A DNA stretch of 64,000 nucleotides from a virus: the UHGV virus genome UHGV-0038496. One strand, written 5' to 3'. Positions 1-64,000 of this stretch are shown piece after piece (positions within the stretch are counted from its first letter, which is position 1; every line of letters starts with the position of its first letter). The notes beneath the pieces were generated by a model. The model ran no database searches. It saw only the letters and a list, made by a program, of their open reading frames with translations, and was not told where the DNA came from. The position numbers were made by a program, and so were the translations under genes.

Positions 1-157
1 AACCTGCAACCCGCTCGTAGAAACGTTGCATTGCACGGCACTGAATTGAATGAAGGAGCACTTCTTCCGCTGTATTGTCGATGAGTTCGCCCACTTCACG
101 GGCATCCAGTTCAACCTCTACAGCACGTTCAATGTGCTCTGTGCCTTTAACTTTCAT
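1..157 (-). CDS. hypothetical protein, partial (C-terminus lies beyond the window start)
   Basis: Minus-strand ORF starting at ATG about 155-157 (MKVKGTEHIERAVEV...) and running off the window edge; ATGA-type overlap with the 154..375 ORF. Confidence 0.35.
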   Translation of the reverse strand, partial: MKVKGTEHIERAVEVELDAREVGELIDNTAEEVLLHSIQCRAMQRFYERVAG

Positions 158-375
158 TCCTCTATCTCCTCGAATACAGCGTGAGTGTAAGTACCCACCA
201 CTTCCCACGTACCGTCAAGCTGTGGAGTTGTGTACCATGACTCACCATCATCGTCTATGACCATCAAATTACTAGCTATTTGAGGAGACTTCTGGAGTAC
301 GTAAGTACCACCTTCTGTAAACCAAAATGCTTTAGGGTTGACGAATTTAGCTTTTACTAAGATATAGTCTTCCAT
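154..375 (-). CDS. hypothetical small acidic protein
   Basis: 73-aa ORF in track; C-terminal DG.W.V.G...FEE pattern shared with the neighbouring 387..638 ORF. Confidence 0.4.
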   Translation of the reverse strand: MEDYILVKAKFVNPKAFWFTEGGTYVLQKSPQIASNLMVIDDDGESWYTTPQLDGTWEVVGTYTHAVFEEIEE

Positions 376-386
376 GGTAGTGCCCC

Positions 387-638
387 TTAAAGTTCTTCAA
401 ATTCTGCAATTAGTTCCAGACCTTCGACAGTCCACACACCGTCTTCCTGTTCGATTGCTGACCATTCAAACGGTACTCTTTCGTCTTTAACCAGGTAGAT
501 TCCTTCTTCACCTTCTTCCTCTGACAGGACGAGTACGTACTCATGGCCTTCAACAAATAAACCTTCCAGGTGTGGATAACCGTCATCTTCACCTGCTGCG
601 TAAACACATACTACTGGGATTACTTCACGTTCTGTCAT
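387..638 (-). CDS. hypothetical small acidic protein (weak paralogue of 154..375)
   Basis: 83-aa ORF in track; RBS-like AGGAGAG upstream of the ATG at 638. Confidence 0.45.
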   Translation of the reverse strand: MTEREVIPVVCVYAAGEDDGYPHLEGLFVEGHEYVLVLSEEEGEEGIYLVKDERVPFEWSAIEQEDGVWTVEGLELIAEFEEL

Positions 639-657
639 GGCTCACTCTCCTGATCGG

Positions 658-678
658 GGAGGGGAAGTATTCCCCTCC
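658..678 (-). other. GC-rich stem-loop without a U-tract, just upstream of an RBS
   Basis: 7-bp stem GGAGGGG/CCCCTCC with 7-nt loop between polymerase exon 2 stop and the RBS of the 387..638 gene. Confidence 0.35.
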
Positions 679-695
679 AGTATGTTATTGATTTA

Positions 696-1049
696 TCAAT
701 GGCATTCGCCCCACGAGTATCCCACCAGACCTTCACCTGAGATTTGGAAAGGTGCCTTCATGATGCGAGCTGCTTGGTGGAAGCACTTAACAACCATTTC
801 ACCAACCTTGCAATGAATCAACTGGCATTTGCCGTTTTCGTTTATGATTGGATCATACACGGTTTTACCGTTGCTGTCAACTACTTCTTCACCATTTTCA
901 TCTTTACGGGCTTTTTTGTATTTGTTGCCAGTAAAGATACGACCTTTTGCTTCCTCCTCTGCTTTGAATTTTTCCAGTTCTTCCAGAGTATCAAACTCAT
1001 AAACGGTCTTAAACATGCCGTTATCTGGAATTTCATACTGATATTCATC
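696..1049 (-). CDS. DNA polymerase, family A, exon 2 (C-terminal 117 aa)
   Basis: Reading frame opens after an in-frame stop at about 1125 and ends ...VGYSWGECH, like family A polymerase C-termini (T7 ...NWAICH, E. coli Pol I ...WDQAH, from memory); joining it to exon 1 gives LLVH|DEYQYEI, restoring motif C (HDE). The ORF track calls it as a separate GTG-initiated 118-aa ORF. Confidence 0.65.
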   Translation of the reverse strand, partial: DEYQYEIPDNGMFKTVYEFDTLEELEKFKAEEEAKGRIFTGNKYKKARKDENGEEVVDSNGKTVYDPIINENGKCQLIHCKVGEMVVKCFHQAARIMKAPFQISGEGLVGYSWGECH

Positions 1050-1971
1050 CACATGTTCAAGGAGTTCGTTACGCTCCCCCGCACCTTTACGTGCAAAGCC
1101 ACAAGATTTCTCCTGTGGGTCGGACTATCTCACGTTCCTAGATCAGCCACAGGAACCCTCCCATTTCGACCGCACTTGCTGGCCTACTCTACTCGCTTCT
1201 TCACATCAACCTGTGTTGACGCTATGCTTTCGATAGTCTCTGAACGCGACTACCAGGTGTAGTTTTTAGAGATGTGTTTCCACTGCCTTCTTTGCTTTAT
1301 GGCTCTGACTGTTCCATAAGGATACCCAAGATCCCTAATCTCGCACTGTCTCATACCACTTTGCAACAGTTCACAAATCTCTATCACCTCAGCTTCTGTT
1401 AGCACAGCGTTAGCGTTATACTCGCCTACTGGCCTAACTCTGAGGTCATTATCATAAGCGTGTTTGATATTTTTGCCTTGAGTTGTCCACTCCAGATTCC
1501 AGTATGCATTGTTGTACTTATTCCCATCTTTATGGTTCACATAGGTGAATTTTTCAGGATCAGGATTCGGTACAAAGCATTCAGCAACCAAGCGGTGAAC
1601 ACCTTTTGTACACTGCTTCCCATCAATGAACATGATTACGCAAAGGTAACCTCTACCGTTATCAAAACTGAACATTGTTGTGTGATCACGTTTAGATAAA
1701 GGTATTGTTCCGTCATCAAACACAGTGTATCCATGATAATCAAATGATCTAGCCATTTTAACTACACCTCTTTAGTCTTCGCTGCGGGTTGGCATATTGA
1801 GTTTTACCACATTTTGGCATAAAAGTCAACTTAGCGTTCCCGTCAATTAAAGAGGTTATTCGACATAGATTACTCTATGAAGCCACAATGATGTTTATGG
1901 TAATAGATGATTCTTCTGACACCTAGGTCATACCAAGTTTTATTATCTATTTTCAAGGTCATCAGGTTGCG
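1050..1971 (-). mobile_element. group I intron (about 0.92 kb) in the DNA polymerase gene, carrying an HNH ORF
   Basis: Conserved core elements read on the minus strand in canonical order: P-like AATTGACGGGAACGC (rc of 1834-1848), Q-like AACCCGCAGC (rc of 1781-1790), R-like GTTCAGAGACTATCG (rc of 1231-1245), S-like GAGATAGTCCGAC (rc of 1119-1131). Upstream exon ends in U (CAT), intron ends in G (GTG). Boundaries are predicted, not folded. Confidence 0.7.
1250..1756 (-). CDS. intron-encoded HNH homing endonuclease
   Basis: 168 aa with HNH_3-type motif VHRLVAECF...VNHKDGNKYNN..NLEW.T...N.KHA and a C-terminal HTH-like tail; RBS GAGGTG upstream; lies between the Q and R elements of the intron. 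Confidence 0.8.
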   Translation of the reverse strand: MARSFDYHGYTVFDDGTIPLSKRDHTTMFSFDNGRGYLCVIMFIDGKQCTKGVHRLVAECFVPNPDPEKFTYVNHKDGNKYNNAYWNLEWTTQGKNIKHAYDNDLRVRPVGEYNANAVLTEAEVIEICELLQSGMRQCEIRDLGYPYGTVRAIKQRRQWKHISKNYTW

Positions 1972-4329
1972 ATGAACCAATAAGCCTACCAGATCACACA
2001 ATGAAGCACCACCATTCTGCTGATATGCATTCAGCAAGGAGTGTTTAGAGCGTGTCCAGATGGCATGACCATCGAAAGCATAGATAAATTTCTTACCTGT
2101 CGCCTCCCAGAATTTCTCAAGTGCCTCTTTACGACCTTTCAGGCCGAAGTTGGTATCCCAGAATGCGTCAATTACTTGCTGACCAACCTCTGGCACAACG
2201 TCAAGCATATCCGCTACTTTATCCTTTTGAGCACCATACATCACGCCATAAGTGATTGGCTTACCATCACCACGGGAAACCTCTCTGCCCACAACTTTAG
2301 AGTAGGCTTTGGCGTTCAAAGCATGTGCGTCCCCTTCGCTTATGATCCTGTAATACGCCCCGTTGTCGAAATCGTAAGCACCCCATGCACCTATCAGCTG
2401 TTCAAGGTTGGAACCATCAACACCCAACTGATACTTACCTGGAGCAGGTTTCCAGAGACTACGCATCTCTTTACCCAGCACAACCTTTGGTGAAGGTTTA
2501 GGCTGGTTGGCACATATTTTATGTTTCTGTCGTCCGGTAGCAGTCAAACCGGAGCTTTCTGCTGGTAAGCGGTGATCGATCTGCAATCTCGGATGATTCA
2601 ACAATCCAGTATCAACCTTATCCTCTTTGATTGGGTCGAGTACTGACCTACGGTTACGCAATGACAGCCAGAACACAATGTCTTTTGCCATCTCTCCTTG
2701 CAATCTTGCCAGATTAGGACACAAATGCCCGAAGCTATCTTTCAGCTGTGGGGATGTTGGTAGCCCTCTGGCTTTACGCCGGAACTTGGCGAACACCTCC
2801 TGTTCAACCCTGGGGGAGTTCTTACGACTCATGAACTTCGCTTCTGAAATTTTGAATCGCGCATCCCTGTTCAGTTCACGAATGATCAGGGTACGATACT
2901 CGGATGTTTCCAGTTCATCCATGTACTCCCTTACTTTAGCATCAATTTCAGCATCCGGCAACTGTTTTTTGTGGTAGTCACGGGTTAAATCTTTCGTTCT
3001 CCACATTGTTGGTTGCCAGCCTACAGAGATCAGATAACGCTTGATATCCATCTGGTTATTCATTCTCATGGGCACCATGCAATCAGGCATTTTCTTATCC
3101 TGCAAATCCTTAATTGCCTGCTGCATCAAATCATCCGGCAGAGGTTTAGGTGCTTCCTCTGACCGTGCTGCCCTCAGAAAGTCTGCCTGTTTTTCAGGAT
3201 CAGTGCAACCTCTTTCCTCACACCATTTAACACCTGTAGCACTAACACTCCCATCTTTGTTGAAAGCCCGTTTAGGTGCAGGTTTGAAGTCAAAAGCTGC
3301 TTCATTAACCGGATACCCAAGTTTGTTCTTCAACCAGCTGTAGCCGTGTGAAGAGATACTACCATCTGTATTGAACGGTTTCTGTGGGAACTTAGGCTTC
3401 TGGGCCTCTGAAATTTCTTTCAGTGGCAGCTGTGGTTCCACACGATCAGCGATCTCTTTCATCATGTCATCGCATTTCTGACGTAAAGCTATCGCCCCAT
3501 CAATATCAAAGTAAACACCTTGTCTTGCTTGTAAGCCCATCAAGAAGTGCTGGAGCATACCACGACGCAGAGCATACTTCCAAGTGATTTGTTTGAATCC
3601 GCTGGGTTTCTCTTTGTCTGGATCATACATAAAGTTTTGCATGTCAGATTTGCCGTAGAATGTCCCTTTGGACTCGGCGATCAGTTCGTCCCAGAGCAAT
3701 TCCTGAATGATAACGTCTTCCCATACACGGTCTACGTATTTCCAGAGTGGAAGATTGCGCCAGTCATCAATCTTAACTTTCTGGTTGCCAAGTGCATAGC
3801 CCCAAGCCATCAACCCATGTGGACCTACAGCTTGACTTTTCTTAGTTACCGGATTGAATACCGCCTCTGGACAACCTTTCGGTAACGGGCGATCAGGCCA
3901 CAATATACGACTCATCGGCAAAGTATCAAACAGGTTAACCCTGTGACCGTTGATGGTCCCCATGCAATCTTTATCTTCGAACAGGTCGAAATGAATGCCT
4001 GATAATTTTTCAAATAGGATAAAATCGTAGTCAAAACAGTTGTGACCCACTAAAGCGGTTGGCGACCAATCAGAATGTCCTGTCAGCCACTCTTCCATAT
4101 ACCCAAAGTCAGCAACCCGCACCTGACAGTTTTTGTAAACTGTTTGTTTATTGAGAGCGAATTGTTTCGCTGTTTCTACATCTTCCTCGGAGTAATGAGT
4201 CCTGTCGTTTAGCGGCAGGAATAGTATGAAGTTGTTTTTATGATGTTGTTTGTACAATGTGCAATGATAGTAGAGGTCTTTTTCATCAAGCAACCCACTA
4301 CTTTCTGCGTCAAAAGCCCACAATGCCAT
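1972..4329 (-). CDS. DNA polymerase, family A (T7-like), exon 1 with 3'-5' exonuclease domain
   Basis: N-terminal exo motifs FDAESSGL and HNCFDYD; polymerase motif A VDGSNLEQLIGAW (T7 VDASGLELR); motif B R..GK.ITYGVMYG; the track ORF runs 34 codons into the intron to a stop at 1870 with no HDE motif; RBS AAGGAG before the ATG at 4329. Confidence 0.85.
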
Positions 4330-4345
4330 ATGTTCTCCTTATAAG

Positions 4346-4371
4346 GGGGAGTTGGCTGTACTGCTCTCCCC
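4346..4371 (-). other. GC-rich stem-loop without a U-tract, between primase-helicase and polymerase
   Basis: Stem GGGGAG/CTCCCC with 14-nt loop, immediately upstream of the polymerase RBS. Confidence 0.3.
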
Positions 4372-4386
4372 ACTCTCAGTTAAGCA

Positions 4387-6459
4387 TCAGAACGGACAAT
4401 CTTCATCCTCAGGGAACTCCTGTTGGATTACGCTTTGATCGTCCCCTCCATCATCCTCTTCTTCTCCTTCCGCGTCAACAGCTTTTGGTTGAGGTTTCAC
4501 ATCGGCGGTAACTTTACCTTCTGGAGTTTCCACAACAACATGCTCTTCATTGTCAAACATATCTTGCGGCCTCCAGACAATATCTCCATCTTTGTTCAGG
4601 AAGAAACCTGTCTCCTTATCCCACACCCAGTCGCTGGCATCGGAGAATTTACCAGTCTCAGGGTTCATAATCAGCACATCAGCTATGCCTAAGGTTTTAG
4701 CTGGCCTGTTTTTCAGGCTAACTAAACGAACACGCCCACGGGACCTGTCAGGCATCTCTTCTGCTTCTACCCCTATGACAACCCAACTGAGTTGCTCCAT
4801 CGATCCACTACCACGAAGGTTTTCTTTACGGACAGGATACCAGAACGGTAAAGCCCTGCCTTCTTTATCCTTCGGTGGGATAATCTCTGTGCGACGCAAG
4901 TGGGCAATCGCCAGGATGAACACATTAAATTGCTTACAGAACGCTGCAAGCTGTGTCATTGCAAGGTCTAACTCTTTGCGTTCATCTTTTACATTCAAAC
5001 CAGAGATAACCATCGACAGGTGATCCAGCACGATGTAACGACAATGATACAAGCACACCATCTGTTTCAGTTTTGTGATCAGGTCGTTTACAGGTATTGA
5101 ACCGAAGTGCCGGAATACCCTGATTTTGTCAGCATCAACCCAGGCTTTGTGGATATCAAAGTGCTCCTGCTCGGTTAGATACTTGCTTGGATCTTCCATG
5201 AAATTCTTGATATCGTATCCCAGCTGGTTAGCATACAGTGAGTTGATGGCTTCTTCTGGGTCTTCTTCCAGGTGAATCATACACAACCTGTCTTCTGGGT
5301 CGTAGTCATCAGCTTTAGCCACCGTAGGATCCATCAGGTATTTAGCTATCTGGTGCTCAATTTTCTTGGCTACCGTAGTCTTACCACCACCAGAAGGACC
5401 AGTCAGCATAACCAGTGTGCCTTTATGCAAACCTTTCAGCATTTTCTGTAGTTTAGGGAACTCTGCCCCAATATCAACCCCGTTGGTGGATTTTTTACGT
5501 AAATCTTCGATTGAGAAATCACTCAGGCCTGCTACAGCATCTGGCACGTATTTGATCGGGTTTTTGAACATATCGTGAATTTGATCATACTTTTTAGCCT
5601 GGAACAAATCACGGATATCTTTGTAACCCTCTGGATCATTTACTTCACTCGGATACTGCACATGGAAAACGTTGTCAGCCATCAGGAAAGCTGCAACATT
5701 GTGAGTGGCTTCAACACCTTTGGTGACATGTTTTAGCTTCTCAACATCGTTTGCAGCGTCGTTGTCGAAGGCCAGGACAATCTCATCAAAGCTACGAATG
5801 AACTTCTCGTTGTTGGCAAAAGCATCTACGGCATTCGCGCAACCACAGTTAAGCCCTACCACGTTGATTGTGGGAAAACCTTTAGCAGAACCACCATCCT
5901 GCACCGCTTTAATACCGTCAAGAACGCTTTGTGCCCACGCTTTAGCTTTTTTATTTGATGATGGATCTGTAGCTATTTTCCTCACCATCATCCATTCAGT
6001 CTGCCACGCAGCAATAACGTCGCCTTCACCTTCGCAGACAATGATTTTACGATGGTCCGAGCCTTCCCCAACCATTTTCTGACCAAAGAACTGGCTGTTG
6101 GCCTTAACAACAGAAACTACGGTAAAATGCCCCTTCTGCTCTTTTGGGATAGTCCAGTCACGTTTCTTGTAACCAGTCAGGTTGCCATACTTATCGTAAT
6201 ACGGAAAGTATGTAGCAACAATATCCACCCCGTTCTCTTCTGAAACTGCGGAACGGATCCCGAAGTATTTAGCAGCTTCTAAACCTATGTTTTGCTGCGG
6301 AACTTTCAGTATCTTTGTAGAAGCCAGAACACTTTCGACTGTTTCTTGCTCTTTCTCGTCTCTGTAATCTCTTCTCACACTCCCTCCGCTTCTCCATTTT
6401 GTTGCTTGTGGGTTAGGTTGACCAAACTTGGCATAAGCTGAACTAAAGAAATTACCCAT
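4387..6459 (-). CDS. DNA primase-helicase (T7 gp4-like; TOPRIM plus DnaB-like helicase)
   Basis: TOPRIM-like IIVCEGEGDVIAAW, Walker A MLTGPSGGGKTT, helicase motifs (VLDHLSMV, AIAHLRR); 690 aa. Confidence 0.85.
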   Translation of the reverse strand: MGNFFSSAYAKFGQPNPQATKWRSGGSVRRDYRDEKEQETVESVLASTKILKVPQQNIGLEAAKYFGIRSAVSEENGVDIVATYFPYYDKYGNLTGYKKRDWTIPKEQKGHFTVVSVVKANSQFFGQKMVGEGSDHRKIIVCEGEGDVIAAWQTEWMMVRKIATDPSSNKKAKAWAQSVLDGIKAVQDGGSAKGFPTINVVGLNCGCANAVDAFANNEKFIRSFDEIVLAFDNDAANDVEKLKHVTKGVEATHNVAAFLMADNVFHVQYPSEVNDPEGYKDIRDLFQAKKYDQIHDMFKNPIKYVPDAVAGLSDFSIEDLRKKSTNGVDIGAEFPKLQKMLKGLHKGTLVMLTGPSGGGKTTVAKKIEHQIAKYLMDPTVAKADDYDPEDRLCMIHLEEDPEEAINSLYANQLGYDIKNFMEDPSKYLTEQEHFDIHKAWVDADKIRVFRHFGSIPVNDLITKLKQMVCLYHCRYIVLDHLSMVISGLNVKDERKELDLAMTQLAAFCKQFNVFILAIAHLRRTEIIPPKDKEGRALPFWYPVRKENLRGSGSMEQLSWVVIGVEAEEMPDRSRGRVRLVSLKNRPAKTLGIADVLIMNPETGKFSDASDWVWDKETGFFLNKDGDIVWRPQDMFDNEEHVVVETPEGKVTADVKPQPKAVDAEGEEEDDGGDDQSVIQQEFPEDEDCPF

Positions 6460-7186
6460 TGAGTTTGCTCCTTACAACGGGTTCGTTGGCTTCAAATACT
6501 GCTAATGCCCAACCACGAGGTGTCAGGCTCCTGATCATTTTGGTACGAGGAGATTTTCCTCCCAGCTTGGTATGTTGGAAAGAATACCCATTTACATCAC
6601 AAATCTGCGGCACAGGTCGTTTCTCAGGGACAACAAAACCATTTCCGAACCATCCACAGGTTAGCTTCGGATAAGCATCCCTGGGCTTAATCAGGTCAGG
6701 GAACCACGGGTTCTGATCGTCTTCCGGCAGATAGCCACCATACTCATACGGATGGAACTTGTAGTCCGGTTTACGCCACATATTGGACATAACACCAACA
6801 GGGTTCTCCACATGCCACGGACAATTATACATGTTACCCAGCGTTTCTGCAATACGTGCATCTTTTACAGCATTGACCTGAATCAACGGATCTTTTTGTA
6901 GTTTTTTCTTGAAATGCGCTGCCCCAGATACCGCTAAGTGGGTACATGGTGGAAACGACAGGATGAAATCTGGTGCAGGATACATCCCCAGGGTTTCTTG
7001 TGGAAACCACGGGTCAATCCAGTAGTCGATGTACTGAATGTTAGGGTGTTCCTCTACTACCTCTGCATAGCTCCCGTGATCTGCCCCTTCTGCGTTGAAG
7101 CAGAAGCACAGATACCCTGCATCAGCCCAGGGTTTGACAGCAATATCAGAGCCATTGAATAATGCCCACACTACGCCTTGCTTCAT
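6452..7186 (-). CDS. hypothetical protein (about 244 aa)
   Basis: Track ORF 6452..7258 trimmed to the ATG at 7184-7186 (MKQGVVWALFNG...) because it has an RBS GGAGGG 9 nt upstream and the longer reading frame runs through a terminator hairpin. Confidence 0.5.
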   Translation of the reverse strand: MKQGVVWALFNGSDIAVKPWADAGYLCFCFNAEGADHGSYAEVVEEHPNIQYIDYWIDPWFPQETLGMYPAPDFILSFPPCTHLAVSGAAHFKKKLQKDPLIQVNAVKDARIAETLGNMYNCPWHVENPVGVMSNMWRKPDYKFHPYEYGGYLPEDDQNPWFPDLIKPRDAYPKLTCGWFGNGFVVPEKRPVPQICDVNGYSFQHTKLGGKSPRTKMIRSLTPRGWALAVFEANEPVVRSKLNG

Positions 7187-7212
7187 ACTATTTAGCCCTC
7201 CAAACACAAAAA

Positions 7213-7232
7213 CCCCGCCCTTTCGGGCAGGG
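7213..7232 (-). terminator. rho-independent terminator
   Basis: GC hairpin CCCCGCCC-TTTC-GGGCAGGG followed on the minus strand by TTTTTGTGTTTG; downstream of the 7239..7712 gene. Confidence 0.6.
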
Positions 7233-7238
7233 CTGTTA

Positions 7239-7712
7239 TTACTCGACGCGAATCCCAATTGTATACTCTGTTGAGACTAATGTCAAGTCTATGTTTAAAA
7301 TTTTATTCAGTTGTTCGAAATGTTCCTCTGTCAGATAAATCTTTTCAGAGGCTGTGCCAGTTAAATGATACTTCAGGAACCCAGGGTAATCGCTTATAGC
7401 GTAGCGTAGGCACCGCATTTCAGTTGGGTTGATGTAACCGTCATGCATCACCATCTGAGCTACGCCCAGTCCAGCATAGAAGCTCTGAGACTCTTTCAAG
7501 TAGTGCTCCCATACTGTTGTTTCTTTTTTAATCAATCCGAAGAACTTCTCTTCGACATAACGTTTGTTTTTAAGATATTTCAGAATCCTGTTACCAATCA
7601 CTGCAAGATCACGGAATTTAAGAGCAGCTTTTTGTAGCGTTTCCCGTGGTACTTCAATCAGGTCTTGTGCAGCAGGACCAATCTTCCAGAGATAGTCGCT
7701 TTCGTAAATCAT
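7239..7712 (-). CDS. hypothetical protein
   Basis: 157-aa ORF; overlaps neighbours in operon-like fashion. Confidence 0.5.
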   Translation of the reverse strand: MIYESDYLWKIGPAAQDLIEVPRETLQKAALKFRDLAVIGNRILKYLKNKRYVEEKFFGLIKKETTVWEHYLKESQSFYAGLGVAQMVMHDGYINPTEMRCLRYAISDYPGFLKYHLTGTASEKIYLTEEHFEQLNKILNIDLTLVSTEYTIGIRVE

Positions 7713-7990
7713 TTTTTAGCTACCCTCCTGCTTTGGTTTTTGATCCAGTCTGCTTCCAGTGTTTCCAGAACAAAATCGATATCAATATCTTCAAGTACTG
7801 GTGTCGGCGTAGGAACAATCTTAGCTTCATCTACGTTTTTAACCAGCGTGTAAATGATATTGCCCTGTGGTGTTATACACTGTCCTGTGATAACATAGCC
7901 TTCGTCAACGTATTTGCTTAAATCCTTTTCCATAGAATTAAGGCAGCTATCAATACACGGAACCCCGATAATCTTTACATCAGCAGCCAT
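7709..7990 (-). CDS. hypothetical protein
   Basis: 93-aa ORF; start/stop overlap with flanking genes. Confidence 0.45.
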   Translation of the reverse strand: MAADVKIIGVPCIDSCLNSMEKDLSKYVDEGYVITGQCITPQGNIIYTLVKNVDEAKIVPTPTPVLEDIDIDFVLETLEADWIKNQSRRVAKK

Positions 7991-8286
7991 CAGAAGCCTC
8001 CTGTTTCATCAGCAAACGAAGATAGCACATCCGCAGAGTGTAAGTGTTCTTTCAGAGCTTTGTGGGCTGCAAAGTTGATTTTATTACGTAAACCTTTAGG
8101 CAAAAGGAAGAACGGTAATTTGTTACCATCTTTGTAAACTTCAATCTCTACGATTTCGCGGAAGCCGTAGTAATCAATGTCTGATGCACGTTCATTGTAA
8201 TCTGGCAATTGGACTCGGCACAGGCATTCACATACATACTCTTCATGTGTGAAATCCAGATAGAAACTGTGTAATTTGTTAGCCAT
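7990..8286 (-). CDS. hypothetical protein (about 98 aa)
   Basis: Track ORF starts with GTG at 8313; likely start is ATG at 8284-8286 (MANKLHSF...) preceded by AAGGAGA. Confidence 0.45.
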   Translation of the reverse strand: MANKLHSFYLDFTHEEYVCECLCRVQLPDYNERASDIDYYGFREIVEIEVYKDGNKLPFFLLPKGLRNKINFAAHKALKEHLHSADVLSSFADETGGF

Positions 8287-8304
8287 GACTGTCTCCTTAG
8301 TAGT

Positions 8305-8322
8305 GGGGAGCACCTGCTCCCC
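8305..8322 (-). other. GC-rich stem-loop without a U-tract, upstream of an RBS
   Basis: GGGGAGC-ACCT-GCTCCCC hairpin between the 8353..8706 gene and the RBS of the 7990..8286 gene. Confidence 0.35.
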
Positions 8323-8352
8323 TTCATGCTTCTGATATTACCAAAGTTGGGA

Positions 8353-8706
8353 TTATATGTCAAGTTCTTCTACAACACGAAGAATCAATTCAAACGCAGT
8401 GCCGTCTGCGTCAACGCAATCCAAACCTTCGATAATGAAAGTTACAATGTCTTCCACACCCGTGTCTTCCCCGAAGTTAACAGTCAGGAATTGACCTACT
8501 TCGAAAACAGTATCAGAGAACACAAAAGCATGGTAAACATCATAATCTTCATTGTCTGCCACCAGCAGCAAATCGTGATTCTTATGACGTTGTGTGAAGT
8601 CGTGCACTGTTACATCTTGTGGTTCAGATGTATCAACATCAGCGACGTAATTAACAATATTAGCCAGCAGACTCATTATCGGCCTCCTTTTTAACCTTAG
8701 CTTCAA
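8353..8706 (-). CDS. hypothetical protein
   Basis: 117-aa acidic ORF; overlaps the helicase gene end. Confidence 0.45.
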   Translation of the reverse strand: MKLRLKRRPIMSLLANIVNYVADVDTSEPQDVTVHDFTQRHKNHDLLLVADNEDYDVYHAFVFSDTVFEVGQFLTVNFGEDTGVEDIVTFIIEGLDCVDADGTAFELILRVVEELDI

Positions 8707-10048
8707 GATCTTTTCTTACTTTTTCATCCAACCCAGGGAATGTATCGGCGTAAAACTGTATCACCCTTGGGTCTACGATAATATCACTTTCTCTAACAGG
8801 ACGCAAGAGGGTAATGCTCTGAATTTTCTTAGCACGGCTAAGAGCAACATAAGTCATTCCTGCCGCGAATGCACCTCTCTTACCTAAATCAAGGTTGTAA
8901 GCCTCCAGAGTAAGCCCCTGGCATTTATGGATTGTATAGGCATACCCAGATTTCAAAGGTAACTGTTCGAATGACCCTGTGGTTATTCTTTCAATCACTC
9001 TTTTCTTTTTACGGGTAGCCCAGTCAAATTTGATAGACGGTTTGTATTCGTAACTCTCCCATAACTTAGTAGGTACAGTAACAAGTGTACCATCATCCAG
9101 CTCAATGTCAACCTTATCTGTGTGAAATTCTAAAATTGTGCCACGGGATCCATTCACATAATGTGGAACTTTGTGTTTAGGATCAAGGTCGTTAGCAACA
9201 ATCATAACTTTCATGCCTACTTTCAGATACATAGTATCTTCCACTGGCAAGTGATTAGCAGGAAATCTGCCTTTCAAGACCCCCTTGTACATCTTTTCTT
9301 TGCCATTTACACGATCATAGAACTCCCTGTTTATCTCTTCCACCCTTTTGTTGGTTGAGCACAAAATAATGGCATCAGAAGGTTGACCACCATGATAGCA
9401 ACGGGAGTTTAGTTCCTTCACCACATCTTTGGTTCTGCGACCTTCTCGGACACAGTTTAACATTGTGGCAAACCTAATTGACTCCTGCCTGAATTGCTCC
9501 ACAAGGGCAACACATTTCAGGTTGAGGTCTTTCCAGGATTGTGTGTAGAAGCAAAGGTCAGTGTCCCAATATTTGTAGTAATCCTCTCTTTCTTGCATAG
9601 AGATAACAGGCTCTGCCTGGTAGAAATCCCCAAACATGATCACCTGTAAACCTCCGAAAGGTTCATTAGATTTACGAAGGTGTTGGAGTTTCTTATCCAT
9701 CTCCACAAACTTATCCGCACGAACCATAGACACTTCATCAATGACTAAGGTTCGTAGTGCTTTACTTTTGAGAGGTTTGGCTGTTTTAGAACGAATCTCT
9801 GTGAAATCTTCTGGGACAGTCACACCTGCTGACAGGTCAAAAGCCCTGTGTGCGGTAACACCGCCAGCGTTAAGTGCAGCTACCCCTGTTGGGGCAACAA
9901 CCATACAAGATTCGCCGAGTAAAGATTGTATGTCTTGCAAAAGATGAGTCTTACCAGTGCCACCTGGCCCACTGATATAGACATTTTCACCACATAACAC
10001 AGCGGCGAGAGCGGCATCCGTGCCAATCTCATAGGTTTGTTCTTCCAC
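8660..10048 (-). CDS. ATP-dependent DNA helicase, Dda/RecD/PIF1-like (SF1B)
   Basis: Walker A GPGGTGKTHLL, APTGVAA, and C-terminal AYTIHKCQGLT...ALSRA motifs typical of RecD/Dda helicases. Confidence 0.8.
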   Translation of the reverse strand: MEEQTYEIGTDAALAAVLCGENVYISGPGGTGKTHLLQDIQSLLGESCMVVAPTGVAALNAGGVTAHRAFDLSAGVTVPEDFTEIRSKTAKPLKSKALRTLVIDEVSMVRADKFVEMDKKLQHLRKSNEPFGGLQVIMFGDFYQAEPVISMQEREDYYKYWDTDLCFYTQSWKDLNLKCVALVEQFRQESIRFATMLNCVREGRRTKDVVKELNSRCYHGGQPSDAIILCSTNKRVEEINREFYDRVNGKEKMYKGVLKGRFPANHLPVEDTMYLKVGMKVMIVANDLDPKHKVPHYVNGSRGTILEFHTDKVDIELDDGTLVTVPTKLWESYEYKPSIKFDWATRKKKRVIERITTGSFEQLPLKSGYAYTIHKCQGLTLEAYNLDLGKRGAFAAGMTYVALSRAKKIQSITLLRPVRESDIIVDPRVIQFYADTFPGLDEKVRKDLEAKVKKEADNESAG

Positions 10049-10057
10049 TCTTCCTCC

Positions 10058-11341
10058 TTAGAAGAAGATCTCTTCTATTACGTTGCCATCACGGTCAACT
10101 ACATACTCATTCGGCATATCTTCCGTGCGTTTAACAGGAGCCGTGAGTATTTCGAAGCGGCAGCAACGGCATTTAGCAAAGTCGTAGTCATACGGCACAC
10201 TAACCACATCTGCTGGGTCAACAGCCACTTTAGTTAACACACCGTATCCTTTGGCATACTCAGCGCTTGCACAGTGCAGGCCGTGAGAGCAAGCCACCTT
10301 TGGGTTATCCTCTACAAAGTTACGAGGCATTGAGATAAAGCAGCCTTCGTATTGTGGGACTTTACCAGAATGGTAGTCTACACAGCTTCCGTCAGCCTTC
10401 TGAGTTACACCACGGAAACATTCTATACGACCATCAGGTAGAATGTCAATATCATTTGCCTGCATAAAGTTGTAGAGCATGTCTACAGACTTAGCAGACG
10501 GGTTACGAAGCAGACGGACCAGGAACTTGATGTAGCGTTCATCCAGAGTGCCTTCTGCCGCATCCTTTTCAATCCGTTTGGCGATAGTGGAAGTCAGGTG
10601 CACACCATAGTAGAAGAGTTCACCATCACGCATTACGAGGTGATTTTCCAGGTACACCACTTCAATACTTTCCTCTTCCTCTTTCTCCGCGTCCTTAATG
10701 AGCTGAATTGCACCATCGAAGTCGTTAGCACCAACTCTTGCAAACACTTCTTTGTAGAGTTCTTCGTTGTCCTCATCAGCTGTTACAGTGTAAGTCTCTT
10801 CACGAGTGATAATCTGGATCATGCTGCCGAAGATAACCACGACAGGTTCACCATCTGGCACTTTTGGCACCAGGTCATCAGCATTGTAAATCGCTTCATC
10901 ACTGGATGGTTCAACCTCTAAAGGTGAGGCATCACCGTAGTAAGTCGCTGCGTGTTCTGCTGGGGTGTAAACAAGGTTTTTAGGACTTGCATTTTCCCAG
11001 TGCAATACCCCTACTACATTGCCAGGGTATTTTACCACCCAACGCGGAACAGTCGCATAAGGGCCACGGTCGATGAGTGTGGAACCTTCCATGCAGTTTT
11101 CTTTGAACTTACGAGCCTCTCCACGAGAAGCAAACTCTGCATAGTAGTATTCCACTTCCAAAAATTCATTATCAATGTCGCAATTTTTCGGGGAATGTAC
11201 GTCTATCCACCATTCGCCATCGAGAAGATACGGTTTACCCACAGGAAAGCCACGGCTTTCATATTTTGCTTTTGCTACACGAGCATCGTTACGAGTTTTG
11301 TAAGTACGCACGTATACAGCTACGGTTGAACAGTCTGACAT
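10058..11341 (-). CDS. rIIB-like protein (tentative)
   Basis: 427-aa ORF immediately downstream of, and start/stop-overlapping with, the rIIA-like gene; assignment is by position only. Confidence 0.35.
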   Translation of the reverse strand: MSDCSTVAVYVRTYKTRNDARVAKAKYESRGFPVGKPYLLDGEWWIDVHSPKNCDIDNEFLEVEYYYAEFASRGEARKFKENCMEGSTLIDRGPYATVPRWVVKYPGNVVGVLHWENASPKNLVYTPAEHAATYYGDASPLEVEPSSDEAIYNADDLVPKVPDGEPVVVIFGSMIQIITREETYTVTADEDNEELYKEVFARVGANDFDGAIQLIKDAEKEEEESIEVVYLENHLVMRDGELFYYGVHLTSTIAKRIEKDAAEGTLDERYIKFLVRLLRNPSAKSVDMLYNFMQANDIDILPDGRIECFRGVTQKADGSCVDYHSGKVPQYEGCFISMPRNFVEDNPKVACSHGLHCASAEYAKGYGVLTKVAVDPADVVSVPYDYDFAKCRCCRFEILTAPVKRTEDMPNEYVVDRDGNVIEEIFF

Positions 11342-13353
11342 TATTCAGTCTCCTTCTTAGCTTTCATTAATTCAATATATTCAACAACTTCTGGTTTATC
11401 CCAGTAATCCCCCTGGATGCGTTTCAGCAACGGGTAGCGTTTGTATACACCATCCATGTAGCGACGAGCACATTTCACATGAAGGTTCACAAGATGATCT
11501 GCTCTGTCAGCCAGATCCCTATACTTCCACGAGTAGCATCCCATCCACATACGGACCTTATACTTGTTTTCTTTTACTTCTGGGTCAATGCACATTTTCA
11601 CACCGAGTTTTCCCAGTTGCATTTTATATTTTGTGTAACCTGTTGTGTTTGCAGCTTTCATCAAAAGCCAGTTCCAGGCATCCTGTTCCAGAACAGGTTT
11701 TGCATCAACCTCTGTGATAATTCTACAATCTTCTGTCACCCATGTCAAGCGACTTTCAGCAACCATGTAAACATCTTCATCCTGTGGGATACCAAAGGCT
11801 TCACGGAAGACCACCGGATCCTGTTGGTAGATGTTATTGTTTTCACCCAACCAACTGCGGCCTCTCTGGATATCACCATCATACGGGATGCAGTATTTTA
11901 TATCTTTAAAATCCTGCTTACTGATGCGTTCGCGGCAGAACCAACCGTGTTCATCCATCTTTTTGACATAATAGCCCGGTTGATACGTGCTCGCCTGGCA
12001 TTGGTCTTTTGGTGGCTTAGGTAGCTCAGACAGTAGATACAGCACGTCACTGTAGAACGGATCGTTCACATATTTAGCCAGCTCCTCTGACAGGTACGGG
12101 TCTTCCACATAGTAGACGTTGCGGCCTGTCTCATTAGCCAGATAGTTACATTTAATCCGGTTGAACTTACCGTTTGCGTCATTCAGTACCAGCTTACGGC
12201 CTGCTGAAAACTCTGAAGGGCCGTACATATCTCGTTTCAGAGAGTTAGCACCAATCCGAGTACCACCTACGAACACAGGCAACTCATTGATGACTGGGAC
12301 AGTACGACCTTGCATAATGGCTTTCCATTTAGCAGTCATGAACTTCCAGCCCACCAGACGCGAGAAGAAACCACCAGACTCTTTAATGATACGACGGGCT
12401 TCAACCCCAGAAGTGGCCTTATTCAGCAGCACTTCAATCTCTTCACCACGTTTACTGATACCTTCATCCACAAAGGCTTTCAGCTGTTCGAGGAACCCAC
12501 CATCATCATCACCCTCAATCGTCCATTCACGGCCAAGGTTGATATCGCAATCGCCAATCGGAATCTCTACCACCAGGCGCGGATAATCTACCAGAGATTC
12601 AAGATACTCTGAACGATAAGGTTGGTGACCCATCACAACACGGCTTTCCATAGAGCAAGTATTGCCGTGGTAGATGTACAGAGTCCATCCACCTTTTTTG
12701 TATGTGTAGTCAACGTTGCTTCTAAATTGCTCCAGCATCCGTGTGGTGATCGGATCCGACACCTCGAACGGAAACTTAGCATAGTTCAGGCATGAAGCTA
12801 TCGCATGGCGATACGCAGACACATCCCTTTTGCTCACAGGGAACCGGATTGTGATGCCGTTATGCTGCGTAGAAGGCTCGCTACGCGTCTTAGTGACTTT
12901 CGGTATACCTTTGTCCATAAAGACAAGATATTCGCTTCTTGTGCCGTTATAGACGCTTATAACGTTAAAGGCTTCTACCTTGCTCAGAGGTGCTTTTGAG
13001 CCAATGCCTTTGGCACCTACCAGCTCATTACTCTGGCGCTTAGTGGAGTCGCCCAACGTCATAAAAATTGTGCGTACAGTCTCTTCAGACATGCCGAGGC
13101 CTTCATCCTGCACAGAGAAGTAAGGCTCAAGGTCGGTTGGTGTATGGATCTTGATAGGCACATCTTTACGACCTGCTTCAACATGAGCATCCACAGCATT
13201 GAAGATAGGCTCACGACAGGAAGCGAGTAAAGGATCTTTGTAAATACCTTTGATAATCAGGCCAAACGTCTCCGCATTCAGCGCGATTGTCCCTGTGGTA
13301 ACTTCACTCTTACCGAGAATGTTTGCTTCTTTATGGTCACTTTTAATAATCAT
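11341..13353 (-). CDS. rIIA-like protein with N-terminal GHKL-type ATPase fold
   Basis: N-terminal MIIKSD..., then GHKL boxes NAVDAH, DEGLGM, GAKGIGSKA; 670 aa, similar in size to T4 rIIA (about 725 aa, from memory). Confidence 0.55.
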   Translation of the reverse strand: MIIKSDHKEANILGKSEVTTGTIALNAETFGLIIKGIYKDPLLASCREPIFNAVDAHVEAGRKDVPIKIHTPTDLEPYFSVQDEGLGMSEETVRTIFMTLGDSTKRQSNELVGAKGIGSKAPLSKVEAFNVISVYNGTRSEYLVFMDKGIPKVTKTRSEPSTQHNGITIRFPVSKRDVSAYRHAIASCLNYAKFPFEVSDPITTRMLEQFRSNVDYTYKKGGWTLYIYHGNTCSMESRVVMGHQPYRSEYLESLVDYPRLVVEIPIGDCDINLGREWTIEGDDDGGFLEQLKAFVDEGISKRGEEIEVLLNKATSGVEARRIIKESGGFFSRLVGWKFMTAKWKAIMQGRTVPVINELPVFVGGTRIGANSLKRDMYGPSEFSAGRKLVLNDANGKFNRIKCNYLANETGRNVYYVEDPYLSEELAKYVNDPFYSDVLYLLSELPKPPKDQCQASTYQPGYYVKKMDEHGWFCRERISKQDFKDIKYCIPYDGDIQRGRSWLGENNNIYQQDPVVFREAFGIPQDEDVYMVAESRLTWVTEDCRIITEVDAKPVLEQDAWNWLLMKAANTTGYTKYKMQLGKLGVKMCIDPEVKENKYKVRMWMGCYSWKYRDLADRADHLVNLHVKCARRYMDGVYKRYPLLKRIQGDYWDKPEVVEYIELMKAKKETE

Positions 13354-13375
13354 TGGTCAGGCCCCATAGCAGTTA

Positions 13376-13394
13376 GCCCCTCGGTAAGAGGGGC
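13376..13394 (-). other. GC-rich stem-loop without a U-tract
   Basis: GCCCCTC-GGTAA-GAGGGGC hairpin between the 13407..13775 gene and the rIIA-like start. Confidence 0.3.
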
Positions 13395-13406
13395 AAGTGT
13401 TGTGGA

Positions 13407-13775
13407 TTAATTGTCGTGGAGGAGTTCATCTTCCACTTCCCTGTAAATCTCCACGCATTCATCTTGATAGAAGAATGTCTTATCCTTAAGTTGCAGACCG
13501 AAGAGTTCAGCACTATCTTTGTGGCAAGCTCTCACCATCTCTGCAATGTCATAACGTAGCAGATCGTCATTTTCAAAGAAACCTGCTTTATCCTTAACGT
13601 AGATGAAGAAATACTCACTATCAGAACAAGTTAACATCAACTCATCCCAGATTTCATCACCTTCACGATCCTGAACTGTGATAACCCGTGTTGATCTGCA
13701 ATGATACTCTTCCTCTGGATGGTCTGTCAATACCACCAGGAAATTACCACGGCGTTTCTTACCTAATGCAGCCAT
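13407..13775 (-). CDS. hypothetical protein
   Basis: 122-aa ORF. Confidence 0.45.
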   Translation of the reverse strand: MAALGKKRRGNFLVVLTDHPEEEYHCRSTRVITVQDREGDEIWDELMLTCSDSEYFFIYVKDKAGFFENDDLLRYDIAEMVRACHKDSAELFGLQLKDKTFFYQDECVEIYREVEDELLHDN

Positions 13776-13785
13776 TGTGCACTCC

Positions 13786-14979
13786 TTAAGCCTTAGCTAA
13801 CAAGTCACGGAACTCTTCCCCAAACTGTTTGACGATAGTCATCAGGTTAGGGTATGCTTTAATCAGTTTAGCCATGATTTTCTCACGACCATGCTCTTTG
13901 TTCACCAGAATAGCATTGCCAAGTGCATTCGGGCTAATCATCGCTTTGAACACAGAGAATACGAAGTCTCTGTTGTCATTCTGGAAGTTGCTCCATAAAT
14001 ATTCCAGGAAGTTCGCAGCACTGCTAACCACTTCGTCATCATCGACTTCAATGTTAGCCATCATGTTGCGTAAGCCAATACAACCTTCTGAACCCAGAAT
14101 CCAGATGAGGTCTGGAGATTTCTGGCCTTTGAACTCTTTGACTGCCCCAGCAAAGATATCCCCAATCTCTGGCAGATTGCGTTTCTTCGTGTGGTAAGTC
14201 ATAATCTCCAGCATCATCGTGTGACCAATCGTCCCCTGTAACAGGACACGGGCTTCAGCTTCTGAAACCAGACGGCGATCAAGGTCCCACAGAATATCCG
14301 AAGCAGTTACCCATGAACGAGGTGTGGCGAATGCAGGACAGTTGCAGTCTGCCATTGCTTCGTAGTTCTCAATAGATGACGGCTGGCGTTTCAAATAACC
14401 GATCACAGAAGAATGCACACCTTGTGGGAATGCATAGTCTTCCAGGAAGACGTTGGCATCTGGGATAACTTCTACAATAGTTAAACGGTTTGCCAGAGGT
14501 GCTTCCAATACAGACAGCACTGCACCATCACCAGAACGGTTACCTGCACCTACAAACACCGCACCTTTCGGGAATTTGTAGCAACCGCATTTGTGGTCCA
14601 ACATGATCTGCATGGCTACTTTCTGGAGAAAATTATCTGCATGGTTCATTTCATCCAGCAGAATAATACCTTCCCAGTCTGGATCAGTAGGCCAGAAGCT
14701 CGGTGTGGCAAACACAGTGCGAGTTGTGCCATCTTCCTCTGTTACCGGAACAGGCAGGCCAGACAGGTCTGTTGGGTCTTTATCTGACAAACGAACATCG
14801 ATCAAGTTATCTTCCCGTTCTCCAAATAGTTTATCGGCAGTTTGCTTGATGACCTGGCTCTTACCAACACCAGGAGAACCCAGTATAAATAAAGATTTGC
14901 CGTGACGCTGGGCAAACTTGATCATAGCAGGCAACTCACGAACTGTAATCTGCCCACTTTCGAAAATGTTTCTTGACAT
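13786..14979 (-). CDS. AAA+ ATPase (MoxR/AAA_5-like)
   Basis: Walker A GSPGVGKSQ, Walker B ILLDEMNHA; 397 aa. Confidence 0.75.
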   Translation of the reverse strand: MSRNIFESGQITVRELPAMIKFAQRHGKSLFILGSPGVGKSQVIKQTADKLFGEREDNLIDVRLSDKDPTDLSGLPVPVTEEDGTTRTVFATPSFWPTDPDWEGIILLDEMNHADNFLQKVAMQIMLDHKCGCYKFPKGAVFVGAGNRSGDGAVLSVLEAPLANRLTIVEVIPDANVFLEDYAFPQGVHSSVIGYLKRQPSSIENYEAMADCNCPAFATPRSWVTASDILWDLDRRLVSEAEARVLLQGTIGHTMMLEIMTYHTKKRNLPEIGDIFAGAVKEFKGQKSPDLIWILGSEGCIGLRNMMANIEVDDDEVVSSAANFLEYLWSNFQNDNRDFVFSVFKAMISPNALGNAILVNKEHGREKIMAKLIKAYPNLMTIVKQFGEEFRDLLAKA

Positions 14980-15230
14980 TAGTAAAGCTCCTCTCTTGCT
15001 TCGTAAGTATGTTCAAAGTTTTCAAGTTCTGTCATTACATCGAAGACAGGGATGCCATACGCTATGTCGAAATTATAAGCCATTCTACCAGCTACAACTT
15101 CTTGTGGGTCAATTGCCCGATTAGCGTAGAAGTATGCAGGGGTGCACCTACGTGATCCACCCCTCATGCCGCTATGATAATACTTTTCGTAGTCCCTGTC
15201 AAAGTCTAATTCTCTATATTGGTTTGACAT
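14979..15230 (-). CDS. hypothetical protein
   Basis: 83-aa ORF; ATGA-type overlap with the ATPase gene. Confidence 0.4.
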   Translation of the reverse strand: MSNQYRELDFDRDYEKYYHSGMRGGSRRCTPAYFYANRAIDPQEVVAGRMAYNFDIAYGIPVFDVMTELENFEHTYEAREELY

Positions 15231-15245
15231 AGATCAACCTCCGTG

Positions 15246-15620
15246 TTAGAAAGTAGTTTTCACCCACAGATTGTGCCTGTCTGCCCAGTCATAAAGCTCA
15301 GACATGGCATAATCAAAATCTTCCATAGGTGTGATCAAAATATCAATTTCCTCATTGATATAAGCGTGGACCTCTTTACTAAACTCTTCCGGTGGGAGAA
15401 TTGCCAGGAAGTGCTCAACCACATCGTCAAGATCCCAGTCATATTCTGGGCAATCTGCGTTTAATTGCCGTGGGTAGAGTTCAGCTATTTTTCGGGCTAT
15501 CCGTTTGGCGAACTTGTGGACATTATTGCCAGTCCACTCCTGGATTGTACCATCTTCAAGTGGGAGTCCTTCCCACCAGTCAGACAGATCCAGCGTCTTA
15601 TTCCACCGTGCCATAGTCAT
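15246..15620 (-). CDS. hypothetical protein
   Basis: 124-aa ORF in an overlapping small-gene array. Confidence 0.45.
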   Translation of the reverse strand: MTMARWNKTLDLSDWWEGLPLEDGTIQEWTGNNVHKFAKRIARKIAELYPRQLNADCPEYDWDLDDVVEHFLAILPPEEFSKEVHAYINEEIDILITPMEDFDYAMSELYDWADRHNLWVKTTF

Positions 15621-15883
15621 TCTCCCACATCTACCGTTGTAGAGATGACCAGATTTTTAGGGCCAATATCCAGCTCTGCCAGAGGTTTAGAATCACCACC
15701 TGCATACAAAGCCTGGCACACTGTAGGCATCATATCTTCCGGGATATACTCTAACAGGTTAAGTGAGATGTAACCTTTATCTTCTTTCACGAAGTGGATG
15801 ATCATCAGATCGCCAGCTTCAAAGAGGCTACCATCAACTTTAACGTCTTCTGCATTCAGATAAACATTTACGATTGTTTTCAT
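15617..15883 (-). CDS. hypothetical protein
   Basis: 88-aa ORF with 4-nt overlaps on both sides. Confidence 0.45.
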   Translation of the reverse strand: MKTIVNVYLNAEDVKVDGSLFEAGDLMIIHFVKEDKGYISLNLLEYIPEDMMPTVCQALYAGGDSKPLAELDIGPKNLVISTTVDVGE

Positions 15884-16158
15884 TCTTCGATCTCCACTTC
15901 AAATTCTGCTACACATTCAGCTGGGTCGATAAAATCTTCTGCTTCGCAGATAGGTTGACCATACCCATACTTCAATAAATCTTCTACACCTTTTTTCTGT
16001 AGGTGAGCAATCTTCTTATCCAGATCTTCTGGCAAACACCCCATCAGGAAAGCTAAATCCTTCTCTGGGATACATACAGCCAGACACTCTCCAGCTGTCA
16101 TAAGAATTATTTCATCCAGAACCACAGGTTCCATATTACGCAGGACGACTATTTTCAT
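15880..16158 (-). CDS. hypothetical protein
   Basis: 92-aa ORF with 4-nt overlaps. Confidence 0.45.
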   Translation of the reverse strand: MKIVVLRNMEPVVLDEIILMTAGECLAVCIPEKDLAFLMGCLPEDLDKKIAHLQKKGVEDLLKYGYGQPICEAEDFIDPAECVAEFEVEIEE

Positions 16159-16433
16159 TCTCCAACCCCCAGAGCATATGCAGGAGCTTCTTCAAATGCC
16201 AGAACCAGACGATGATTGTGGCGTGGGTCCAGGAAGATTTTAGTTACCCGTAAGCACACAGTGTAACCGTCCATTGCTGCCACAACGTAGTCACCAGGAT
16301 ACGGCAGTTTATCACCAGGGTTAACGAATGCATGGCCCATAGCCAGTTCGTCATCTGTTGTGTGGTGCATTGCAAACCATACAGCATCTGCCTGTGCATC
16401 TTCACCTACGTGGAAAATCTGAGGTTTTTTCAT
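16155..16433 (-). CDS. hypothetical protein
   Basis: 92-aa ORF with overlaps. Confidence 0.45.
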   Translation of the reverse strand: MKKPQIFHVGEDAQADAVWFAMHHTTDDELAMGHAFVNPGDKLPYPGDYVVAAMDGYTVCLRVTKIFLDPRHNHRLVLAFEEAPAYALGVGE

Positions 16434-17326
16434 TAGAAGTCTCCTTCGTATTTAATCTTAGCTTCTTCATCCCACTTCAACATAGGACGAAGTAATTCTA
16501 ACTCATTACCCAGCAGGTTGTCAACCCATAATTGATCTTTTATTCCCATCGCTTCCATAACTTCAAGAGATTCAGGTGAGAATTTACCATCCTCCCCTTT
16601 GAATGACTCCAAAGTATCCGAGCTAACACGGGCATATTCCATACGGCTATCACGCTTCCGGTACTGGAACATCAGGAATTCCCCTGTTGTGTGATACTTG
16701 TTGATCAGCATAACAGGTTCCCCACCCAGAGCTGTGTATTCCCGTGACTTAATCTGCAACGGGGCGAAGTCACTTACACTCTGGTTACCAGTCATCCTGC
16801 TAGTTATTTTCCCATCGTAGCAGAAAACGTATGGCAAGTCAAGCAGGTCAATAGAAATATCTGAAGAGTAACATACACTCCTGCCGTTCAAACTATAATA
16901 AACATACACCATAAAAGGCTGCATGTCAAATGCTTTTGCAAGCATTTTGAAGAAACCTCTCTCTCCACCGATAATGCCGTTCATAAAATAAGGATGCTCT
17001 GCTATAGAGGCAAAGCCTTGTTGGAAACGGAACATGACACACCCAGCACGCTGCCACGATACAGCCTTATTGATCTCCATGCTGAAGCTACCCATAAAAT
17101 TATGGCCTGGCATATCTTCTTTAGTGAACATCCAGTGGAAATCATCAAACCCTGCACTATTGATCGTAGTGTTGATTGAGTTTGCTATTAAGTTGTAGAA
17201 CGGGTGGCAAGCTGTGAACAGTCTGCGACGATACAGGATACTCTCATACAAAGAAGAAAGTATTGTTCCCACATCTGTTGGGGCTTGACTCATAGGGTCA
17301 AATGGTGTAATATGATGCTCAAACAT
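16433..17326 (-). CDS. hypothetical protein (about 297 aa)
   Basis: Track ORF trimmed to ATG at 17324-17326 (MFEHHITPFD...) with RBS GAGAGGAA 7 nt upstream; the longer version would overlap the divergent promoter region. Confidence 0.5.
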   Translation of the reverse strand: MFEHHITPFDPMSQAPTDVGTILSSLYESILYRRRLFTACHPFYNLIANSINTTINSAGFDDFHWMFTKEDMPGHNFMGSFSMEINKAVSWQRAGCVMFRFQQGFASIAEHPYFMNGIIGGERGFFKMLAKAFDMQPFMVYVYYSLNGRSVCYSSDISIDLLDLPYVFCYDGKITSRMTGNQSVSDFAPLQIKSREYTALGGEPVMLINKYHTTGEFLMFQYRKRDSRMEYARVSSDTLESFKGEDGKFSPESLEVMEAMGIKDQLWVDNLLGNELELLRPMLKWDEEAKIKYEGDF

Positions 17327-17400
17327 GGAAAGGTTCCTCTCTTGTTCTGTTATTGGCGAAGAATAGATCAAGATGAACCAAAAGTCAACAACATTTTTAG

Positions 17401-17429
17401 TTGACAAGGGTAAAATTTCATGTTAATGT
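17401..17429 (+). promoter_or_regulatory. sigma70-like promoter (TTGACA, 17-nt spacer, TAATGT)
   Basis: -35 TTGACA at 17401-17406, -10 TAATGT at 17424-17429, about 35 nt upstream of the ATG at 17464. Confidence 0.45.
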
Positions 17430-17463
17430 TCGCCCTAAATACACACAAGCAAGGACATTTGCT

Positions 17464-18498
17464 ATGGCTAAAACAAACATTCAGTATCTGGAGGGCTGCT
17501 ATCAACCGTGGGAGTTGGAGAAGCTGAATAAAAAGTATAAACGTAAACAGGGTAATGCTAAGAAAAGGGGCATCATGTTTACGTTAACGTGGGAGGAATG
17601 GCTCTTTTTTGGGAAAAAATTATTAGGTGATGGGGTTTGTGACTACTCACTTATCCCATTCGACATGCATACAGATGAAAACGGGATAGGTAACCCGTTC
17701 TATCCTTCTCTCGAACGCATAGATTGTGAAGGTGCATACGCATTACACAATTGTTGTGTAGTGGGCACTCGTTGTAACGAGTTAAAAGACTCACTGGTTG
17801 ATCGTGCCAATGCGGTTCTCGTTAAGGATCGCCATGATCGTAAGATTGTCAAAAACATGATTCTCCATATGTCTGATGAACGAATGGAGGCCCTGAAAGA
17901 AGAATACTCTTTCGAAAACTTCATGCGCCAGTATGGCTCTGAAGAAGACAAAGCTGAACTCGGCCTGTTGGGTGGTGAAGAACTTTTGCAACAAATTGAA
18001 GCTAAGGAGGAAGAACCTATGACACCTGCACAGGAATTACGTGAGTTCATGGACAAACGTGCTGAAAAACATGTCAGGGACATTGCGAAAGAGCCTGTGG
18101 CTGAAGAAACGGCTGAAGTTGAAGAAGTACAAGCCGAAGTTGTTGAGGACCGTACAGACGCTCCTGAAGAGCCTAAACCGCTACCTCAGGCATTACCACC
18201 AGATGTGGCTGTTGCTCAGGCTTATGCTTTCTACTGCCAGGTCTTCTACGACATAGGTATGAAAGTGGATCTGACATTCGGACAGTTCAAACAAGTGTAC
18301 CAGAAAAAATGTTGTGCACTGACTGGTGAACGCCTGGGTGACGGACTTAAATCTATCCTGGTGGCTGATCGTGATAAAGGTTTTGTCAAAGGTAACTTCA
18401 TGGTAGTTACACCTGTGATGGAAAAAGCGATGACTGACCTCATGAAAACGACTAACATGACGATGGCAGAGCTTGCAAACATCTTCAAAAAGGTGTAA
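17464..18498 (+). CDS. hypothetical protein with two Cys-containing domains separated by an acidic linker
   Basis: Start moved to the ATG at 17464 (MAKTNIQYLEG...), which has an AAGGA RBS and sits downstream of the promoter; N- and C-terminal segments share a F.LT...KK..G.C pattern around an EEPVAEETAEVEEVQAEVVED linker. Confidence 0.5.
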   Translation: MAKTNIQYLEGCYQPWELEKLNKKYKRKQGNAKKRGIMFTLTWEEWLFFGKKLLGDGVCDYSLIPFDMHTDENGIGNPFYPSLERIDCEGAYALHNCCVVGTRCNELKDSLVDRANAVLVKDRHDRKIVKNMILHMSDERMEALKEEYSFENFMRQYGSEEDKAELGLLGGEELLQQIEAKEEEPMTPAQELREFMDKRAEKHVRDIAKEPVAEETAEVEEVQAEVVEDRTDAPEEPKPLPQALPPDVAVAQAYAFYCQVFYDIGMKVDLTFGQFKQVYQKKCCALTGERLGDGLKSILVADRDKGFVKGNFMVVTPVMEKAMTDLMKTTNMTMAELANIFKKV

Positions 18499-18517
18499 GA
18501 TAGTAGAAAATAACAAC

Positions 18518-18537
18518 GAGGGGGCTTTTGCCCCCTT
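18518..18537 (+). terminator. weak intrinsic terminator or attenuator
   Basis: GGGGGC-TTTT-GCCCCC hairpin followed by TTTGG; located between the 17464..18498 gene and the RBS GGAGGA of the next gene. Confidence 0.3.
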
Positions 18538-18549
18538 TGGAGGATCGTA

Positions 18550-20004
18550 GTGGACGCAAGAAGTTCAGAACTGATTTTAGCACAGAAACCAGAAGCTCTA
18601 CGTATGCTCCAGGGTGCTCGCATGTGGCTCATGGAAAGACTGAGCTTCTACGGTGTGCTCCTGTCAGGCTTACAATTTGTTGAGAACCACACATGGTGTG
18701 ACACTATTGCCACAGACCATAAGCGGATTTACTACAATCCAGAGTTCATCGTGGGTGTTTGTCAGGAACGCCGTGCTATCATTCTGCCTAAGTGCGATGA
18801 TAAAATGAAAGAACAGCTGGATGCTTTCTATGCACCTAAAACGCTTAAAGAGGTTGCTTTTCTCCTGTGTCATGAGATAGGTCACATCATTGCTGATCAC
18901 ATCAGCCGTGGTAAAGCCTTCTCTGATCACAACCTGTTTAACCAGGCTGCTGACCACGTTATTAATACGGGGCTGATGGAAGATTTAGCTGAACCGCCAT
19001 GTGCAATGTTCCCACACGGCATTCGCACACAGCTGAAAAAAGGCCAGCCGTTTGCATTCCTTGAGTATTGCTATTGTGATAAGAAATACCACGGGTGGAT
19101 AACTGAAAAAGTTTATGCAGACCTGGAAAAACAACAACAGCAGCAACAAGGTAAAGGACAAAGTGCCAGTGGTGGTGGTCTACGAGCCACAGATACTCAC
19201 ATGGGTGACGGACAAGGCCAGTCTGACAACCTCAGTGAAGCTATGGGCTACGAAAAAGGCAACCAGCCACCAATGACTCAGGCAGAGAGAGATGCAGCAA
19301 TGCAGGACTCTGGGGACATGATGGAAGCTGCTATGCAGGCGGCAGGTGGTGAAGGTCCGGCACAGGTGCGTGAGTGGATCAAAAATCGCAATAAGCCTAT
19401 TATCAACTATCTGGATGTGATTCGCCAGCGTATGTTGTCACACCGGAAAGCTGATATGACTTATCGCCGTCCGGCACGTCGCTCTGGTGCTTTAACTCAC
19501 ACATTACGTAACAAAGGGGCTATCAACAATCGCCAGTCTGTTATTCTCCCAGGTCGCAACCAGGAGAAAACGATTGACATAGTGGTTGCATTCGACGTAT
19601 CAGGCTCTATCTCTCAACGAACTCTGAAACGTATCACTTCAGAAATCGGTGGGTTGTGCAGCCTGTATAAAGAGTTCAAAGTTACAATGTTCTGTTGGTC
19701 AACAGAAGTTGGTGATGTTCAGGTATACACTCACCAGAATATTGCACAGATGCCTGACTACCAGATTAAGTCTACGTTCGGTACTCGCGCAGGCTGTGTG
19801 TTTGAATATCTGGATAAACATCTGTCTGATGTTCAGGATGTGATTATCTTTACTGACCTGTATCTTGAATCAGATTTTGAAAAAGAGGTTGACAGGAACA
19901 ACTGGGATAAGTATAATACGCTCTGGATCAGGACAGAAGGTGGTAACAAGAACTATACGCCATCTTTTGGCAGAACTATTGATTTGATTGAAAACGCTAA
20001 ATAG
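18550..20004 (+). CDS. putative zinc metallopeptidase-like plus von Willebrand factor A domain protein
   Basis: GTG start with RBS GGAGGA; HExxH motif LCHEIGHIIADH in the N-terminal half; vWA MIDAS-like VAFDVSGSIS in the C-terminal half; Q/G-rich low-complexity linker. Confidence 0.65.
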   Translation: MDARSSELILAQKPEALRMLQGARMWLMERLSFYGVLLSGLQFVENHTWCDTIATDHKRIYYNPEFIVGVCQERRAIILPKCDDKMKEQLDAFYAPKTLKEVAFLLCHEIGHIIADHISRGKAFSDHNLFNQAADHVINTGLMEDLAEPPCAMFPHGIRTQLKKGQPFAFLEYCYCDKKYHGWITEKVYADLEKQQQQQQGKGQSASGGGLRATDTHMGDGQGQSDNLSEAMGYEKGNQPPMTQAERDAAMQDSGDMMEAAMQAAGGEGPAQVREWIKNRNKPIINYLDVIRQRMLSHRKADMTYRRPARRSGALTHTLRNKGAINNRQSVILPGRNQEKTIDIVVAFDVSGSISQRTLKRITSEIGGLCSLYKEFKVTMFCWSTEVGDVQVYTHQNIAQMPDYQIKSTFGTRAGCVFEYLDKHLSDVQDVIIFTDLYLESDFEKEVDRNNWDKYNTLWIRTEGGNKNYTPSFGRTIDLIENAK

Positions 20005-20015
20005 GAGACACAGTT

Positions 20016-20267
20016 ATGGCAACATCTGTATCTTTAAGAGAGCTTGAACCTGTGGTCAAACCTCTCAGAAATTTTAAACCGGGCACGGTTGTAGAAATCC
20101 TGGTGGCAGCTGAAGCACGCAATGTGTTAATCATGGAGGATAACTCTTATGACGGTGGCATCTACACTGTAGACCTGGAAGACTTCTCTTTACAAATTAT
20201 GGACGGTGATTTATCTGCAACAGAAGTTAATGCAGAAATCGTCCTTTGCGGATACGCTCGTCATTAA
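20016..20267 (+). CDS. hypothetical protein
   Basis: 83-aa ORF following the previous gene by 11 nt. Confidence 0.45.
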   Translation: MATSVSLRELEPVVKPLRNFKPGTVVEILVAAEARNVLIMEDNSYDGGIYTVDLEDFSLQIMDGDLSATEVNAEIVLCGYARH

Positions 20268-20282
20268 CAGGGGGACCCAGCC

Positions 20283-20717
20283 ATGCTGACTAAACGCCAA
20301 TGCCAATCTTCGGGCGAAAAACAATGGAAGAAGGAGTGGTTTGGGGTAGAAGTATGCCAGCTTCGGCTGGGTACTTACCTTGACTACGTTTACTACCGTA
20401 ATAACTATGAGATTGTTCAGTACGAGGCCTTTTACACTAAACATCTGATAGAGATTAGCCGTAAGATTCAGGGGCCTGTGGGGACTAAAGAAGACTGGAA
20501 AGTCATCGTGCCGATGGATATGATCTCTGATCCGGCTCACCCAACAGATGATGAAAATATGATGGTCGAATTGATGTTAGGTCTTGACGACCTTGAAATT
20601 GCGATCTATCATATGTGTGTTGAGGCAGCTGCTGCTGACTTTGAAGAGAAGCTCGACGAGCAGGAATTACAAAGTCTTTTAACAGAAAAACTTAAAGAAT
20701 ATTTTACGGGGGATTGA
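20283..20717 (+). CDS. hypothetical protein
   Basis: 144-aa ORF. Confidence 0.45.
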   Translation: MLTKRQCQSSGEKQWKKEWFGVEVCQLRLGTYLDYVYYRNNYEIVQYEAFYTKHLIEISRKIQGPVGTKEDWKVIVPMDMISDPAHPTDDENMMVELMLGLDDLEIAIYHMCVEAAAADFEEKLDEQELQSLLTEKLKEYFTGD

Positions 20718-20718
20718 T

Positions 20719-20955
20719 ATGTTTGCTCGCAAGCCAGAAATGGATAAAGATGTGTTGGGTCACCTGATGCGTTGCCGTCTGGTATGGCAAGAAGCTCGTC
20801 AAGACCGTAAAGTCGTTGTAGTCAGTAACAGTGACGATCCATTCAAGAACTATCGTGAGATGATGGATCTGTACATCCGTCGTGGCCTTGTCAAAGTGGT
20901 TAAACTGGATGACCTGACTGAAGAAGACCTGGAAGGTACGGTGGTAGAACTATGA
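20719..20955 (+). CDS. hypothetical protein
   Basis: 78-aa ORF, 1-nt gap from the upstream gene. Confidence 0.45.
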   Translation: MFARKPEMDKDVLGHLMRCRLVWQEARQDRKVVVVSNSDDPFKNYREMMDLYIRRGLVKVVKLDDLTEEDLEGTVVEL

Positions 20956-21545
20956 GCAACGTAGAATTTTTTACTAACAATCTCCAGAGGGACCTGGATA
21001 CTTTTCTCGAATCTGAGTGGAATGACTACTGGGATAATTATTTTGCCAGTTCTCGCTTCAATGCCTTCAAGATGATATTCGAAAAGTATATCTTCCCAGT
21101 ACCACGGTACTACAGGGAAGAAACTTACACTACTAAGTGTAAAGTGATGATAAGGGCTTTGAAGAACAATGATCATCCCAGTGTAAGTGATCTTCGCAAC
21201 ATGGTCCACGATGTTGATGGTGAAATGCACGTCAGAATCTGGAGAAAACGCGAGAAGCACAAGAAAGAGCTACTACAGTTCGGAGTTGACCTCCTGACTA
21301 ACCGTAATGCTTGTGGCAATAACGGTGGCCCTTGCGTGATGGAAAAACGTGCACCAAAACTGTTGGATCGCTTACTGCGGGATCCGATGGGGATGGATAT
21401 GCTGCGTTTGAGCCTGTTCAAATACATCAAAAAGTGTGTGGATGGTGAGGGATGGGCAATGTCTGCCAAACACTACGGTGAGGATGATGACCCAAACGAA
21501 GGTATCAACCTTCTGCTTCAATTGTTGGAGGGTAATGATGAGTGA
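20952..21545 (+). CDS. hypothetical protein
   Basis: 197-aa ORF with ATGA overlap with the upstream gene. Confidence 0.45.
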   Translation: MSNVEFFTNNLQRDLDTFLESEWNDYWDNYFASSRFNAFKMIFEKYIFPVPRYYREETYTTKCKVMIRALKNNDHPSVSDLRNMVHDVDGEMHVRIWRKREKHKKELLQFGVDLLTNRNACGNNGGPCVMEKRAPKLLDRLLRDPMGMDMLRLSLFKYIKKCVDGEGWAMSAKHYGEDDDPNEGINLLLQLLEGNDE

Positions 21546-21981
21546 TCCATACAGCAAAGAGCAACTGAAAGCAGACTTCGGTAAAATCTTGATGGAAGAT
21601 GCTGACTGGTACTTCCACAAACAAGGTTGGTACGCCAAGTCAACAGCCGCGACAGGTAGTGTCGGTGTCAACATCGTGTGGAAGCTGATGGAAAACTTTG
21701 ATCAGACAGGGAACATTATCGCCCATATTAGTGAGAATCAGGTCCACATGAGCCGTGTGAGAATCCTGGAAGGCTTGCTGGAGTCTGGGGATAACAACAT
21801 CCAACACGCTAAAGCAGCTTTACAGGATGCCTACACAGAGATAATTATAGCGACCTTAAACCAACGCAGACGCTACGAGAAGGCTTTTATCCACCACTCG
21901 GCAGAGTATTTACTGTATGGCAGGATGGATGGTTATGGTCCACTTCTGGCGCTAAGAGATAAAAACTGCACCAGAGAATGA
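21538..21981 (+). CDS. hypothetical protein
   Basis: Track ORF 21436..21981 trimmed to ATG at 21538 (MSDPYSKEQ...) preceded by GGAGGG; the longer form would overlap about 100 nt of the upstream gene. Confidence 0.45.
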   Translation: MSDPYSKEQLKADFGKILMEDADWYFHKQGWYAKSTAATGSVGVNIVWKLMENFDQTGNIIAHISENQVHMSRVRILEGLLESGDNNIQHAKAALQDAYTEIIIATLNQRRRYEKAFIHHSAEYLLYGRMDGYGPLLALRDKNCTRE

Positions 21982-22148
21982 TGGAATCACCTTGTGGGCC
22001 AGGGGTTGTGGAATTGGTGCTGGCAGAATTTATCAGGCCGTACGTGGAAGAACAACCTCTTCACACAATGCCACCTGGACAATACGGTAAAGGTGAGTAT
22101 ATCAACGAACCAAGTAAACTGATTGATCTGATTTTGCAGTTTGACTAA
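21978..22148 (+). CDS. hypothetical small protein (56 aa)
   Basis: ORF below the track cutoff, read by hand (MMESPCGPGV...LILQFD); ATG overlaps the upstream stop. Confidence 0.3.
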   Translation: MMESPCGPGVVELVLAEFIRPYVEEQPLHTMPPGQYGKGEYINEPSKLIDLILQFD

Positions 22149-22168
22149 AAAAAGAAAGTAAAAATCCC

Positions 22169-22197
22169 TTGACATGGAATGATGGTTGTGTTAAGAT
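22169..22197 (+). promoter_or_regulatory. sigma70-like promoter (TTGACA, 17-nt spacer, TAAGAT)
   Basis: -35 TTGACA 22169-22174, -10 TAAGAT 22192-22197; the track ORF 22179..22403 starts inside this promoter, so its true start is taken as 22251. Confidence 0.5.
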
Positions 22198-22250
22198 GCT
22201 TCCATCAAATGAAGAGAAGCACAGTTCAACAGATAAATAAGGAGTCAGCC

Positions 22251-22403
22251 ATGAAATACAATATCGACAATTTAGCTTGTTTCAAAGAAGATTTTGCAGA
22301 TTCTATGGATCAGGCTTGTCCGGGTGAAATTCCTGTACAAGGTGCAGACAAAGATGAAGTAAAAGAGTTCTGCATTGATAATCTTGGCGCATTCGATAAA
22401 TAG
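22251..22403 (+). CDS. hypothetical small protein (50 aa)
   Basis: ATG at 22251 (MKYNIDNLACF...) with a strong RBS AAGGAG 7 nt upstream, downstream of the promoter. Confidence 0.5.
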   Translation: MKYNIDNLACFKEDFADSMDQACPGEIPVQGADKDEVKEFCIDNLGAFDK

Positions 22404-22414
22404 GGGGGTGGGTT

Positions 22415-22558
22415 ATGAAAATAAGACTCGAAGTTTTAGCACTGGTTGCAATGGGTTTGATAGTTCTGGGTGTTCATGCTATGGATGTTGATTGGGGCGC
22501 AGTAGCTGAGAGCATGGCTCAGGCACATCCGATGGGCCTGATGCAAATGAACTTCTAA
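22415..22558 (+). CDS. hypothetical small hydrophobic protein (47 aa)
   Basis: Hand-read ORF MKIRLEVLALVAMGLIVLGVHA... with G-rich RBS; followed directly by a terminator. Confidence 0.35.
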   Translation: MKIRLEVLALVAMGLIVLGVHAMDVDWGAVAESMAQAHPMGLMQMNF

Positions 22559-22566
22559 CTGTATAG

Positions 22567-22592
22567 GCCCCGCTTCGGCGGGGCTTATTTTT
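22567..22592 (+). terminator. rho-independent terminator
   Basis: GCCCCGC-TTCG-GCGGGGC hairpin followed by TTATTTTTGTCTTTT. Confidence 0.7.
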
Positions 22593-22629
22593 GTCTTTTC
22601 CACACAACTGATTGAGTGAAAGAAAACTG

Positions 22630-22658
22630 TTGACATGCCCCGTGCGTTGTGGTATAAA
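22630..22658 (+). promoter_or_regulatory. sigma70-like promoter (TTGACA, 17-nt spacer, TATAAA)
   Basis: -35 TTGACA 22630-22635, -10 TATAAA 22653-22658, upstream of the ATG at 22690. Confidence 0.55.
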
Positions 22659-22689
22659 TACTCCATCAACAGAACGAAGGACCACTACG

Positions 22690-22965
22690 ATGACTAAAGA
22701 ACAGTTACGCTACCTTGAATACGGCCTGTCGATGGTGCAGGAAGGTCTGTCTGCTGCATACCGCATGAATATGCAAGCCAAAGCTAACGATGCCCGTATC
22801 AACCAGATCCTGGATATGGACTTTGCCGAGTTCACAGTTCATGCCAAAGAGATCCCACAGCTGATAAAAGAAAATGAAGAACTGGATCGCAAGATTCATT
22901 GCATCATTGAAGCTGCGGAAAACACACATGCTTTTGCATACAAATTTTTGAAAAATAAGGAGTAG
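22690..22965 (+). CDS. hypothetical protein (91 aa)
   Basis: Start moved to ATG at 22690 (MTKEQLRYLEYG...) with RBS GAAGGA, downstream of the promoter. Confidence 0.5.
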   Translation: MTKEQLRYLEYGLSMVQEGLSAAYRMNMQAKANDARINQILDMDFAEFTVHAKEIPQLIKENEELDRKIHCIIEAAENTHAFAYKFLKNKE

Positions 22966-22968
22966 GCT

Positions 22969-23460
22969 ATGGATTCTGGCTACGATGACGGTAGTGGGGA
23001 TATTTTTGATTACAGCAGTTTAACCACTTCTCTGCCGTTTGAAACACGTAATGGCACGAAGATTGCTGCATTTGACTTCGATAATACGTTCAATGCAGAG
23101 CCTTTCATCTTCGCCTCATTTGTTGGCGCGTTGCAGAAGGCTGGTTGGTATTGCTGCTTTGTCACATTCCGGTTCCCTGAACAGGACAGCTGTGACATTC
23201 GAATGTGGGCTGAAAAGCTGGGTATGGATATCTTCTACACTTCTGGTGTACAGAAAGCAGCTTACATGGCTACGATGGGCATCTTCCCAGATATCTGGGT
23301 TGATGATAACCCAGCAGGTATCCCAGCTAAAAACCAACTGGAGTTCGCCAGGGATGAAGTGATGTATAAACGTAAAGCTAAACAGAATAACTGGCCTCTT
23401 GTTATAGAGGACTACCCAGAACCTGAAGCTGAACCAGAGGAGTACTTACATGAAAAATAA
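22969..23460 (+). CDS. putative HAD-superfamily phosphatase / nucleotidase-like protein
   Basis: Motif I-like AAFDFDNTF (DxDxT) near the N-terminus; 163 aa. Confidence 0.4.
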   Translation: MDSGYDDGSGDIFDYSSLTTSLPFETRNGTKIAAFDFDNTFNAEPFIFASFVGALQKAGWYCCFVTFRFPEQDSCDIRMWAEKLGMDIFYTSGVQKAAYMATMGIFPDIWVDDNPAGIPAKNQLEFARDEVMYKRKAKQNNWPLVIEDYPEPEAEPEEYLHEK

Positions 23461-23635
23461 AATCAGACAACTCTACCACTTCGTGATGTGGAGAGGTTTA
23501 CGTGCATGGGCTAAAGCTCATCGTCGCTTCTTCGGTTACGGTGATGCTTATATCCATCTACATCTGGCTGCTATTCAGCACCACGATGAATACATCGAAG
23601 CAATCGTTCTTGGGGACAGAGACTTCTTACATTGA
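23450..23635 (+). CDS. hypothetical protein
   Basis: 61-aa ORF overlapping the upstream gene end. Confidence 0.35.
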   Translation: MKNKIRQLYHFVMWRGLRAWAKAHRRFFGYGDAYIHLHLAAIQHHDEYIEAIVLGDRDFLH

Positions 23636-23646
23636 TAAAAATTTTG

Positions 23647-23674
23647 TTGACAGGGACGTTAAATTGTGTATAAT
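23647..23674 (+). promoter_or_regulatory. sigma70-like promoter (TTGACA, 16-nt spacer, TATAAT)
   Basis: -35 TTGACA 23647-23652; consensus -10 TATAAT 23669-23674 preceded by TG; about 35 nt upstream of the RBS GAGGAG and the ATG at 23708. Confidence 0.6.
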
Positions 23675-23707
23675 ACACCACATCAAAGAGAGATGAGGAG
23701 TGCAGAA

Positions 23708-23893
23708 ATGAGTAAACGTTATCCTTCAGACAATCCTTATGTTATCGCACTTGGTGCACTGTGTGTTATGCTTGTACTTGTTGCAGTGATTGTGGCAGAC
23801 TATCTGGACATTCAGCAGCAGATCGAGTGCATGAAGCTGTTAAAAGCTAAAGTTGCAGCATTCCAGGCAGATATTTTCAACATTACACACTGA
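23708..23893 (+). CDS. small membrane protein (one predicted transmembrane helix)
   Basis: MSKRYPSDNPYVIALGALCVMLVLVAVIVADYL...; hydrophobic helix; RBS GAGGAG. Confidence 0.5.
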   Translation: MSKRYPSDNPYVIALGALCVMLVLVAVIVADYLDIQQQIECMKLLKAKVAAFQADIFNITH

Positions 23894-23901
23894 GGCCGGA
23901 T

Positions 23902-24042
23902 ATGGACTTGTATTTCATGGTAGACTTAGCTCTGCAAGGTTTTCTTCCAGGTGTCTTCCTGGATGCTCCACCACTCTGGTTGGCCTTCTGGTTGATGATT
24001 GTGGTAGTGATTAACGGTATTCTGGATGCATGTAAAAAGTGA
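23902..24042 (+). CDS. small membrane protein (46 aa)
   Basis: Hand-read ORF MDLYFMVDLALQGFLPGVFLDAPPLWLAFWLMIVVVINGILDACKK; RBS GAGG. Confidence 0.4.
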   Translation: MDLYFMVDLALQGFLPGVFLDAPPLWLAFWLMIVVVINGILDACKK

Positions 24043-24051
24043 GGTGCCAAA

Positions 24052-24249
24052 ATGTCTCTGTATGATATTATTATGTTTATCTTTTGGTTAATTTTTATTG
24101 TTCTGCAAGCTGTAGCGGGTGTACGAGTAGCGGAAATGAAAGGCTACGAGAAGTGGTGGCAGAAACTGCTGGCATTCTTGTTTGCTCCGTACGCAATCAT
24201 CATGATTGTTTTGTTCCTAAAAGATAAAAAACATCCTTCTGAAGAATAA
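24052..24249 (+). CDS. small membrane protein (two predicted transmembrane helices)
   Basis: MSLYDIIMFIFWLIFIVLQAVAGV...LLAFLFAPYAIIMIVLFL...; RBS GAGGTG. Confidence 0.5.
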   Translation: MSLYDIIMFIFWLIFIVLQAVAGVRVAEMKGYEKWWQKLLAFLFAPYAIIMIVLFLKDKKHPSEE

Positions 24250-24282
24250 TCCTTCCTCTTAATCATCTCCTCAAACAAAAAA

Positions 24283-24301
24283 GGGGGCCATCAAGGCCCC
24301 C
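24283..24301. terminator. bidirectional rho-independent terminator at the convergence of plus-strand early genes and the minus-strand structural cluster
   Basis: Hairpin GGGGGCC-ATCAA-GGCCCCC flanked by an A-run on the plus strand (a U-run for the minus-strand transcript) and by AAATTGTTT on the plus side. Confidence 0.7.
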
Positions 24302-24327
24302 AAATTGTTTCCTCTGTTATTATGCTA

Positions 24328-27300
24328 TTACGCTTCCTTGAAGTTAAATCCCGCACGACAAGCTGTCTGAGAGATTCCTTGTACAGAAACAGAAAGCGAT
24401 ATGTAGGTTTTACCGTTTTCCATATCGTTCCAGTTGAGTTCATAACCGCACCAACCAGATTCACTCAGTGCAACCGTAGGAGAAGAATAACCGAATTTGG
24501 CTAATCTTGACGGGTCGCCTGTGTAAATCGTTAGCTGGCCTGACGGTACACCTTTAAGTTCTGGGATATACATACCACCAAAAACTCTCATCGGGTAACT
24601 TACCAGTGTCTGGTAGCTACACGGTTGAGCAGAGAATGTCTCCATATTGCTTGTACCGTAAGGTTGCGGATAAGCCCCGTCAGTCGGGTTACCTACCCAC
24701 GCCCTGTATTGCGGGTGAATCTCTTTAACCGTAATCGTGGTCGTCTTCGTGAAGACTGTTCCGTTAGTATCAGTACAGGAGTATGTGATAACAGCTGTAC
24801 CTACACCCACGAATTTAACCTGACCTGTATCAGTGGTGATCGTGACGGCATCCGGGTTATTCGTTGACCAGGACTCTGAAGCAGCAACTGCGCCATCAGG
24901 TTGCATAGTCGGTTTACGCATAACACCGCTACCACCTTTGATACCAATTCCGTTGAACGGGTTAGGCAGATCGCTCAAGCCTGTAATAACAGTACCGGAA
25001 CCACATTTCCAGTTATAGAGTTTACTAAAGGTATATGAACCTTCGCCGTAAGAAACTTTAGCTGTAATTGTGATAACCGCTGAACCGTTTTTCAGAGCGT
25101 TGATAGCGAATTTACGGTCAGTGAGTTTGGTAGCAACAAAGACTGTTGGATCACTTGAAGTAACCTCAAAGCTCAGACTTGCTGCACCACCAGGTAAGAA
25201 GTTGTCCGTAACGTAGAAGCCTGACTGCGTACCTGACTGGCTATAAGGATAAGTACCACGTTCCTGATAGGCATTCGTTGGAGAATAGAAGCCTTTCAGC
25301 AAGAACTCATAGGTCACGCTTGAACCAGCGGCCCATGTGTGGTTATTGTTCATTAAAGCCCAGCTGTCAGAGTTACTGAATCCATAAATGGAGACACTAC
25401 CTGATTTCGCAGTTACCCTCGGAGATATTTCCAAAGCACCTTTGGTGTAAGGGCCTGCCATATTATCTCTTAAAGTACTGGTTTCATCAGAAGCCTCAAC
25501 CATGGCGGTAAGTTTTGTACCAGCGGATTCTTTACCTGTTTCATCCGTCCAGCGAATTTCAACTGGAACACACCATGCACCAAGTTCAGCGTTCCCGTTA
25601 GGTATTGTACCATCAGTTGGAGTATGGTAAGTGTATGCAAGATCTTTTCTTACCACGAACTCAGCGAGGTTGCTGTAAGCAGAGTTTGCAGCAATTATTG
25701 CACCGTCCAGAGCTTTTTGCGGGTAAATCAGTATATATTCATCCGCAATCCAACTGGTGTTGGGCATACCCCACCATTTCTTATCGCTGTCTGGAGACAG
25801 TTCGCATCCTGTTCTAACATCCATATACTGAATCCGTTTCGTATATTCGATATTAGAATAAGTTTGTGCAACTCTAGGACCCAAAGCCCCCGAAGTTTTG
25901 TCATAAACCATCATAGATAGTGTGACAGGATCCGGGCGTGATATACCGAAGCATTCTACCAGTTTTTCTTTCGGTAATGCACAACAGTTGTCATTAGACG
26001 CATTGGTTGTGGTGTAAACCAATTTGTTATTACTGTCCCATACCTGCAACTGAATGTTGCCAGGTGTCCAGCTTGTGTACTTGGACATGTCGTCGAAGTA
26101 CAGGAACAAATCCCCATCTGCGTTCGTATTTGCATACGTGTTAGCTGAGGTTTTATTCCAACATGGTAAGGTGAACCAACGAGGAATCTGTTTCTGAATA
26201 AGATTACCGCCTATTGCCTGACAAATTTCTCTAGAGAGAACTTCACGGGCAAGAGGTTTGTAACCCCATTCGATCATTGACCCATTGTAACCTTCCACTT
26301 TGTAGGCATCTGAACCTTCCTGGAACAGGATACGAGTCACAGCTGAGTTATAAGAGTTTACAGGTTTAACTGCAAACTGAGAGTAAACCCTCATCCTCAT
26401 ATTCTGCCATTCTCTACCACCGATCTCCCATTGGTTGTCATAGCAACGCATCAGAGAGGTCCAGCAGATCGGAGCCATACGCAAGCCATCGCCGAATCCT
26501 TTTGTCTGGTCATTGAATATTTTCCAGAGGAAAATGTTTACTGACCACATGGCTCTGTGGAAGTTGAACCAGTTGACAGAACGAGCAGCGTTTTGAAGAG
26601 AAGTACCATCAAGATTAGGCCACACAGCATTAACCAGCATATCTTCTGTACCTGCATCCAGAACTACCCCTCTGATTCTCGGAACACGATTTGCACGGTC
26701 TGCTTCGCACCAATTCTTGATTAGCTGGAGTTGTCTACCATAAACCTCGGACTGATCGGTTTTCTCCAACATCACCTGTTTAACATGAACAATAGGATCA
26801 CCATAGTTACCGTTAATAGCCTCTGGTAGCATAGTCTGACCAAAGTCAAAACGGATACCACTCAAAGTGTTTCCACTGTCGGTTGCCCAATCAGCTACGG
26901 AGCTGAAGTCAAACTCAAACAGCCACCAGCCTGCACCTAACAGAATACGTCTGCATTTTGAGGTGTCTGTGCTGGTGATTTTCCGAACTTCCCTATACCC
27001 CTCGCTATTAATATTATAATAGCAATCAATGATGTAAGGTGATGTACCTGAAGCATTACCTGTAGGCACATTTTTACCGATCTGATCACAACTAACAACC
27101 AGTTTTACTTGCTGGAATCCTGAGGACATTGGTACTGACATAGCGGTAGCAGCCAGATCACCACGCGGATCGTGAACTTTCTCAATACAGATGAAACCAT
27201 CCAGAACACTTGAACCAGATGGTGTTACATTCTGCGGAATAAAGTTGCAGGTCTGGTTCATTTGAGTCCATGAACCTATCTCTTTATCCATCAGGTTGCA

Positions 27301-30159
27301 ACGGGCATCGCTGTAAAGCTCACCAGGCCCCCAGTAATACTGAGCATAGCAGTTAAAGAACCATCTTGTTCCATCATATTTGTTTTTATCCACCTGGACT
27401 TCGTTGGCCTGTTTCAGCAAGAATGTATGAGTCTCCGTGAAGATAGCAGGCAGTGTCTGGCATTGGCGAGGCACATAGCCTTGTCCGTTGTTGAACCATT
27501 GGTTACAGCAATAATCACGCAAATAATCGTAACTGCAATATTTGCTGTTAGCATCTTCACTATCGAACAGCGCCAGGTTAGTACCACCAGCACACATGAT
27601 ATATTCATTAACAAATTTATCACTGCGTACAGTTTTTGAATCGACTGTGAACCATTTGGCTTCTGGATCTGTATCCTTAACACGGGTATCTTTAATACAG
27701 ACGTAACACAGGTTAGTAACACCCAGTTTTTTCTGCATATCACGTTTCATACCAAGCATGAATTTGGTGGCACTGGCACCAGGTGTAACAGTGTAATACC
27801 AGTCAGCATCGTGTGCACCAACAACACGAGGATCCTCTTTGAACGCAGCAATGCTGTATGCTACGTTGTTAGCAGGATTAGCAGGTGTTACTTTCGCCTG
27901 AATATCCCCATAGCTGTTCTTAACAATCTCTACAGTGATATCCCCACCGCGTGGTGTACGGATAATCTTACGTGAAGTATCGGCAGAACCACCACCCAGG
28001 GTTAACCCGATATTCTGGTGAGTACCGTCATAGTATTCAATCGTTGATTCCCAACGTAAACCGAAGAAACCAGCATCGTAGCTGACGACTTTCAATGTGC
28101 GTGCACCTCCAGCAGGTTTTTGAGGCGTAGGCCACGGGTTAGCATGGTCGTGAACGTTCAGAGAAGTCCCATTCTGTTCATTGACCTGGTACATTTTACC
28201 ACCAGCACCGTTAGGGTTGTATTCCCACAATGCCTGATTAGCACCTATGTATTTGTACATCTCAGGGCGTTGGTCGTAAATTTCCTGAGTCACATCGTAG
28301 GTCACAGAACCTGCATCTTTTCTGTGCAATCTGATTTTGAATGCATCAGCGTTTTCAGTTGCAGGCTGTGCAGTATCCAGACCTAAGTAAGTCGTGCTAC
28401 CCAAAGATAAGGAACGGTTCAAACCTGTAGTGTACCATGCACTATCAGCTGGGATCATAGGTATGATCGTGTTCCAGTTAATGTTTCTGGTAAGATGTGT
28501 GTGAGTACCAGTTTTATCATGATAGGTGATTTTTACATGGTACAGACCACGACGATCAATGTTTTTGTTCTGTTGGGTAATAAGACAATCCCATAAACCG
28601 AATTCCGAATGGTTAGCATAAGCTGTATACAAAGGATCAGAAACAACTGTCTGTGCAGCATTGGTGATCTCAACTTTGTCGATAAACCACGTTGCACCCC
28701 TAGGCAGAGGTTTAACTCTCAGTTGAACTGTATCCCCAACATAGATGTTGTTAACAGGGTGTTCAGACCCCCATCCGTTGACTCTACTAACTTCTTCAAC
28801 CTCAAAACTGGATACCGGAACGTTCTTAATCCAGTTTGGGTCTACCTGTGTGAAACCTTGAGAACTAAGTTGACCACCGAACAGGTTATTGCAGCCTGCG
28901 AAGTTACCACGAGGAACACCAGACCACCAAAGTTTACCGTTCACCACGGTCAGTGTGCCCATGTAACCTTCACGGTTAATACCTTGGAAGTAAACATTCT
29001 CTGCCCAACTGACAGGTGTACGTTGCTCAACATATGCAGCTGTAGCAATCGCCTGTTTGTGTTGGAACTGTGCACGGGGGTTGGCTTCAGCAGAAGACCA
29101 GCCAACATCGTTACACAGGTTACGAGAGAAGCCTCTGTACTGTTTTGAACCATTATTGAAGAAGATACCATTGGTAGCGTGACCTCTTGCAATAATCACT
29201 TCGTGAGTGTAGGTAATGTTCAATGAACGCCAGGTTTTATCTCCCCAGGAATTCTGTCCATAAAATACGTATACAGGTAAGCCAGAACCGTCTGTGTGAA
29301 TACGTTCTGTAGCAACTATGGCCCCATTCGGACCACACATAAACCATTTGTAGGTTTCACTATTACCAAGCAGATTTGCCCATGTACCGTGCTCTGGTGG
29401 ATAAACCAGGGTAAGCTGACTGTTATTACGCAAGAAATCGTAACCAGCAACCCAATAGCCGTCTGGGCCACCATAGATCACAGAGTTATCATGAACTTCC
29501 AGATTCAATGCAGGGTTTTTCCACTGGCCTGTTACAGGATCCTGAGAAGTTTCGGCAATTTTAACAGGGTTAGCATGTTGGTTTTTATCCACATGCAAAG
29601 AACCGTAGGTGTTATTACCTGAACCATAGATATCCCAGATACCTTCACCTTCAGGTGCACCAATCACCCAGCAAGTGTTGTTCATACCGCCACAGACTTC
29701 GATTAGGCGCTCAGGATGCGTATCAAGCCCCAGAGTGGTCGTAATTTGTGAAGGTAATGCAGTCCACTTAGTTACACAAACATCGTTACCACCAGCCGCT
29801 GTGGAGCCGATAAGACCAGCTGTACAACCGATGTAAAAGAATTTATGATCGAAACTTTCAATCACAAAAGAACGGTCTGCTCTCCAGACATGGTTGATGT
29901 TACGGATCGACTCGTTCGGATAAATACATTCATTGCGGTTGCCTGTTCCGCATTCGCCATATTTGTTAGCGCCTGTCAGAACCAGTAAACCATCCGCATA
30001 AAGAATTGCCAGACTATTTACATATGCTACTGAGTTGCTTGTGCCATCACTTTTATCTATTGGATAGGACAGAACAGCAAGTTCCTTGATCCCATCCTTC
30101 GAGTCCAGATGGAAATTAGCAAGTTTTAACAGAGGAATTGGAAACATTGTGTTCTCCAT
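24328..30159 (-). CDS. very large tail fibre / adhesin-like structural protein (1943 aa)
   Basis: N-terminal region with RCC1-like repeats (LVLTGANKYGECGTG, YGSGNNTYGSL); C-terminal Ig-like segments (AVITITAKVSYGEG..., VTITTDTGQVKFVGVGTAVITYS...); RBS GGAGAA. Confidence 0.6.
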   Translation of the reverse strand: MENTMFPIPLLKLANFHLDSKDGIKELAVLSYPIDKSDGTSNSVAYVNSLAILYADGLLVLTGANKYGECGTGNRNECIYPNESIRNINHVWRADRSFVIESFDHKFFYIGCTAGLIGSTAAGGNDVCVTKWTALPSQITTTLGLDTHPERLIEVCGGMNNTCWVIGAPEGEGIWDIYGSGNNTYGSLHVDKNQHANPVKIAETSQDPVTGQWKNPALNLEVHDNSVIYGGPDGYWVAGYDFLRNNSQLTLVYPPEHGTWANLLGNSETYKWFMCGPNGAIVATERIHTDGSGLPVYVFYGQNSWGDKTWRSLNITYTHEVIIARGHATNGIFFNNGSKQYRGFSRNLCNDVGWSSAEANPRAQFQHKQAIATAAYVEQRTPVSWAENVYFQGINREGYMGTLTVVNGKLWWSGVPRGNFAGCNNLFGGQLSSQGFTQVDPNWIKNVPVSSFEVEEVSRVNGWGSEHPVNNIYVGDTVQLRVKPLPRGATWFIDKVEITNAAQTVVSDPLYTAYANHSEFGLWDCLITQQNKNIDRRGLYHVKITYHDKTGTHTHLTRNINWNTIIPMIPADSAWYTTGLNRSLSLGSTTYLGLDTAQPATENADAFKIRLHRKDAGSVTYDVTQEIYDQRPEMYKYIGANQALWEYNPNGAGGKMYQVNEQNGTSLNVHDHANPWPTPQKPAGGARTLKVVSYDAGFFGLRWESTIEYYDGTHQNIGLTLGGGSADTSRKIIRTPRGGDITVEIVKNSYGDIQAKVTPANPANNVAYSIAAFKEDPRVVGAHDADWYYTVTPGASATKFMLGMKRDMQKKLGVTNLCYVCIKDTRVKDTDPEAKWFTVDSKTVRSDKFVNEYIMCAGGTNLALFDSEDANSKYCSYDYLRDYCCNQWFNNGQGYVPRQCQTLPAIFTETHTFLLKQANEVQVDKNKYDGTRWFFNCYAQYYWGPGELYSDARCNLMDKEIGSWTQMNQTCNFIPQNVTPSGSSVLDGFICIEKVHDPRGDLAATAMSVPMSSGFQQVKLVVSCDQIGKNVPTGNASGTSPYIIDCYYNINSEGYREVRKITSTDTSKCRRILLGAGWWLFEFDFSSVADWATDSGNTLSGIRFDFGQTMLPEAINGNYGDPIVHVKQVMLEKTDQSEVYGRQLQLIKNWCEADRANRVPRIRGVVLDAGTEDMLVNAVWPNLDGTSLQNAARSVNWFNFHRAMWSVNIFLWKIFNDQTKGFGDGLRMAPICWTSLMRCYDNQWEIGGREWQNMRMRVYSQFAVKPVNSYNSAVTRILFQEGSDAYKVEGYNGSMIEWGYKPLAREVLSREICQAIGGNLIQKQIPRWFTLPCWNKTSANTYANTNADGDLFLYFDDMSKYTSWTPGNIQLQVWDSNNKLVYTTTNASNDNCCALPKEKLVECFGISRPDPVTLSMMVYDKTSGALGPRVAQTYSNIEYTKRIQYMDVRTGCELSPDSDKKWWGMPNTSWIADEYILIYPQKALDGAIIAANSAYSNLAEFVVRKDLAYTYHTPTDGTIPNGNAELGAWCVPVEIRWTDETGKESAGTKLTAMVEASDETSTLRDNMAGPYTKGALEISPRVTAKSGSVSIYGFSNSDSWALMNNNHTWAAGSSVTYEFLLKGFYSPTNAYQERGTYPYSQSGTQSGFYVTDNFLPGGAASLSFEVTSSDPTVFVATKLTDRKFAINALKNGSAVITITAKVSYGEGSYTFSKLYNWKCGSGTVITGLSDLPNPFNGIGIKGGSGVMRKPTMQPDGAVAASESWSTNNPDAVTITTDTGQVKFVGVGTAVITYSCTDTNGTVFTKTTTITVKEIHPQYRAWVGNPTDGAYPQPYGTSNMETFSAQPCSYQTLVSYPMRVFGGMYIPELKGVPSGQLTIYTGDPSRLAKFGYSSPTVALSESGWCGYELNWNDMENGKTYISLSVSVQGISQTACRAGFNFKEA

Positions 30160-30166
30160 ATAGTAA

Positions 30167-30188
30167 AGCCTCTCCCGCAGGAGAGGCT
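30167..30188 (-). other. GC-rich stem-loop between two tail genes
   Basis: 9-bp stem AGCCTCTCC/GGAGAGGCT with 4-nt loop, followed by TTACTATAT and the RBS of the 1943-aa gene; no strong U-tract. Confidence 0.35.
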
Positions 30189-30194
30189 AATTAA

Positions 30195-31949
30195 TTAACG
30201 TTGTGCAATAATAACGTCCACAATATCACCGAAACCTGGGTAGGTAAGTTGACAAAGTGTTACGCTACTGGCTTTGTTGTTAACTACAGGAGTTGCAGAC
30301 AGGATTGCATACTTATCACTGAATGTGACCTGATGCCCTGTAGCATCCTGACGGAAATAAATTACCACTGAGAACGGGTTAGGTTTATCTTCTTCCGAAG
30401 CTGCTGTAACACCAGGCCACGTTGCTACGTTCAGGTTGCCAGTAACTTCGACAACATACATGCTGGCATTGCCTGATGGGGTCCATGTTCCGGTAGCTCC
30501 AGCGATATCCTCAGATTCGAATTCTAGTTTGGTTGTGCGGATCTTCTCAATTGTGGTGCTACCACCAACGCTAAGGTTACCGTTGATACTAACGTTACCT
30601 GAGGCGTTCATGATCCCGCAGTTGAGAGTTTTACCCGTATAATCCGGCATCCAACCTGTTAATGTACCAGAGATTTGGAGGTTATGGATGTAGGTTGTTC
30701 CTGAACCTGCTGCGTTCAGGCTTACATCCCCATTAACTTGCAAATTGCGATTCACATTGCAATCGGTGAAGTTACCAGTATTGATGGTGGCAGTCGTACC
30801 ATTCAAGGTTGTAATTGCAGCTTTATTTGCAACAATACCGTTACCTTCAAAAGTAGCCTGCTGGTTAGATTTGAATGTGTCAGCAGACAAATCTTTAACC
30901 TTCGCATTACCCTGAATAACCACGGATCCACCAACCTGCAAGTCACCGTTGACACGGGCATCATTGGTTGTTTCCAGGTAGTTCGGGTAAATATCCAAAC
31001 CATCAACAGAGTGAACAATACCTTCAACTTTACCAAGTACTTTCAGGTCTTTGACCTGGGTTACACCGTCAACCGTCAGGGTGGGTTCCTGAACATCTTT
31101 TTGAGAATTACCACGAATATAAACGTAGTCAAAGTAGTTGTTACCACGACCATCAAAGTGAACAGTGTTGTTATCACTTACCGGAGCACCATTGTGGATC
31201 ACATCAGAGGTCAACAGGTGAGTCTCGATGTTGTAAGGATCCAGCATTGTAGAGGTCCAGTTAGTGTGGTTCTTGTCTGTCCAGTTAAAATTAATAGCGG
31301 AATCTCTACCTGTCAAGGTCAGCTCTTTGAAACGCCCAGCAAAGTCAGAAGCATTCAAGGGGCCACGTAAGGTCAAAGTACCGTTAATGACGGTATTGGT
31401 TAATTCTGATAAGCCACGAACAACCAGAGAACCAATTGTGACCTCCATACCAGCCATGGCTTCAAAAATGCTGTCTACATAGTCAACAACAAATGTGGTG
31501 TTGGCAATGGACAGAGATTTATCATTCATCGGCGGTGTCGGAACACGCGGATCACCCTGGAAGAGTGGGCTACTCAGTTTAGCATAAAATTCAGCAAGCA
31601 CGTTGGCATCGGTGTACAATCTCCACGCTGTGGATTTGGACGGATCGGATGGCAAACGTACTGGCGTAGATTTAGATGCTCCAGGAGCATACCACCATGT
31701 GATTTTTCCATCTGCTTTGTATTCGTAAATCTGGTTAAATACTGTGGTGGAAGAACCATATACCCACGGGATTGGTGGAGTTTTAAAATACAGGTTATCA
31801 AGTAATGCTTTGCGGATGGTAGGGATGGTTGTACCATCCTCTACCACAACTTCATCCACAGCAGTACCATTGACAACCAGATGGAGGCGCTCAGAGTCAA
31901 TTATGACCTGATCCACGGCCTCTTCAAAGTTTGTCATGTCTTGAGCCAC
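30195..31949 (-). CDS. tail fibre / tailspike-like protein (584 aa)
   Basis: Repetitive N/T/G/S-rich beta-type sequence; position within the fibre cluster. Confidence 0.45.
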   Translation of the reverse strand: MAQDMTNFEEAVDQVIIDSERLHLVVNGTAVDEVVVEDGTTIPTIRKALLDNLYFKTPPIPWVYGSSTTVFNQIYEYKADGKITWWYAPGASKSTPVRLPSDPSKSTAWRLYTDANVLAEFYAKLSSPLFQGDPRVPTPPMNDKSLSIANTTFVVDYVDSIFEAMAGMEVTIGSLVVRGLSELTNTVINGTLTLRGPLNASDFAGRFKELTLTGRDSAINFNWTDKNHTNWTSTMLDPYNIETHLLTSDVIHNGAPVSDNNTVHFDGRGNNYFDYVYIRGNSQKDVQEPTLTVDGVTQVKDLKVLGKVEGIVHSVDGLDIYPNYLETTNDARVNGDLQVGGSVVIQGNAKVKDLSADTFKSNQQATFEGNGIVANKAAITTLNGTTATINTGNFTDCNVNRNLQVNGDVSLNAAGSGTTYIHNLQISGTLTGWMPDYTGKTLNCGIMNASGNVSINGNLSVGGSTTIEKIRTTKLEFESEDIAGATGTWTPSGNASMYVVEVTGNLNVATWPGVTAASEEDKPNPFSVVIYFRQDATGHQVTFSDKYAILSATPVVNNKASSVTLCQLTYPGFGDIVDVIIAQR

Positions 31950-31958
31950 GTTATCTCC

Positions 31959-32273
31959 TTAAGCCTTCGGTTCTTCGTCTTTTTGATGATCAGGATGTTG
32001 GCATCCCCAACGAAGTGCAATAAACTTACTGATTAATTGTGGGCAAGCAACTGAAGGAGCATAGATCCATGCATACCATTCCGGCAGGGTATCGGTGTAC
32101 CCCATGTGCAGGAAGACGATAGTCATGGCAAGCATACCAATGTTGGACCACAACTTAGCCTGAGATACCTTATTGGGATCGTCCGGTGCTGCGACCAGCA
32201 TCCACAAAAAGGATTTGATTTTCTTGAACATCACCCCTTCTTTACAATGTCTGTACTGTGATCCATTGACCAT
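31959..32273 (-). CDS. hypothetical membrane protein
   Basis: 104-aa ORF with hydrophobic segments (FLWMLVAAP..., MLAMTIVFLHM); true start may be the internal MFKKIK. Confidence 0.4.
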   Translation of the reverse strand: MVNGSQYRHCKEGVMFKKIKSFLWMLVAAPDDPNKVSQAKLWSNIGMLAMTIVFLHMGYTDTLPEWYAWIYAPSVACPQLISKFIALRWGCQHPDHQKDEEPKA

Positions 32274-33306
32274 TTACCAGTTTCTGGAGTGGAGCGGCCC
32301 AATAGCCAGCACCACGCAATTGTTTCTTGTTACCATTCTGCCAACCACGCATTACGTAGCCAGCTCTTACACGGTTATCACCTGTACCGTCTATCAGCAT
32401 ACCTCCACAACGAACATCGGAGATAGCTGGTTGCGGTAGCGCTAATGTTAAGTTGCCGTTACCATCTGCTGTGGCACCGTTTACTGACCTGCAAACATGT
32501 CTTCCACCTACGACGTGATAATTACCACGGGTTGTGTGACTATCGCAGTTAAAACTGTTGGTATGAAGGTTACCACAAGAGGTCTGGCTTGATACAGAAG
32601 CTGTACTCCAGATACTAACAGTGTTACCGTTCATAGAACCAGCACGTAAGTTATCAGCAGCGATAATGTCACCTACTACGGACAATCTACCACGGTTTGG
32701 AGAGATAGCACACAGTTTCATCAGTGTGAACAGGCTACCACCTACAGGGTGGAATCTGTAGCGGAACCCTTCTGTACCTGTGTAGTAGGATGCTTCAAGG
32801 TCTGCTGTACCGTAGTTGTCGGACATACGAAAATCGAAATAGGTTTTATCCCCACCTTTATACCCAGGGGTATCTGCAATCGTGGAACAGTAAATCGCAC
32901 AAGTATCTGTATTGGCAGATGTGAAATTAATCCTTGTAACCCCTAAAGTCATGTTACCTTTCAAGGTATCCCCTGTCAGGTGAACATAACGGTCATCCAT
33001 CTCCGCTATTGTCAGGCAACCAAGATTTTCCCTTGCAGCAGCTTTGTCCGGTATCTCTGCCAGGTTGTTAGCAACTCGTAAAAAACGGTCATCCCACCCT
33101 GGGATGGCCTCTTCGTTCATGTATTTCAGCCAGTTACCAATCATGTTGAACTCAAAATTCATATGCTCAACAGCAATTTTCTGACTGAAGTCCCAACCCG
33201 CTAACCTCCGTTCATCATTGGGCTGGACCTTATTCAATTCTCGTGTGGTGTCAAGCAGTGCATCCTGATATGCCCACACCTCAAGTGGATAAGTCGGTTT
33301 TGGCAT
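32242..33306 (-). CDS. tail fibre protein, paralogue A (354 aa)
   Basis: N-terminus MPKPTYPLEVWA... and C-terminus ...RGAGYWAAPLQKLVNGQWITVQTL nearly identical to the 34345..35385 product; central region divergent. Confidence 0.65.
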   Translation of the reverse strand: MPKPTYPLEVWAYQDALLDTTRELNKVQPNDERRLAGWDFSQKIAVEHMNFEFNMIGNWLKYMNEEAIPGWDDRFLRVANNLAEIPDKAAARENLGCLTIAEMDDRYVHLTGDTLKGNMTLGVTRINFTSANTDTCAIYCSTIADTPGYKGGDKTYFDFRMSDNYGTADLEASYYTGTEGFRYRFHPVGGSLFTLMKLCAISPNRGRLSVVGDIIAADNLRAGSMNGNTVSIWSTASVSSQTSCGNLHTNSFNCDSHTTRGNYHVVGGRHVCRSVNGATADGNGNLTLALPQPAISDVRCGGMLIDGTGDNRVRAGYVMRGWQNGNKKQLRGAGYWAAPLQKLVNGQWITVQTL

Positions 33307-33335
33307 GTTTTCTCCTGACTAAAATTCTTGACATT

Positions 33336-33364
33336 ATTTTAGCACTAAACTCCTCAAAATGCAA
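33336..33364 (-). promoter_or_regulatory. sigma70-like promoter (TTGCAT, 17-nt spacer, TGC-TAAAAT)
   Basis: Read on the minus strand: TTGCAT, 17 nt, TAAAAT preceded by TGC; followed by RBS AGGAGAAAAC and the ATG at 33306. Confidence 0.45.
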
Positions 33365-33386
33365 CCAGAGGCTTCCTTGCCGTTGG

Positions 33387-33701
33387 TTATTTCTCCTTGT
33401 TACTCAGGAGAATCTGGATAATTTGTTGAATGTCGCTCCGCAATCCATTAACGTCACTTTTGACCTCTTTCCTTAACTCGTCAAGGTTATCTTGAATATC
33501 TTTAAGACGCTGGTTCAACACCGCGTCAAGTCTATCTTTTGTAACCATATTGCTTTTCACCAAAATAAGGTCCTTCTCTAAATCATCCAATCTTTTAGAG
33601 ACGGCTTTCCACTTTACGTGCCACTGACCAAAAATCCAGACACCTATCGGGACAATAACGCTCATGATTATCTCAAAAAGCGTACCAAAGTCCAGTTCCA
33701 C
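33387..33701 (-). CDS. hypothetical membrane-anchored coiled-coil protein
   Basis: N-terminal hydrophobic helix IIMSVIVPIGVWIFG then heptad-like charged sequence. Confidence 0.4.
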   Translation of the reverse strand: MELDFGTLFEIIMSVIVPIGVWIFGQWHVKWKAVSKRLDDLEKDLILVKSNMVTKDRLDAVLNQRLKDIQDNLDELRKEVKSDVNGLRSDIQQIIQILLSNKEK

Positions 33702-33710
33702 ATTACCTCC

Positions 33711-34328
33711 TTAGAAGGCTGGGCGATCAGGGATATGTATGTTAGGGGCTTTGTTTATATCAATCTCCAGTAGGTGAATCCTGTAAAGTTTCAGTTCCTT
33801 AACAAACTGCTCCTGTTCAGGAGATAGTATATAATCCAAGTCCAGCATGTCGCTGAAAGCTCCAAGCCTTGCTGTAGCCCATTGCAATTCTTCTTCAATG
33901 ATCTGCTGTGCAGCATCGATGTAAGGTTTGTTATCAACAACAAATTTCTCACCATCCCAGCGGTAGGCATTGATCATGTTCTCAATGTCTTCCGGGAACT
34001 CCTCTCGTTTACCGTGCAGGACTTGAAGACCATCACTGGGGAAAATACCTGCGGGATCTGTGGTTACAATTTTCAGTAAACCATCGGATTCTATAACTGC
34101 GAACAGGTATTCTACTCCAGATTCCTGGGCAATTTGCTGTAATTCTCGTGTCTGGGCGTACCAGTCACCGTGCTCATTGCGAAGGAAGTAAGCAGAATAA
34201 CGAGCGTAATCTTCAATCTCCTGCTCTGTTAATTCCAAGGTTTGTGGCTGATCTTCATCGAGAGCCAACACCATCGGGCGAGGCTCTTGCGGATCATACA
34301 GCTCAAAACCTGTAGCCATTTTGATCAT
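33711..34328 (-). CDS. putative tail fibre assembly / chaperone protein
   Basis: 205-aa acidic protein immediately downstream of a fibre gene; assignment by position and composition only. Confidence 0.3.
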   Translation of the reverse strand: MIKMATGFELYDPQEPRPMVLALDEDQPQTLELTEQEIEDYARYSAYFLRNEHGDWYAQTRELQQIAQESGVEYLFAVIESDGLLKIVTTDPAGIFPSDGLQVLHGKREEFPEDIENMINAYRWDGEKFVVDNKPYIDAAQQIIEEELQWATARLGAFSDMLDLDYILSPEQEQFVKELKLYRIHLLEIDINKAPNIHIPDRPAF

Positions 34329-34344
34329 AATATGTAACCCTCAA

Positions 34345-35385
34345 TTATAGTGTCTGAACGGTAATCCACTGTCCGTTAACAAGTTTCTGTAGCGGAGCTG
34401 CCCAGTAACCTGCACCACGGAGTTCTTTTTTGTTACCGTTAGCCCATCCTCTCATAACATAACCCGGACGTACCCTATTATTAGAAACCCCATCGATCAA
34501 CATACCGCCGCAGCGAATATCCTGAACGCCTGAAGCTGGGATACTGATAGTCAAGTTACCATTACCATCCGCGTTCACACCGTTGACTGAACGAACTACA
34601 TGGCGACCACCAACCACACAATACTGGCTACGGACTGTCATGTTATCGACGTTGGAACCACCGTTAGCATAGAAGCTACCTGTGGTCAACTGGCTCGATA
34701 CGCTGACGTTACCGAAGGAAGCTGTACCAGTAATGGTGACTGTGTTGGAACGCACGTTGTCCTGTGCTTCAATGTTACCAATGACTTTGAGAAGTGCACG
34801 GTTAACAGAGATAGCATTCAGATGCATCAGTGTAAACTCTGGGTTGATATCCGGTTGTGTAGGTTGGAATCTCCAACGGAAAGCATCAACTATGGAAGTA
34901 CCACCATCGTCGAATGAACCAACGTTATCCATCAAGCAGAAGTCTAACAAGGTTTTATCTGGACTGATTGTGGTTTCTATCCACGCCGCATCTGTTTCCG
35001 CTGCCGCAAAGTTAATGCGTTGCAATCCCAGAGGACCTGTCATTGTGTCACCAGTGATCTTGACGTAACGTGCGTCAGTCTCAGCTTTAGTAACAATGCC
35101 GAGGTTTTTACGGGCAATCTCTACATTCAAAAGATCGCTCAAGTTGTTGTCCTTAATAAGATAACGTCCTTCCATAGACGGGATCTGATCTTCGGAAATG
35201 TATTTGGCCCAGGTAGCCAGCATGTTGATGAGGTAGTTCAACTCTTCACATGATGGTTTCTGCCCTTTATCCCAACCTTTTCTCCAGAGATCGTCAATAG
35301 GACGCATCTTATTCTGTTTATGGGAGTTGGGGAGGATTTGATCCTCCGCAGCCCATATCTCTAAAGGAAAACTAGGTTTAGCCAT
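34345..35385 (-). CDS. tail fibre protein, paralogue B (346 aa)
   Basis: Shares N-terminal (MAKPSFPLEIWA...) and C-terminal (...RGAGYWAAPLQKLVNGQWITVQTL) blocks with the 32242..33306 product. Confidence 0.65.
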   Translation of the reverse strand: MAKPSFPLEIWAAEDQILPNSHKQNKMRPIDDLWRKGWDKGQKPSCEELNYLINMLATWAKYISEDQIPSMEGRYLIKDNNLSDLLNVEIARKNLGIVTKAETDARYVKITGDTMTGPLGLQRINFAAAETDAAWIETTISPDKTLLDFCLMDNVGSFDDGGTSIVDAFRWRFQPTQPDINPEFTLMHLNAISVNRALLKVIGNIEAQDNVRSNTVTITGTASFGNVSVSSQLTTGSFYANGGSNVDNMTVRSQYCVVGGRHVVRSVNGVNADGNGNLTISIPASGVQDIRCGGMLIDGVSNNRVRPGYVMRGWANGNKKELRGAGYWAAPLQKLVNGQWITVQTL

Positions 35386-35398
35386 TTATTTCTCCTGA

Positions 35399-37477
35399 TT
35401 ATGAAAGGTCTGGTGGTGTCACATCTTCTGTGTAGCTTTTAAGGGCTGTCTGCCCCATGTGAACAACAGTTGACTCTTTCGCACTGAATGTGATACTATC
35501 ATTCATAAGTTGAGGATAAGCCCATACGTACTGCTGTACTTCTGGGTAATGATACTCAGTGGTGCAGATATTACCACAGATCATTCTCCACAAAAATTCC
35601 TGATAGTTCTTCTCTGGGTCATAGCCATACACCGGAGCTAAATCTTTACCTGGTACAAACCCTGCGAGGTAGTGGATTTCGTTCCTGTTCCACCCCAAGG
35701 TTTTACGAGGATGTTCGATAGCTTCGAATGAACGTTCTATTTTCCCATTCATAACCCAATCATAGCATTCTGAACAGAAGAAGTCAAGTACTCCTGACTC
35801 TTTCTTGTACTCATCCGGCAGGTTAAGTTTTTCCATCACTGTACCAACAATGGTGGGATAGAAAACAAGGACTGTAACCTGAGCGCCAGGGAATGCTGCT
35901 TTAATTCCGGCAGAGATTGTTGCAATTCTCTGACCGAATTTTTTACGACAGAATGCGATGTACCTGTCATAAACACCACCAGTTAATGGTTTGTCAATGG
36001 TGCCCATGTCAAGTGCATACTCTCCTGTTTCCCTGTAGAACAGCTCTTTTGTGGTGTAGTCGTAAATACAAGGCTTGCGAGAGTCTGTATTGTACCACCA
36101 CCACGGTTCGCCAATCTGCATAATAACAGGAAGGTTTTTACTTTTCAAGATCTGAGCGAAGTTTTTAAAGACGCTCAGCAGGAATGTCATACCCCCTTCG
36201 ATACAAGGCGATAACAGGTAGCTGCAAGGTGTATACCCTGTCTTAGCGTAGCTATCGTCCCATTCGCGTTGAGTCCATTCCAGAGGACAGGCATCACTAT
36301 AAAGCTCCATGCTGACAGAGAACATTGCATCAGTGAATCCGTAACGAGTCAAATTGTAAGCAAAGTCATCATGCCATGCTTTGGCAGCTTTGTTCAGAGT
36401 ACCTGATCTGTCGATTTCCCATTTGTGAGTTGAGCTTCCCCATGAGTAATTATAATAGTGACTCATACCGCAATAGTGGTTGATTCTACCACGGTAGCCA
36501 AGTTTCTGGAGGTTGTAAAGAACACGCGCTGGGGAAACATTCCACATATCATCGTATGCAGTGCAAGCCCTTAAATCGTGACCTTCTACAGTCAGATCAT
36601 TAAGCTGCATGTATTTCCAGCCAGTGTCCGGCTCCAGCATATCAATGCGAAGTTCACAGTCAACATTAGTTGTGCGAACGTCTGTGCTGTTGGCAACATA
36701 ATCCTTAGGCATTAACGGGATCAGGATCTTGCGAACCTGACGAGGGTCAACTGCCACCAAGTAATTATTTTTGTCAACACCCAGACAATCCTCAAAATTG
36801 AGGTGAATATCTGCTGTGGTTTTATCAGCAGAAATGTTAGAAGCATAGTCCGACATACGGACGTAAACTATTGTACCATCAACAAGAGTGATAGTAATTG
36901 TGGCCTGACCTGGGGTTGTAAAGTCAAGAGCGTTGGTGAACTTGACCCTGAACCACAGCTTGGTATTACGCATCTCATAATGATCATCATATCCTACACC
37001 AAAATGGTCGTATGTGTCAACTGTTTCCCAGATTGCTCCAGACATACCCCCCATCGTACGTGAAGTCATTGTGACAATCACTGTGGAGTTGTCTGACTTG
37101 ATCGATGTACTCTCAGTCGGCTGGCAATTTGTTACCCAGTAGCGTGGGTGGAACATTCGTTCTTCTCGTGTTCCCCATTCAAGTCTGCTCAAATCTTCTC
37201 GTGAAATGATCGTGCATTTTGCTTGTTTGGTCCCAATTACCGTCCCCTGTGAGGGGGTATGGAACTGCATATAGAAGCTACGAGGCAGTCTGTTAGGTTT
37301 TTTATCCACAATATTAACAGGGATATCCACAAAAGCAGAATCCACTGGGATGATCGCCTTGCCTTCGACGTGAGTGTAATCACGCCCAGGCACAGCGGTA
37401 TCTGCCAGGGTGTTATACATAAATTCTGCCTGGAGTGTGGTGTAATCCCTGTAAGTTCTGAATACAGCGGTTGCCAT
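35399..37477 (-). CDS. large tail-associated protein (692 aa), possibly enzymatic
   Basis: Location between baseplate and fibre genes; Trp/Tyr-rich central region (GEPWWWY); no family assigned. Confidence 0.4.
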   Translation of the reverse strand: MATAVFRTYRDYTTLQAEFMYNTLADTAVPGRDYTHVEGKAIIPVDSAFVDIPVNIVDKKPNRLPRSFYMQFHTPSQGTVIGTKQAKCTIISREDLSRLEWGTREERMFHPRYWVTNCQPTESTSIKSDNSTVIVTMTSRTMGGMSGAIWETVDTYDHFGVGYDDHYEMRNTKLWFRVKFTNALDFTTPGQATITITLVDGTIVYVRMSDYASNISADKTTADIHLNFEDCLGVDKNNYLVAVDPRQVRKILIPLMPKDYVANSTDVRTTNVDCELRIDMLEPDTGWKYMQLNDLTVEGHDLRACTAYDDMWNVSPARVLYNLQKLGYRGRINHYCGMSHYYNYSWGSSTHKWEIDRSGTLNKAAKAWHDDFAYNLTRYGFTDAMFSVSMELYSDACPLEWTQREWDDSYAKTGYTPCSYLLSPCIEGGMTFLLSVFKNFAQILKSKNLPVIMQIGEPWWWYNTDSRKPCIYDYTTKELFYRETGEYALDMGTIDKPLTGGVYDRYIAFCRKKFGQRIATISAGIKAAFPGAQVTVLVFYPTIVGTVMEKLNLPDEYKKESGVLDFFCSECYDWVMNGKIERSFEAIEHPRKTLGWNRNEIHYLAGFVPGKDLAPVYGYDPEKNYQEFLWRMICGNICTTEYHYPEVQQYVWAYPQLMNDSITFSAKESTVVHMGQTALKSYTEDVTPPDLS

Positions 37478-38166
37478 TAAGCCTCCGTAACGATAGTTGC
37501 GTCAACAACAATATTTTCACACCAAACAGTGGTGGAACCCCAATCAGGCCGTTCATCCGGTACATAAACCAGAGTAGCAATACCGTCTACCCCGAACTGC
37601 TCATCGTCCCAGACTGATCCAAATCCAGCAGCTGTATCATCTCCAGCAAAACCAAATGCCCTGCCCTGTGATTCTGTCAATCTCAGGTGAGTTGGCAGCG
37701 GCATCATATCAAGGATCTGATCAACTGCCTGACTAATGTCGAAGCAAGTTTTCCTGACGTTAATGTCGAATCGGAAGTTGTCCCCAGCCCATGTATCGAA
37801 ATTGTTTCTGCCCAGCAGCTGTTGTAGCGTAGAGATCACATCCTCACGCGTACCACCACGGGACAAAGATGCCTGTTGAATAATAAGTGTAGCACGATAG
37901 TCTGCATCTTGCAAGCCATTTCTTTTTATGCCAAACTGCTTACCAATCTCATCAAAATATTTACCGCTGGCATTGTTAAGTAGACGGCCTTCTGCAAGAG
38001 CAACTAACATCTCATCAACAGTCTGCAACCTTTTAAGGTAGATAGACAGGAACGTTGTCAGGTCTTCTTTCTCTCTCAGAAAATCGCCGGGGAGGTAATC
38101 CAGACCTCCCTCAACGAAATCTGGCAGAGTGTGAATGTGGTTAACATCTATTTTCTTCTCTGCCAT
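37477..38166 (-). CDS. putative baseplate protein (P2 gpI-like position)
   Basis: 229-aa ORF directly downstream of the baseplate J-like gene; assignment by gene order. Confidence 0.3.
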   Translation of the reverse strand: MAEKKIDVNHIHTLPDFVEGGLDYLPGDFLREKEDLTTFLSIYLKRLQTVDEMLVALAEGRLLNNASGKYFDEIGKQFGIKRNGLQDADYRATLIIQQASLSRGGTREDVISTLQQLLGRNNFDTWAGDNFRFDINVRKTCFDISQAVDQILDMMPLPTHLRLTESQGRAFGFAGDDTAAGFGSVWDDEQFGVDGIATLVYVPDERPDWGSTTVWCENIVVDATIVTEA

Positions 38167-38175
38167 AACTCCACC

Positions 38176-39666
38176 TTAAATGATTTGCTGGAATGTGATG
38201 TTGTTTTCATCAAGGTCAAACACCTCTGACATTGCAGCTGTAATGTCAGTAGCTGTATAAGCCTCATCTGAAGCACCAATCGGTTTCACATGGATGCTCA
38301 ATTTGTTAAAACGACCGATACTAACAGCAGCAGAAGCAGCACCTACAAGCTGAATGTTGTAAAGCGTATCTGCAATATCGAGGCCGTTAACAACTGCCAT
38401 CATGGCATCTATGATTGATTCTTTTTCGGTAGCAGAAAGTGCCACACCGGAATACGTTACCTTAACGTCCAGACGGTAAGTATTTGCTTTGGAGTAGTAA
38501 ATTCTTTCCACCTGACCATCTGAGGTGTTGATATCGTAGAACAGGTTACCGTAAGTCCTGTTCGTACAAGCAACCGTATCATACAGAGCCTGACAAATAT
38601 CAGCAGTGGAGCCACCAAACACAACCACCTGGAACTTATAAGGCGGGATGCCTAAGTTGTTAGTCTTATCTGTGTTGTTGGTGAATACCCTGACTTTACT
38701 TACCCCAGCCACATTGTGAATCGCACTCAGGATCGCAGGACGAGTAGCTTTAGCAGTTACCGTGTTGGTGCTTGTAGCTCTCAGGCGATACTCAGCGTCT
38801 GTCTCTACGTTTGTACCTTCGTTGAACATCTCTCTGTTGGTGAGGGAGATGAAACCACTAGGTGTCGGAGAGATCGTGGTAACAGTGTTTGCTTCACGGG
38901 ACATTTCACCTGCTTCAGAAGCGATGACTTCCAGCACGACTGTACGTTCACCAACAATCGGAGAAATACGGAAGTCAACTTTACTGTTCAGGCCTACACG
39001 TTCAAGAGTGGCATCATAGCCAATCCACAACGTACCTGTGGACATATCCACTTGAATCAAATCTTCGTTCAAAAGCGTGGAGTTGTCAACAATAAATTGC
39101 TTGATCTCACCATAGAAACTAACAAGGTCTGTGGAATCCAGTGCCTTATCAGTAAGAATCATGGTTTTGGTAAAAATAGTGCCATCAACCTGATTGGTCA
39201 TCTGGAATATGTATTTACCAATTCTGAGATCCGGTGCTGTTATCTTGTGAGCAATTATGTTGCCTGCTACCTGTGCATTACTTGCGAGTTTGAAGTTACC
39301 ACTGTCAATGCTATAAGTTTCTGTGTCGTAAATCATATTATAAGGGACAGTACTGTTGATTGTCAACTGGCACTGACCAGAAGCCTTAGTACGCCCTCTA
39401 CGATAAACACCTTGTCTCCCCAGTAATTCATCAAGGTAGATGCCTTCTGCCCCGTACAGCGTCTGGGAGGCGTATACAGCAGCCATCATGAGGATTAACT
39501 GGTATTCACGTTCGTTAAAGATTGTGGTGAGCTTGTCAGCAACCGAGTTGCTCTGGACGTTGAAATTATCCCCGAACGCCCTGATCAAGCTCTGCTTAGT
39601 TTCAACGATCAAATCGTTAAGTGTGGGCAATATAAACCCAGCATCTGTTAAACCATATTTAGCCAT
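38176..39666 (-). CDS. putative baseplate J-like protein
   Basis: Track ORF trimmed to ATG at 39664-39666 (MAKYGLTDAG...) with RBS GAGAGGAAAT, downstream of a terminator-promoter pair; size and position match baseplate wedge proteins. Confidence 0.4.
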   Translation of the reverse strand: MAKYGLTDAGFILPTLNDLIVETKQSLIRAFGDNFNVQSNSVADKLTTIFNEREYQLILMMAAVYASQTLYGAEGIYLDELLGRQGVYRRGRTKASGQCQLTINSTVPYNMIYDTETYSIDSGNFKLASNAQVAGNIIAHKITAPDLRIGKYIFQMTNQVDGTIFTKTMILTDKALDSTDLVSFYGEIKQFIVDNSTLLNEDLIQVDMSTGTLWIGYDATLERVGLNSKVDFRISPIVGERTVVLEVIASEAGEMSREANTVTTISPTPSGFISLTNREMFNEGTNVETDAEYRLRATSTNTVTAKATRPAILSAIHNVAGVSKVRVFTNNTDKTNNLGIPPYKFQVVVFGGSTADICQALYDTVACTNRTYGNLFYDINTSDGQVERIYYSKANTYRLDVKVTYSGVALSATEKESIIDAMMAVVNGLDIADTLYNIQLVGAASAAVSIGRFNKLSIHVKPIGASDEAYTATDITAAMSEVFDLDENNITFQQII

Positions 39667-39700
39667 ATTTCCTCTCAGTTGGGAGAAACCCTTGTGACCT

Positions 39701-39729
39701 ATTTTACCAAAAAACAGCAAAATAGTCAA
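39701..39729 (-). promoter_or_regulatory. sigma70-like promoter (TTGACT, 17-nt spacer, TGG-TAAAAT)
   Basis: Read on the minus strand: TTGACT (rc of 39724-39729), 17 nt, TGG then TAAAAT (rc of 39701-39706). Confidence 0.5.
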
Positions 39730-39745
39730 TTACAGATACAAAAAA

Positions 39746-39761
39746 CCCCGCCGAAGCGGGG
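39746..39761 (-). terminator. rho-independent terminator
   Basis: CCCCGC-CGAA-GCGGGG hairpin followed on the minus strand by TTTTTTGTATCTG; downstream of the 39787..40233 gene. Confidence 0.7.
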
Positions 39762-39786
39762 TAATGTATCAGGAGAAACTTGAATT

Positions 39787-40233
39787 TTATTCTTCCTTGT
39801 TACGCAGTTTTTCAACCACCTGTGTAAGCTCTGCAAGGCTTTTCTCAAGTTCTTGCAAACTTGACACTTGTTGTTCCAGCTCAGCAATCCTGTTCTGTGC
39901 TTCAATCAGTTTAGCTTCCTGCTCTGCAATCAGTAATTGTTCTGTGCTTGGCTCTACAAGCTCTGGTTCTTCCATTTCCAGAGATAGAGGCATAATTGCA
40001 GCTTCCATTGCTTCATCAAAATAATCCACCAAAGCCCATTCTTCCAGCTCAAAATCGAAAATTGCCATCTGGCCTTCAGGAATTACATCCGGCGGGGCAA
40101 TTGTTGTGCACAGTGCAGGCAATCCGGTGTGAGGTGGAATTTGGATATCCACTTCGTTCACGAAGGCAAATGTGTCATTTGTCACATTGTAAACGTGAAC
40201 AACTTGCATTTCATCTGACATTTCAAAAGCCAT
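39787..40233 (-). CDS. putative tail fibre assembly protein
   Basis: Start moved to ATG at 40231-40233 (MAFEMSDEMQ...) with RBS GAGGG; N-terminal domain then C-terminal coiled coil; sits directly after the 1635-aa fibre gene. Confidence 0.4.
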   Translation of the reverse strand: MAFEMSDEMQVVHVYNVTNDTFAFVNEVDIQIPPHTGLPALCTTIAPPDVIPEGQMAIFDFELEEWALVDYFDEAMEAAIMPLSLEMEEPELVEPSTEQLLIAEQEAKLIEAQNRIAELEQQVSSLQELEKSLAELTQVVEKLRNKEE

Positions 40234-40280
40234 AGTTTTAACCCTCATGATTGAAGCGTTTGTTAATCTCTGCAACAGCA

Positions 40281-40311
40281 GAGAGGATTAACGTTTTCAT
40301 GCAATCCTCTC
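40281..40311 (-). other. intergenic stem-loop (9-bp stem, 13-nt loop)
   Basis: GAGAGGATT...AATCCTCTC inverted repeat immediately after the fibre stop codon; no U-tract on the coding strand. Confidence 0.35.
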
Positions 40312-40318
40312 TTTTCTG

Positions 40319-43300
40319 TTACGCTAAACGCACAATATAGTTAAATGCAACGTTCTTAACGGTGTTTTCCGTATTACCCGCAGCATTAACCGTGATTGTG
40401 TGGCTGTGTGCACCAATACCAACTGTATGACTGTGTGAGCCGATACCTACGGAGTGGGTGTGAGTACCATTCCCGTCGATAGATCCACTCAGTGAGTGTG
40501 TGTGGGCACCATCCCAAGAAGTTTTAGCCGCCCTCGACACAGCTGTTTTACCAGTAAACGAGCTACTGGTAAGTTTCCACAAAGTCTGTGAACCCTCAGT
40601 AGTGTAACCATCCTGGAAAGTACTAGCACCTGCACCATCCTGGACCTGACAACCGGAACGAGCGTGTTGGTGAGAACCACCAGAACCAACGCTACCCTTG
40701 AGACTGTGACCGTGCCAGCCACTTTCGCCAGTAGTTTTACTACCATAGTTGAAACCAGAAGTGGTTTTAGTACCAAGATCCACACTGTTGGAACTTGCAC
40801 CGTGGGTGTGTGATTTGATACCGTCAGCTTCGGTTGACAGAACATCACGACCAGTGGCTGGTTTACCTTTAATGGTCTGACCACGCATGTCAGGGAGAAC
40901 CCCGCTCGGATACGCAGCAGCCAGTTTAGGATAAGCAGCTTTGTCGAATCCCTGACCAGCCATGATAGCATAACCAGAAGGTGCTGTGTCAGTAGGCCAC
41001 GGTAGCGGAACACCAACCGGAACTCCTGTTTCAGCAAGGTTAACACCATCCATAGTCAGGAACTGGTTTGCTGTAACAATATTACCAGTAATGTTACCGT
41101 TTACTGAGAAATATTTATGCAAGTTATCTTCAGCTGTACCACAGTGGAATACCCAATCGGAAACACCCTGCTCGATATCGGTAGTATCTAAGATTTGGAA
41201 TTCCAAAACGTTCTTACGAGTACTTCCGTTACCCCAATAGTACAATCTGCCGTTATTAGCAGGTAAATTGGAGTTGTTGCTAGGATTGTCAGAACCACCA
41301 ACATGAATGAGCAACTCTTTATCTGTTTCGTCAACATTACGATTCGAGCGTAACTGGATAGCTTTACCAGAATCGTGCCGCCAAACTTCCCACATGTAAG
41401 TTGACCCAGTTCTATCCATGTTACCAACACGGGTATATCTGTCACCAAAACGTGTGATGTACTCCTGTACGCAGCCTTTCGGATTGTTTGCATTGTTCTG
41501 GTAAACAATCAGAGTACCAGCGTACGGTGCTGGGTAATGCCTTTCAGTTGTACAGTCAGCATCTTTTGGTTGGTGGTAAATACCCTCACGAGTACCATCG
41601 TAAGTGTTCAGGTCTGTAGCGTCAAGGCCTACACCTTTATGAGTTAAGATCCTGTTCCATGGTCTGTGATAACCAGCTTCAATGGATCTTGTATACATCT
41701 GGTCAAGGCGACCAGCCATCTGGAAAGCATAGTTTCCAGAGAATGATACAGATATACCACCAACAACCATTGAACCTTCAGGCCCGTTGGTGCTGCCAGC
41801 CATCACTTTGCACGGATTGTTAGCCCCGAACTGGTTGTTCCAGTCACCACTTGTATGGCATACAAAACCACTAGGTGAGTGGAGAGTACCGTCAGCATTA
41901 AAGTTCCAGAATTTATGAGCAGAACCTGTCATATCCCGGACAATAACCTGACCACCAGAACCTGCTGCACGGAATTCAGCCTGACCTAAGTTACCGCATT
42001 TAGAGGTGAACGTACAGTTGATTAAATCTTCTGTACCCTCGGATCTTGTCAGGAAGCCTGCGTTAGATTCAAGAGCTTTACGGGTTGTCTGGCTACCTGG
42101 GCAGATGTATTTCAGACCATTGAACCAGAGTTCTGTTTCACCCATCTCTGTTTTGTTCTGCAAGAACCATTTTTCTCTGGAACCACGATACATCCATTGG
42201 TTACAGTAGAAACCGCTTACACCACCTGTAAAGTCGAAGAGTGCACGCGTGTTGGTTATGCCGTCACCCAATAATGCCTCTTTAAGGCTGGTGATACCTG
42301 CTTTGTATACAACCCCATCGTTATTTTCCGTAGGAGTACCGGATACAAAGTCGTTAGCATAAGTACGAACATCTGTTACTACAGAACTTGCATAAACATA
42401 GACAGGGAACGCTTTTTCATGGACATAGATGGCAGCATATTGCTGATTGCCACGAGTAGGAACAAGCAACCCCAAAATGGACGCTTCATTCTGGTAAAAG
42501 TTGATAATACCGTAGGCAGAATCACCTCTGTCTGTCCAACCACCAGTGCGATACCAACATCTCAGGGTGGAACAGTTCATAGGTTCACTACCCATCGCAG
42601 ATCTGGTATGAATGAGGAGGTCTGTACCAATTGTACCGTTTACCGAAGGTGTGTTGATAATAACAGGATAATATTTATCCTCTTCCGCACCATCAGGTTT
42701 CTGAATTACGAAAGGTGTCGTGTTTACAGCAGAACCACCTGTACCAGTGCTGCTACCACCGCCTTCACCACCGGAGATACCTATGCGTTCTAACCATGCT
42801 TTAACTTCGGTATCAGATACACAGCCTGTACCACCTTTTTCTACTGGGAGTACACCTGTGATCTTATCATCGGTTAAACCAACAGAATCCATTTTACCTA
42901 AAGCACGACCACCGAGGTTAGTCCATGCAGTGGCTGGATCTTTGGCACCAGTACCACCATTGGCAATAGGAAGTGGGATAGTACCTAGACCTTTAGAAGA
43001 ATAACATCCCCAAGCGTCACCACCAGTATTTACGTACAAATACGCAGTACCTGCTTTATTACAAAGCTGAGTCTCACCACCAGTTGTCTGAGTCAGACGA
43101 TCAACCGAAAGGTTGACACGAGCATCAGCAACGGTTCTCGCACCTGTACCGCCTTGGGAGATACTCAAAGGTTGCCAGTTACCAATTTTAGGGTTAAATG
43201 CCCCCCACTGACCGTCAGCATCAACCTGTAAGTAGCAGCCGTTAGCTTGAACGTCAGTAGAACAAACGATAGTCCTTGTATCGGTGGAACGGATGAAGCG

Positions 43301-45226
43301 GGTTAACTTCAAGCTAGTTTTCAAACCGTCGAGACTGTTTGCACCTGTACCACCTTTAGCCACAGGCAGCACACCAGTGATCTTGCCATCTGTCAACGCA
43401 ATGCTATCAAGTTTACCCAGAGCTTTACCACCCAAGTTAGCCCATGCGGTGTTCGCATCTCTTGCACCAGTACCACCCTGACCGATTGCCAGCGGGATGT
43501 AAGAGCTGTTGGCAATATCATAAGCACCCCAGAGTTTACCCTCTGTAATGATCAGTTTGGCAGTGTTTGTTGGGTTGTTGACGGCAGTTTCAGAACCTGC
43601 CTGTACAAGTCTGTTAACCTGTAAAGTATTACGGGTTGTATTCAGATCACGTACAGTAAAGGTGTTACAAGCAACAGTATACGGAACTTCAAAGTTACCG
43701 TCCTCGTTGAAACCCAGGTATCTGTGAATCTGGTTACCTTCTGGACCTTTTTTCAGGTGCAGGGTTAACCATGTTTTATTATCGTTACGGACTTCTGAGT
43801 AAATACGGAAACCGTGTTCTTCTGTCGTACCGTTAGCTTTGTATTTAGTACCATTCAGAATACCTGAAGGACCAACGTTGTTACTTACAGCTCTCAGATA
43901 CAGATTGCTAAAACTGGGTGAATTACCTGCACCAATCCCTATCCACTCACGGAAGCCGTTCGTGTTCACAGGTCTTGACCAGGTTACCCATTGCTGCCAG
44001 GTTTTTTCACCTGCATTATACCAGCGAGAATAATAGGTATCTTCGGTGTTGAACGGATGATATTCCTGACGGCAACCATCTCCCCCGTTCACGTTGTTCT
44101 GCAATACAATCAGTACACCTGCCTGTTGGCAAGGATAACCGTTAGCAGCAGTAGCAAGAGCTGACACTGGTTGATAGTAAACACCAGCTTCATTACCTTT
44201 CAGGTTATTGATATTGAAATTAGCTTCCAGTGCAGTATGGGATCTGTGGAATACCGCAAAGTTACGACGGAACGAAGCAGCATCACGAACACCTGTACCA
44301 CCCTGTTCTACACCCAGAGGTTGCCAGTTATTAGCAGTAGGGTTGTAATACCCCCAACGACCAGAAGTATCCAGTTGCAGGTACGGGACATTACCAATGT
44401 CTTCACCAGAGAAAATAGCCGTACGAGACGGATTAGTCTGGTCAAAACGGTTGAATTCAGATTTTAATGCATGTCTGTGGCATACCGCTTTGTGAGTTTC
44501 TTTGGAAACACGGATGGTGTAGATCGCACCAGTTTTGCCACCCTGCATAATAGCTTCGTACACGTTGGAAGTGGAGGTTTCCGCAACTTTCGATACGAAA
44601 CCATTTAAAGTGCCTTCACCTCTTGCAACATCAGGGAACTGAACAGTTGCTTTTTCATCCATTACGATGTGGCCTGCATAGCCTTCGAGGTAGTTAGCAT
44701 TTGATACAACAGTTACCCTTTCGAAGCTCAGGCCGTTCAGCACACGTACAGCTTCAAAAGCAGCATCAATAGCTTCATCCATAGTATCCTGAATGGTTCT
44801 ACCATCTTCAGTCAATACCAGGGAAGCACCGATTGTGGAACCTAACTCGTCACGTAAAGACGGGTCAGTGTAAACCGACCATGCACCATCAGTTACGCCA
44901 CCATCTTCGTAGGGACTTGACAATGAAGGTACAGTATGCGGGTATCCACCTGTCCAGCGTAAGTATAAATCTTCTTCCTCGTAGTAGCAGAAGTCCATCG
45001 GACCATTCAGGGTGCCACCGTCATGGAAGTTGACAACGTGGGAGAGAGTCGGATCACCTGCCATCAGATCTTTCACTGAAGTTCTGCGGGTGAGGTCTGG
45101 TTGCTGAACGATCAGATAGTCTTCTTCTTTGTTGACTTCTGTGGTTACAGGCAAAGACTCAATCCTGACAAGTTTCACATCTGCCATTGTTTCTCCTGTT
45201 AGGAGGGCCGAAGCCCTCCAGATCAA
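40319..45226 (-). CDS. giant tail fibre protein (1635 aa) with internal repeats and C-terminal His-X-His array
   Basis: Repeated modules around GGTG (QGGTGARD..., ANGGTGAKD..., GVLPV.KGGTG); C-terminal HTHSLSG...[23 protein letters not shown]...[11 protein letters not shown]. Confidence 0.7.
42826..43500 (-). repeat. tandemly duplicated coding modules within the giant fibre gene
   Basis: Two roughly 60-codon blocks (about 42826-43010 and 43306-43500) encode near-identical peptides (...[25 protein letters not shown]...); also seen as mirrored plus-strand shadow ORFs in the track. Confidence 0.5.
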
Positions 45227-47829
45227 ATATACAAGTTGCGATATTGAGCGTAAAGGCCCAGACCTCTCAGTATTTCACCGGAGTGGAAACCTACAGGATC
45301 TGAGTTAGCCCAACAGCCGTTAAGGATATTAGTGCCATTGACAAAATAATGTCTCTGTAAGTCATTCATGCAGGCTTCAACTACTGGGTCAATCTGTGCC
45401 CATGTGTAACCTGCCAAACCTGCATAACAACAACCAGCTAACCATTCAGCGGTGATCCATTGTCTGTCACCTCTGTCCTGATTGGAATAGCCACCTGTCG
45501 TACTGAAATCTGTGGGTAATCTGCCACCATTCGCTGACTGGAATCTGTTCAGGAAAGCAATCCATTTCTGGCAATACTGTTCCAGACGTTCATCCACAGG
45601 TTTTTTATTTTTCTTCAATTCGTAAAGTGCTCTGCAACCAGCAAGGAATGCTCTGCTTTGCATTTTAGAATTGTCCAGCATCATGAACCCACCAATCAGG
45701 CTACCTTTCTGCCAGTTGTAAGCTGTGTAGACAGGACCTTCTGTGCGAAATACGACTGAATATTGCTGCTGAGCATCATACAGGAATTTAACACAGTTAG
45801 TAAGCTCTGCAAGATCTGTAGGTTCTTCACCCATACAGAATACCGCAGGGTACTGTTCGCCAGCTACCGGATAGGCAGGTCTTTCTTCCAGCAAATAATT
45901 GTCTGGATCAGCAACCTTACCTGTAGGCCATGCCCCTGGTGCATAGTTCAGGCTGTCAAATTTGTAATCTGCGACATAGCAATCACCAAGTTTAGCAGTT
46001 GCTGCCACACGGGATGCGAGATGCATTGAGAATCTTACGATGTAAACATCACCTACAAAGTTAAAGAACTCTGGTAAATTGTTTACACAATATAGATTGA
46101 AAATGCCATCGCCAATCTTAGTAGTTGCCAGCTTAATGGTGATCTGAGTCACCTCTTTCAGGTTGGCAAAGAACGGTTTCACTTCATCAGCAGTGTGATT
46201 AGGCTGCGTAGTTTCAAGCAGAAAATCACCAATTGACAAGTTTTCAGTGACCCAGTTTGCACCTGTGCCATGTAGATCAGTATACCATAACCAGCCATCT
46301 TTATCAAGGAAATTAATCCTGACAATATCTGCTGTGCATTGATAAGTAATGGAACGCAGTGCTCTCGTGCCATTAAAATCAAAAACAACCTGACCGCTTG
46401 AGATATTCAACGAAGCGTAGTTATCGCTGTGGCCTAGCAAGGTACTGGAGTAGCCCATGCTCAGAACAGCACCACCACTGGCTGTTAATCTTTCTTCTTT
46501 TGGCAGAAGATAGGATTCACCGAACTCTGGAGATACCCTTACGAAGTCGCGGATCTCAAAAGTGTTGGTCTGCATACCTGTTCCACCGAACGGAACACCA
46601 ACACGGTACTCTATGTTTTTACCATAACCATCATCAATGGTGAAATATGGCTGGAACAGAACATTATCACCACCGAATTCGATTACTATGGCAGAATCCC
46701 TGTTCACTTTATACGTAAGACCGCGTTGAACAACTTCACAAGGTTTACGTGCCCCCATACCAATGTTGATATAACCTTCGGCATCACGGGTGAGTGTAGG
46801 TCTGTTACCTGTGATTGTCACATTACCATCTGCAAAAGGCGCTCTAATCTCCGTGGTGCGTCTGCAAATCATATCATAGGCATTTGGGTTACAGTACGCT
46901 AATAGCTCGCTGTGGGCCTTCTTATAGGCCTCAAAATACTTGCTTTCGTAAGTGATCGAATAAAGTGCATAGCAAGCATCACACCACATTGCCAGTGCGT
47001 CAACAGGTTCTGGCTGATCAGGTGCTGTCACGTTGCATGGAGAAGTGATCACCGGATCATAGCGTTTGATCTCTTTACCGCCCTGTGCAACAGGTAGACG
47101 TACTGCATAGTTTAATTTGTGTGTGCCGTTAACCGAAGTGCTGGCTAACTGAACAGTACCGTACTCAGAAGCAGCATGTCCTGTATCAGCGATAGTGCCG
47201 TTGGCCCAGTAACGATTACCATCCCAGGCTATGTACCAATCAACAGGGTATTTCGTACCAGATGCATACCAGTTCGGAGCAGCATCTGTACCTGCATACA
47301 CATCAGAATTCATAGAATTACGACCTAAAGCACCATCGTAGGCCATAACTGCAACATCAAGATACTCACCCCAGGTAGGTGAGCCAGAGGGAATTTTAGC
47401 TCTCCCTTTGCTGAAAGAGATGTTCACCCCTTTAAAACCACCATGTTGTGGAATACCGTCATCTGTTAATGGGTAGTGGGAAATACGATTGCATTTTCCT
47501 TCTACTGCAAAGTTACCTGTTAAATGTTTATCATAAGCATCCCAGCAGGCTTTTGCTCTGGCTAACCAGAACTCATCCTCTGTTGCTCTGTATACCTCTA
47601 CGTAACCCAGGATCAACACAGCCTGAGCCTCTGGAGTCGTCCAGTCATTGTTGATAGTGGAACCCTTCCAACCGCTGGCGATCAGATGTTCAGGATCAAC
47701 AAGAAAGTTCTGACTATTCGGGCTAACTGTAAGGCCAGTGTTTTTATCGAGGCACGTCCTGTGCCCCTCTATCATCTGGTATACGTTATCAATGCCGTGT
47801 TGAATACGCATATTACCTAGCTCCTGCAA
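45223..47829 (-). CDS. large tail / baseplate-associated protein (868 aa)
   Basis: Position in the structural operon, overlapping the giant fibre gene start; no family assigned. Confidence 0.4.
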
Positions 47830-48481
47830 TGATTAGTGAGCCGTACCACGTTAATCCGTTATCATACGTCTCAAGTTTAAAAATGTCTGTAGCACCCTGG
47901 GTAAAGGTAAGAATAGGTTTTCTACCAAATGCCCAACGGATGTTATCAGGCCAGTAAATTTTACTGCCACCTGCGGTCTGTGTGACTACAACCGTAACAG
48001 AACGTGCTGTACCTTCAACACCTTCTGTCTCATTGTCAAAGACTAATGTGGTGTCAGTAGTCAGGCGAACAATGAAAGTATCTGCAACTTTAAGGTCAAG
48101 TTCCAGTGTACCACCAATGGCACCATAGTCAATTATGCCACCAGAAGCAGTTACCGGAAGTTCACCGAAGACTGCCCATGCACCAGCTCTCACACCACCA
48201 GCTCCTTCCAACGTGGAGTCCGGCAGGATTACTTTCGGATACTCGCCGTTCCAGGTGTAGTAGCGGTTAGTCTCAGTATCATAGGCAAGGTCTTTTTTGC
48301 TATCTAAATGACCACCTTCGTTAAAATAGACAATCTTCGCAATGCCGATATCATTCAGCATATCATTAATTTTGGCCTTACGTGTGCCATCTGACTGGTT
48401 GACAACTAAGAAGTCATCTGTCAATACTGTAGACACATCATCAAGGTCTGGGATAGGAATTGTAGGATAAGCTACAGCCAT
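47813..48481 (-). CDS. hypothetical tail / baseplate protein
   Basis: 222-aa ORF in the structural operon. Confidence 0.4.
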   Translation of the reverse strand: MAVAYPTIPIPDLDDVSTVLTDDFLVVNQSDGTRKAKINDMLNDIGIAKIVYFNEGGHLDSKKDLAYDTETNRYYTWNGEYPKVILPDSTLEGAGGVRAGAWAVFGELPVTASGGIIDYGAIGGTLELDLKVADTFIVRLTTDTTLVFDNETEGVEGTARSVTVVVTQTAGGSKIYWPDNIRWAFGRKPILTFTQGATDIFKLETYDNGLTWYGSLIIAGAR

Positions 48482-48491
48482 AAGATCTCCA

Positions 48492-49256
48492 TTAGTTCAC
48501 ATCAATACCACGGTCAGATTGGTTAGCGATAGCTTCGCCATCTGTTGTCGAAATAACACCAGAAAATTCACGTTCATCAACAACAGTTTTGAAATTGTTT
48601 CTGTTGATCGTTTGATCAGCATCCGTAAGCAGCAGGTCTTTGTTCTGTGCAAGCAGAGAACCAACTGGGATTGGGTTTTCCATTTCAGGACCAGACCATT
48701 CGCTCCACCATGTAGCATCACCAGTACGCGGTAGACGGAAGTTGATCAGATAGTAAAGTTTGTTAGCCCACTTGATCCAACCATCGTCATCACACAGGGA
48801 TGTAGAGCCAGCTTCTGGTTGTGGGTATTCAAACTGGTCGAAGCCTATGAATGCAATCCTGACGATCTCATTCTCTTTGGTAACCACCTCAAAGAATGCC
48901 TGATAGGTACGGGATCTGCGATCCATTGTGGATTCGAAGTTAATAATGTTCAAAACATCCGGTTCTTCACGGGCAATGGAACGAATCTTGTTATCAAGAA
49001 TGGTTTTCATTACCTTTTTGCCAATGTAATCGAGATATGGGAAACCGAACGTCTCGTCCCAATACCACGACCCTTTCCATGTGTTGAACCTCATCCAAAG
49101 CCTTTGTCGTAGGCTTATCTGGTTTGACTCTATCACCTGAAGACCAGAACGTATGTCCAGGTCCCCCGTAACAGGGTCCATTAAGAAATCTGAATACAGT
49201 GTTGACATTTCTTCTCCTGTTAACCGGGTGTAGAAGTGCGACCGCCATGAGGACAA
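48492..49256 (-). CDS. hypothetical tail / baseplate protein
   Basis: 254-aa ORF in the structural operon. Confidence 0.4.
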   Translation of the reverse strand: MSSWRSHFYTRLTGEEMSTLYSDFLMDPVTGDLDIRSGLQVIESNQISLRQRLWMRFNTWKGSWYWDETFGFPYLDYIGKKVMKTILDNKIRSIAREEPDVLNIINFESTMDRRSRTYQAFFEVVTKENEIVRIAFIGFDQFEYPQPEAGSTSLCDDDGWIKWANKLYYLINFRLPRTGDATWWSEWSGPEMENPIPVGSLLAQNKDLLLTDADQTINRNNFKTVVDEREFSGVISTTDGEAIANQSDRGIDVN

Positions 49257-49903
49257 GCATAAGTGTGGGCTTTGTATTCCTGATAGAAACTATCAAGGTC
49301 AACGCCGTTGGCAGTGATCATTCTCCCTTCAGGAGTGACCTTTGCCCCATTCATCACGATGTTACCATCTGTCTTAGCAGTCAGGCTTGCTGCCCCGTTG
49401 TTGAAGCTAAACTCACCAGATTGATCCACAACCAAAGTACCAGCCGGAGTCTGCAATGTAAAGTCTCCGTTCGGTGTCATTGTGAAATGCACTTGGTCAT
49501 TATACAGCTCAACGTTCTCCGGGTCAATAGGCATTGCATTACCATCTGAATGGACAGAAGTAATCGCCCATCCAGGGAACAGGCCATGAGTTTGCATATC
49601 GTCGTTGTTGTTCTCATTACGTTCAGAGAACTGCAAACCAACGATATCCCCAGGCTTGATTGGTAACGTCAGCCTTGCCTTACCACCATTGGCAGATACC
49701 ATTTGAAGCGGAACATCGTAAATCAGTGGAAAGCGATCCACATCGTCATCTTCAAAATATGTCTCAGCCAGAGGCTGGACAGAAGCAGAAGGAATGGAGT
49801 AGTCCACAGAGACAACTCTTGCTCTCACAGAAGTGTGAAAGCCTCGCATCGTCTCCTCGATGAAACTACGAAACGCTGCATCTTTTCTGGCAAGTGTTCC
49901 CAT
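49220..49903 (-). CDS. putative baseplate spike / assembly protein V-like
   Basis: 227 aa with a beta-rich repetitive C-terminal half, in the position of P2 gpV / Mu gp45-type spikes. Confidence 0.4.
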   Translation of the reverse strand: MGTLARKDAAFRSFIEETMRGFHTSVRARVVSVDYSIPSASVQPLAETYFEDDDVDRFPLIYDVPLQMVSANGGKARLTLPIKPGDIVGLQFSERNENNNDDMQTHGLFPGWAITSVHSDGNAMPIDPENVELYNDQVHFTMTPNGDFTLQTPAGTLVVDQSGEFSFNNGAASLTAKTDGNIVMNGAKVTPEGRMITANGVDLDSFYQEYKAHTYACPHGGRTSTPG

Positions 49904-50568
49904 TATTCCTCCTGACTGTCATCAACTAGTAGAGAATCTCTGTAAGAAATTGCGTCAGATAGGTCTTTAAACTGCCTTCTTCTCTTCCCCGGAACTTGAA
50001 CTCTCCACCTGCCACGTTCTTTAGCAAAACGGATATATTTTTCTCCAGACAGATTATCAGACCTTGCTCTTACCTTAATCTTAGGTGCTATACCTGAGGC
50101 AATATCCTCCTCCGCTCGTTCCCTGGCCTCCACAGCTTCTTCAAAAGTATCAAAACTTCCAAGGCTATATTTATGGTTACCATGCACTACCGCTGCTTTC
50201 CACTTGTGCTTAGTATTGCAATAGTGGACACCCGCGACACCTGAAGTGTTATTAATATTTAAATTTTTTCTTTTAATACAAGAGGTGTTCACAGCAGGTG
50301 TGACCAGCTCTAAATTCTCAATGCGGTCATCCCCCCGAATGCCGTTTATGTGGTTAATAACCAACCCTTCTGGGATAGGGCCATTGAACATTTCCCAGAC
50401 AACCCTATGTCTGTAGAAACGTTCATGACCTACACCAACATGCCAGTACCCGTGCCCCGAATCGCACCCAACTTTTGCCCCTGTGTAATGCCCGTTGCGG
50501 CTGGTTTTCCAGAACAACTCCCCATCTACATATAGAAAATGCTCATGAAAATTAATCATCGCTTCCAT
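49903..50568 (-). CDS. free-standing HNH homing endonuclease with AP2-type DNA-binding domain
   Basis: HNH_3 motif LVINHINGIRGDDRIENLELVTPAVN; AP2-like SGVAGVHYCNTKHKWKAAVVHGNHKYSLGSFDTFEEAVEARERA; likely start is the second ATG at 50559 (RBS GAGGA); overlaps both neighbours. Confidence 0.75.
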   Translation of the reverse strand: MEAMINFHEHFLYVDGELFWKTSRNGHYTGAKVGCDSGHGYWHVGVGHERFYRHRVVWEMFNGPIPEGLVINHINGIRGDDRIENLELVTPAVNTSCIKRKNLNINNTSGVAGVHYCNTKHKWKAAVVHGNHKYSLGSFDTFEEAVEARERAEEDIASGIAPKIKVRARSDNLSGEKYIRFAKERGRWRVQVPGKRRRQFKDLSDAISYRDSLLVDDSQEE

Positions 50569-51601
50569 CCTCTATAACACCAGCGTAACACTCCCCAAGG
50601 CCCAATTCTGTAATCCAATCACCTCCTTCAACTTGCCCTTTGTGGTGAACTGTAATCACTTTGTAGAAGCCTGTGTACCGTCTACTTTTCAGGTAGATTG
50701 TTGATTCAGGGATAATTGCACCATTCAGCACCGTGGTCACCGTCAGGCCAACATCCTCTTTTGGATTTTTCTTTTTCTTTTTCTTACCAGTTACACCAGC
50801 TTGTTCATCTGTGATCGGGCTTTTACCTTCTTTGCCACCACCTTTGGCAGCAGCTTTTGCTTTACGTTTTTTAGCAGGTTCTGGGTTCTTAGGTGTGGGA
50901 GAACCGTGCATACCAGTCTCTGCACTGATCTCGTAGACTGAATCTTTAAACCGTTTACCAGTCTTAGTCCAGTAGACTGCGCCATCCTGAACGCTGAAAT
51001 TAGAGTTGGTAAGACGTGCAAACTTCCTAAGGTTCTCAGCCGTGTTGCCGGAGAAAGCCATAGAATATTGCAAAGTCTGATTCCCGAACTTAACCACACG
51101 TCCACGGGGCAGGTTCATATCGTTCAAAAGATCATTCAACACCGTATCCATCGGAGTACCTTTGGCATACGATCTTGTTGTCTGGCATTTGATAATGTTC
51201 TCTGTACCATCACCGAAGATCAGTTTAGTCTTACGGGTTGGACCATCCCACGTATCTTCCACAAACTCAACTGTGCCGGAGAAGATAACCTGGTTATCGT
51301 TATCATAGCCTGCTTCAAGCAGAACAGCAACGGCATCTGCTTGATGGGCATCAAGATAGTTCACTGTATCATCTGACAAGTTGTAGACAATCACATAGCC
51401 TTTGTTTGGCTCTTTGGAATTATCTTTCTGCAAATCAAACTCGATGTTGGCGAATCCGGTATCGGAGCTGATCTCATAGACACCGGAATCTGATTCACTA
51501 CGCTTTTGAACTGCTTTCGGGATATCCACCTTCGTTTTCCCTTTAGCGACCACACATCTACCGAAGAGTAATCGCCAGGTTCTGTGTCTGTACTCAGCCA
51601 T
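50552..51601 (-). CDS. putative baseplate hub / tail protein with poly-Lys tract
   Basis: 349 aa; position after tape measure and two small tail genes; internal KKRKAKAAAKGGGKEGK...GKKKKKKNPKED. Confidence 0.4.
   Translation of the reverse strand: MAEYRHRTWRLLFGRCVVAKGKTKVDIPKAVQKRSESDSGVYEISSDTGFANIEFDLQKDNSKEPNKGYVIVYNLSDDTVNYLDAHQADAVAVLLEAGYDNDNQVIFSGTVEFVEDTWDGPTRKTKLIFGDGTENIIKCQTTRSYAKGTPMDTVLNDLLNDMNLPRGRVVKFGNQTLQYSMAFSGNTAENLRKFARLTNSNFSVQDGAVYWTKTGKRFKDSVYEISAETGMHGSPTPKNPEPAKKRKAKAAAKGGGKEGKSPITDEQAGVTGKKKKKKNPKEDVGLTVTTVLNGAIIPESTIYLKSRRYTGFYKVITVHHKGQVEGGDWITELGLGECYAGVIEDGSDD
50755..50780 (-). repeat. homopolymer-rich simple repeat (CTTTTT)n encoding a poly-lysine tract
   Basis: Plus strand tttttctttttctttttctt inside the hub-like gene. 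Confidence 0.6.
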
Positions 51602-51604
51602 AAA

Positions 51605-51982
51605 TTACTCCATGTAGATTTCATCGTAGAGGCTTGCAGGTGTACCGTACACCAGTTGCAGCTCAGAACGTGCACCCATATTATAGCGACCACAGCGGCC
51701 CCAGAAAAGCTGATCCTTAAAACTCAGGACTATCAGCTTACCTTTTGGTAAGTCATCCCTGTAATGTAGGCCATCGAGAATGTCCTGGCAGGCGCAAACT
51801 TTTCGGCATACCAGAGGATCATCCCCTAATGCACCGAGAGATAACCACCAGGATTCATCCCTCTCATTCCATTGCAGTCGCATTTCGTAGGTTTCATTAT
51901 CAAGCACAACACGCATAGTTTGGTCTGCATATCCATCAATGTCCCACGTAAACGTGATGACACATACTTCTTTGATTTCCAT
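51605..51982 (-). CDS. hypothetical tail protein
   Basis: 125-aa ORF in the structural operon. Confidence 0.4.
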   Translation of the reverse strand: MEIKEVCVITFTWDIDGYADQTMRVVLDNETYEMRLQWNERDESWWLSLGALGDDPLVCRKVCACQDILDGLHYRDDLPKGKLIVLSFKDQLFWGRCGRYNMGARSELQLVYGTPASLYDEIYME

Positions 51983-51990
51983 ACGCCACC

Positions 51991-52875
51991 TTATTTGTTG
52001 TCATGCATGTAGTTATTTTGCTCAGAAGGAACGATTGTAGAGTTACCACCATATTCCTGACGATAGGCTTCCTGAACAGTCATACCAGAGTTTTTTAGCT
52101 GGATGTTTTTCTGTCCGTCCCACTTCTGTTTAGCATTGGTGTATGTCGTATCTGCATACGGACTGGCATTAGCAGAGTTACCAACGTTACTGTCCTTCGT
52201 GCAATCGTTAACCGCACCTTTCTGTTTTGATTTATCAACCTTTTTAGGATTTGTGTAGACAGTAGCATTGACCATCTTGTTGAGGACGAAAGTTCTGAAC
52301 TCTGTCAGCTCAACATCGAACACCAAAGCAGCACCTTCACCTGTGCTTTTCTTCGCACTACATTTGGTAACTATGTAGTTTTCAAGGATAGCTTCCTCGG
52401 TTACCAACGTAACCAATTGTCTTCTCTTGATAACTTCACCCATTGCCTGTAATGCAGCTTCAGGCCTTGCAGAGTCTGCTGGTCTTTGTGGGTCAGTGTT
52501 TCTGTCAATGTAGTTTTGTTCGTACACTATGTGTGGTGAAGTATTCACCCTACCTGTGAAGGAGAATACTGCATCCTTGATCACTGCGTGATCCGAAATC
52601 GTAACACGGTCTTCGACCGCAAACTGTGTTTTATCAACACTTCTGTCGAAAGTATAATTCTCAATCTGGTCAAATATGATAGCGATATCGTTGGTGAAGT
52701 TTTTACCCTTCAACTCAATGTTACGACCACCATAATTCAAGCCGCTGATGAACAAAGTAAACTGTACGTCCTCTGTCTCTTTCTCAGCTTCTTCTGCCTT
52801 CTCTGACCTGACCAGCTGAGGTTTATATAGGTCTTTTTCATCGACCACTTTTTCTACACCGGGTGTATATGGCAT
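51991..52875 (-). CDS. hypothetical tail protein
   Basis: 294-aa ORF; RBS GGAGAGG; first gene after the terminator-promoter pair downstream of the tape measure gene. Confidence 0.45.
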   Translation of the reverse strand: MPYTPGVEKVVDEKDLYKPQLVRSEKAEEAEKETEDVQFTLFISGLNYGGRNIELKGKNFTNDIAIIFDQIENYTFDRSVDKTQFAVEDRVTISDHAVIKDAVFSFTGRVNTSPHIVYEQNYIDRNTDPQRPADSARPEAALQAMGEVIKRRQLVTLVTEEAILENYIVTKCSAKKSTGEGAALVFDVELTEFRTFVLNKMVNATVYTNPKKVDKSKQKGAVNDCTKDSNVGNSANASPYADTTYTNAKQKWDGQKNIQLKNSGMTVQEAYRQEYGGNSTIVPSEQNNYMHDNK

Positions 52876-52909
52876 AACCTCTCCAGTTGCTAGTAGTCAC
52901 CATTTCATA

Positions 52910-52938
52910 ATTATACCATAGAAATGGGGTTTTTACAA
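52910..52938 (-). promoter_or_regulatory. sigma70-like promoter with extended -10 (TTGTAA, 17-nt spacer, TGG-TATAAT)
   Basis: Read on the minus strand: TTGTAA (rc of 52933-52938), 17 nt, TGGTATAAT (TATAAT = rc of 52910-52915). Confidence 0.55.
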
Positions 52939-52954
52939 GTTACATAAAAGAAAA

Positions 52955-52971
52955 GGGGCCGCGAAGGCCCC
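52955..52971 (-). terminator. rho-independent terminator after the tape measure gene
   Basis: GGGGCC-GCGAA-GGCCCC hairpin followed on the minus strand by TTTTCTTTTATG. Confidence 0.7.
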
Positions 52972-52979
52972 TTGAAAGG

Positions 52980-54088
52980 TTAGTTAGTAGGACTTGCAAA
53001 CAGGTTAATATCTTTCCAATTTTCCCATTCAAATCTTGCATCCAGCATTTCTTCGAACTGAGCAGCGTCAAACTCGATTGTAATTTTACCCTCACCAACT
53101 TCCAGAGGAATTGGAGGAATTTCGAAGGATGGTAACGGATCCAAAGGTGTACTTGGAGTTGGATTAGCTCTGTAGGTAATCGGGTTAAGCATACGGTAAT
53201 CCAGGCCAAGGAAAGATGAAATGCCGTTAACACCATCGACAAGCCACTGCGGATGTTTGGTCACGTCAGTTTCCTGGTGGTAGTTTTGCATCCAATCATC
53301 CAACATACCAGCACCTTCGTACCCCATGTAGCCCAGAGCTAATGGTCCTTTCCATTTCCACAGTCCACCAAGTAACCGTGCAAACAATCCTTTCTTAGCC
53401 ATGGCTGCTGCACCACCCGCAGCTGCACCACCTGCGGCGGCACCACCGAGAGCACCTGCAACACCTCCGGCAGCTTTAATCATACCCAGGGTTGCGGCAA
53501 CAGCTTTGACGATTCTCAGCAATTTCCATACGGCGTTAACAACAACTAAGATGGAGAAAGCATAGCCTACCCATTTAGCTTTGCTGAATGTTTCATCAAC
53601 AGTGTCACTTGTATCTTTGACTTCTTTTTTCAGCAGACCAAAGTGGTCTTTGACTTGCAACCACCAGATACGGATACTGACAATCGTGTTGTTCAATTCA
53701 CCAACAATGTCGTTCAGACCCTGGATAAATCCAGATACAAACTCACCAGCCTGCATGATCATTGGGGTGAATGTTTCTCCTGTGCGGATCAGGGTGTAAT
53801 AAAACTCGGTGAGTTCATCTGACCATGTGGTGAACAGTTTTTGTTTAGTCAATTCGATGAAAGTTTTCAAACGGTTTTCAGCCAGAACGTTAGATTTCTG
53901 CATACGTTCATAACCAGCAGCTGACGCTTCGTTCATGTACTTAGCAACGTATTTCATCATTTTGGCTGTTTTGACCTGGCCTTTCTGCATCATGTCCATG
54001 AATTGTTCCATAGACAGCTCAGACAGGTTGAAAGCCTCTTTTGTTGCTTTAATGAACGGCTCGTAAGCACCTGGCATTGCTTCAGCTA
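52980..54088 (-). CDS. tail tape measure protein, exon 2
   Basis: Track ORF is TTG-initiated with an in-frame stop just upstream at 54108-54110; contains a Gly/Ala-rich hydrophobic segment (GGVAGALGGAAAGGAAAGGAAAMAKKG) typical of tape measure proteins; predicted 3' splice site after G at 54089. Confidence 0.6.
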
Positions 54089-54917
54089 CCAATGTCCAGA
54101 CAGTTCGCTACGCTGTCCCGGTGTGCTAAGACACCCGCCACACATTTCTGTGTGGAGCAGACTATATCTTCTCTGGATAACCAGAGCCAACCATTTCAGA
54201 GGCGCTTGCCTCTTACACCGCTACACTCATCACGGTTAGTCGTTGAGCACATAACTTATAAATCTTTCAGCAGTTTAGACCATGCTTTCTTAGTCTTGAT
54301 TCGAACAATTGCTGATCTGCAAGCACCAAATTCTTCCATCAAATCTGTTGTATTCTCAAACCGCCTGTTATAAATTTCGATAACCTCTTCTGCTGTGAGC
54401 TTATGATTGGCATTTGACTCACCAGAGGCATCATTCAGGCCATTTGCAAAAGCATGTTTCTGATTGCCAGATCGAGTAACATACTCCAGATTATCTTTAT
54501 GGTTGTTTGCTTTATTACCGTCCTTATGGTTAACTTCCATCCCAGGTTGTGGAGGTTCACCAAGGAAAGTAAGGGCAACTATTCTGTGAACAAGATACAA
54601 CACACATTTGCCGTTTACCCGAAAGTAAACGCGTTTGTAACCATTGTGTATTGTCTGCTCAGTCAACTGCTTCCGTGTGTTTCTTCTTGTAGAGAATATT
54701 GCACCGTCCTCTCTACAGAAGTACCCATCGTGACCAGGAACTGGTCGGATTTCTAAGTTACTTCGCTGCGGATTATCCATTGTTACATCCTCCAAACTTT
54801 TTACCATACCCCGAGTAGTTACTTCGGGCCATAAACATGTTACCACATTTATTTGGTATTTGGAAGGCTTTAGGAGCTTCCCGCAATTAGGTTGGTTTTA
54901 TAACAGCTAGTATGTCA
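54089..54917 (-). mobile_element. group I intron (about 0.83 kb) in the tape measure gene, carrying an HNH ORF
   Basis: Read on the minus strand: P-like AATTGCGGGAAGC (rc of 54876-54888), Q AATCCGCAGC (rc of 54765-54774), R-like TCAACGACTAA (rc of 54236-54246), S AAGATATAGTCT (rc of 54159-54170). Candidate P1: exon AACAGU pairs with intron GCUGUU, with U-G at the splice site. Intron 3' end GGACAUUGG is homologous to the polymerase intron 3' end GAACAUGUG. Boundaries predicted only. Confidence 0.65.
54256..54780 (-). CDS. intron-encoded HNH homing endonuclease (paralogue of the 1250..1756 product)
   Basis: HNH_3 motif VHRIVALTF...VNHKDGNKANNHKDNLEYVT...NQKHA; shared LTAEEVIEI block; start taken as ATG at 54778-54780 with RBS GGAGGA (track ORF extends upstream to 54846). 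Confidence 0.8.
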   Translation of the reverse strand: MDNPQRSNLEIRPVPGHDGYFCREDGAIFSTRRNTRKQLTEQTIHNGYKRVYFRVNGKCVLYLVHRIVALTFLGEPPQPGMEVNHKDGNKANNHKDNLEYVTRSGNQKHAFANGLNDASGESNANHKLTAEEVIEIYNRRFENTTDLMEEFGACRSAIVRIKTKKAWSKLLKDL

Positions 54918-56142
54918 ACTGTTGTTTTAGTTCCTCAGACATTACCTGTCCTTTACCAAGCATTTGCTGTATCGCCATAATACCACGCTGATATTTTACT
55001 TCATCAGCACCATATGACGCAGCATATTGCGAATAAGCAGAGAACAGATCACGGACTTCCTGCCCTGTCATTTGGTTTTTGGCGTTTACTGCCATTTGAG
55101 AGTAGCCTTGCAGACCTGATTTCAGGTCGAAGCCTAATCTCATAGCTTCACCTTGTACGAATGCAACTTCCGAGTTAGCTTTCGTAGGATCACCCATAAC
55201 GTTGGTAAGAGCAGCACTCGCACCTTCCATCATGTGACCGGATTTGTTAACACTGACAATTGCAGAGAATGCGGTGTACGCTTTAGTCAAATCCATGACT
55301 GTTGTTCTTAATTTATTAAAAGCGGTGCTCAGAGTCATGGTTCCAGCAGCAGCATTAGCAAACCCCTTCTGCATTGCAGCGATCTGGGCGTTGAAAGTTG
55401 ACTTACCTATCAACCCTTTTGCATATTGCTGTTCAACCTGACGGTAGCCACCTAACATATCCCTAAAATTAGCCCCATAACGAGCTGTCAGACGCGTTGA
55501 CATGTTGGTAAGGTGTGTTAGCCTATCCATACCCACATTATTGCGTTTGGGCGTTCCTGAGCTGCCATTTTGCTTGTGCCATCTGTTCATTGCAGCAGTC
55601 TGGGCACGAACAAGTGCTGGGTTGGAAGCTACACCACCCATGTTGGGGTTACCTGGGATATATCTGAAGGTATTTGCTCTGGACAGAGCACGGGGTGAGA
55701 CTGGTTTGTTGGAGAAGTAGGAACTACCTAAGCCACCACTTTTCTTAGCCAGTTTGGATTGTTCCTGATAGAATTTACGCATTCTCACCAATTCAGGATC
55801 TTTGGCAGTCATCTGACCGACAACCTGTTTCCTTCTGGCGTTCTCACGTTTTTCTATCGCAGATCGTACAGCAGCTTCACGTTTAGCCTGGGATACAGCT
55901 TCCTGATGCATACGGCGTTGCTGTTGCAACTGTTTATTCTGTACCCTCTGAACAATCTGACCAGTCTTCTCCATCGATGCTTGCCAGGCTTTCAGAGGAT
56001 TCCCCTTTCCCAAAGAATCGCCCAGCTTTGTAAACTCCCTGCCTAATCCTTTAATTCTTTCAATAGCTTTTTTATAGCTATTGTTATCGATCTCAAATGT
56101 AATTCGGTTTGTGGTTGTGGCAACCACTTTGTTACCAGCCAT
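54918..56142 (-). CDS. tail tape measure protein, exon 1
   Basis: Long alpha-helical, Q/A/K-rich N-terminal region; RBS AGGAGAG before ATG at 56142; the track ORF continues three codons into the intron to a TAG at 54907. Confidence 0.6.
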
Positions 56143-56167
56143 ATTCTCTCCTGGTTAGTAATAAAAA

Positions 56168-56196
56168 AGGGCCGGATCCTTTCGGAACCAGCCCTT
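56168..56196 (-). terminator. rho-independent terminator (probably partial) upstream of the tape measure gene
   Basis: Long hairpin AGGGCTGGTTCC-GAAA-GGATCCGGCCCT followed on the minus strand by TTTTTTATT; no promoter between it and the tape measure start. Confidence 0.6.
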
Positions 56197-56200
56197 TGCT

Positions 56201-56446
56201 TTAACGTCTACGTTTCGCTTTTGCCTGGGCTATCCTGGCTTCTTGCTCTCTCTCAAACTCTTTGTTTTGAACACCGTCAAGGAACTCTTCTATGTCAAGA
56301 TACTCACACAACATCAAGAAGTAGTCCATGTCGGCGCTGTTGAGAGATTCATAGTTCTCACCACGAAACCCTTTCAACACTTTACACCACAGGAAATCGA
56401 ACCAGCTAAGTGAGCTATGCTTCCTTGCCCACTCGCTGGCCTGCAA
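56201..56446 (-). CDS. hypothetical protein (tail assembly region)
   Basis: 81-aa ORF between the chaperone-like gene and tape measure. Confidence 0.4.
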   Translation of the reverse strand: MQASEWARKHSSLSWFDFLWCKVLKGFRGENYESLNSADMDYFLMLCEYLDIEEFLDGVQNKEFEREQEARIAQAKAKRRR

Positions 56447-56457
56447 TACGACTTTGC

Positions 56458-56922
56458 TTATTCCTGAGTTTCCTGGTCCAGACTGTTGATCTGATGCGCC
56501 ATTTGCAATCCCTGCAACATCGCCATCAGGCCGTCTAAACCTTCTTGCGTGAAAAAAGATCCGTAGTTAACCTCCAGCACTTTACCAGCCAGTTTGAGCA
56601 TTGCAAACAGGTTGCCAGCGAAGAGTGCATCTATGTCTACTTTATCCACGCCATCAACGACAACATCTGCGAACAGGATATCGAACAGTTCGTCAATCGA
56701 TTTATCGTCAAGTTGTTCGAATAAGTACACCAGTGCGGTTGGTAACACTTCTGCGAGGTTTTTACCACCGTTCAACAATTCACCACCAATGGCTCCCATC
56801 GGCACTGCAATAATCCTGCCAATTTTAGGAAGGTTATGCATTGCCTGGCGTGGTCCCCAGTGATTTATAATGAAGTTGTGTCCGACTAAATCTATTTCTG
56901 TAGTAGGTCTGAAGTTTGGCAT
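56458..56922 (-). CDS. putative tail assembly chaperone
   Basis: 154-aa ORF in the position typical of tail chaperones, upstream of tape measure; RBS AAGGG. Confidence 0.35.
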   Translation of the reverse strand: MPNFRPTTEIDLVGHNFIINHWGPRQAMHNLPKIGRIIAVPMGAIGGELLNGGKNLAEVLPTALVYLFEQLDDKSIDELFDILFADVVVDGVDKVDIDALFAGNLFAMLKLAGKVLEVNYGSFFTQEGLDGLMAMLQGLQMAHQINSLDQETQE

Positions 56923-56969
56923 TTCTCGTTACCCTTAAAGTTAGTTGTCATGCGTTATCGCATAGATTT

Positions 56970-56998
56970 ATTATAGCATTGTACTCACTTTTTGTCAA
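56970..56998 (-). promoter_or_regulatory. consensus sigma70 promoter (TTGACA, 17-nt spacer, TGC-TATAAT) followed by a short inverted repeat
   Basis: Read on the minus strand: TTGACA (rc of 56993-56998), 17 nt, TATAAT (rc of 56970-56975) preceded by TGC; the hairpin ATGCG-ATAA-CGCAT lies at about +5 to +20. Confidence 0.6.
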
Positions 56999-57008
56999 TG
57001 CAAACAGA

Positions 57009-57026
57009 AAGCCTCCGAAGAGGCTT
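57009..57026 (-). terminator. rho-independent terminator overlapping the nuclease stop codon
   Basis: AAGCCTC-CGAA-GAGGCTT hairpin followed on the minus strand by TTTCTGTTTG. Confidence 0.55.
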
Positions 57027-58563
57027 ATAACCACTTAGCTCTCCATACCCATTTAATCTTACCACTATCCCACAACCGGATAGCCCCAACCAAATCTTCT
57101 ATCTCCCGCTCTGTACGAGGATCAATAGACTTATCTGGGTTGAAGTCTACATCAGATCTGCCAATCTCCTCCAGACGTTTAGGAATCAATCGACGTTGCC
57201 AGTGTGGTTTCGGACGCAAACCATTAGCAGGGTGGAATACTCTGTAGTCAGGTTTGCCATACGTTTCAGCAACAAATCCCAACACTTCATAAACCCCACC
57301 AGCGAAGTAGTCATTCATACTGAATGAACTAACCTCTTCTGGATTATTCTCCCTGATAAACGTTTTAAACAGTCTAGATGCCCCACCACGAACAGAACAG
57401 CTTGATGCAAATCTTGATAACTCCCATGTTGCCTTAGTCGTACCGTTAGCTCTGGCCTGACCTCTCGTAGTTTTACCGTAGCCGAAGCTCATGATTGCTA
57501 CAATTTCACCTTCTTTCGTTTTCAGAGCCAGATTGATAGGGTTAGGAGAATGGCCCTGCGGGTGGTAAGCGTCGTAAAACTCTTTGCACTCTATTGATTT
57601 TAGATGCACAACTTCACACTCCCTGGCATTTACTTTACGCTCACCATTACACCCCAAAGCATGAGCCAGCAACTGGCTGAACACTTTCTGGTTGTTATCC
57701 CAATCATAGTCCGTGATCTGGATCAGGCGAATACCTTTCTCTTTACAGGCTAACCACTTGTTGTAATGGTAGTCTTTAGACTTATGATTATCACCATGCC
57801 AGAAGACACCGTTAACTTCAATCGCCACACGTTTTGATGGGACAAAGATATCTAACTCTTTGCCATCATCCAAGATAGTGCGGTTAGACTGCTCCGCGTC
57901 TGGACAGATAGATTTTACAAAGTCAAAGACAGATCCTTCCACTTTAGAAGTCAATTTTGCACAATGCCTGCACCCATGACCTCTGTGAATGTGTTCTTTC
58001 ACAGGCTGTTGGAACTCTGATCCACATTTTGTGCATTCAATATTGAGAATGCCTTTCTTCCTTTCATCATAAAACATACTTTTGTAAACGTATTTATCTT
58101 TGTGGACCTCTTTAGCTTGTTCCACAACTTCTTCAAAAGAGTTTCTGCTTTTTCTACCACGAGTCATGTTAGCACAACGAGGGCAGCCCTGTCCTCTCAA
58201 ATGTTTGCTAGGTTTTTGTGAGAACACGCCGTGGTCAGGGCAAATAATGTTCACATTTGTCACTCTATCTTTATACACAACCTCAGAGTAATCGTAACGA
58301 TCACCATGTTTTTCTTTGGCCTTTTCGATAAATTCTTCCCTGTTTCCACGTTTACGCTCAAGGTAACATTCTTTGCACCCCTCCCCTTTTCTGTGAGCAT
58401 TCGCTTCTACCGAAAACACGCCATGTTTTTTGCAAATAATGTTAACTTTTTCTCTGCTACCTTTGTACTCAGTTTGACTGTAATCATACATTTCTTCAAA
58501 CTCAGGGTTTTCTTTGAAGACGGCTGTTAGCCATTCTTCTTTTGTATAACCTTTTCCAGCCAT
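57025..58563 (-). CDS. putative homing-type endonuclease: three tandem zinc-ribbon-like repeats plus Vsr-like PD-(D/E)xK nuclease domain
   Basis: Three roughly 45-aa repeats (Y.YS...Y......NIICP.HGVF......H..G.GC..C); nuclease-like block DIFVPSKRVAIEVNGVFWHGDNH resembling the FVDGCFWHGH core of Vsr (from memory); start set at ATG 58561-58563 (MAGKGYTKEEW...) with RBS AGGAG. Confidence 0.65.
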   Translation of the reverse strand: MAGKGYTKEEWLTAVFKENPEFEEMYDYSQTEYKGSREKVNIICKKHGVFSVEANAHRKGEGCKECYLERKRGNREEFIEKAKEKHGDRYDYSEVVYKDRVTNVNIICPDHGVFSQKPSKHLRGQGCPRCANMTRGRKSRNSFEEVVEQAKEVHKDKYVYKSMFYDERKKGILNIECTKCGSEFQQPVKEHIHRGHGCRHCAKLTSKVEGSVFDFVKSICPDAEQSNRTILDDGKELDIFVPSKRVAIEVNGVFWHGDNHKSKDYHYNKWLACKEKGIRLIQITDYDWDNNQKVFSQLLAHALGCNGERKVNARECEVVHLKSIECKEFYDAYHPQGHSPNPINLALKTKEGEIVAIMSFGYGKTTRGQARANGTTKATWELSRFASSCSVRGGASRLFKTFIRENNPEEVSSFSMNDYFAGGVYEVLGFVAETYGKPDYRVFHPANGLRPKPHWQRRLIPKRLEEIGRSDVDFNPDKSIDPRTEREIEDLVGAIRLWDSGKIKWVWRAKWL

Positions 58564-58596
58564 CGAAAAACTCCTAGTAGTTTTAAACACAGGGGA

Positions 58597-58626
58597 ACTA
58601 TACCACAAAACATTAGCTTTTGTCAA
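58597..58626 (-). promoter_or_regulatory. sigma70-like promoter with extended -10 (TTGACA, 18-nt spacer, TGG-TATAGT)
   Basis: Read on the minus strand: TTGACA (rc of 58621-58626), 18 nt, GTGGTATAGT (TATAGT = rc of 58597-58602); about 30 nt upstream of the nuclease RBS. Confidence 0.55.
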
Positions 58627-58642
58627 ACCCTATAAACAAGAA

Positions 58643-58662
58643 AGGCCACCCGAAGGTGGCCT
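58643..58662 (-). terminator. rho-independent terminator after the tail tube gene
   Basis: AGGCCACC-CGAA-GGTGGCCT hairpin followed on the minus strand by TTTCTTGTTTATAG. Confidence 0.7.
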
Positions 58663-58668
58663 GTAACA

Positions 58669-59142
58669 TTAAATGATACCAGTTAAACCTGCAAGTCCCA
58701 TCATTGCAGATTCAATGTTATCTTTGTTCAACCAGCAATCCAGTACGCCGATTTCCCAGTCCAGTTGTGCAACTTCTGTACCGTAGGTCAGGTCAGGTTG
58801 CTTCTGGATCCAACCGATTGTGGAAATACCAGGACCCTGGCTACCTTCCAGCAGAACAGGGAAGAATACAAGCCCTGTGATAGATGCTTGTTTCTGCCAG
58901 TCTGACAGGTAGGCGTTCCATGCTGCTGTGTTCTGGAGAGATACAGTCATTACACCAGATTGGTTACGGGATAATGCTGCACTCATTTCACCATCCACGC
59001 CTACATGCGGGTAGATGTTATCTTCGTTACGAGAGACAACGATTTTGGTGTCTGCCGCAAAACCTGATACACGCTGACCCATCAAATAAAGTTTTACTTT
59101 TTTCGGGTCATATGCATAGGGTGTTAAAATATCTGTGACCAT
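58669..59142 (-). CDS. putative tail tube protein
   Basis: 157-aa ORF immediately downstream of the sheath gene, with RBS AGGAGGG; gene order sheath-tube typical of contractile tails. Confidence 0.55.
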   Translation of the reverse strand: MVTDILTPYAYDPKKVKLYLMGQRVSGFAADTKIVVSRNEDNIYPHVGVDGEMSAALSRNQSGVMTVSLQNTAAWNAYLSDWQKQASITGLVFFPVLLEGSQGPGISTIGWIQKQPDLTYGTEVAQLDWEIGVLDCWLNKDNIESAMMGLAGLTGII

Positions 59143-59153
59143 TTACCCTCCTG

Positions 59154-60539
59154 TTACGCAGTCATTGCCTGGGCATTCGTGCTGGTTGTACCAGTTTTAT
59201 CCAGCAATACATTGATGCGGATTTTCACGAAGTGCAGAGCATTGTTGTAAACCATTTCTACTTTAACACCTTCCAGGGTACGAGCAGCCAGCTGGTTAGC
59301 AGGGATGGTAGCACGTTTTGGAACAGTGATAATCGGATCGTAGAATACGCTGTTTTCTTCATCATACCCAGTCAGGATAGCACCGTTACGGATACCAACG
59401 TTGATCGGGTCGTTCATCAGAACAGATTTAATAACAGGCAGGTCGTCATCAGACATTTTCATGCTCATGCCCATGTTGGATCTGCGATGCATGTAGCCAA
59501 ACATAGATTCTTCGGAACGGAATTTGATCCAGTGGGAGAATCTGATTACGTCAGCATATTGGCCTGAAGCGCATTTACCTTCCCAGAAGCAACCAACACC
59601 GTTGATCATTCTGTAGAAGTTCAGGTTGTTGTCCCACAATGCCATTCTCTGACCGACACCCATGTTCGGAGGAGTGATACCTGGCATTTTTTTCAGGTGT
59701 AAGCTGTCACCATAAGACGGGTCATTGGATGCCATTGCACCGATGATACCACCTTCTGGGAAGTCCATGTTAGCACGAGGATCCCACATACCTAAAGTAT
59801 CAAGCTGGAGCTGTTTGAGAGCATAACCAATACCACTTTCTACACCCATTGCATCTTGATCAGCAGTGGAGTAAACGTGAAGTTTGTAGTTAGCTTGTGC
59901 CCATTTTGCAAGAGCTGTGATAGCAGTAACGCTGTGGTCTTCGGAGCACAGGAAATACCAGTTACTGTTTTCATCATTAATGTCATCAACGACTGTCTGA
60001 GGAGTTTCACTGGATTTATTTTCAATTTTGAAATCGCCAGCACCGTAGCCAACGGTAGCACCTTTGATGGTAACTTTACCGGAGTTAGCTTTAGCAGTTA
60101 CACTGGCACCTGACAAGATTTCATCACCAGTAATAGCTGTAGCCAAAGCCTCAGCGATTGTGGAAGCAGCAGTACCACCACCAACTGGAATGACTATGGC
60201 GCGATCATAATTAGGGATTGCTACGTTTACGATAACTTGGGATTCAGCTGGGAATACGCCACCAACAAAGTCAACAACAGTTTCTGTTGCAGCCTGACGA
60301 CCGATGACGATGTATTGCGGCGGGAACTCACCACCGAAAGCGTTAGAAGCGAAGGTGTGAGCAGCACTGCCTGGTGCAAAACCATCGTCAACTAACTGAT
60401 CGAGTTCAGCGTAAACGCGAGCGCGTTCAGTAAAATTATTGTGGATGGCAATAAACAAGGGAGTTTCGAAGCCTACTGTGTCAATCGGCTGTGTACCCAG
60501 GTTTACTTGCACATCGACAACTTTATCATTGTAAGGCAT
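59154..60539 (-). CDS. putative tail sheath protein
   Basis: About 461 aa (track ORF is GTG-initiated at 60566; ATG at 60537-60539 has RBS AAGAGGAAA); size, composition and position upstream of the tube gene. Confidence 0.6.
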   Translation of the reverse strand: MPYNDKVVDVQVNLGTQPIDTVGFETPLFIAIHNNFTERARVYAELDQLVDDGFAPGSAAHTFASNAFGGEFPPQYIVIGRQAATETVVDFVGGVFPAESQVIVNVAIPNYDRAIVIPVGGGTAASTIAEALATAITGDEILSGASVTAKANSGKVTIKGATVGYGAGDFKIENKSSETPQTVVDDINDENSNWYFLCSEDHSVTAITALAKWAQANYKLHVYSTADQDAMGVESGIGYALKQLQLDTLGMWDPRANMDFPEGGIIGAMASNDPSYGDSLHLKKMPGITPPNMGVGQRMALWDNNLNFYRMINGVGCFWEGKCASGQYADVIRFSHWIKFRSEESMFGYMHRRSNMGMSMKMSDDDLPVIKSVLMNDPINVGIRNGAILTGYDEENSVFYDPIITVPKRATIPANQLAARTLEGVKVEMVYNNALHFVKIRINVLLDKTGTTSTNAQAMTA

Positions 60540-60611
60540 TTGTTTCCTCTTCAATATCTTGTGCACAGGATATTAACAAGCAGCATAATCATTACGCTGC
60601 ATGGAGAACGA

Positions 60612-61160
60612 TTACTGACCAGGGTCGATAACCGCTTGACTGTCATCAGCAGGGTGGAGAACATGAAGCTCAGCTTCGATGCCCTGAAGATCTTCGAACG
60701 CTGCCATGTCAGTCTCAATAAACCTGACGTTAAACGTCATCATTACTGTGGCTCTTACCTCATATGCTTGCTTATTCATCGGGACTCGCAGAGGTGAGAT
60801 TGTAGAGGCCGAAGAATAGGCGTACATAGAACCACCAGGAAAGAATTTATCGTAAAACATCGGAAGGTTTATTGCTTGCAATAATCTGGACAATGCTGCA
60901 TATGCTTTACCACGGTAGGCAGTTAACATATAGGTAACTGTGTAATTGTGGGTAACGTAAGCAACACCCTCTTCGGTCTGGAACTCGTTATCTTCCCAGA
61001 TGTGAGGTTGGATACCCATCGTTTCAAGAAGGATAAACTCACCATCTGGTTTTGGAATGATCTCCTGATCACCCATGATGACACGTCTGCCTGTGGCAAC
61101 TCTTGCCATCTTAGCGACAATTTCCTCCAGATCATTAAAAACTTTTTCAAACTCTTCCAT
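60612..61160 (-). CDS. hypothetical neck / tail completion protein
   Basis: 182-aa ORF upstream of the sheath gene. Confidence 0.35.
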   Translation of the reverse strand: MEEFEKVFNDLEEIVAKMARVATGRRVIMGDQEIIPKPDGEFILLETMGIQPHIWEDNEFQTEEGVAYVTHNYTVTYMLTAYRGKAYAALSRLLQAINLPMFYDKFFPGGSMYAYSSASTISPLRVPMNKQAYEVRATVMMTFNVRFIETDMAAFEDLQGIEAELHVLHPADDSQAVIDPGQ

Positions 61161-61597
61161 CAGATTGTGTCTCCTTCGTTATTTGTGGGTTCTTCCACAA
61201 CATAGGAGCGGTATCTTTCCACACCTGACGTATGATACTGATCGCATTTCAGAACAGTGAACCATGTTAATTCACCATGCAGGTTAGGCAACTGAATCTG
61301 ATCTGCAAGCTGGTATTCCCCTTCATTTGGGCTACGCAGACGTACAGAGGAATAAACCGTATACGCTTCGTATTGTCTACCACCTTCGGGGTTAATTTGC
61401 GAGGAGTAGTCTTTAGCCGCACGGCCTGTTAAAGGCTGCATAACGCATTCTAAAACATCGAACTCTTCTATCTCAAGCTCAACACCTTTGTTAGCAAAAG
61501 GGCTGTTATCGATGCGTTTAAGCGTTCTGTGACGACCTTTGAAAGTCTTCCTAGGAATTAATTTATTTTTACCAATCAATCTGTAGCCTACAGCCAT
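61160..61597 (-). CDS. hypothetical neck / tail protein
   Basis: 145-aa ORF with start/stop overlap. Confidence 0.35.
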   Translation of the reverse strand: MAVGYRLIGKNKLIPRKTFKGRHRTLKRIDNSPFANKGVELEIEEFDVLECVMQPLTGRAAKDYSSQINPEGGRQYEAYTVYSSVRLRSPNEGEYQLADQIQLPNLHGELTWFTVLKCDQYHTSGVERYRSYVVEEPTNNEGDTI

Positions 61598-61607
61598 TCA
61601 ACCTCCA

Positions 61608-62075
61608 TTAGTCTTTTAATTGTCCGATCTTGAAGGTTGCCGACTCAAGCAACACATCGTAATGACGCATAGCTTCGTTAAAGCCTTTTTCTTGCGCCCA
61701 TTGTTCGCTTACCGTTGGATTGCTGAACATTCCCGCCTCGATAACGAACTTGATGGCCTCGGCCCCGCCTTTACCGATTTGCTTCAGGACAGTATCTGGA
61801 CTTGCCCCGCGCGATAAAGCACGAAGCAGTCGTTCCATCTGCTTGGGGAGTTCCGCATTGTAAAATACGAAAGCTGTTTCCATGAAATTACGAACCGGAA
61901 GACCATTCCAGCCAAAGTTATGAATTGCAGCCAGTGTTGCCATATTCAGGCCGGAGTAATGTTCTTCGTCGTAAAATCCATAGGAGATAGTTTTACTTTC
62001 CAGCTTAATGAGTTCCCTGTGGAACCTTTCAAGCTGCTTAAAATTGGTTTTAGAAGTGCATTTTATTCTAAGCAC
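61608..62075 (-). CDS. hypothetical head-tail joining protein
   Basis: 155-aa ORF (GTG start in track) directly downstream of a promoter. Confidence 0.35.
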   Translation of the reverse strand: MLRIKCTSKTNFKQLERFHRELIKLESKTISYGFYDEEHYSGLNMATLAAIHNFGWNGLPVRNFMETAFVFYNAELPKQMERLLRALSRGASPDTVLKQIGKGGAEAIKFVIEAGMFSNPTVSEQWAQEKGFNEAMRHYDVLLESATFKIGQLKD

Positions 62076-62093
62076 TTTGCCCCCAATAGATAA

Positions 62094-62122
62094 ATTATAC
62101 CACAGGCTGCAACAATTTTCAA
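62094..62122 (-). promoter_or_regulatory. sigma70-like promoter with extended -10 (TTGAAA, 17-nt spacer, TGG-TATAAT)
   Basis: Read on the minus strand: TTGAAA (rc of 62117-62122), 17 nt, TGGTATAAT (TATAAT = rc of 62094-62099). Confidence 0.5.
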
Positions 62123-62137
62123 TACTAATTTAGCAAA

Positions 62138-62800
62138 TTACCTGCGAGATGGGTATCTTTTTGGTTGTCCAGGTGAACCACTCATAGGTGTGATACCAGA
62201 AACATCAAAGCCACAAACACTGTTACTATGACGTTTAACTCTCTGGAACTCATCTTCACGAACACCACCGATGATAACCAGTCTACCACAGGAATCCAGT
62301 TCAGAGTCAACATAGTCTGGGTTAGCAACCAACCAGTCAAGGAAGTCTCTCCAGCCCTGCCATGTGGTCTGGCCTATGCGAACTTCAACACTTTCATCAC
62401 CGATTTTTTCCATACGGGAACTAATGCTGGACTCACCGCTCGCAACTTCCTGGACCATCAGCCAGCGAACAGCTTGTACCATTGCATCGTATTTGACATT
62501 CGGCAATCTTTCTGGATGATTTTCCAGATCATGTCTCATTACTGCCATTTCAACAAACAAGGCCAGAGTTTCAGGTGGTAACACCTCTTTTGATACATTG
62601 CCCAGCAGGATACGAATAAATGCTGACAACGAATCTTCTCGACCGAACTCAGGATCAATATCATCATCTGGTACAGTTGGCAATTCCGGCTCCGGTTCTG
62701 TTGGTTCTTCAGGTTCAACTGGATCTACTGGTGCTTCGCCTTCACCAGTGCCAGGATCTTGAGAAGTAGGGACTACCTCTTCTTCTTCATACCACGCCAT
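62138..62800 (-). CDS. hypothetical head / neck protein with acidic Pro/Glu-rich N-terminus
   Basis: Start set at ATG 62798-62800 (MAWYEEEEVV...) with RBS GAAGGAGA; track ORF starts at an upstream GTG. Confidence 0.4.
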   Translation of the reverse strand: MAWYEEEEVVPTSQDPGTGEGEAPVDPVEPEEPTEPEPELPTVPDDDIDPEFGREDSLSAFIRILLGNVSKEVLPPETLALFVEMAVMRHDLENHPERLPNVKYDAMVQAVRWLMVQEVASGESSISSRMEKIGDESVEVRIGQTTWQGWRDFLDWLVANPDYVDSELDSCGRLVIIGGVREDEFQRVKRHSNSVCGFDVSGITPMSGSPGQPKRYPSRR

Positions 62801-62833
62801 TCTGTCTCCTTCAAGGATTATGGACACTTAATT

Positions 62834-62862
62834 ATTATACCATGATGACTACAAATTAGCAA
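62834..62862 (-). promoter_or_regulatory. sigma70-like promoter with extended -10 (TTGCTA, 17-nt spacer, TGG-TATAAT)
   Basis: Read on the minus strand: TTGCTA (rc of 62857-62862), 17 nt, CATGGTATAAT (TATAAT = rc of 62834-62839); the -35 overlaps the last codons of the HNH gene. Confidence 0.5.
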
Positions 62863-63548
62863 TGTAGCCATTCAAGAGGCTCAGTAAGCTCCATTTTGTT
62901 ATGTTTTTCAAGATTCATTGCTGCTGGGATAAGCTGCCAGTTCATATGCCAGTGTAAACCACCTTTAGACAGTGGAATCATATGGTCTACGTGCCACTCT
63001 ATCCCAGTTTCTTCCTTACGGATTTCTGCAAGCTCAAACATCTCTTGCAGTACAAAATCATCAAAATCTGAATACCATTTTGGTATAGCGTGCCGTTTTA
63101 TCTCATTTCTGCGAATAGTTGCATTAAGAAACAAATGTTTATTTCGACGATAAGATGCTGCCCTGCGAGCTTTCATCTTCTCTGGGTTAGCCTTCTCCCT
63201 ACGCCTCCTGTTCTCACAGATTCTATCCTTGTTTTTAGCATAGCGTTGTTTATCGTACTCTCTTGCCTTTTCAACATCAGCAGCACGTTTCGCTTTGACC
63301 TTCTCTTTTATCTCTTCACCTTTCCTGGCATAATACTTTTTAGCACGTTGCTTGTGCTCTTCCAACAACTTCTCCCTATTATCAGCATAGTTCTGTCTGT
63401 CTTTCTCGCGGCTGCATTCCAAACATGCTCCGTTAACTGTTAATCTTTCACAAATGTGACCATGTTTGCAAGGCTTACCAGTAAAATAGCGCACCATTCC
63501 ACGTTCTTTAGCAATACTTCTTTGAATGATGTGTAAGTAAAGTTCCAT
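62856..63548 (-). CDS. free-standing HNH endonuclease with N-terminal Cys-rich zinc ribbon and basic coiled region
   Basis: Classic HNH core EWHVDHMIPLSKGGLHWHMNWQLIPAAMNLEKHNK; N-terminal CKHGHICERLTVNGACLEC; K/R-rich linker; RBS GGGGGTG. Confidence 0.75.
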   Translation of the reverse strand: MELYLHIIQRSIAKERGMVRYFTGKPCKHGHICERLTVNGACLECSREKDRQNYADNREKLLEEHKQRAKKYYARKGEEIKEKVKAKRAADVEKAREYDKQRYAKNKDRICENRRRREKANPEKMKARRAASYRRNKHLFLNATIRRNEIKRHAIPKWYSDFDDFVLQEMFELAEIRKEETGIEWHVDHMIPLSKGGLHWHMNWQLIPAAMNLEKHNKMELTEPLEWLHC

Positions 63549-63602
63549 AACACCCCCTATCTCATTTCAAAGAAAGTATAACACAACTGAATATAAAAAT
63601 AA

Positions 63603-63630
63603 AGCCCCAGACCCGAAAAGGTGTGGGGCT
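63603..63630 (-). terminator. rho-independent terminator
   Basis: AGCCCCA...TGGGGCT hairpin followed on the minus strand by TTTATTTTTATAT; downstream of the partial gene at 63653..64000. Confidence 0.6.
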
Positions 63631-63652
63631 AGTAGTGGTGTAATTTTTAATT

Positions 63653-64000
63653 TTACGCTCTAAGAGCTGCTTCGAAATCTTTCATCATGTTGGCGAAAGT
63701 TTTATTTCGAGCTAAGCTCACACCGTATTGTTTAGCGAATGCTTCAAGAGCCACTTTAGAGCCACTCTTGTCTGCTTCGTCTTCTAAAGCAGCAGCTTGC
63801 TGTAGGATGGCATCGACGCTATCGGGAGCAGCTTCTTCCATACTCATTGTCATTATAGCTGGCTCCGCATCCTGTGATTCAGCAGGCGCTGGAGTTTCAG
63901 TTTCACCACTGTCTTCTACAGGCGGTTCAGGTTCTTTCGGTTGTTCCGGTTCTGGCTCAGGATCAGGCTCTGGCGCTGCTGTAGAGATCAGACCTAAATT
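63653..64000 (-). CDS. hypothetical structural protein, partial (N-terminus beyond the window end)
   Basis: Continuous minus-strand reading frame from the window edge through a Pro/Glu-rich segment (PEPDPEPEPEQPKEPEPP) into the 66-aa track ORF ending ...FEAALRA. Confidence 0.45.
   Translation of the reverse strand, partial: NLGLISTAAPEPDPEPEPEQPKEPEPPVEDSGETETPAPAESQDAEPAIMTMSMEEAAPDSVDAILQQAAALEDEADKSGSKVALEAFAKQYGVSLARNKTFANMMKDFEAALRA

What the first reader, a model, noticed from the sequence alone, without database searches (positions are those of the whole stretch)
24328..47829. At least six large fibre or spike-like proteins in one cluster imply a multi-receptor or branched adsorption apparatus
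The cluster holds ORFs of 1943, 584, 354, 346, 692, 1635 and 868 aa plus two putative assembly factors, interleaved with baseplate genes. That many receptor-binding candidates resembles phages with branched fibre systems, and two of the larger ones may carry enzymatic domains.
Basis: inference. Interest (0 to 1): 0.5.

Follow-up and report, generated by a model that had tools for sequence, protein, structure and literature searches.

The report
rV5-type multi-fibre phage adsorption locus
This is the tail-fibre and baseplate gene cluster of an uncultured relative of E. coli phage rV5; its many fibres, two with sugar-cutting-type folds, are real, but they are the already described "Swiss army knife" hallmark of this phage group, so the finding is correct and ordinary.

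The parts
47813..48481 (-). 222-aa small fibre or adaptor protein, just outside the stated range: N-terminal Tail_spike_N anchor plus a small C-terminal domain. Orthologue of rV5 gp43 / bas55_0024.
   Evidence: PF18668 E 7e-12; phrog_7760 4e-96; N-terminus matches the CBA120 TSP1/3/4 anchor region; 36% identical to residues 35-119 of the 1635-aa fibre; rV5 gp43 detected in virions.
45223..47829 (-). 868-aa ORF (probable start 47811, 862 aa): tail protein with an (alpha/alpha)6-toroid glycoside-hydrolase-type domain interrupted by beta-sandwich, CBM-like inserts. Orthologue of rV5 gp42 / bas55_0025.
40319..45226 (-). 1635-aa ORF (probable start 45187, 1622 aa): long lateral tail fibre. Tail_spike_N anchor, rV5-type shaft, Collar domain, T4 gp37-type needle tip. 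This is the most variable gene of the locus.
   Evidence: PF18668 and PF07484; about 50% identical to Vequintavirus fibres up to about residue 1388; C-terminus matches 2xgf (T4 gp37 tip) at E 1.7e-66; 55-60% identical to Tequatrovirus gp37; seven HxH motifs at residues 1473-1607; only about 68% identical, with indels, to the sister phage while its neighbours are 89-97%.
39787..40275 (-). 162-aa ORF (148 aa as called): tail-fibre assembly chaperone for the gp37-type tip. It replaces the unrelated bas55_0027 of Vequintavirus.
   Evidence: phrog_105 6e-16; residues 12-82 are 50-53% identical to Tfa/G proteins of P2-like and Gifsy phages; PF28596 Caudo_TAP_N weak hit on the public gene call; no match to bas55_0027.
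38176..39729 (-). Baseplate wedge 2 (517-aa ORF, 496 aa as called). Docking platform for the long fibre.
   Evidence: 9cuy_T phiTE wedge 2 at E 2e-154; phi92 gp145 at 1e-55; PF04865 Baseplate_J.
37477..38166 (-). Baseplate wedge 1 (229 aa). Docking platform for the short fibres.
   Evidence: 9mjn_dh phiTE wedge 1 at E 2e-63; phi92 gp146 at 1e-25.
35399..37477 (-). 692-aa tail protein: Calx-beta-like N-terminal sandwich, NCTSP_N domain, and a glycoside-hydrolase-like TIM barrel homologous to N4 sheath proteins gp64/gp65. Candidate binder or processor of the NGR glycan.
   Evidence: PF23845 1e-76 and PF23844 5e-15; AF2 pLDDT 93.7, pTM 0.90; Foldseek N4 gp64 TMt 0.61 and gp65, then GH50/31/13/66/2 and Cwp19; invariant D309, D310, E391, E457, E570, D573 in 38 sequences, the last four also conserved in N4 gp64.
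34345..35385 (-). 346-aa short tail fibre, paralogue 1 (Mu gpS / phi92 gp147 type).
   Evidence: phrog_4465 1e-149; N-terminal residues 1-91 match the phiTE STF N-terminus at E 6.5e-21; matches phi92 gp147; 74% identical to bas55_0035.
33711..34328 (-). 205-aa tail-fibre assembly chaperone (Mu gpU / lambda Tfa type) for the short fibres.
   Evidence: PF02413; phrog_136 6e-20; 33% identical to phi92 gp148.
33387..33701 (-). 104-aa conserved protein of unknown role between the two short-fibre genes.
   Evidence: phrog_5345 2e-34; 51% identical to bas55_0037.
32242..33306 (-). 354-aa short tail fibre, paralogue 2.
   Evidence: phrog_4465 2.5e-114; 51% identical to the 346-aa paralogue; matches phi92 gp147 over its full length.
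31959..32273 (-). 104-aa ORF (90 aa as called): small membrane protein, the best conserved gene of the locus.
   Evidence: phrog_1322 6e-30; 82% identical to bas55_0039; 36% identical to phi92 gp144 'membrane protein'.
30195..31949 (-). 584-aa lateral fibre of the phiTE LTF type. Its N-terminal helical bundle docks on wedge 2 and the sheath initiator, the same docking module as the phi92 gp150 colanidase spike.
   Evidence: 9cuy_g at E 4.7e-82; PF26208/PF26209 Phage_phiTE_241_N/C on the public gene call; N-terminal residues 6-112 are 44% identical to the phi92 gp150 N-terminus and the C-terminus is 40% identical to the gp151 C-terminus; docking described in PMC11972413.
24328..30159 (-). 1943-aa virion protein with a weak RCC1-like N-terminal region and C-terminal Big_2-type Ig domains. 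Orthologue of rV5 gp27. Position in the virion unknown.
   Evidence: phrog_15684 E 0 and phrog_215 5e-11; 47% identical to rV5-type 'structural protein with Ig domain'; rV5 gp27 found in virions with 3 peptides, 3.1% coverage; 84% identical to the sister phage.
24283..24301 (-). Intrinsic terminator closing the operon, 27 nt after the stop codon of the 1943-aa gene.
   Evidence: Seven G-C pairs, 5-nt loop, followed by TTTTTTGTTT.

Best explanation
The region is the late-operon adsorption module of a contractile-tailed phage of the rV5 (Vequintavirinae) type. It encodes a multivalent baseplate periphery. Shown by homology to solved structures: wedge 1 (229 aa) and wedge 2 (517 aa) form the platform; the 584-aa fibre docks through an N-terminal helical bundle on wedge 2 and the sheath initiator; the two Mu-type short-fibre paralogues (346 and 354 aa), folded with the 205-aa chaperone, dock on wedge 1. 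Inferred: the 1635-aa fibre and the 222-aa protein attach through a shared TSP1/gp66-type anchor domain, probably to another fibre protein and not to the wedge, which would make a branched assembly. The 1635-aa fibre is the main specificity determinant. It ends in a T4 gp37-type iron-stabilised needle that is folded with the adjacent Tfa-type chaperone. The 692-aa N4 gp64/gp65-like TIM-barrel protein and the 868-aa (alpha/alpha)6-toroid protein probably bind or cleave conserved surface glycans (the NGR glycan in relatives) so that the virion can pass the polysaccharide layers. Binding of the short fibres to the LPS core is then expected to trigger wedge rearrangement and sheath contraction.
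Against: There are no data for this uncultured phage itself. In close relatives only three fibre densities were resolved by cryo-EM although nine fibre genes are annotated, and the authors say it is unclear which genes make which fibre. The rV5 orthologues of the 584- and 692-aa proteins (gp28, gp34) are not among the 19 proteins detected by mass spectrometry, and gp27 rests on three weak peptides. phi92 gp140 and gp151, which share modules with this locus, resemble a head spike protein. The 868-aa model is only moderately confident (pLDDT 69.7). Catalysis is untested for both enzyme-like folds, and N4 gp64 is described as a structural sheath subunit.
Confidence: 0.8

Rival explanations
1. Only about three true baseplate fibres exist. 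One or more of the large proteins, above all the 1943-aa Ig-domain protein and possibly the 868-aa protein, are not receptor-binding fibres. They could be other virion decorations (head, neck or sheath-associated) or accessory glycan-binding proteins that raise the local phage concentration on mucus or biofilm.
For: Cryo-EM found three fibres despite nine annotated genes. phi92 gp140 and gp151 resemble a head spike. The 1943-aa protein has Big_2-type Ig domains of the kind found on capsid and tail decoration proteins (phrog_215 and phrog_341 hits). It has no solved homologue and only three weak peptides in rV5 virions.
Against: The gene is the last cistron of the fibre operon in every relative. 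It is one of the variable genes between sister phages (84% against 89-97%), as expected for a host-contacting protein. Long flexible fibres are routinely lost in averaged cryo-EM maps.
Confidence: 0.3
2. The enzyme-like folds are catalytically dead scaffolds. The 692-aa and 868-aa proteins would act only as lectins or structural adaptors, as N4 gp64 is described within the non-contractile sheath.
For: N4 gp64/gp65 are described as sheath subunits and as the NfrA-binding protein, not as enzymes. No activity has been published for the rV5-type orthologues. The Foldseek matches for the 868-aa model are weak.
Confidence: 0.3
3. The cluster is an assembly chimera that joins fibre genes of several co-occurring phages, which would inflate the apparent number of fibres.
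For: The source is a metagenome assembly. Short DNA patches are shared with unrelated phages.
Against: The same order is found on an independent contig from another sample and in every isolate of the subfamily. Composition is uniform across the region.
Confidence: 0.02

Closest known systems
Vequintavirus (rV5, BASEL phages such as JeffSchatz): the 'nanosized Swiss army knife' lateral tail fibre locus
   Same: Same gene order from the 222-aa protein to the giant Ig-domain protein. Same wedge genes in the middle, two short-fibre paralogues with a chaperone, the N4-like TIM-barrel protein, the phiTE-241-type fibre and the GH-like 862-aa protein. Amino-acid identity is 45-82%.
   Different: No nucleotide-level similarity. 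The four-gene module bas55_0028-0031, with the 1199-aa FN3 fibre, is missing from the window and from a sister contig. The distal third of fibre 2 and its chaperone are replaced by a T4 gp37-type tip and a Tfa-type chaperone. An HNH gene sits between the hub and spike genes, and an intron splits the tape measure gene.
phi92 (Justusliebigvirus) multivalent adsorption apparatus
   Same: Wedge 1 and 2, short fibre (gp147), chaperone (gp148) and small membrane protein (gp144) are homologous. The docking bundle of the 584-aa protein matches that of gp150, and the PF18668 anchor matches the gp151 N-terminus. Three co-expressed fibre types, with fibre II branching from fibre I, have been seen by cryo-EM.
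   Different: No endosialidase (gp143) or colanidase body here. The 1943-, 868- and 692-aa proteins have no counterpart within phi92 gp144-153. phi92 has one short fibre gene, not two.
phiTE (Certrevirus) baseplate, PDB 9CUY/9MJN
   Same: Strongest solved homologues: wedge 2 (E 2e-154), wedge 1 (2e-63), the LTF for the 584-aa protein (5e-82) and the STF N-terminus (6.5e-21).
   Different: phiTE is flagellotropic and has a simpler network of STF, LTF and one unmodelled fibre. Its STF body differs from the 346/354-aa proteins beyond the first 91 residues.
N4 non-contractile sheath gp64/gp65 and the NGR glycan receptor system
   Same: The 692-aa protein carries the NCTSP_N and TIM-barrel modules. 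Its best structural match is N4 gp64, with the acidic motif QIGEPWWW conserved. N4 and Vequintavirinae both depend on wecB/nfrB.
   Different: Here the module sits on a contractile-tail baseplate as a single 692-aa protein, not as a gp64-gp65 heterodimer wrapped round a podovirus tail tube.
T4 gp37 long tail fibre tip (PDB 2XGF) with gp38
   Same: The last 260 residues are homologous (E 1.7e-66; 55-60% identical to Tequatrovirus gp37) and carry seven HxH motifs.
   Different: The tip is grafted onto an rV5-type shaft with a TSP1/gp66-type anchor instead of the gp34-gp35-gp36 chain. The adjacent chaperone has a lambda Tfa / P2 G-type N-terminal domain, not gp38.
CBA120 TSP1-4 and G7C gp63.1/gp66 branched tailspike complexes
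   Same: The Pfam Tail_spike_N domain (PF18668), which mediates attachment in those complexes, is present in two proteins of this locus.
   Different: No beta-helix tailspike bodies and no TSP2/TSP4-type hub were detected. Branching here is an inference.

Membership tests
Vequintavirinae-type multi-fibre adsorption locus | Contractile-tailed phage with an rV5-like structural gene set and a genome of about 131-140 kb | tested here: met
   Sheath 71% identical to Vequintavirus. Hub, tube initiator and tape measure are syntenic. Source contig is 140,706 bp.
Vequintavirinae-type multi-fibre adsorption locus | Large orthologous fibre locus flanking the two wedge genes | tested here: met
   11 of the 16 bas55_0026-0041 proteins tested have a positional orthologue by tblastn; the five without a match are bas55_0027-0031. 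bas55_0024 and 0025 match by size, position and annotation.
Vequintavirinae-type multi-fibre adsorption locus | Two paralogous Mu-type short tail fibres with a Tfa chaperone | tested here: met
   The 346- and 354-aa proteins are 51% identical. The chaperone carries PF02413.
Vequintavirinae-type multi-fibre adsorption locus | N4-like glycan-targeting fibre component (called 'deacetylase' in the literature) | tested here: met
   PF23845/PF23844. Structural match to N4 gp64/gp65. The fold found is GH-like TIM barrel; no deacetylase appeared among the top 50 matches.
Vequintavirinae-type multi-fibre adsorption locus | Three large, allelically variable lateral fibre genes | tested here: not met
   Only two of the three are present (1635 and 1943 aa). 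The FN3 fibre (bas55_0031) and its three neighbours have no match in the 64-kb window or at this place in the sister contig. The remaining 76 kb of the source contig was not examined.
Vequintavirinae (ICTV subfamily) | Placement by genome-wide phylogeny or shared-gene content | not tested
   Only 64 kb was available. There is no megablast match above 300 nt to any isolate, so at most it is a new genus.
T4 gp37-type needle receptor-binding tip | Sequence homology to the solved tip domain | tested here: met
   2xgf_A at E 1.7e-66 over residues 1377-1635.
T4 gp37-type needle receptor-binding tip | Series of HxH motifs that coordinate iron along the trimer axis | tested here: met
   Seven HxH motifs at residues 1473, 1505, 1519, 1575, 1589, 1598 and 1607. 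The count of seven irons in T4 is from my own knowledge of the 2XGF paper.
T4 gp37-type needle receptor-binding tip | Dedicated gp38-type chaperone or adhesin | tested here: not met
   The downstream gene has a lambda Tfa / P2 G-type N-terminal domain and is not gp38. It is known from the literature (my own knowledge) that Tfa can substitute for gp38.
CBA120/G7C-type branched tailspike complex | TSP1/gp66-type N-terminal attachment domain | tested here: met
   PF18668 in the 222-aa protein (E 7e-12) and in the 1635-aa protein (E 9e-11).
CBA120/G7C-type branched tailspike complex | Physical attachment of one spike to another (branching) | not testable with these tools
   This needs multimer modelling or cryo-EM. 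The only support is the analogy to phi92, where fibre II sits on fibre I.
Glycoside hydrolase, (alpha/alpha)6 toroid (GH105/GH88/GH76-like), for the 868-aa protein | Fold | tested here: met
Glycoside hydrolase, (alpha/alpha)6 toroid (GH105/GH88/GH76-like), for the 868-aa protein | Catalytic residues and activity | not tested
   Invariant Asp/Glu residues exist in the 12-sequence alignment but were not mapped onto an active site.
Glycoside hydrolase-like TIM barrel, for the 692-aa protein | Fold plus conserved carboxylates just after or within predicted beta-strands of the barrel region | tested here: met
   pLDDT 93.7. GH50/31/13/66/2 and Cwp19 matches. In the DSSP string of the model, D309/D310 follow strand 303-307, E391 begins strand 391-393, E457 follows strand 452-456 and E570 ends strand 567-570. 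Which strands belong to the barrel, and activity, were not established.

The most novel reading that the evidence does not exclude
This uncultured lineage runs a rewired version of the rV5 apparatus. It has dropped one of the three variable lateral fibres. It has fitted another with a T-even gp37-type needle and a lambda-type chaperone, so that a 'glycan-specialist' phage type may here use an outer-membrane protein or LPS receptor in the T4 manner. In addition, the widely cited 'deacetylase' fibre component may really be a glycoside-hydrolase-like TIM barrel, and the 862-aa protein a GH105/GH88-like hydrolase. That would change what chemistry these phages are thought to perform on the NGR glycan.
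Probability: 0.3. Interest if true: 0.35.

Novelty: new member of a known kind. Interest (0 to 1): 0.2.

Why it matters
Phages of the rV5 and phi92 type are valued for unusually broad host range, which is attributed to this multi-fibre locus, and which gene makes which fibre is still unresolved. A diverged natural variant with one fibre module missing and another tip swapped is a useful comparative data point for assigning genes to fibres and for host-range engineering. The fold-level assignments may also help to identify the enzymatic step on the NGR glycan: a GH-like TIM barrel with an invariant acidic site shared with N4 gp64, and an (alpha/alpha)6 hydrolase-type toroid. None of this changes the general picture, which is already published.

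Tried and rejected
N4-like podovirus. I considered this after the first Pfam hits (NCTSP, Tail_spike_N) and rejected it, because the window encodes a contractile sheath, hub and wedges and no giant virion RNA polymerase.

Nucleotide search for a known isolate. It gave only 140-300-nt patches.

NCBIfam. It gave nothing for any of the eight proteins.

Pfam on segments of the 1943- and 1635-aa proteins. It added nothing beyond weak RCC1-like and Ig-like hits. No internal repeats were detectable by BLAST.

rV5 supplementary search by 'gpNN' labels. It found nothing because the table uses bare numbers. The table was then read directly.

Assembly chimera. Rejected on the sister contig.

Whether the FN3 fibre module lies elsewhere on the 140-kb contig. 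This could not be checked, because only proteins encoded in the window can be looked up.

Mapping catalytic residues in three dimensions. Not possible, because model coordinates are not exposed to the scripting tool.
Full report
OBSERVATION. The two smaller 'assembly factor' ORFs (33711-34328 and 39787-40275) and the two baseplate genes between them (37477-38166 and 38176-39729) are also there. Spacing is tight or overlapping, base composition is uniform, and a strong intrinsic terminator lies 27 nt after the last stop codon (24301-24283). The region therefore reads as one late operon. Every ORF hits phage tail families with very strong scores, so these are genes and not chance frames. The quoted lengths are maximal ORFs. 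Public gene calls and alignments indicate 862, 1622, 496, 148 and 90 aa for five of them.

WHAT PHAGE THIS IS. The neighbouring genes encode a tail sheath, a tape measure, a tube initiator, a hub, a central spike and wedge proteins. This is a contractile-tailed phage. My first guess of an N4-like podovirus, prompted by the Pfam hits, was wrong. Protein searches against isolate genomes put it nearest to Vequintavirus (rV5-like E. coli phages). The sheath is 71% identical and the 1943-aa protein 47% identical over its full length. At nucleotide level nothing longer than about 300 nt matches any of 50,697 phage records. An exact-protein look-up identifies the source as a 140,706-bp metagenome contig, ENA ERZ27287477 k141_617802. 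A sister phage on an independent contig from another sample (ERZ27303252) has the same gene order.

SYNTENY WITH THE KNOWN LOCUS. The cluster was compared with the carefully annotated BASEL phage JeffSchatz. It is colinear: 222 aa = bas55_0024, 868 = 0025, 1635 = 0026, 517 = 0032, 229 = 0033, 692 = 0034, 346 = 0035, 205 = 0036, 104 = 0037, 354 = 0038, 104 = 0039, 584 = 0040 and 1943 = 0041. For the eleven pairs from 0026 to 0041 confirmed by tblastn, identity is 45-82%; 0024 and 0025 are assigned by size, position and annotation. The BASEL authors annotated these genes as lateral or short tail fibres. They describe the locus as the hallmark of Vequintavirinae and relatives: three co-expressed sets of lateral fibres, two short-fibre paralogues, many glycan-binding or glycan-hydrolysing domains, a 'nanosized Swiss army knife' (PMC8594841). 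RBPseg counts nine annotated fibre proteins in two such phages but found density for only three near the baseplate (PMC12143355).

PLACING THE PARTS. Sequence searches against solved structures give direct anchors.
- The 517-aa protein is wedge 2 (phiTE 9cuy_T, E 2e-154; phi92 gp145).
- The 229-aa protein is wedge 1 (9mjn_dh, 2e-63; phi92 gp146). The BASEL label 'putative tail terminator' for its orthologue is therefore mistaken.
- The 584-aa protein is the homologue of the phiTE long tail fibre (9cuy_g, 5e-82). [quoted passage not shown]
- The first 91 residues of the 346-aa protein match the phiTE short-fibre N-terminus, which docks on wedge 1.
- Both short-fibre paralogues (51% identical to each other) match phi92 gp147. 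That is 'fibre III', the Mu-like fibre proposed to mediate irreversible binding and to trigger contraction.
- The comparison with phi92 also shows module shuffling. The docking bundle of the 584-aa protein is 44% identical to that of gp150, the proven colanic-acid hydrolase spike, although the bodies differ. Its C-terminus matches the gp151 C-terminus. The N-terminal anchor shared by the 222- and 1635-aa proteins matches the gp151 N-terminus.

THE VARIABLE LONG FIBRE. The 1635-aa protein begins with the Pfam Tail_spike_N domain (PF18668), the attachment domain of CBA120 TSP1 and G7C gp66. The 222-aa protein encoded just upstream of the stated range has the same domain, 36% identical. The shaft is about 50% identical to Vequintavirus fibres up to about residue 1388. 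The last 260 residues instead match the T4 gp37 needle tip (2xgf, E 1.7e-66). They are 55-60% identical to Tequatrovirus gp37 and contain seven HxH motifs, the iron-binding signature of that fold. The gene that follows is not the Vequintavirus bas55_0027. It is a protein whose N-terminal 70 residues are about 50% identical to lambda Tfa / P2 G-type assembly proteins. Tip and chaperone were therefore exchanged together. Between the two sister phages nearly all proteins of the locus are 89-97% identical. This fibre differs: 87% in the anchor region, about 68% with indels beyond it, and 1635 against 1284 aa. The 1943-aa protein is 84% identical. That is the pattern expected of host-contacting determinants, and it mirrors the allelic variation reported for Vequintavirus.

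ENZYME-LIKE DOMAINS.
The 692-aa protein carries Pfam NCTSP_N and TIM-barrel_NCTSP (E 1e-76). With a 38-sequence alignment, AlphaFold2 gave a high-confidence model (pLDDT 93.7, pTM 0.90). Foldseek places it next to N4 gp64 (TMt 0.61, rmsd 3.6 A) and gp65. After those come glycoside-hydrolase TIM barrels of families GH50, GH31, GH13, GH66 and GH2, and Cwp19. No deacetylase appeared in the top 50, although the literature calls this component a 'glycan deacetylase'. Acidic residues D309/D310, E391, E457 (motif QIGEPWWW), E570 and D573 are invariant across sequences sharing 27-94% identity. In the DSSP string of the model they lie just after or within predicted strands of the barrel region. The last four are conserved in N4 gp64. 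The family is large (1568 hits) and is fused to various anchor domains in other phages and prophages.

VIRION EVIDENCE IN RELATIVES. rV5 virion mass spectrometry detected gp30 and gp33 (short fibres), gp32, gp41 (fibre 2), gp42 (the 862-aa orthologue), gp43 (the 222-aa orthologue), gp37 (the FN3 fibre) and gp27 (1878 aa, three peptides, 3.1% coverage). gp28 and gp34 are not among the 19 proteins listed (PMC3606486). Genetics in relatives shows dependence on wecB/nfrB, that is, on the N4 glycan receptor, and on the LPS outer core.

WHAT IS DIFFERENT HERE.
(i) The four-gene module bas55_0028-0031, including the 1199-aa FN3 fibre, has no counterpart in the window or at this place in the sister contig. 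This lineage therefore carries seven of the nine annotated fibre genes. The remaining 76 kb of the source contig could not be examined.
(ii) Fibre 2 has the gp37-type tip and the Tfa-type chaperone.
(iii) Homing-endonuclease traffic is heavy around the tail genes (see below).

MECHANISM, AND HOW SURE. I put 0.8 on the reading that this is a multivalent, rV5-type adsorption apparatus with several co-expressed fibre types. Shown by homology: wedge identity, the docking mode of the 584-aa and short fibres, the gp37-type tip and the two enzyme-like folds. Inferred: branching through the PF18668 anchors, glycan processing by the 692- and 862-aa proteins, a role for the 1943-aa protein as a fibre, and the order of events (glycan passage, reversible binding by the long fibre, short-fibre binding to the LPS core, wedge rearrangement). 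The main rival, at 0.3 for at least one protein, is that some of the large proteins are not baseplate fibres at all.

SIDE FINDING. The tape measure gene is split into an N-part (54907-56142) and a C-part (52980-54092), with an HNH ORF between them. Rfam gives a full-length but sub-threshold group I intron match across the gap (RF00028, 24.8 bits, E 0.002). Homology to the intact JeffSchatz tape measure fixes the junction. Exon 1 ends at 54918 on a U, the 829-nt intron ends at 54089 on a G, and the spliced product is 777 aa with no stops. It aligns in one piece with the 778-aa orthologue.

VERDICT. Observation confirmed. Interpretation supported. The system is a new, uncultured member of a well-described kind. 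Interest is low (0.2).

Noticed in passing
window 52980-56142 (-): exon 1 56142..54918, intron 54917..54089, exon 2 54088..52980: The tape measure gene is interrupted by an 829-nt probable group I intron carrying an HNH endonuclease ORF (54846..54256). Rfam RF00028 matches full length but below threshold (24.8 bits, E 0.002). The 5' exon ends in U and the intron ends in G. The spliced product is 777 aa and is colinear with the intact 778-aa JeffSchatz tape measure.
   Followed up: yes
window 49903-50568 (-); also 57025-58626 (-) and 18550-20004 (+): Free-standing HNH endonuclease genes. One is wedged between the baseplate hub and central spike genes, which abut directly in JeffSchatz. A 533-aa one lies next to the tail tube gene, and a 484-aa one lies on the opposite strand.
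   Followed up: partly
L001 12062-12748 (JeffSchatz bas55_0033); window 37477-38166: The BASEL annotation 'putative tail terminator protein' for this gene is wrong. The orthologue matches the solved wedge 1 proteins of phiTE (E 2e-63) and phi92 gp146.
   Followed up: yes
window about 38065-38204 and 40331-40469: Short DNA patches of about 140 nt, 81-84% identical, are shared with 9g-like siphophages (Salmonella phage 40; Escherichia phages HdK1 and HdSG1). One lies at the wedge 1 / wedge 2 junction. The other lies at the very 3' end of the long-fibre gene, where HdSG1 annotates a 'tail collar domain protein'. This suggests tip exchange across morphotypes.
   Followed up: no
window 23461-24327: The convergent gap after the fibre operon holds a perfect 12/12 sigma-70 consensus promoter on the + strand (23647-23674). 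It also holds two small hydrophobic + strand ORFs (23666-23893, 75 aa; 24052-24249, 65 aa with two apparent membrane helices), ending at the shared G+C-rich hairpin at 24283-24301.
   Followed up: no
proteins P0029-P0092: Dozens of Acinetobacter prophage proteins of 623 aa with the NCTSP_N + TIM-barrel architecture are named 'phage capsid protein' by NCBI, although they are tail (non-contractile sheath-type) modules. Other family members are fused to a DUF2460 N-terminal domain.
   Followed up: no
phage records MG065635, MG065653, MG065652, MG065655 and others: Records named 'Campylobacter phage C12/C14/C11/C2/D1' score the same as E. coli Vequintavirus genomes for every protein tested. They look like rV5-type coliphages that are mislabelled or were carried over as contaminants.
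   Followed up: no
window 31959-32273 (-): The small membrane protein between the second short-fibre gene and the 584-aa fibre gene is the best conserved gene of the whole locus: 82% identical to JeffSchatz and also homologous to phi92 gp144. Its role is unknown.
   Followed up: no

Follow-up and report, generated by a model that had tools for sequence, protein, structure and literature searches.

Mosaic evolution of tail fibres through recombination between homologous fibre genes is classical for the fibres of P2, Mu, P1, and the T-even phages. The closest described relatives of the locus analyzed here are the short-tail-fibre genes of rV5-type phages, which encode two paralogous short tail fibres and a chaperone, homologous to Mu GpS and GpU (Maffei 2021, PMC8594841, S5D Fig). 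The two fibres of rV5, gp30 and gp33, are 42.3% identical, and proteomics found both, plus gp32, in the virion (Kropinski 2013, PMC3606486). HHpred homology to T4 gp12 has been reported for gp30 and gp33, and the C-terminus of the Vequintavirinae short tail fibre has been described as Mu-like (PMC12143355). For phiTE (a flagellotropic Pectobacterium phage, Certrevirus, Vequintavirinae), the structural model places residues 3-92 of the short tail fibre on baseplate wedge 1 (PMC11972413). For Mu, one report describes the chaperone Tfa as binding the distal fibre and remaining on the virion, and the folding of Mu-type fibres as starting at the C-terminus with Tfa (PMC9608196).

The locus that we analyzed is the short-tail-fibre cassette of a Vequintavirinae-type (rV5-type) myovirus, equivalent to gp33-gp32-gp31-gp30 of rV5. 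It is within a 64,000-nucleotide stretch of the virus genome UHGV-0038496 (the window), from an abundant, uncultivated, Vequintavirinae-like lineage. The cassette itself is ordinary and previously described; what is new is a modest, lineage-specific twist, an A-type tip on the second fibre, B. Our reading, which we consider quite probable as a whole, is that the locus holds an rV5-type paralogue pair with its chaperone and that gene conversion replaced the tip of B with that of A. The features of the locus are as follows.

34345..35385, minus strand: short tail fibre paralogue A, 346 aa, orthologue of rV5 gp33 (open reading frame, phrog_4465, synteny)
35101..35385, minus strand: putative N-terminal baseplate-joint domain of A, A-type, residues 1-95 (match to the phiTE short tail fibre)
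34348..34626, minus strand: C-terminal tip block of A, Mu GpS-like, residues 254-346 (profile and Foldseek)
33711..34328, minus strand: tail fibre assembly chaperone, 205 aa, orthologue of rV5 gp32, Mu GpU-type (PF02413, phrog_136, synteny)
33387..33701, minus strand: small conserved protein, 104 aa, GTG start, orthologue of rV5 gp31 (phrog_5345, E=1.7e-34)
33362..33389, minus strand: weak hairpin following the gp31-like gene, with a 3' arm that overlaps the -35 element (fold energy)
33335..33364, minus strand: promoter-like element for B, TTGCAT, 17 nt, TGCTAAAATA, an extended -10 (conserved in relatives)
32242..33306, minus strand: short tail fibre paralogue B, 354 aa, positional orthologue of rV5 gp30, chimeric (open reading frame, phrog_4465, synteny)
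33022..33306, minus strand: putative N-terminal baseplate-joint domain of B, B-type, residues 1-95 (phiTE match and tree)
32245..32523, minus strand: C-terminal tip block of B, probably of A-type origin (converted tract), residues ~262-354 (max-chi-square and NJ tree)
31959..32231, minus strand: small membrane protein downstream of B, orthologue of rV5 gp29 (phrog_1322, E=5.8e-30, synteny)

The locus is fully syntenic with rV5, from gp35 through gp27. The order gp34-like TIM-barrel protein, fibre, Tfa, gp31, fibre, gp29, gp28 is the same in the window, in rV5, and in four relatives, with both fibre genes and the single Tfa gene on one strand and the fibres as direct repeats. Each Vequintavirus genome was matched by the fibre at two places (tblastn). 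Both fibres matched phrog_4465 over their full length (A, E=1.1e-149, residues 1-345 of 346; B, E=2.5e-114, residues 1-353 of 354), and A, at the equivalent locus position, is 74% identical in amino acids to rV5 gp33. A megablast search with positions 31900-35500 found no match among 50,697 phage records, since divergence of the lineage puts it beyond the reach of megablast, and protein searches were therefore needed. A Pfam search of both fibres found nothing.

The similarity between A and B falls into two blocks: residues 1-260 are diverged and those from ~260 to the end are conserved. A sequence-only reading of this DNA had described two tail-fibre paralogues with near-identical ends around a divergent centre. 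The two open reading frames are exactly where it placed them, on the minus strand at 32242..33306 (354 aa) and 34345..35385 (346 aa), and they are indeed paralogues (51% identity by BLASTP, E=8e-121). Its conserved C-terminus was also borne out: the last ~90 aligned residues are about 80% identical (79-85%), the last 30 are 97% identical, and both proteins end in LRGAGYWAAPLQKLVNGQWITVQTL, with the final 25 residues identical. The DNA is, as it said, only partly similar, with 66% nucleotide identity in the C-terminal block and 36% at third codon positions. The first ~100 residues, which were said to be near-identical, have only 40% identity, no better than the centre (about 42%). The three-block pattern thus held for the C-terminus and failed for the N-terminus, and the pattern is one of two blocks because the N-terminus is no more conserved than the central region.

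The pair is a mosaic, as had been proposed, in that identity and trees differ by region; the module that was exchanged, however, is the C-terminal ~90 residues and not a central specificity core. Identities of B in its N-terminal, middle, and C-terminal parts are 40, 42, and 79% with A, and 58, 41, and 41% with rV5 gp30 (45% overall). Nor is a common attachment element preserved: the N-termini, the putative anchors in the baseplate, are of two separate, old types. The N-terminal domain of A is 77% identical to that of rV5 gp33 and only 40% to that of B, and the N-terminal domain of B groups with that of rV5 gp30 (100% bootstrap).

The phylogenetic history of the tip differs from that of the rest of the fibre. 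In neighbor-joining (NJ) trees of residues 1-255, an all-A clade and an all-B clade each had 100% bootstrap support, and the central region alone gave 96% for the B clade and 100% for the A clade. The centre and the N-terminus therefore follow the orthologue tree and diverged vertically, and because the N-terminus and shaft form two old orthologous classes, the duplication that produced A and B predates the split from rV5. For residues 256-346, A and B of the window lineage grouped together at 98% and the all-B clade was at 0%. The max-chi-square breakpoint was at B residues 261-265 (~262; p<0.0005), with 28 A-like and 47 B-like informative sites to its left and 34 and 1 to its right. The same B chimera is present in four related metagenomic genomes. 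Based on these results, we attribute the likeness of A and B, which is confined to their last ~90 residues, to replacement of the B tip by that of A, probably by intragenomic gene conversion in the window lineage with a breakpoint near B residue 262, a polarity that is read from few taxa and from NJ trees of a 90-residue block.

Conversion tracts, fresh ones in some genomes, were found in relatives. There are exact A/B tracts of 110 nt in L004 (p<0.0002) and 30 nt in L005 (p=0.0004), short A/B tracts in a patchwork in L003, and a 30-nt exact tract between the paralogues of rV5 (p=0.004). A-type patches are present in five of the 17 B-type proteins of the lineage, and all 15 A tips are essentially uniform. 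In the window, the tip block holds no exact A/B run of at least 12 nt, and conversion there is deduced from the protein phylogeny and the relatives, without a nucleotide trace. Between A and B, dN is 0.19 in the tip block and about 0.55 elsewhere, and synonymous sites are saturated, indicating that the conversion is old and that identity has been held by purifying selection (the NG86 pS of >0.75 in the tip is an artefact of two-fold degenerate sites). Orthologue dN/dS is 0.01-0.25. Since then, strong purifying selection, together with repeated, mostly A-to-B, conversion, has probably maintained the likeness of the tips.

We also considered whether selection has driven the synonymous sites of the tips apart to avoid repeat recombination. 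Identical codons were found at 27 of the 73 positions with the same amino acid, versus 32.9 expected (z=-1.5), which is not significant, and we dropped the idea as unsupported. The possibility that B is a decaying redundant copy was rejected: its open reading frame is intact in five genomes, with dN/dS of 0.02-0.25.

The C-terminal block resembles the tip of Mu GpS. Positions 286-352 of a profile built from the fibre alignment align with residues 436-503 of Mu S (E=3.7e-6), and the tip stretch also aligns with residues 479-553 of the phiTE short tail fibre (E=5.7e-7). Against the PDB, the profile matched 5yvq_A (Mu GpS; full E=1.3e-12) and 8ju3_A (E=6.9e-5), as well as Mu S residues 149-256. 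An AlphaFold2 monomer of the 346-aa protein was of low confidence (pLDDT 58.8, pTM 0.30), and 5yvq_A was the sole significant Foldseek match to this low-confidence model (E=2.4e-5). Searching the PDB with the profile HMM at a cut-off of E=10 brought up no T4 gp12 chain, a result that excludes plain profile-to-sequence similarity only. At the other end of the fibres, residues 1-91 of A match residues 1-91 of the phiTE short tail fibre (E=3.4e-19), the N-terminus of B matches residues 1-83 (E=9e-7), and the profile matches the phiTE N-terminus (9CUY) with E=7e-26.

Taken by analogy with phiTE and Mu, these matches suggest a map of each fibre. The N-terminal ~90 residues would be a joint that plugs into a baseplate wedge, residues ~95-255 would form the shaft, and the last ~90 residues would be the distal tip, folded by the chaperone and, as in Mu, presumably choosing the surface target. 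In Mu, the region homologous to the C-terminal block sets host specificity. By homology to Mu GpS residues 436-503, the conserved end is thus likely to be a distal, chaperone-bound tip and not merely the trimerisation element that the sequence-only reading took it for.

The gene between the two fibres encodes the assembly factor that had been predicted there. The product of 33711..34328 matches PF02413 (Caudo_TAP, 28.7 bits versus a cut-off of 22.1) and phrog_136 (E=6e-20), and is syntenic with and 45% identical to rV5 gp32. The gene begins 17 nt past the stop of A. A sequence search of the PDB with the chaperone gave only noise (E about 0.1). The gene downstream of B encodes a small membrane protein and no Tfa, and so B must either share the chaperone of A or need none. 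The phrog_1322 match of this gp29-like protein begins at residue 18 of the listed open reading frame, whose start at 32273 overlaps the end of B; an internal ATG at 32231 is therefore the likely start. The gp31-like protein is 51% identical to rV5 gp31 and 88-96% identical to its counterparts in relatives. Its sequence reads as a hydrophobic N-terminus followed by a heptad-like charged stretch.

The 354-aa paralogue has its own promoter-like site, as had been noticed earlier. TTGCAT, 17 nt, and the extended -10 lie in the 80-nt gap (33307-33386) upstream of the gene, and in an alignment of this gap the element is kept in all four relatives and in rV5 (TGTTAAAATA) while the surrounding spacer has diverged. 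The motif TGnTAwAATA matches the rV5 late-gene motif TggTAaAAtA (PMC3606486) and occurs at four further places on the gene strand (six in all, versus 1.9 expected). A generic sigma-70 scan flagged no promoter in the gap 33307-33386, and the T4-late motif TATAAATA had no matches in the window. The hairpin in the window has a fold energy of -10.5 kcal/mol (z=-0.9), which is not significant alone; that at the equivalent position in rV5 is at -18.2 kcal/mol (z=-4.0).

We weighed other explanations for the similarity of the two fibres. Both ends could be conserved for attachment and trimerisation, with the central region as an exchanged specificity cassette. Indels do concentrate in the centre, including an 8-residue insertion in B, and among orthologues this region changes slightly faster in B than in A (dN/dS of 0.12-0.25 versus 0.01-0.14). 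However, the N-terminus is as diverged as the centre, the centre is under purifying selection and was inherited vertically in both clades, and the incongruent history belongs to the C-terminal block, making this explanation very unlikely. Alternatively, there may have been no conversion: the tips would have been alike ancestrally and slow to change in the window lineage, and the gp30 tip would have diverged fast or been replaced in the rV5 lineage. Full saturation of the synonymous sites in the window tips, the very strong purifying selection on the tip, and outgroup tips that are about equidistant from all four tips (37-46%) would all fit this view. If it were correct, the B tip should fall outside the grouping of the A tips of the window and rV5; instead, it nests within the A-type clade with rV5 gp33 as sister (97%). 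In the last ~55 residues, A is nearer to B than to its own orthologue (18 versus 3 informative sites), indicating shared derived states, and tracts are observed at this same site in L004, L005, L003, and rV5. A foreign donor for the rV5 gp30 tip was sought among the 50,697 phage records, and the nearest non-Vequintavirus match was 44%. We therefore regard the absence of conversion as unlikely.

It could also be that the identical C-terminal nucleation regions of A and B let the two proteins form heterotrimers, giving one composite fibre instead of two fibre types. The identity of the final 25 residues, the common chaperone, and the start of Mu-type folding at the C-terminus with Tfa are compatible with this. 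But the shaft and N-terminus are ~40% identical and separated by four indels totalling 14 residues, so that a common trimeric register is unlikely; B has its own promoter-like site; and in rV5 both proteins reach the virion although their tips differ (46% identity). We find co-assembly extremely improbable, and we favor conversion of the B tip by A.

The locus is most similar to that of rV5, which shares the gene order, PHROG family, chaperone, gp31-like and gp29-like small genes, promoter motif before the second fibre, and similar fibre sizes (346/347 aa in rV5 versus 346/354 aa here). It differs from rV5 in the C-terminal block, where the rV5 tips are 46% identical and those of the window 79-85%, in that B is 45% identical to gp30 overall with a tip of A-type origin, and in coming from an uncultivated lineage without a megablast match at the locus. 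With Mu GpS/GpU (PDB 5YVQ; S/S' chimera 8JU3) it shares a homologous tip domain, part of the shaft, and a Tfa-family chaperone gene directly downstream of fibre A. Unlike Mu, it has a phiTE-type wedge joint at the N-terminus, and two directly repeated full fibre genes with a single chaperone, without an invertible G segment, an alternative S'/U' pair, or an inverted second Tfa; the invertible segment is Mu-specific and not required of the wider fibre family. With phiTE (9CUY, PMC11972413), the homologous N-terminal ~90 residues and a C-terminal IQKxVNGxW motif are in common, whereas phiTE has a single 554-aa short tail fibre with coiled coil and Ig-like domains and the window has two ~350-aa paralogues.

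As in classical fibre mosaicism, a C-terminal module was exchanged at a conserved junction, and other combinations occur: P0053, an unrelated 532-aa fibre body, carries this tip module too, and P0052 and P0054 have the N-terminal part with other C-termini. Here, in contrast, donor and recipient would be paralogues of the same genome, with repeated exchange that makes the two genes more alike (concerted evolution) instead of diversifying them.

With the same tip on both fibres and presumably one chaperone for both, the phage probably shows one and the same receptor specificity at two positions with different anchors. A common chaperone does not by itself require identical tips, as rV5 has one chaperone and two different tips. 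We suggest, tentatively and with considerable doubt, that the tips are under concerted evolution and are held identical, through recurrent, mostly A-to-B, conversion and strong purifying selection, to fit one fast-evolving chaperone and one receptor. If so, a single specificity would be displayed at two baseplate positions and avidity would be gained rather than breadth, contrary to what the 'two LPS chemotypes' proposal holds for rV5. A weaker additional suggestion is that the fully scrambled synonymous sites of the identical tips make it harder for direct-repeat recombination to delete the genes in between.

Phages of the rV5 type are popular candidates for therapy and biocontrol. Since irreversible adsorption of a myovirus is brought about by its short tail fibres, a map of anchor, shaft, and tip can guide host-range engineering in these phages. 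B is a natural tip-swap experiment: its gp30-type body bears a gp33-type tip, and the defined junction between the two (VVGGRHV, residue ~262) marks a workable place to splice chimeric fibres. Paralogous fibre genes of the same genome can homogenise each other, and counts of fibre genes can therefore overestimate the number of receptor specificities.

The two short tail fibres encoded in the window have diverged over most of their length and have a common C-terminal tip. The fibre genes, A and B, lie on the minus strand on either side of a gene for a tail fibre assembly chaperone (Tfa), in the following arrangement.

24328..30159, minus strand: giant Ig-like fibre protein, 1943 aa, at the position of rV5 gp27
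31959..32273, minus strand: gp29-like membrane protein (phrog_1322), overlapping the last 32 nt of the B gene
32242..33306, minus strand: fibre B, 354 aa, positional orthologue of rV5 gp30
33387..33701, minus strand: rV5 gp31-like ORF between the Tfa gene and B, 104 aa, GTG start, phrog_5345
33711..34328, minus strand: Tfa, 205 aa, orthologue of rV5 gp32
34345..35385, minus strand: fibre A, 346 aa, orthologue of rV5 gp33
35399..37477, minus strand: 692-aa protein upstream of A, Pfam match, orthologue of rV5 gp34

A and B are paralogues (51% identity, E=8e-121, BLASTP), as a sequence-only reading had proposed, and each gives a full-length match to PHROG 4465 ("tail fiber protein"; E=1e-149 for A and 2.5e-114 for B); a Pfam search gave no match for either. 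The assembly-factor gene that this reading placed between them is the 205-aa Caudo_TAP ORF (PF02413, 28.7 bits with a cut-off of 22.1; phrog_136). The reading also described conserved ends around a divergent core, and here it was right about one end. In a sliding comparison, A and B were 80% identical in amino acid sequence over the last 90 residues and 97% identical over the last 30, with an identical C-terminal string of 25 residues (LRGAGYWAAPLQKLVNGQWITVQTL), but the first 100 residues were 40% identical and the central region about 42%. The actual pattern is divergence over residues 1-260 followed by conservation from approximately 260 to the end. The DNA is only partly similar, as had been noted: the C-terminal blocks are 66% identical at the nucleotide level and match at 36% of third codon positions, and the longest exact match between the two genes in the window is shorter than 12 nt.

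The part of B that was exchanged is the tip, not the central core proposed previously. We compared A and B with the rV5 fibres in three regions.

Amino acid identity by region (N, residues 1-95; mid, 96-255; C, 256-346)
B and rV5 gp30: N 58%, mid 41%, C 41%
B and A: N 40%, mid 42%, C 79%
B and rV5 gp33: N 42%, mid 40%, C 56%
A and rV5 gp33: N 77%, mid 76%, C 67%
rV5 gp33 and gp30: N 39%, mid 44%, C 46%

Neighbor-joining trees (300 bootstraps) were built separately for residues 1-255 and 256-346. With residues 1-255, all A-type proteins formed one clade (100%) and all B-type proteins, including rV5 gp30, another (100%). For residues 256-346, A and B from this lineage fell together in one clade (98%) that was nested with rV5 gp33 (97%), and the grouping of all B-type proteins had 0% support. 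The maximum chi-square breakpoint was at B residues 261-265 (p<0.0005); informative sites were 28 A-like and 47 B-like to its left and 34 A-like and 1 B-like to its right. Over the last ~55 residues, A itself resembles B more closely than it does its own orthologue (18 sites versus 3). Based on the regional identities, the conflict between the trees, and the breakpoint, we conclude that B is, to judge from its sequence, a chimera in which a gp30-type anchor and shaft carry a gp33-type tip. The tips of A and B are alike in the window (79%), in contrast to the two tips of rV5, which differ (46%).

Related loci indicate that tips have been converted repeatedly. The chimera was present in all four relatives with the same locus (L003, L004, L005, and L006). 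Three of these contain exactly identical A/B tracts: L004 has one of 110 nt (permutation p<0.0002), L005 has one of 30 nt (p=0.0004), and L003 has a patchwork of shorter ones (23, 19, and 14 nt). These are fresh conversion tracts. In rV5 (L001, 9001-10041 compared with 11056-12099), gp33 and gp30 encode proteins that are otherwise ~42% identical and have an exact 30-nt tract at the QKLVNGQWIT codons (p=0.004), so small conversion tracts occur in the type phage as well. In the lineage, 5 of 17 sampled B-type proteins had A-type patches at the few tip positions that are diagnostic and all 15 sampled A-type tips were essentially uniform, which points to repeated conversion, mostly from A to B. 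An alternative is that the A and B tips have always been alike and that the tip of rV5 gp30 diverged or was imported. The small number of two-copy lineages sampled leaves room for this, but the B tip nests inside the A clade, and no donor closer than 44% to the rV5 gp30 tip was found among cultured phages. We consider this alternative less likely than conversion.

Conversion in the window itself appears to be old. Nucleotide comparison of its own A/B pair revealed no conversion tract. In the tip, synonymous sites have reached saturation (of 73 codons for the same amino acid, 27 are identical, where codon usage predicts 32.9; z=-1.5), and dN between A and B is 0.19 there, compared with about 0.55 for the remainder of the gene. 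From these three observations we infer an old event, with the protein identity of the tip held by purifying selection. Separately, the central region (32521..33021 versus 34630..35100) uses the same codon for identical amino acids more often than expected (38 observed, 27.1 expected, z=+2.9), an excess that contrasts with the slight deficit in the tip. Old short conversion tracts in the shaft or a constraint at the nucleotide level are possible causes.

The exchanged region probably corresponds to a chaperone-dependent distal tip. A profile from 32 homologues, searched against PDB sequences, matched the phiTE short tail fibre (9CUY; N-terminal positions 1-88, E=7e-26; C-terminus, E=5.7e-7), Pakpunavirus P7-1 gp92 through the repeated collar motif NLADVxxKAAARxNLG, the Mu tail fibre S (5YVQ; residues 436-503, E=3.7e-6, the region of tip homology in Mu GpS; residues 149-256, E=0.003), and the Mu S/S' chimera 8JU3. 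As single sequences, A matched the phiTE N-terminus at E=3e-19 and B more weakly (E=9e-7). Residues 3-92 of phiTE have been modelled as a trimeric joint on baseplate wedge 1 (PMC11972413), a role seen in phiTE and predicted here by homology. The AlphaFold2 monomer model of A was poor (pLDDT 58.8), and the sole significant Foldseek match to this low-confidence model was the Mu fibre-chaperone complex (5yvq_A, E=2.4e-5). Mu Tfa, as summarized in PMC9608196 (citing North 2019), binds the distal fibre, drives trimerization, and stays on the virion. By analogy with phiTE and Mu, we assign the N-terminal ~90 residues to a putative baseplate joint, residues ~95-255 to a shaft, and the last ~90 to a distal, chaperone-dependent tip. 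Both ends are modules that occur elsewhere. One 532-aa protein (P0053) shares with the fibres only the C-terminal 112 residues (49% identity), and two others (P0052 and P0054) share only the N-terminal part; there is no third copy of either block in the window.

The window is from an uncultivated, diverged lineage of the Vequintavirinae type, and may represent an undescribed genus. Exact A and B proteins were found on ~140-kb metagenomic contigs (NCBI, Logan, ENA; Caudoviricetes sp.), and the gene order is that of rV5: gp35 (baseplate protein), gp34 (TIM-barrel protein), gp33 (fibre, 346 aa), gp32 (Tfa), gp31, gp30 (fibre, 347 aa), gp29 (membrane protein), gp28, and gp27. The adjoining 24 kb of structural genes has ~75% nucleotide identity to rV5-like phages over at most 11% of its length. 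The placement of the lineage rests on these exact matches and this diverged synteny. Megablast of the locus against 50,697 phage records gave no match; tblastn with the fibre matched 432 records and hit each Vequintavirus genome at two places. At 90% identity, the fibre proteins cluster into groups of 159 and 172 members. Short tail fibres of the rV5 type are also encoded in approximately 21 'Campylobacter phage' records (MG0656xx; 128-143 kb; host C. jejuni), with an identity equal to that in E. coli Vequintaviruses, suggesting that the host or organism labels of these records are wrong.

Several neighboring genes had features of their own. The 104-aa ORF is 51% identical to rV5 gp31 and 88-96% identical to its relatives, and its position between chaperone and second fibre is constant from rV5 to all relatives; its N-terminus is hydrophobic and its C-terminal part is charged and heptad-like. 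The gp29-like gene more likely starts at an internal ATG at 32231 (90 aa), because the phrog_1322 match begins at residue 18; orthologues in relatives are longer (117-126 aa). The 692-aa protein has TIM-barrel (E=1e-76) and N-terminal (5e-15) domains of a Pfam 'non-contractile tail sheath protein', yet the phage is contractile-tailed, and its rV5 orthologue, gp34, is annotated elsewhere as an EPS depolymerase-active baseplate protein. The giant Ig-like fibre is highly variable in close relatives: 838 aa in L003 (9237-11753), at least 1566 aa in L006, and absent from L004, which has small minus-strand genes in its place. This fits the allelic variation of large lateral fibre genes (Maffei 2021, PMC8594841).

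It is plausible that B has its own promoter, as had been suggested. Upstream of B, a gap of 80 nt includes an element made up of TTGCAT, 17 nt, and TGCTAAAATA at 33364..33335 (minus strand), with TGCTAAAATA itself at 33335-33344. The element is kept in all four relatives and rV5 within a diverged spacer, although a generic sigma-70 scan did not flag it. Six copies of the extended -10 motif TGnTAwAATA are present in the window (1.9 expected), at 62842, 56978, 39709, 33344, and 11037 on the minus strand and 59122 on the plus strand, with a TTGACA-like hexamer ~17 nt upstream in four of the five gene-strand copies (all except 11037). A like motif lies upstream of rV5 late genes (Kropinski et al. 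2013, PMC3606486) and is matched by the one upstream of B. The copies are probably promoters of structural operons and would correspond to the rV5 'late' motif. The element upstream of B is preceded by a hairpin, which is strong in rV5 (z=-4.0) but weak in the window (z=-0.9).

The cassette as such was already known. Kropinski et al. (2013, PMC3606486) described rV5 gp30 and gp33 as similar in size, 42.3% identical, resembling T4 gp12 by HHpred, and present with gp32 in the virion, and proposed that they recognize two LPS chemotypes. Maffei et al. (2021, PMC8594841) reported that Vequintavirinae sensu stricto encode a chaperone and a pair of paralogous short tail fibres, homologous to the single locus of phi92-like phages and ultimately to Mu GpS/GpU, and the RBPseg study (PMC12143355) fitted the short tail fibre, with its Mu-like C-terminus, into cryo-EM maps of two Vequintavirinae. 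The sequence-only reading correctly sighted this cassette, described it partly wrongly, and misassigned the exchanged module. Lineage-specific tip homogenization by gene conversion was not found in the literature searched. As an addition it is modest, and its main use lies in the natural splice point that it offers to fibre engineering.

The locus combines two homologous fibres of distinct, ancient anchor and shaft classes with one Tfa and a common A-type tip. Each fibre would trimerize from its C-terminus with the help of Tfa, and the N-terminal joints would plug into the baseplate wedge, probably at different or non-interchangeable sites, since the joints are only 40% identical. The tip, possibly with Tfa still bound, would contact the LPS core; the analogy is to Mu and to the BASEL Vequintavirinae (PMC8594841) and LL12, which depend on the outer core of LPS. 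Tfa is 45% identical to rV5 gp32, versus 74% for fibre A and gp33, and this low conservation fits co-evolution with the tip. However, rV5 has one Tfa alongside two different tips, and therefore sharing a chaperone does not by itself explain tip identity. Because its A and B tips are the same, we believe that a single specificity is probably displayed on both sets of fibres in this lineage, whereas rV5 may present two.

Follow-up and report, generated by a model that had tools for sequence, protein, structure and literature searches.

Predicted extended -10 promoters, often just 3' of terminator-like hairpins, in the late tail and baseplate gene cluster of an rV5-like phage

The closest described system for the DNA analyzed here is Escherichia phage rV5. 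For its genome (GenBank DQ832317), 20 terminators and 33 sigma-70-like promoters were reported, an extended -10 element being present in 11 of these promoters; moreover, eight copies of the motif TggTAaAAtA were found 5' of late genes and compared with the late consensus of phage T4, and no homologues of gp33, gp45 or gp55 were reported (Kropinski et al. 2013, PMC3606486). The genome paper on CB7, from the related genus Certrevirus, reported no phage RNA polymerase. The DNA studied here, called the window in the following, is a stretch of 64 kb out of the approximately 140-kb genome of an uncultured rV5-like myovirus, with a protein identity to rV5 of about 79%. On its minus strand, the tail and baseplate gene cluster appears to be cut into short units by sigma-70 extended -10 promoters, which often lie just 3' of terminator hairpins. 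This layout is ordinary and was already published for rV5 in 2013, a precedent that an earlier sequence-only reading of the window had missed. It had also missed what is new here, namely that three of the six promoter-like sites it listed adjoin free-standing homing-endonuclease ORFs, which are lacking in relatives free of such homing endonuclease genes (HEGs).

The gene order of rV5 and the window is identical, and the modules occupy orthologous gaps, which in rV5 precede ORFs 30, 36, 40, 48, 51 and 56. In rV5, the baseplate gene is preceded by a terminator and TTGACT-17-TGGTAAAAT, and the tape measure gene is followed by a terminator and TGATACAAT. The gap that separates the tube gene from the chaperone gene contains a terminator and TTGACA-17-TGGTAAAAT, annotated as sigma-70 promoter P51, at the position of window site 56970-56998. 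TTGCTT-17-TGGTAAAAT stands before the rV5 neck gene, and TTGCAT...TGTTAAAAT, which has its window counterpart at 33336-33364, before ORF30. Differences concern the -10 hexamer, which is mostly TATAAT in the clade of the window but TAAAAT in rV5, and two gaps that are enlarged by homing-endonuclease cassettes in the window, so that the module is doubled there but not in rV5. Finally, the gap before ORF57 contains only a terminator in rV5 whereas the window has a promoter.

All six promoter-like sites of the sequence-only reading were recovered on the minus strand where it had placed them, each with TTGnnn, a spacer of 17-18 nt and TG(G/C)TA(T/A)A(A/G)T (Table 1). They are without exception intergenic, the -10 element ending 7-48 nt 5' of a minus-strand start codon with a Shine-Dalgarno-like sequence in between. 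The site at 33364-33336 accounts for the start coordinate of the range given in that reading. Across the eight intergenic sites, TG is always found one base 5' of the -10 hexamer (TGG in five, TGC in two and TGT in one), the hexamers are TATAAT (four), TAAAAT (two), TATAGT and TATACT (one each), all of which keep the A of the second and the T of the sixth position, and TTG stands at a spacing of 17-18 nt in seven. The rV5 late motif TggTAaAAtA is matched at 39701 (TGGTAAAATA) and 33336 (TGCTAAAATA), and the remaining window sites are one or two positions off it (TGGTATAAT, TGGTATAGT).

Table 1. Promoter-like sites, terminator-like hairpins and inserted endonuclease genes in the window.
Coordinates	Strand	Feature	Context and evidence
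63603-63630	-	Intrinsic-terminator-like hairpin, AGCCCCACACCTTTTCGGGTCTGGGGCT then TTATTTTTAT	dG -17.3 kcal/mol, z -3.97; also in L002-L005
63575-63583	-	Extended -10 TGTTATACT, weak -35	5' of inserted endonuclease-like ORF; counterpart in alignment is TGTTATAAT in L002, where the HEG is absent
62856-63548	-	Endonuclease VII-like ORF, 230 aa, free-standing insertion	phrog_1035 at 1.7e-20
62834-62862	-	Promoter-like TTGCTA-17-(TGG)TATAAT	-35 overlaps stop codon of inserted ORF; without adjacent hairpin
62094-62122	-	Promoter-like TTGAAA-17-(TGG)TATAAT	5' of tail-completion/neck gene 61608-62075; without hairpin
58643-58662	-	Terminator-like hairpin, interrupted T-tract TTTCTTGTTT	After tail tube gene; dG -16.1 kcal/mol, z -4.49
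58597-58626	-	Promoter-like TTGACA-18-(TGG)TATAGT	5' of Hef-like homing endonuclease gene
57025-58578	-	Hef-like/HNH homing endonuclease gene	Between tail tube and tail chaperone genes; phrog_559 at 4e-103; tblastn to annotated homing endonucleases
57009-57026	-	Terminator-like hairpin, interrupted T-tract TTTCTGTTT	3' end of HEG; dG -10.5 kcal/mol, z -3.27
56970-56998	-	Promoter-like TTGACA-17-(TGC)TATAAT	12/12 match plus TG; 5' of tail assembly chaperone and tape measure genes
56168-56195	-	Terminator-like hairpin without following promoter	5' of tape measure gene; dG -20.1 kcal/mol; rV5 terminator annotated at same position
52953-52973	-	Terminator-like hairpin	After tape measure gene; dG -15.4 kcal/mol; in all relatives; annotated terminator in rV5
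52910-52938	-	Promoter-like TTGTAA-17-(TGG)TATAAT	5' of gene 51991-52875
39745-39762	-	Terminator-like hairpin	After tail fibre assembly gene; dG -16.5 kcal/mol, z -4.84
39701-39729	-	Promoter-like TTGACT-17-(TGG)TAAAAT	5' of baseplate wedge gene
33336-33364	-	Promoter-like TTGCAT-17-(TGC)TAAAAT	5' of tail fibre gene 32242-33306; absent from the list of the sequence-only reading
24283-24301	.	Bidirectional terminator hairpin	Closes late cluster

The excess of promoter sequences over chance is restricted to intergenic DNA. TTGACA-N16-18-TATAAT is matched at 11 or more of 12 positions by 12 sites on the minus strand, compared with 0.55 ± 0.76 in 60 Markov-1 simulations. Extended -10 matches on the minus strand number 14, at 12 distinct sites, versus 3.45 ± 2.0 simulated. 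The six originally listed sites are confined to the 1,159 nt of intergenic DNA within 30,361 nt, where about 0.06 would be expected by arithmetic from the simulated rate. Inside genes, the six extended -10 matches are at chance level (2.8 ± 1.9 in codon shuffles), and the exact 9-mer TGNTATAAT alone is weakly enriched (5 versus 2.2).

GC hairpins with T-tracts had been claimed before each promoter; they precede four of the six sites (hairpins at 58662, 57026, 52973 and 39762), whereas none is adjacent to the sites at 62862 and 62122. The four module hairpins have dG values of -10.5 to -16.5 kcal/mol and z of -3.2 to -4.8, and the -35 begins 10-16 nt past each stem. One more module of a terminator followed by an extended -10, the fifth, is located at 63630-63575, slightly beyond the range of the sequence-only reading, and the window holds five composite units of a hairpin and a sigma-70-like promoter. 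The form of an intrinsic terminator, i.e. a GC-rich stem-loop with a T-run at a gene 3' end, is found in seven hairpins with dG of -10.5 to -21.3 kcal/mol and z of -3.2 to -4.8.

Across the relatives, the hexamers and the TG are fixed and the spacers diverge. TTGnnn-17-TGGTA(A/T)AAT precedes the neck gene in 25 of 25 related loci and rV5 ORF56; the neck protein is only 44-52% identical in distant loci, yet the promoter is kept. The terminator after the tape measure gene, followed by TG(A/C/G)TA(A/T/C)AAT, recurs in nearly all relatives and before rV5 ORF48; the sequence of L015 that was examined ends before this promoter site. The baseplate module is kept in the seven loci L027-L033 and before rV5 ORF36 as TTGACT-17-TGGTAAAAT with a diverged spacer. 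At the tube/chaperone site, invariance over seven promoter copies is limited to TTGACAA and TG.TA.A.T, while the spacers vary; in the more distant relatives L010-L026 this promoter is absent and the hairpin alone is kept.

What was observed directly is the presence of these elements in the DNA, where they are placed, how far they exceed chance and how they are conserved. That they act as promoters and terminators, which polymerase uses them and when the genes are expressed is inferred from this; a literature search for transcript 5' or 3' ends found none for any close relative. The reading that we regard as probable is that the host sigma-70 enzyme starts at the extended -10 promoters and that the late cluster is cut up into units by intrinsic terminators that are leaky. 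The cluster would then represent a chain of short transcription units, each opening at a sigma-70-type TGn/-10 promoter used by the host RNA polymerase holoenzyme and several of them closing at an intrinsic terminator 10-16 nt 5' of the next promoter. The terminators might attenuate read-through past abundant products such as those of the tail tube and tape measure genes, and the promoters might re-set the expression level for the following gene block. Host RNA polymerase with re-initiation, one of the two options given in the sequence-only reading, is accordingly the best supported one regarding the E. coli extended -10 class, the TTG spacing, the conservation, the lack of the T4 late motif and the rV5 and CB7 genome papers, which report neither a phage RNA polymerase nor gp33, gp45 or gp55 homologues for this phage group, although transcription itself is deduced from the DNA. 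It counts against this reading that strong sigma-70 promoters are expected to fire early, which leaves the late timing unexplained, that the tube/chaperone promoter is missing in L010-L026, that the two terminators with interrupted T-tracts may be weak, and that a polymerase factor of the phage may be encoded elsewhere in the genome, outside the 64-kb window.

The other option was a phage-specific class of late promoters, for which the host core polymerase would cooperate with a phage-encoded specificity factor, like T4 gp55 on TATAAATA, and the likeness to sigma-70 sites would be partly coincidence. The rV5 authors found TggTAaAAtA specifically 5' of late genes (PMC3606486), and in the six TG.TAAAAT late-gap sites examined in that phage the hexamer is always followed by A. 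Within the window, the TG-bearing intergenic sites that match at least 10 of 12 positions all lie in the late cluster (6/6), TG occurs in none of the ten sites with at least 11 of 12 within 1-24 kb, and G is found at -13 in five of the eight sites. The T4 late promoters (TATAAATA, gp55/gp33/gp45), with which the rV5 authors made the comparison, share with the window an A/T-rich -10-like motif 5' of virion genes. However, T4-type late promoters lack a -35, whereas the TTG at the canonical spacing in seven of the eight window sites is kept over deep divergence, and the -10 in the clade of the window has shifted towards the sigma-70 consensus, with TATAAT instead of TAAAAT. TATAAATA does not occur on the minus strand of the structural cluster, gp33, gp45 and gp55 homologues are unreported in rV5, and TG-bearing annotated promoters of rV5 are also situated outside its late cluster (P11, P74, P75, P93 and P150). 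We consider a phage-specific class unlikely; positive evidence in its favour was not found.

Three of the six sites probably owe their present form to free-standing HEG cassettes that were inserted into modules. The Endonuclease VII-like ORF has no tblastn match in L002-L026 or rV5, and the Hef-like HEG is absent from L007-L026 and rV5; L002 and L005 carry unrelated HEGs (33-35% identity) in its place. The tube/chaperone site holds three different HEGs among close relatives, with a promoter at both ends of each, and filled sites have two promoter copies while empty sites have one. Since a promoter flanks the insert on both sides at each filled site, the downstream essential genes would stay expressed. 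One cassette lies between a terminator and its -10 box, the new -35 being supplied by the 3' end of the cassette. As a tentative extension, the late modules could be preferred, self-repairing landing sites for free-standing HEGs and thus a late-region, endonuclease-driven counterpart of the PeSL cassettes discussed below, perhaps combined with a -35-independent promoter class through which late genes escape a phage-imposed block of -35 recognition. Cassettes would be inserted 3' of the terminator and 5' of the -10 box. They would rely on the promoter already present at their 5' end and bring or create a new -35/TG-10 at their 3' side, as may have happened at 62862, where the -35 overlaps the HEG stop codon. 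If this were true, the essential tail genes would never lose expression. The HEG at 49903-50568 sits between genes without any module, so that HEGs are not linked to modules in every case.

The same insertions might also mean that the modules are mainly mobile-DNA baggage, brought by homing-endonuclease or moron-/PeSL-like cassettes, and not native architecture of the late operon; the endonuclease ORFs missing from relatives at three of the six sites, the second promoter copy at filled sites and the three HEGs with a promoter at either end would all fit. This appears improbable, because the neck, post-tape-measure and baseplate modules are conserved without a neighbouring mobile gene, a terminator and a promoter are already present in rV5-type phages, whose tube/chaperone gap is free of HEGs, at that very gap, and neither HEG 49903-50568 nor the intron HEG is accompanied by such a module. 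There is likewise little likelihood that the hairpins are RNA processing or stability elements (3' stabilizers, RNase III sites) of long late transcripts that result from read-through, with minor downstream promoters, for which the interrupted T-tracts at 58643 and 57009, possibly weak terminators, the hairpin without T-run or promoter in the tube/chaperone gap of distant relatives and further hairpins without T-tracts at 30188-30167 and 40318-40276 could be quoted, because the hairpins at 52973, 39762, 63630, 56195 and 24301 show the standard intrinsic-terminator form of GC-rich stems followed by runs of 4-6 T in T-rich tails, orthologous hairpins were called Rho-independent terminators by the rV5 annotators, and terminator and processing roles are compatible with each other.

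Returning to initiation by the host sigma-70 enzyme, the window sites resemble those sigma-70 promoters of E. coli that have an extended -10 (TGn/-10 class; PMC2988021, PMC3950348) in the TG one base 5' of the hexamer and in the -35, which is weak or variable in several of them; the longer TRTGn form fits three of the six sites. Unlike this class, most window sites keep a usable TTG -35 at 17-18 nt, and the perfect TTGACA at 58626 and 56998 implies that these two sites are not strictly -35-independent.

A second comparison concerns the PeSL (promoter-early stem-loop) cassettes known from T4-like phages. They carry early promoters and are concentrated in ORFan-rich hyperplastic regions, and their copies have about 100 bp in common, which supports homologous recombination and the formation of mini-circles (Arbiol et al. 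2010, PMC2839356; Comeau et al. 2014, PMC4122927). The window similarly contains composites of a stem-loop terminator and a strong sigma-70-like promoter in intergenic gaps, and two units flank a mobile ORF where a relative has a single unit at the empty site, which would insulate the inserted gene transcriptionally. Such flanking by two units was seen for the Endonuclease VII-like ORF in comparison to L002-L005 and for the Hef-like HEG in comparison to rV5-type loci. In contrast to PeSL, the window units are situated in a conserved late cluster of virion genes and not in hyperplastic ORFan regions, their cargo consists of homing endonucleases, which have a mobility mechanism of their own, and little is common to the copies besides the hexamers, the TG and a UUCG-type loop (mean column identity 47%).

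The third comparison is with switches to middle or late promoters of the extended -10 class, effected by a phage protein that prevents sigma region 4 from recognizing the -35. The gp39 protein of Thermus phage P23-45 disables -35 recognition, and AsiA of T4 spares TGn/-10 promoters. Similar to these switches, the window may use extended -10 late promoters that are read by the host primary-sigma holoenzyme, and its near-consensus sites outside the late genes combine a perfect -35 with the lack of TG. A gp39 or AsiA homologue was not identified in the window, where nine of ten small plus-strand ORFs had no Pfam match and one matched DUF2201; an Srd-like gene is present at 17401-18498, with 62% identity to rV5 gp11 and an uncertain function. 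In contrast to the gp39/AsiA type of switch, the TG-bearing promoters of rV5 are not limited to late genes, and the conserved TTG in the window sites suggests that the -35 is still used.

The six promoter-like sites proposed by the sequence-only reading were all recovered on the minus strand exactly where it had placed them, and all are intergenic, ending 7-48 nt 5' of a start codon with a Shine-Dalgarno sequence. An additional promoter-like site, beyond these six, explains the start coordinate of the range over which terminator-then-promoter modules had been claimed. The GC hairpin with a T-tract, which had been claimed for at least five places, is present ahead of four of the six promoters, whereas no hairpin adjoins the two sites near 62 kb; hence, the hairpin count had been set too high. 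The four promoter-linked hairpins have dG values of -10.5 to -16.5 kcal/mol (z -3.2 to -4.8), and a fifth terminator-then-promoter unit as well as hairpins lacking a promoter were also found. A search of the whole window against Rfam at the gathering threshold gave zero matches, and the hairpins therefore belong to no curated RNA family.

Features of the late cluster, its inserted genes and the plus-strand consensus sites (window coordinates unless a locus is named)
Feature	Coordinates	Strand	Details
Promoter-like site	62862-62834	-	TTGCTA-17-TGGTATAAT
Promoter-like site	62122-62094	-	TTGAAA-17-TGGTATAAT
Promoter-like site	58626-58597	-	TTGACA-18-TGGTATAGT
Promoter-like site	56998-56970	-	TTGACA-17-TGCTATAAT
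Promoter-like site	52938-52910	-	TTGTAA-17-TGGTATAAT
Promoter-like site	39729-39701	-	TTGACT-17-TGGTAAAAT
Additional promoter-like site	33364-33336	-	TTGCAT-17-TGCTAAAAT
Hairpins ahead of promoters	58662-58643; 57026-57009; 52973-52953; 39762-39745	-	GC stem and T-tract
Fifth terminator-then-promoter unit	63630-63575	-	ends in TGTTATACT
Promoter-less hairpins	56195-56168; 30188-30167; 24301-24283		
Sigma-70 consensus 12/12, no TG	19889-19917	+	TTGACA-17-TATAAT
Sigma-70 consensus 12/12, no TG	23647-23674	+	TTGACA-16-TATAAT
Endonuclease VII-like ORF	62856-63548	-	missing from L002-L005
Hef-like/HNH homing endonuclease ORF, tube/chaperone gap	57025-58578	-	between the 58.6 kb and 57.0 kb modules
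Endonuclease region, tube/chaperone gap	L002 6585-8814		
Endonuclease region, tube/chaperone gap	L005 6596-8065		
Third endonuclease ORF (HNH and AP2 domain)	49903-50568	-	rV5 without it
Split tape measure gene	52980-56142	-	insert ~54915-54087
Tape measure N half	54907-56142	-	phrog_5255 positions 1-431
Tape measure C half	52980-54092	-	phrog_5255 positions 430-795
HNH endonuclease ORF between the halves	54256-54846	-	

A chance origin of the sites is ruled out by Markov and codon-shuffle nulls and by their restriction to intergenic DNA. The minus strand carries 12 sites that agree with the sigma-70 consensus at 11 or more of its 12 positions (0.55 +/- 0.76 in simulations) and 14 extended -10 hits, 12 of them distinct (3.45 +/- 2.0 simulated), while the plus strand holds 3 and 2 such sites, respectively. 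The six sites are confined to 1,159 intergenic nt out of 30,361, where an arithmetic estimate predicts about 0.06. Since TG-bearing matches within genes stay at chance level (6 vs 2.8 +/- 1.9 in codon shuffles), the signal is specific to intergenic DNA. The count of the bare 9-mer was of weak significance.

Genes for tail sheath, tail tube, tail chaperones, tape measure, baseplate and tail fibres were assigned by PHROG scans to 24328-63548 on the minus strand; the gene order is identical, gene for gene, to that of Escherichia phage rV5, and as in rV5 a bidirectional terminator (24283-24301) closes the late cluster. The nearest cultured phages are Vequintavirus members, with approximately 79% identity in the baseplate protein, whose DNA aligns in small parts only and there with no more than 78% identity, and no INPHARED entry exceeded about 79% protein identity. 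Higher values (92-96% protein identity) were reached by four IMG/VR contigs of a single metagenome, none of them identical to the window. An exact 41-mer of the window occurs in one IMG/VR contig, which nevertheless differs from it, its proteins being about 92-96% identical. Judged by these protein and DNA identities, the window represents an uncultured, roughly genus-level relative of rV5.

Conservation was followed in 25 tail-tube and 7 baseplate loci from IMG/VR and in the full rV5 genome. Upstream of the neck gene, TTGnnn-17-TGGTA(A/T)AAT occurs in every relative, down to 44-52% protein identity, as read from unaligned upstream sequences; a MAFFT alignment misplaced the window sequence. 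At the tape measure gene, TG(A/C/G)TA(A/T/C)AAT lies some 20 nt downstream of a GGGGC...GCCCC terminator in nearly every relative printed, the printed sequence of locus L015 ending before the site. The baseplate gene module is kept in all seven loci and in rV5. Seven promoter copies in the tube/chaperone gap have nothing invariant but TTGACAA and TG.TA.A.T, their spacers being unrelated to each other; fixed hexamers and TG with variable spacers are what functional -35 and extended -10 elements should show. In the more distant tail-tube loci L010-L026 this gap holds a hairpin only, and the modules are therefore not all universal. There, at ~6470-6555, a conserved nested hairpin, cgtgtGCCACAtggaTGTGGCctttatacacg, lacks a T-run or promoter and precedes a second small hairpin, gacgcAGGAGcgt, around the ribosome-binding site; these hairpins may serve in processing or in the control of translation. 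Ahead of the neck gene, the window (62094-62137, minus strand) reads TTTGCTAAATTAGTATTGAAAAT, similar to TTTGCTAAGATAATGTGGTAAAAT of the relatives. The neck-gene -35 (TTGAAA) may be a remnant of the extended -10 of the ancestor, a new TGGTATAAT having arisen about 23 nt downstream; this would represent promoter turnover within one gap.

Near-consensus sites also occur outside the late cluster. Seven were located on the minus strand of 1-17500 (16524, 15202, 13730, 11748, 10449, 7286 and 880), in each of which 17-18 nt separate a perfect TTGACA from TAnnAT and TG is lacking. Nearly all lie within replication/rII-region ORFs on the coding strand, where six are intragenic against 0.16 expected from codon shuffles; the end of the site at 7286 falls on a TTG whose call as a start is doubtful, and the site at 880 overlaps a plus-strand ORF call only. 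Only the site at 7286 (promoter P231 of rV5) and, in part, that at 880 are conserved in rV5; those at 13730 and 10449 are not. It might be possible that the seven are internal early or middle promoters. The two plus-strand sites with full consensus, near the 3' ends of plus-strand ORFs and directly 5' of small ORFs, are likely early promoters.

The layout of the late cluster has precedents. The rV5 paper reported 20 Rho-independent terminators and 33 promoters extensively homologous to the E. coli consensus, of which 11 have an extended -10; the motif TggTAaAAtA was listed eight times, ahead of late genes 27-66 (PMC3606486). The rV5 GenBank record annotates the promoter P51 and terminators after ORFs 49 and 50, and we found equivalent units before rV5 ORFs 30, 36, 40, 48, 51 and 56. 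Hence, the layout seen here had already been predicted from sequence and published for rV5, and is found again in a new relative. No transcript mapping for this phage group was found in the literature searched. Homologues of T4 gp33, gp45 and gp55 were reported absent from rV5, its gp11 was described as Srd-like, and its authors considered that T4-style polymerase modification might not occur (PMC3606486). The homologue of gp11, which is annotated in rV5 as an Srd-like anti-sigma factor, lies at 17401-18498 on the plus strand (62% identity) and had no match in Pfam. As in rV5, this gene lies where the replication genes and the block of small plus-strand ORFs diverge. The paper on Certrevirus CB7 describes a sigma-70-like early promoter and reports that a phage RNA polymerase is lacking (PMC7344957).

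The best-supported account of the late cluster, as far as sequence can indicate, is initiation by host sigma-70 holoenzyme combined with leaky terminators and re-initiation. The holoenzyme would initiate via contacts to TG and the -10, usually also to the TTG of the -35, and the hairpins would be intrinsic terminators, some stronger than others, reducing read-through beyond the genes for tube, chaperone, tape measure and fibre assembly, before transcription is restored by the promoters 3' of these terminators. Such control would set dosage block by block and insulate inserted genes. The sequence-only reading had offered either host RNA polymerase with modular re-initiation or a phage-specific late promoter class resembling sigma-70 sites, and the former appears the better one. 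A possible but unsupported idea on late timing is that it results from a phage protein blocking -35 recognition while sparing extended -10 promoters, as T4 AsiA does (PMC2988021); gp39 of Thermus phage P23-45, whose middle and late promoters are extended -10, likewise blocks -35 recognition (PMC3950348). The window itself agrees with such a model: TG is present in all six intergenic late sites matching at least 10 of 12 positions and in none of ten sites matching at least 11 of 12 at 1-24 kb. However, annotated TG-bearing promoters of rV5 also lie outside the late region, the -35 TTG is conserved at the late sites, and Pfam gave no match to AsiA or a sigma factor, and so no candidate, among ten small plus-strand ORFs. 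The same non-late promoters of rV5 weaken a clean division into early sites with -35 but no TG and late sites with TG, which fits the window, and T4-type late promoters were rejected, TATAAATA being missing from the late cluster.

Beyond rV5, the window adds endonuclease insertions at modules, which the earlier reading had not mentioned: inserted endonuclease-type ORFs adjoin three of the six sites. In rV5-type loci the tube/chaperone gap has no gene, only a single terminator and TTGACA-17-TGGTAAAAT, whereas the tail-tube loci L002 and L005 of close relatives carry different endonuclease genes there (33-35% identity), each with TTGACA...TGGTATAkT upstream and a second promoter-like TTGACA-17-TAAAAT inside its final codons. 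With three unrelated genes in closely related genomes, none of them in rV5-type loci, this gap is a homing-endonuclease hot spot. At the insertion point of the endonuclease VII-like ORF, L002-L005 have a terminator directly followed by TGTTATAAT; the cassette is inserted between T-tract and -10, with a TG-10 copy on both sides, and its stop codon is overlapped by the -35 (TTGCTA) of the downstream promoter. The third endonuclease ORF lies between the rV5 ORF45 homologue and the baseplate hub gene, overlapping the end of the latter by 17 nt; neither promoter nor terminator signals accompany it, and the association with modules is therefore not a rule. The tape measure gene is contiguous in L002, rV5-type and more distant relatives, its exons abutting at 54916|54086. 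At a score under the gathering threshold (24.8 bits, E 6.6e-4), the Rfam group I intron model RF00028 matched 54927-54138; AAUUGCGGGAA, UAAUCCGCAGC and GAAGAUAUAGUCU are among the core motifs covered. The insert is probably a group I intron with a homing endonuclease, its boundaries being approximate.

Collectively, the late-cluster feature is real: it is conserved and clearly exceeds chance, and it adds a new member to a type known from rV5, leaving current understanding unchanged. The window provides an independent, more divergent instance of the layout predicted for rV5, and hexamers staying fixed while spacers change strengthen the case that rV5-like virion genes run from host-type extended -10 promoters. 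Homing-endonuclease cassettes at modules suggest how an essential operon can take up mobile genes and be spared polar effects, a pattern useful for interpreting mosaic phage genomes and for engineering insertions in rV5-like therapeutic phages. In outline, the endonuclease-flanking units resemble the promoter-early stem-loop (PeSL) cassettes of T4-like phages (PMC2839356, PMC4122927); however, unlike these, they are not early promoters in hyperplastic regions, and their copies share too little sequence for homologous recombination.
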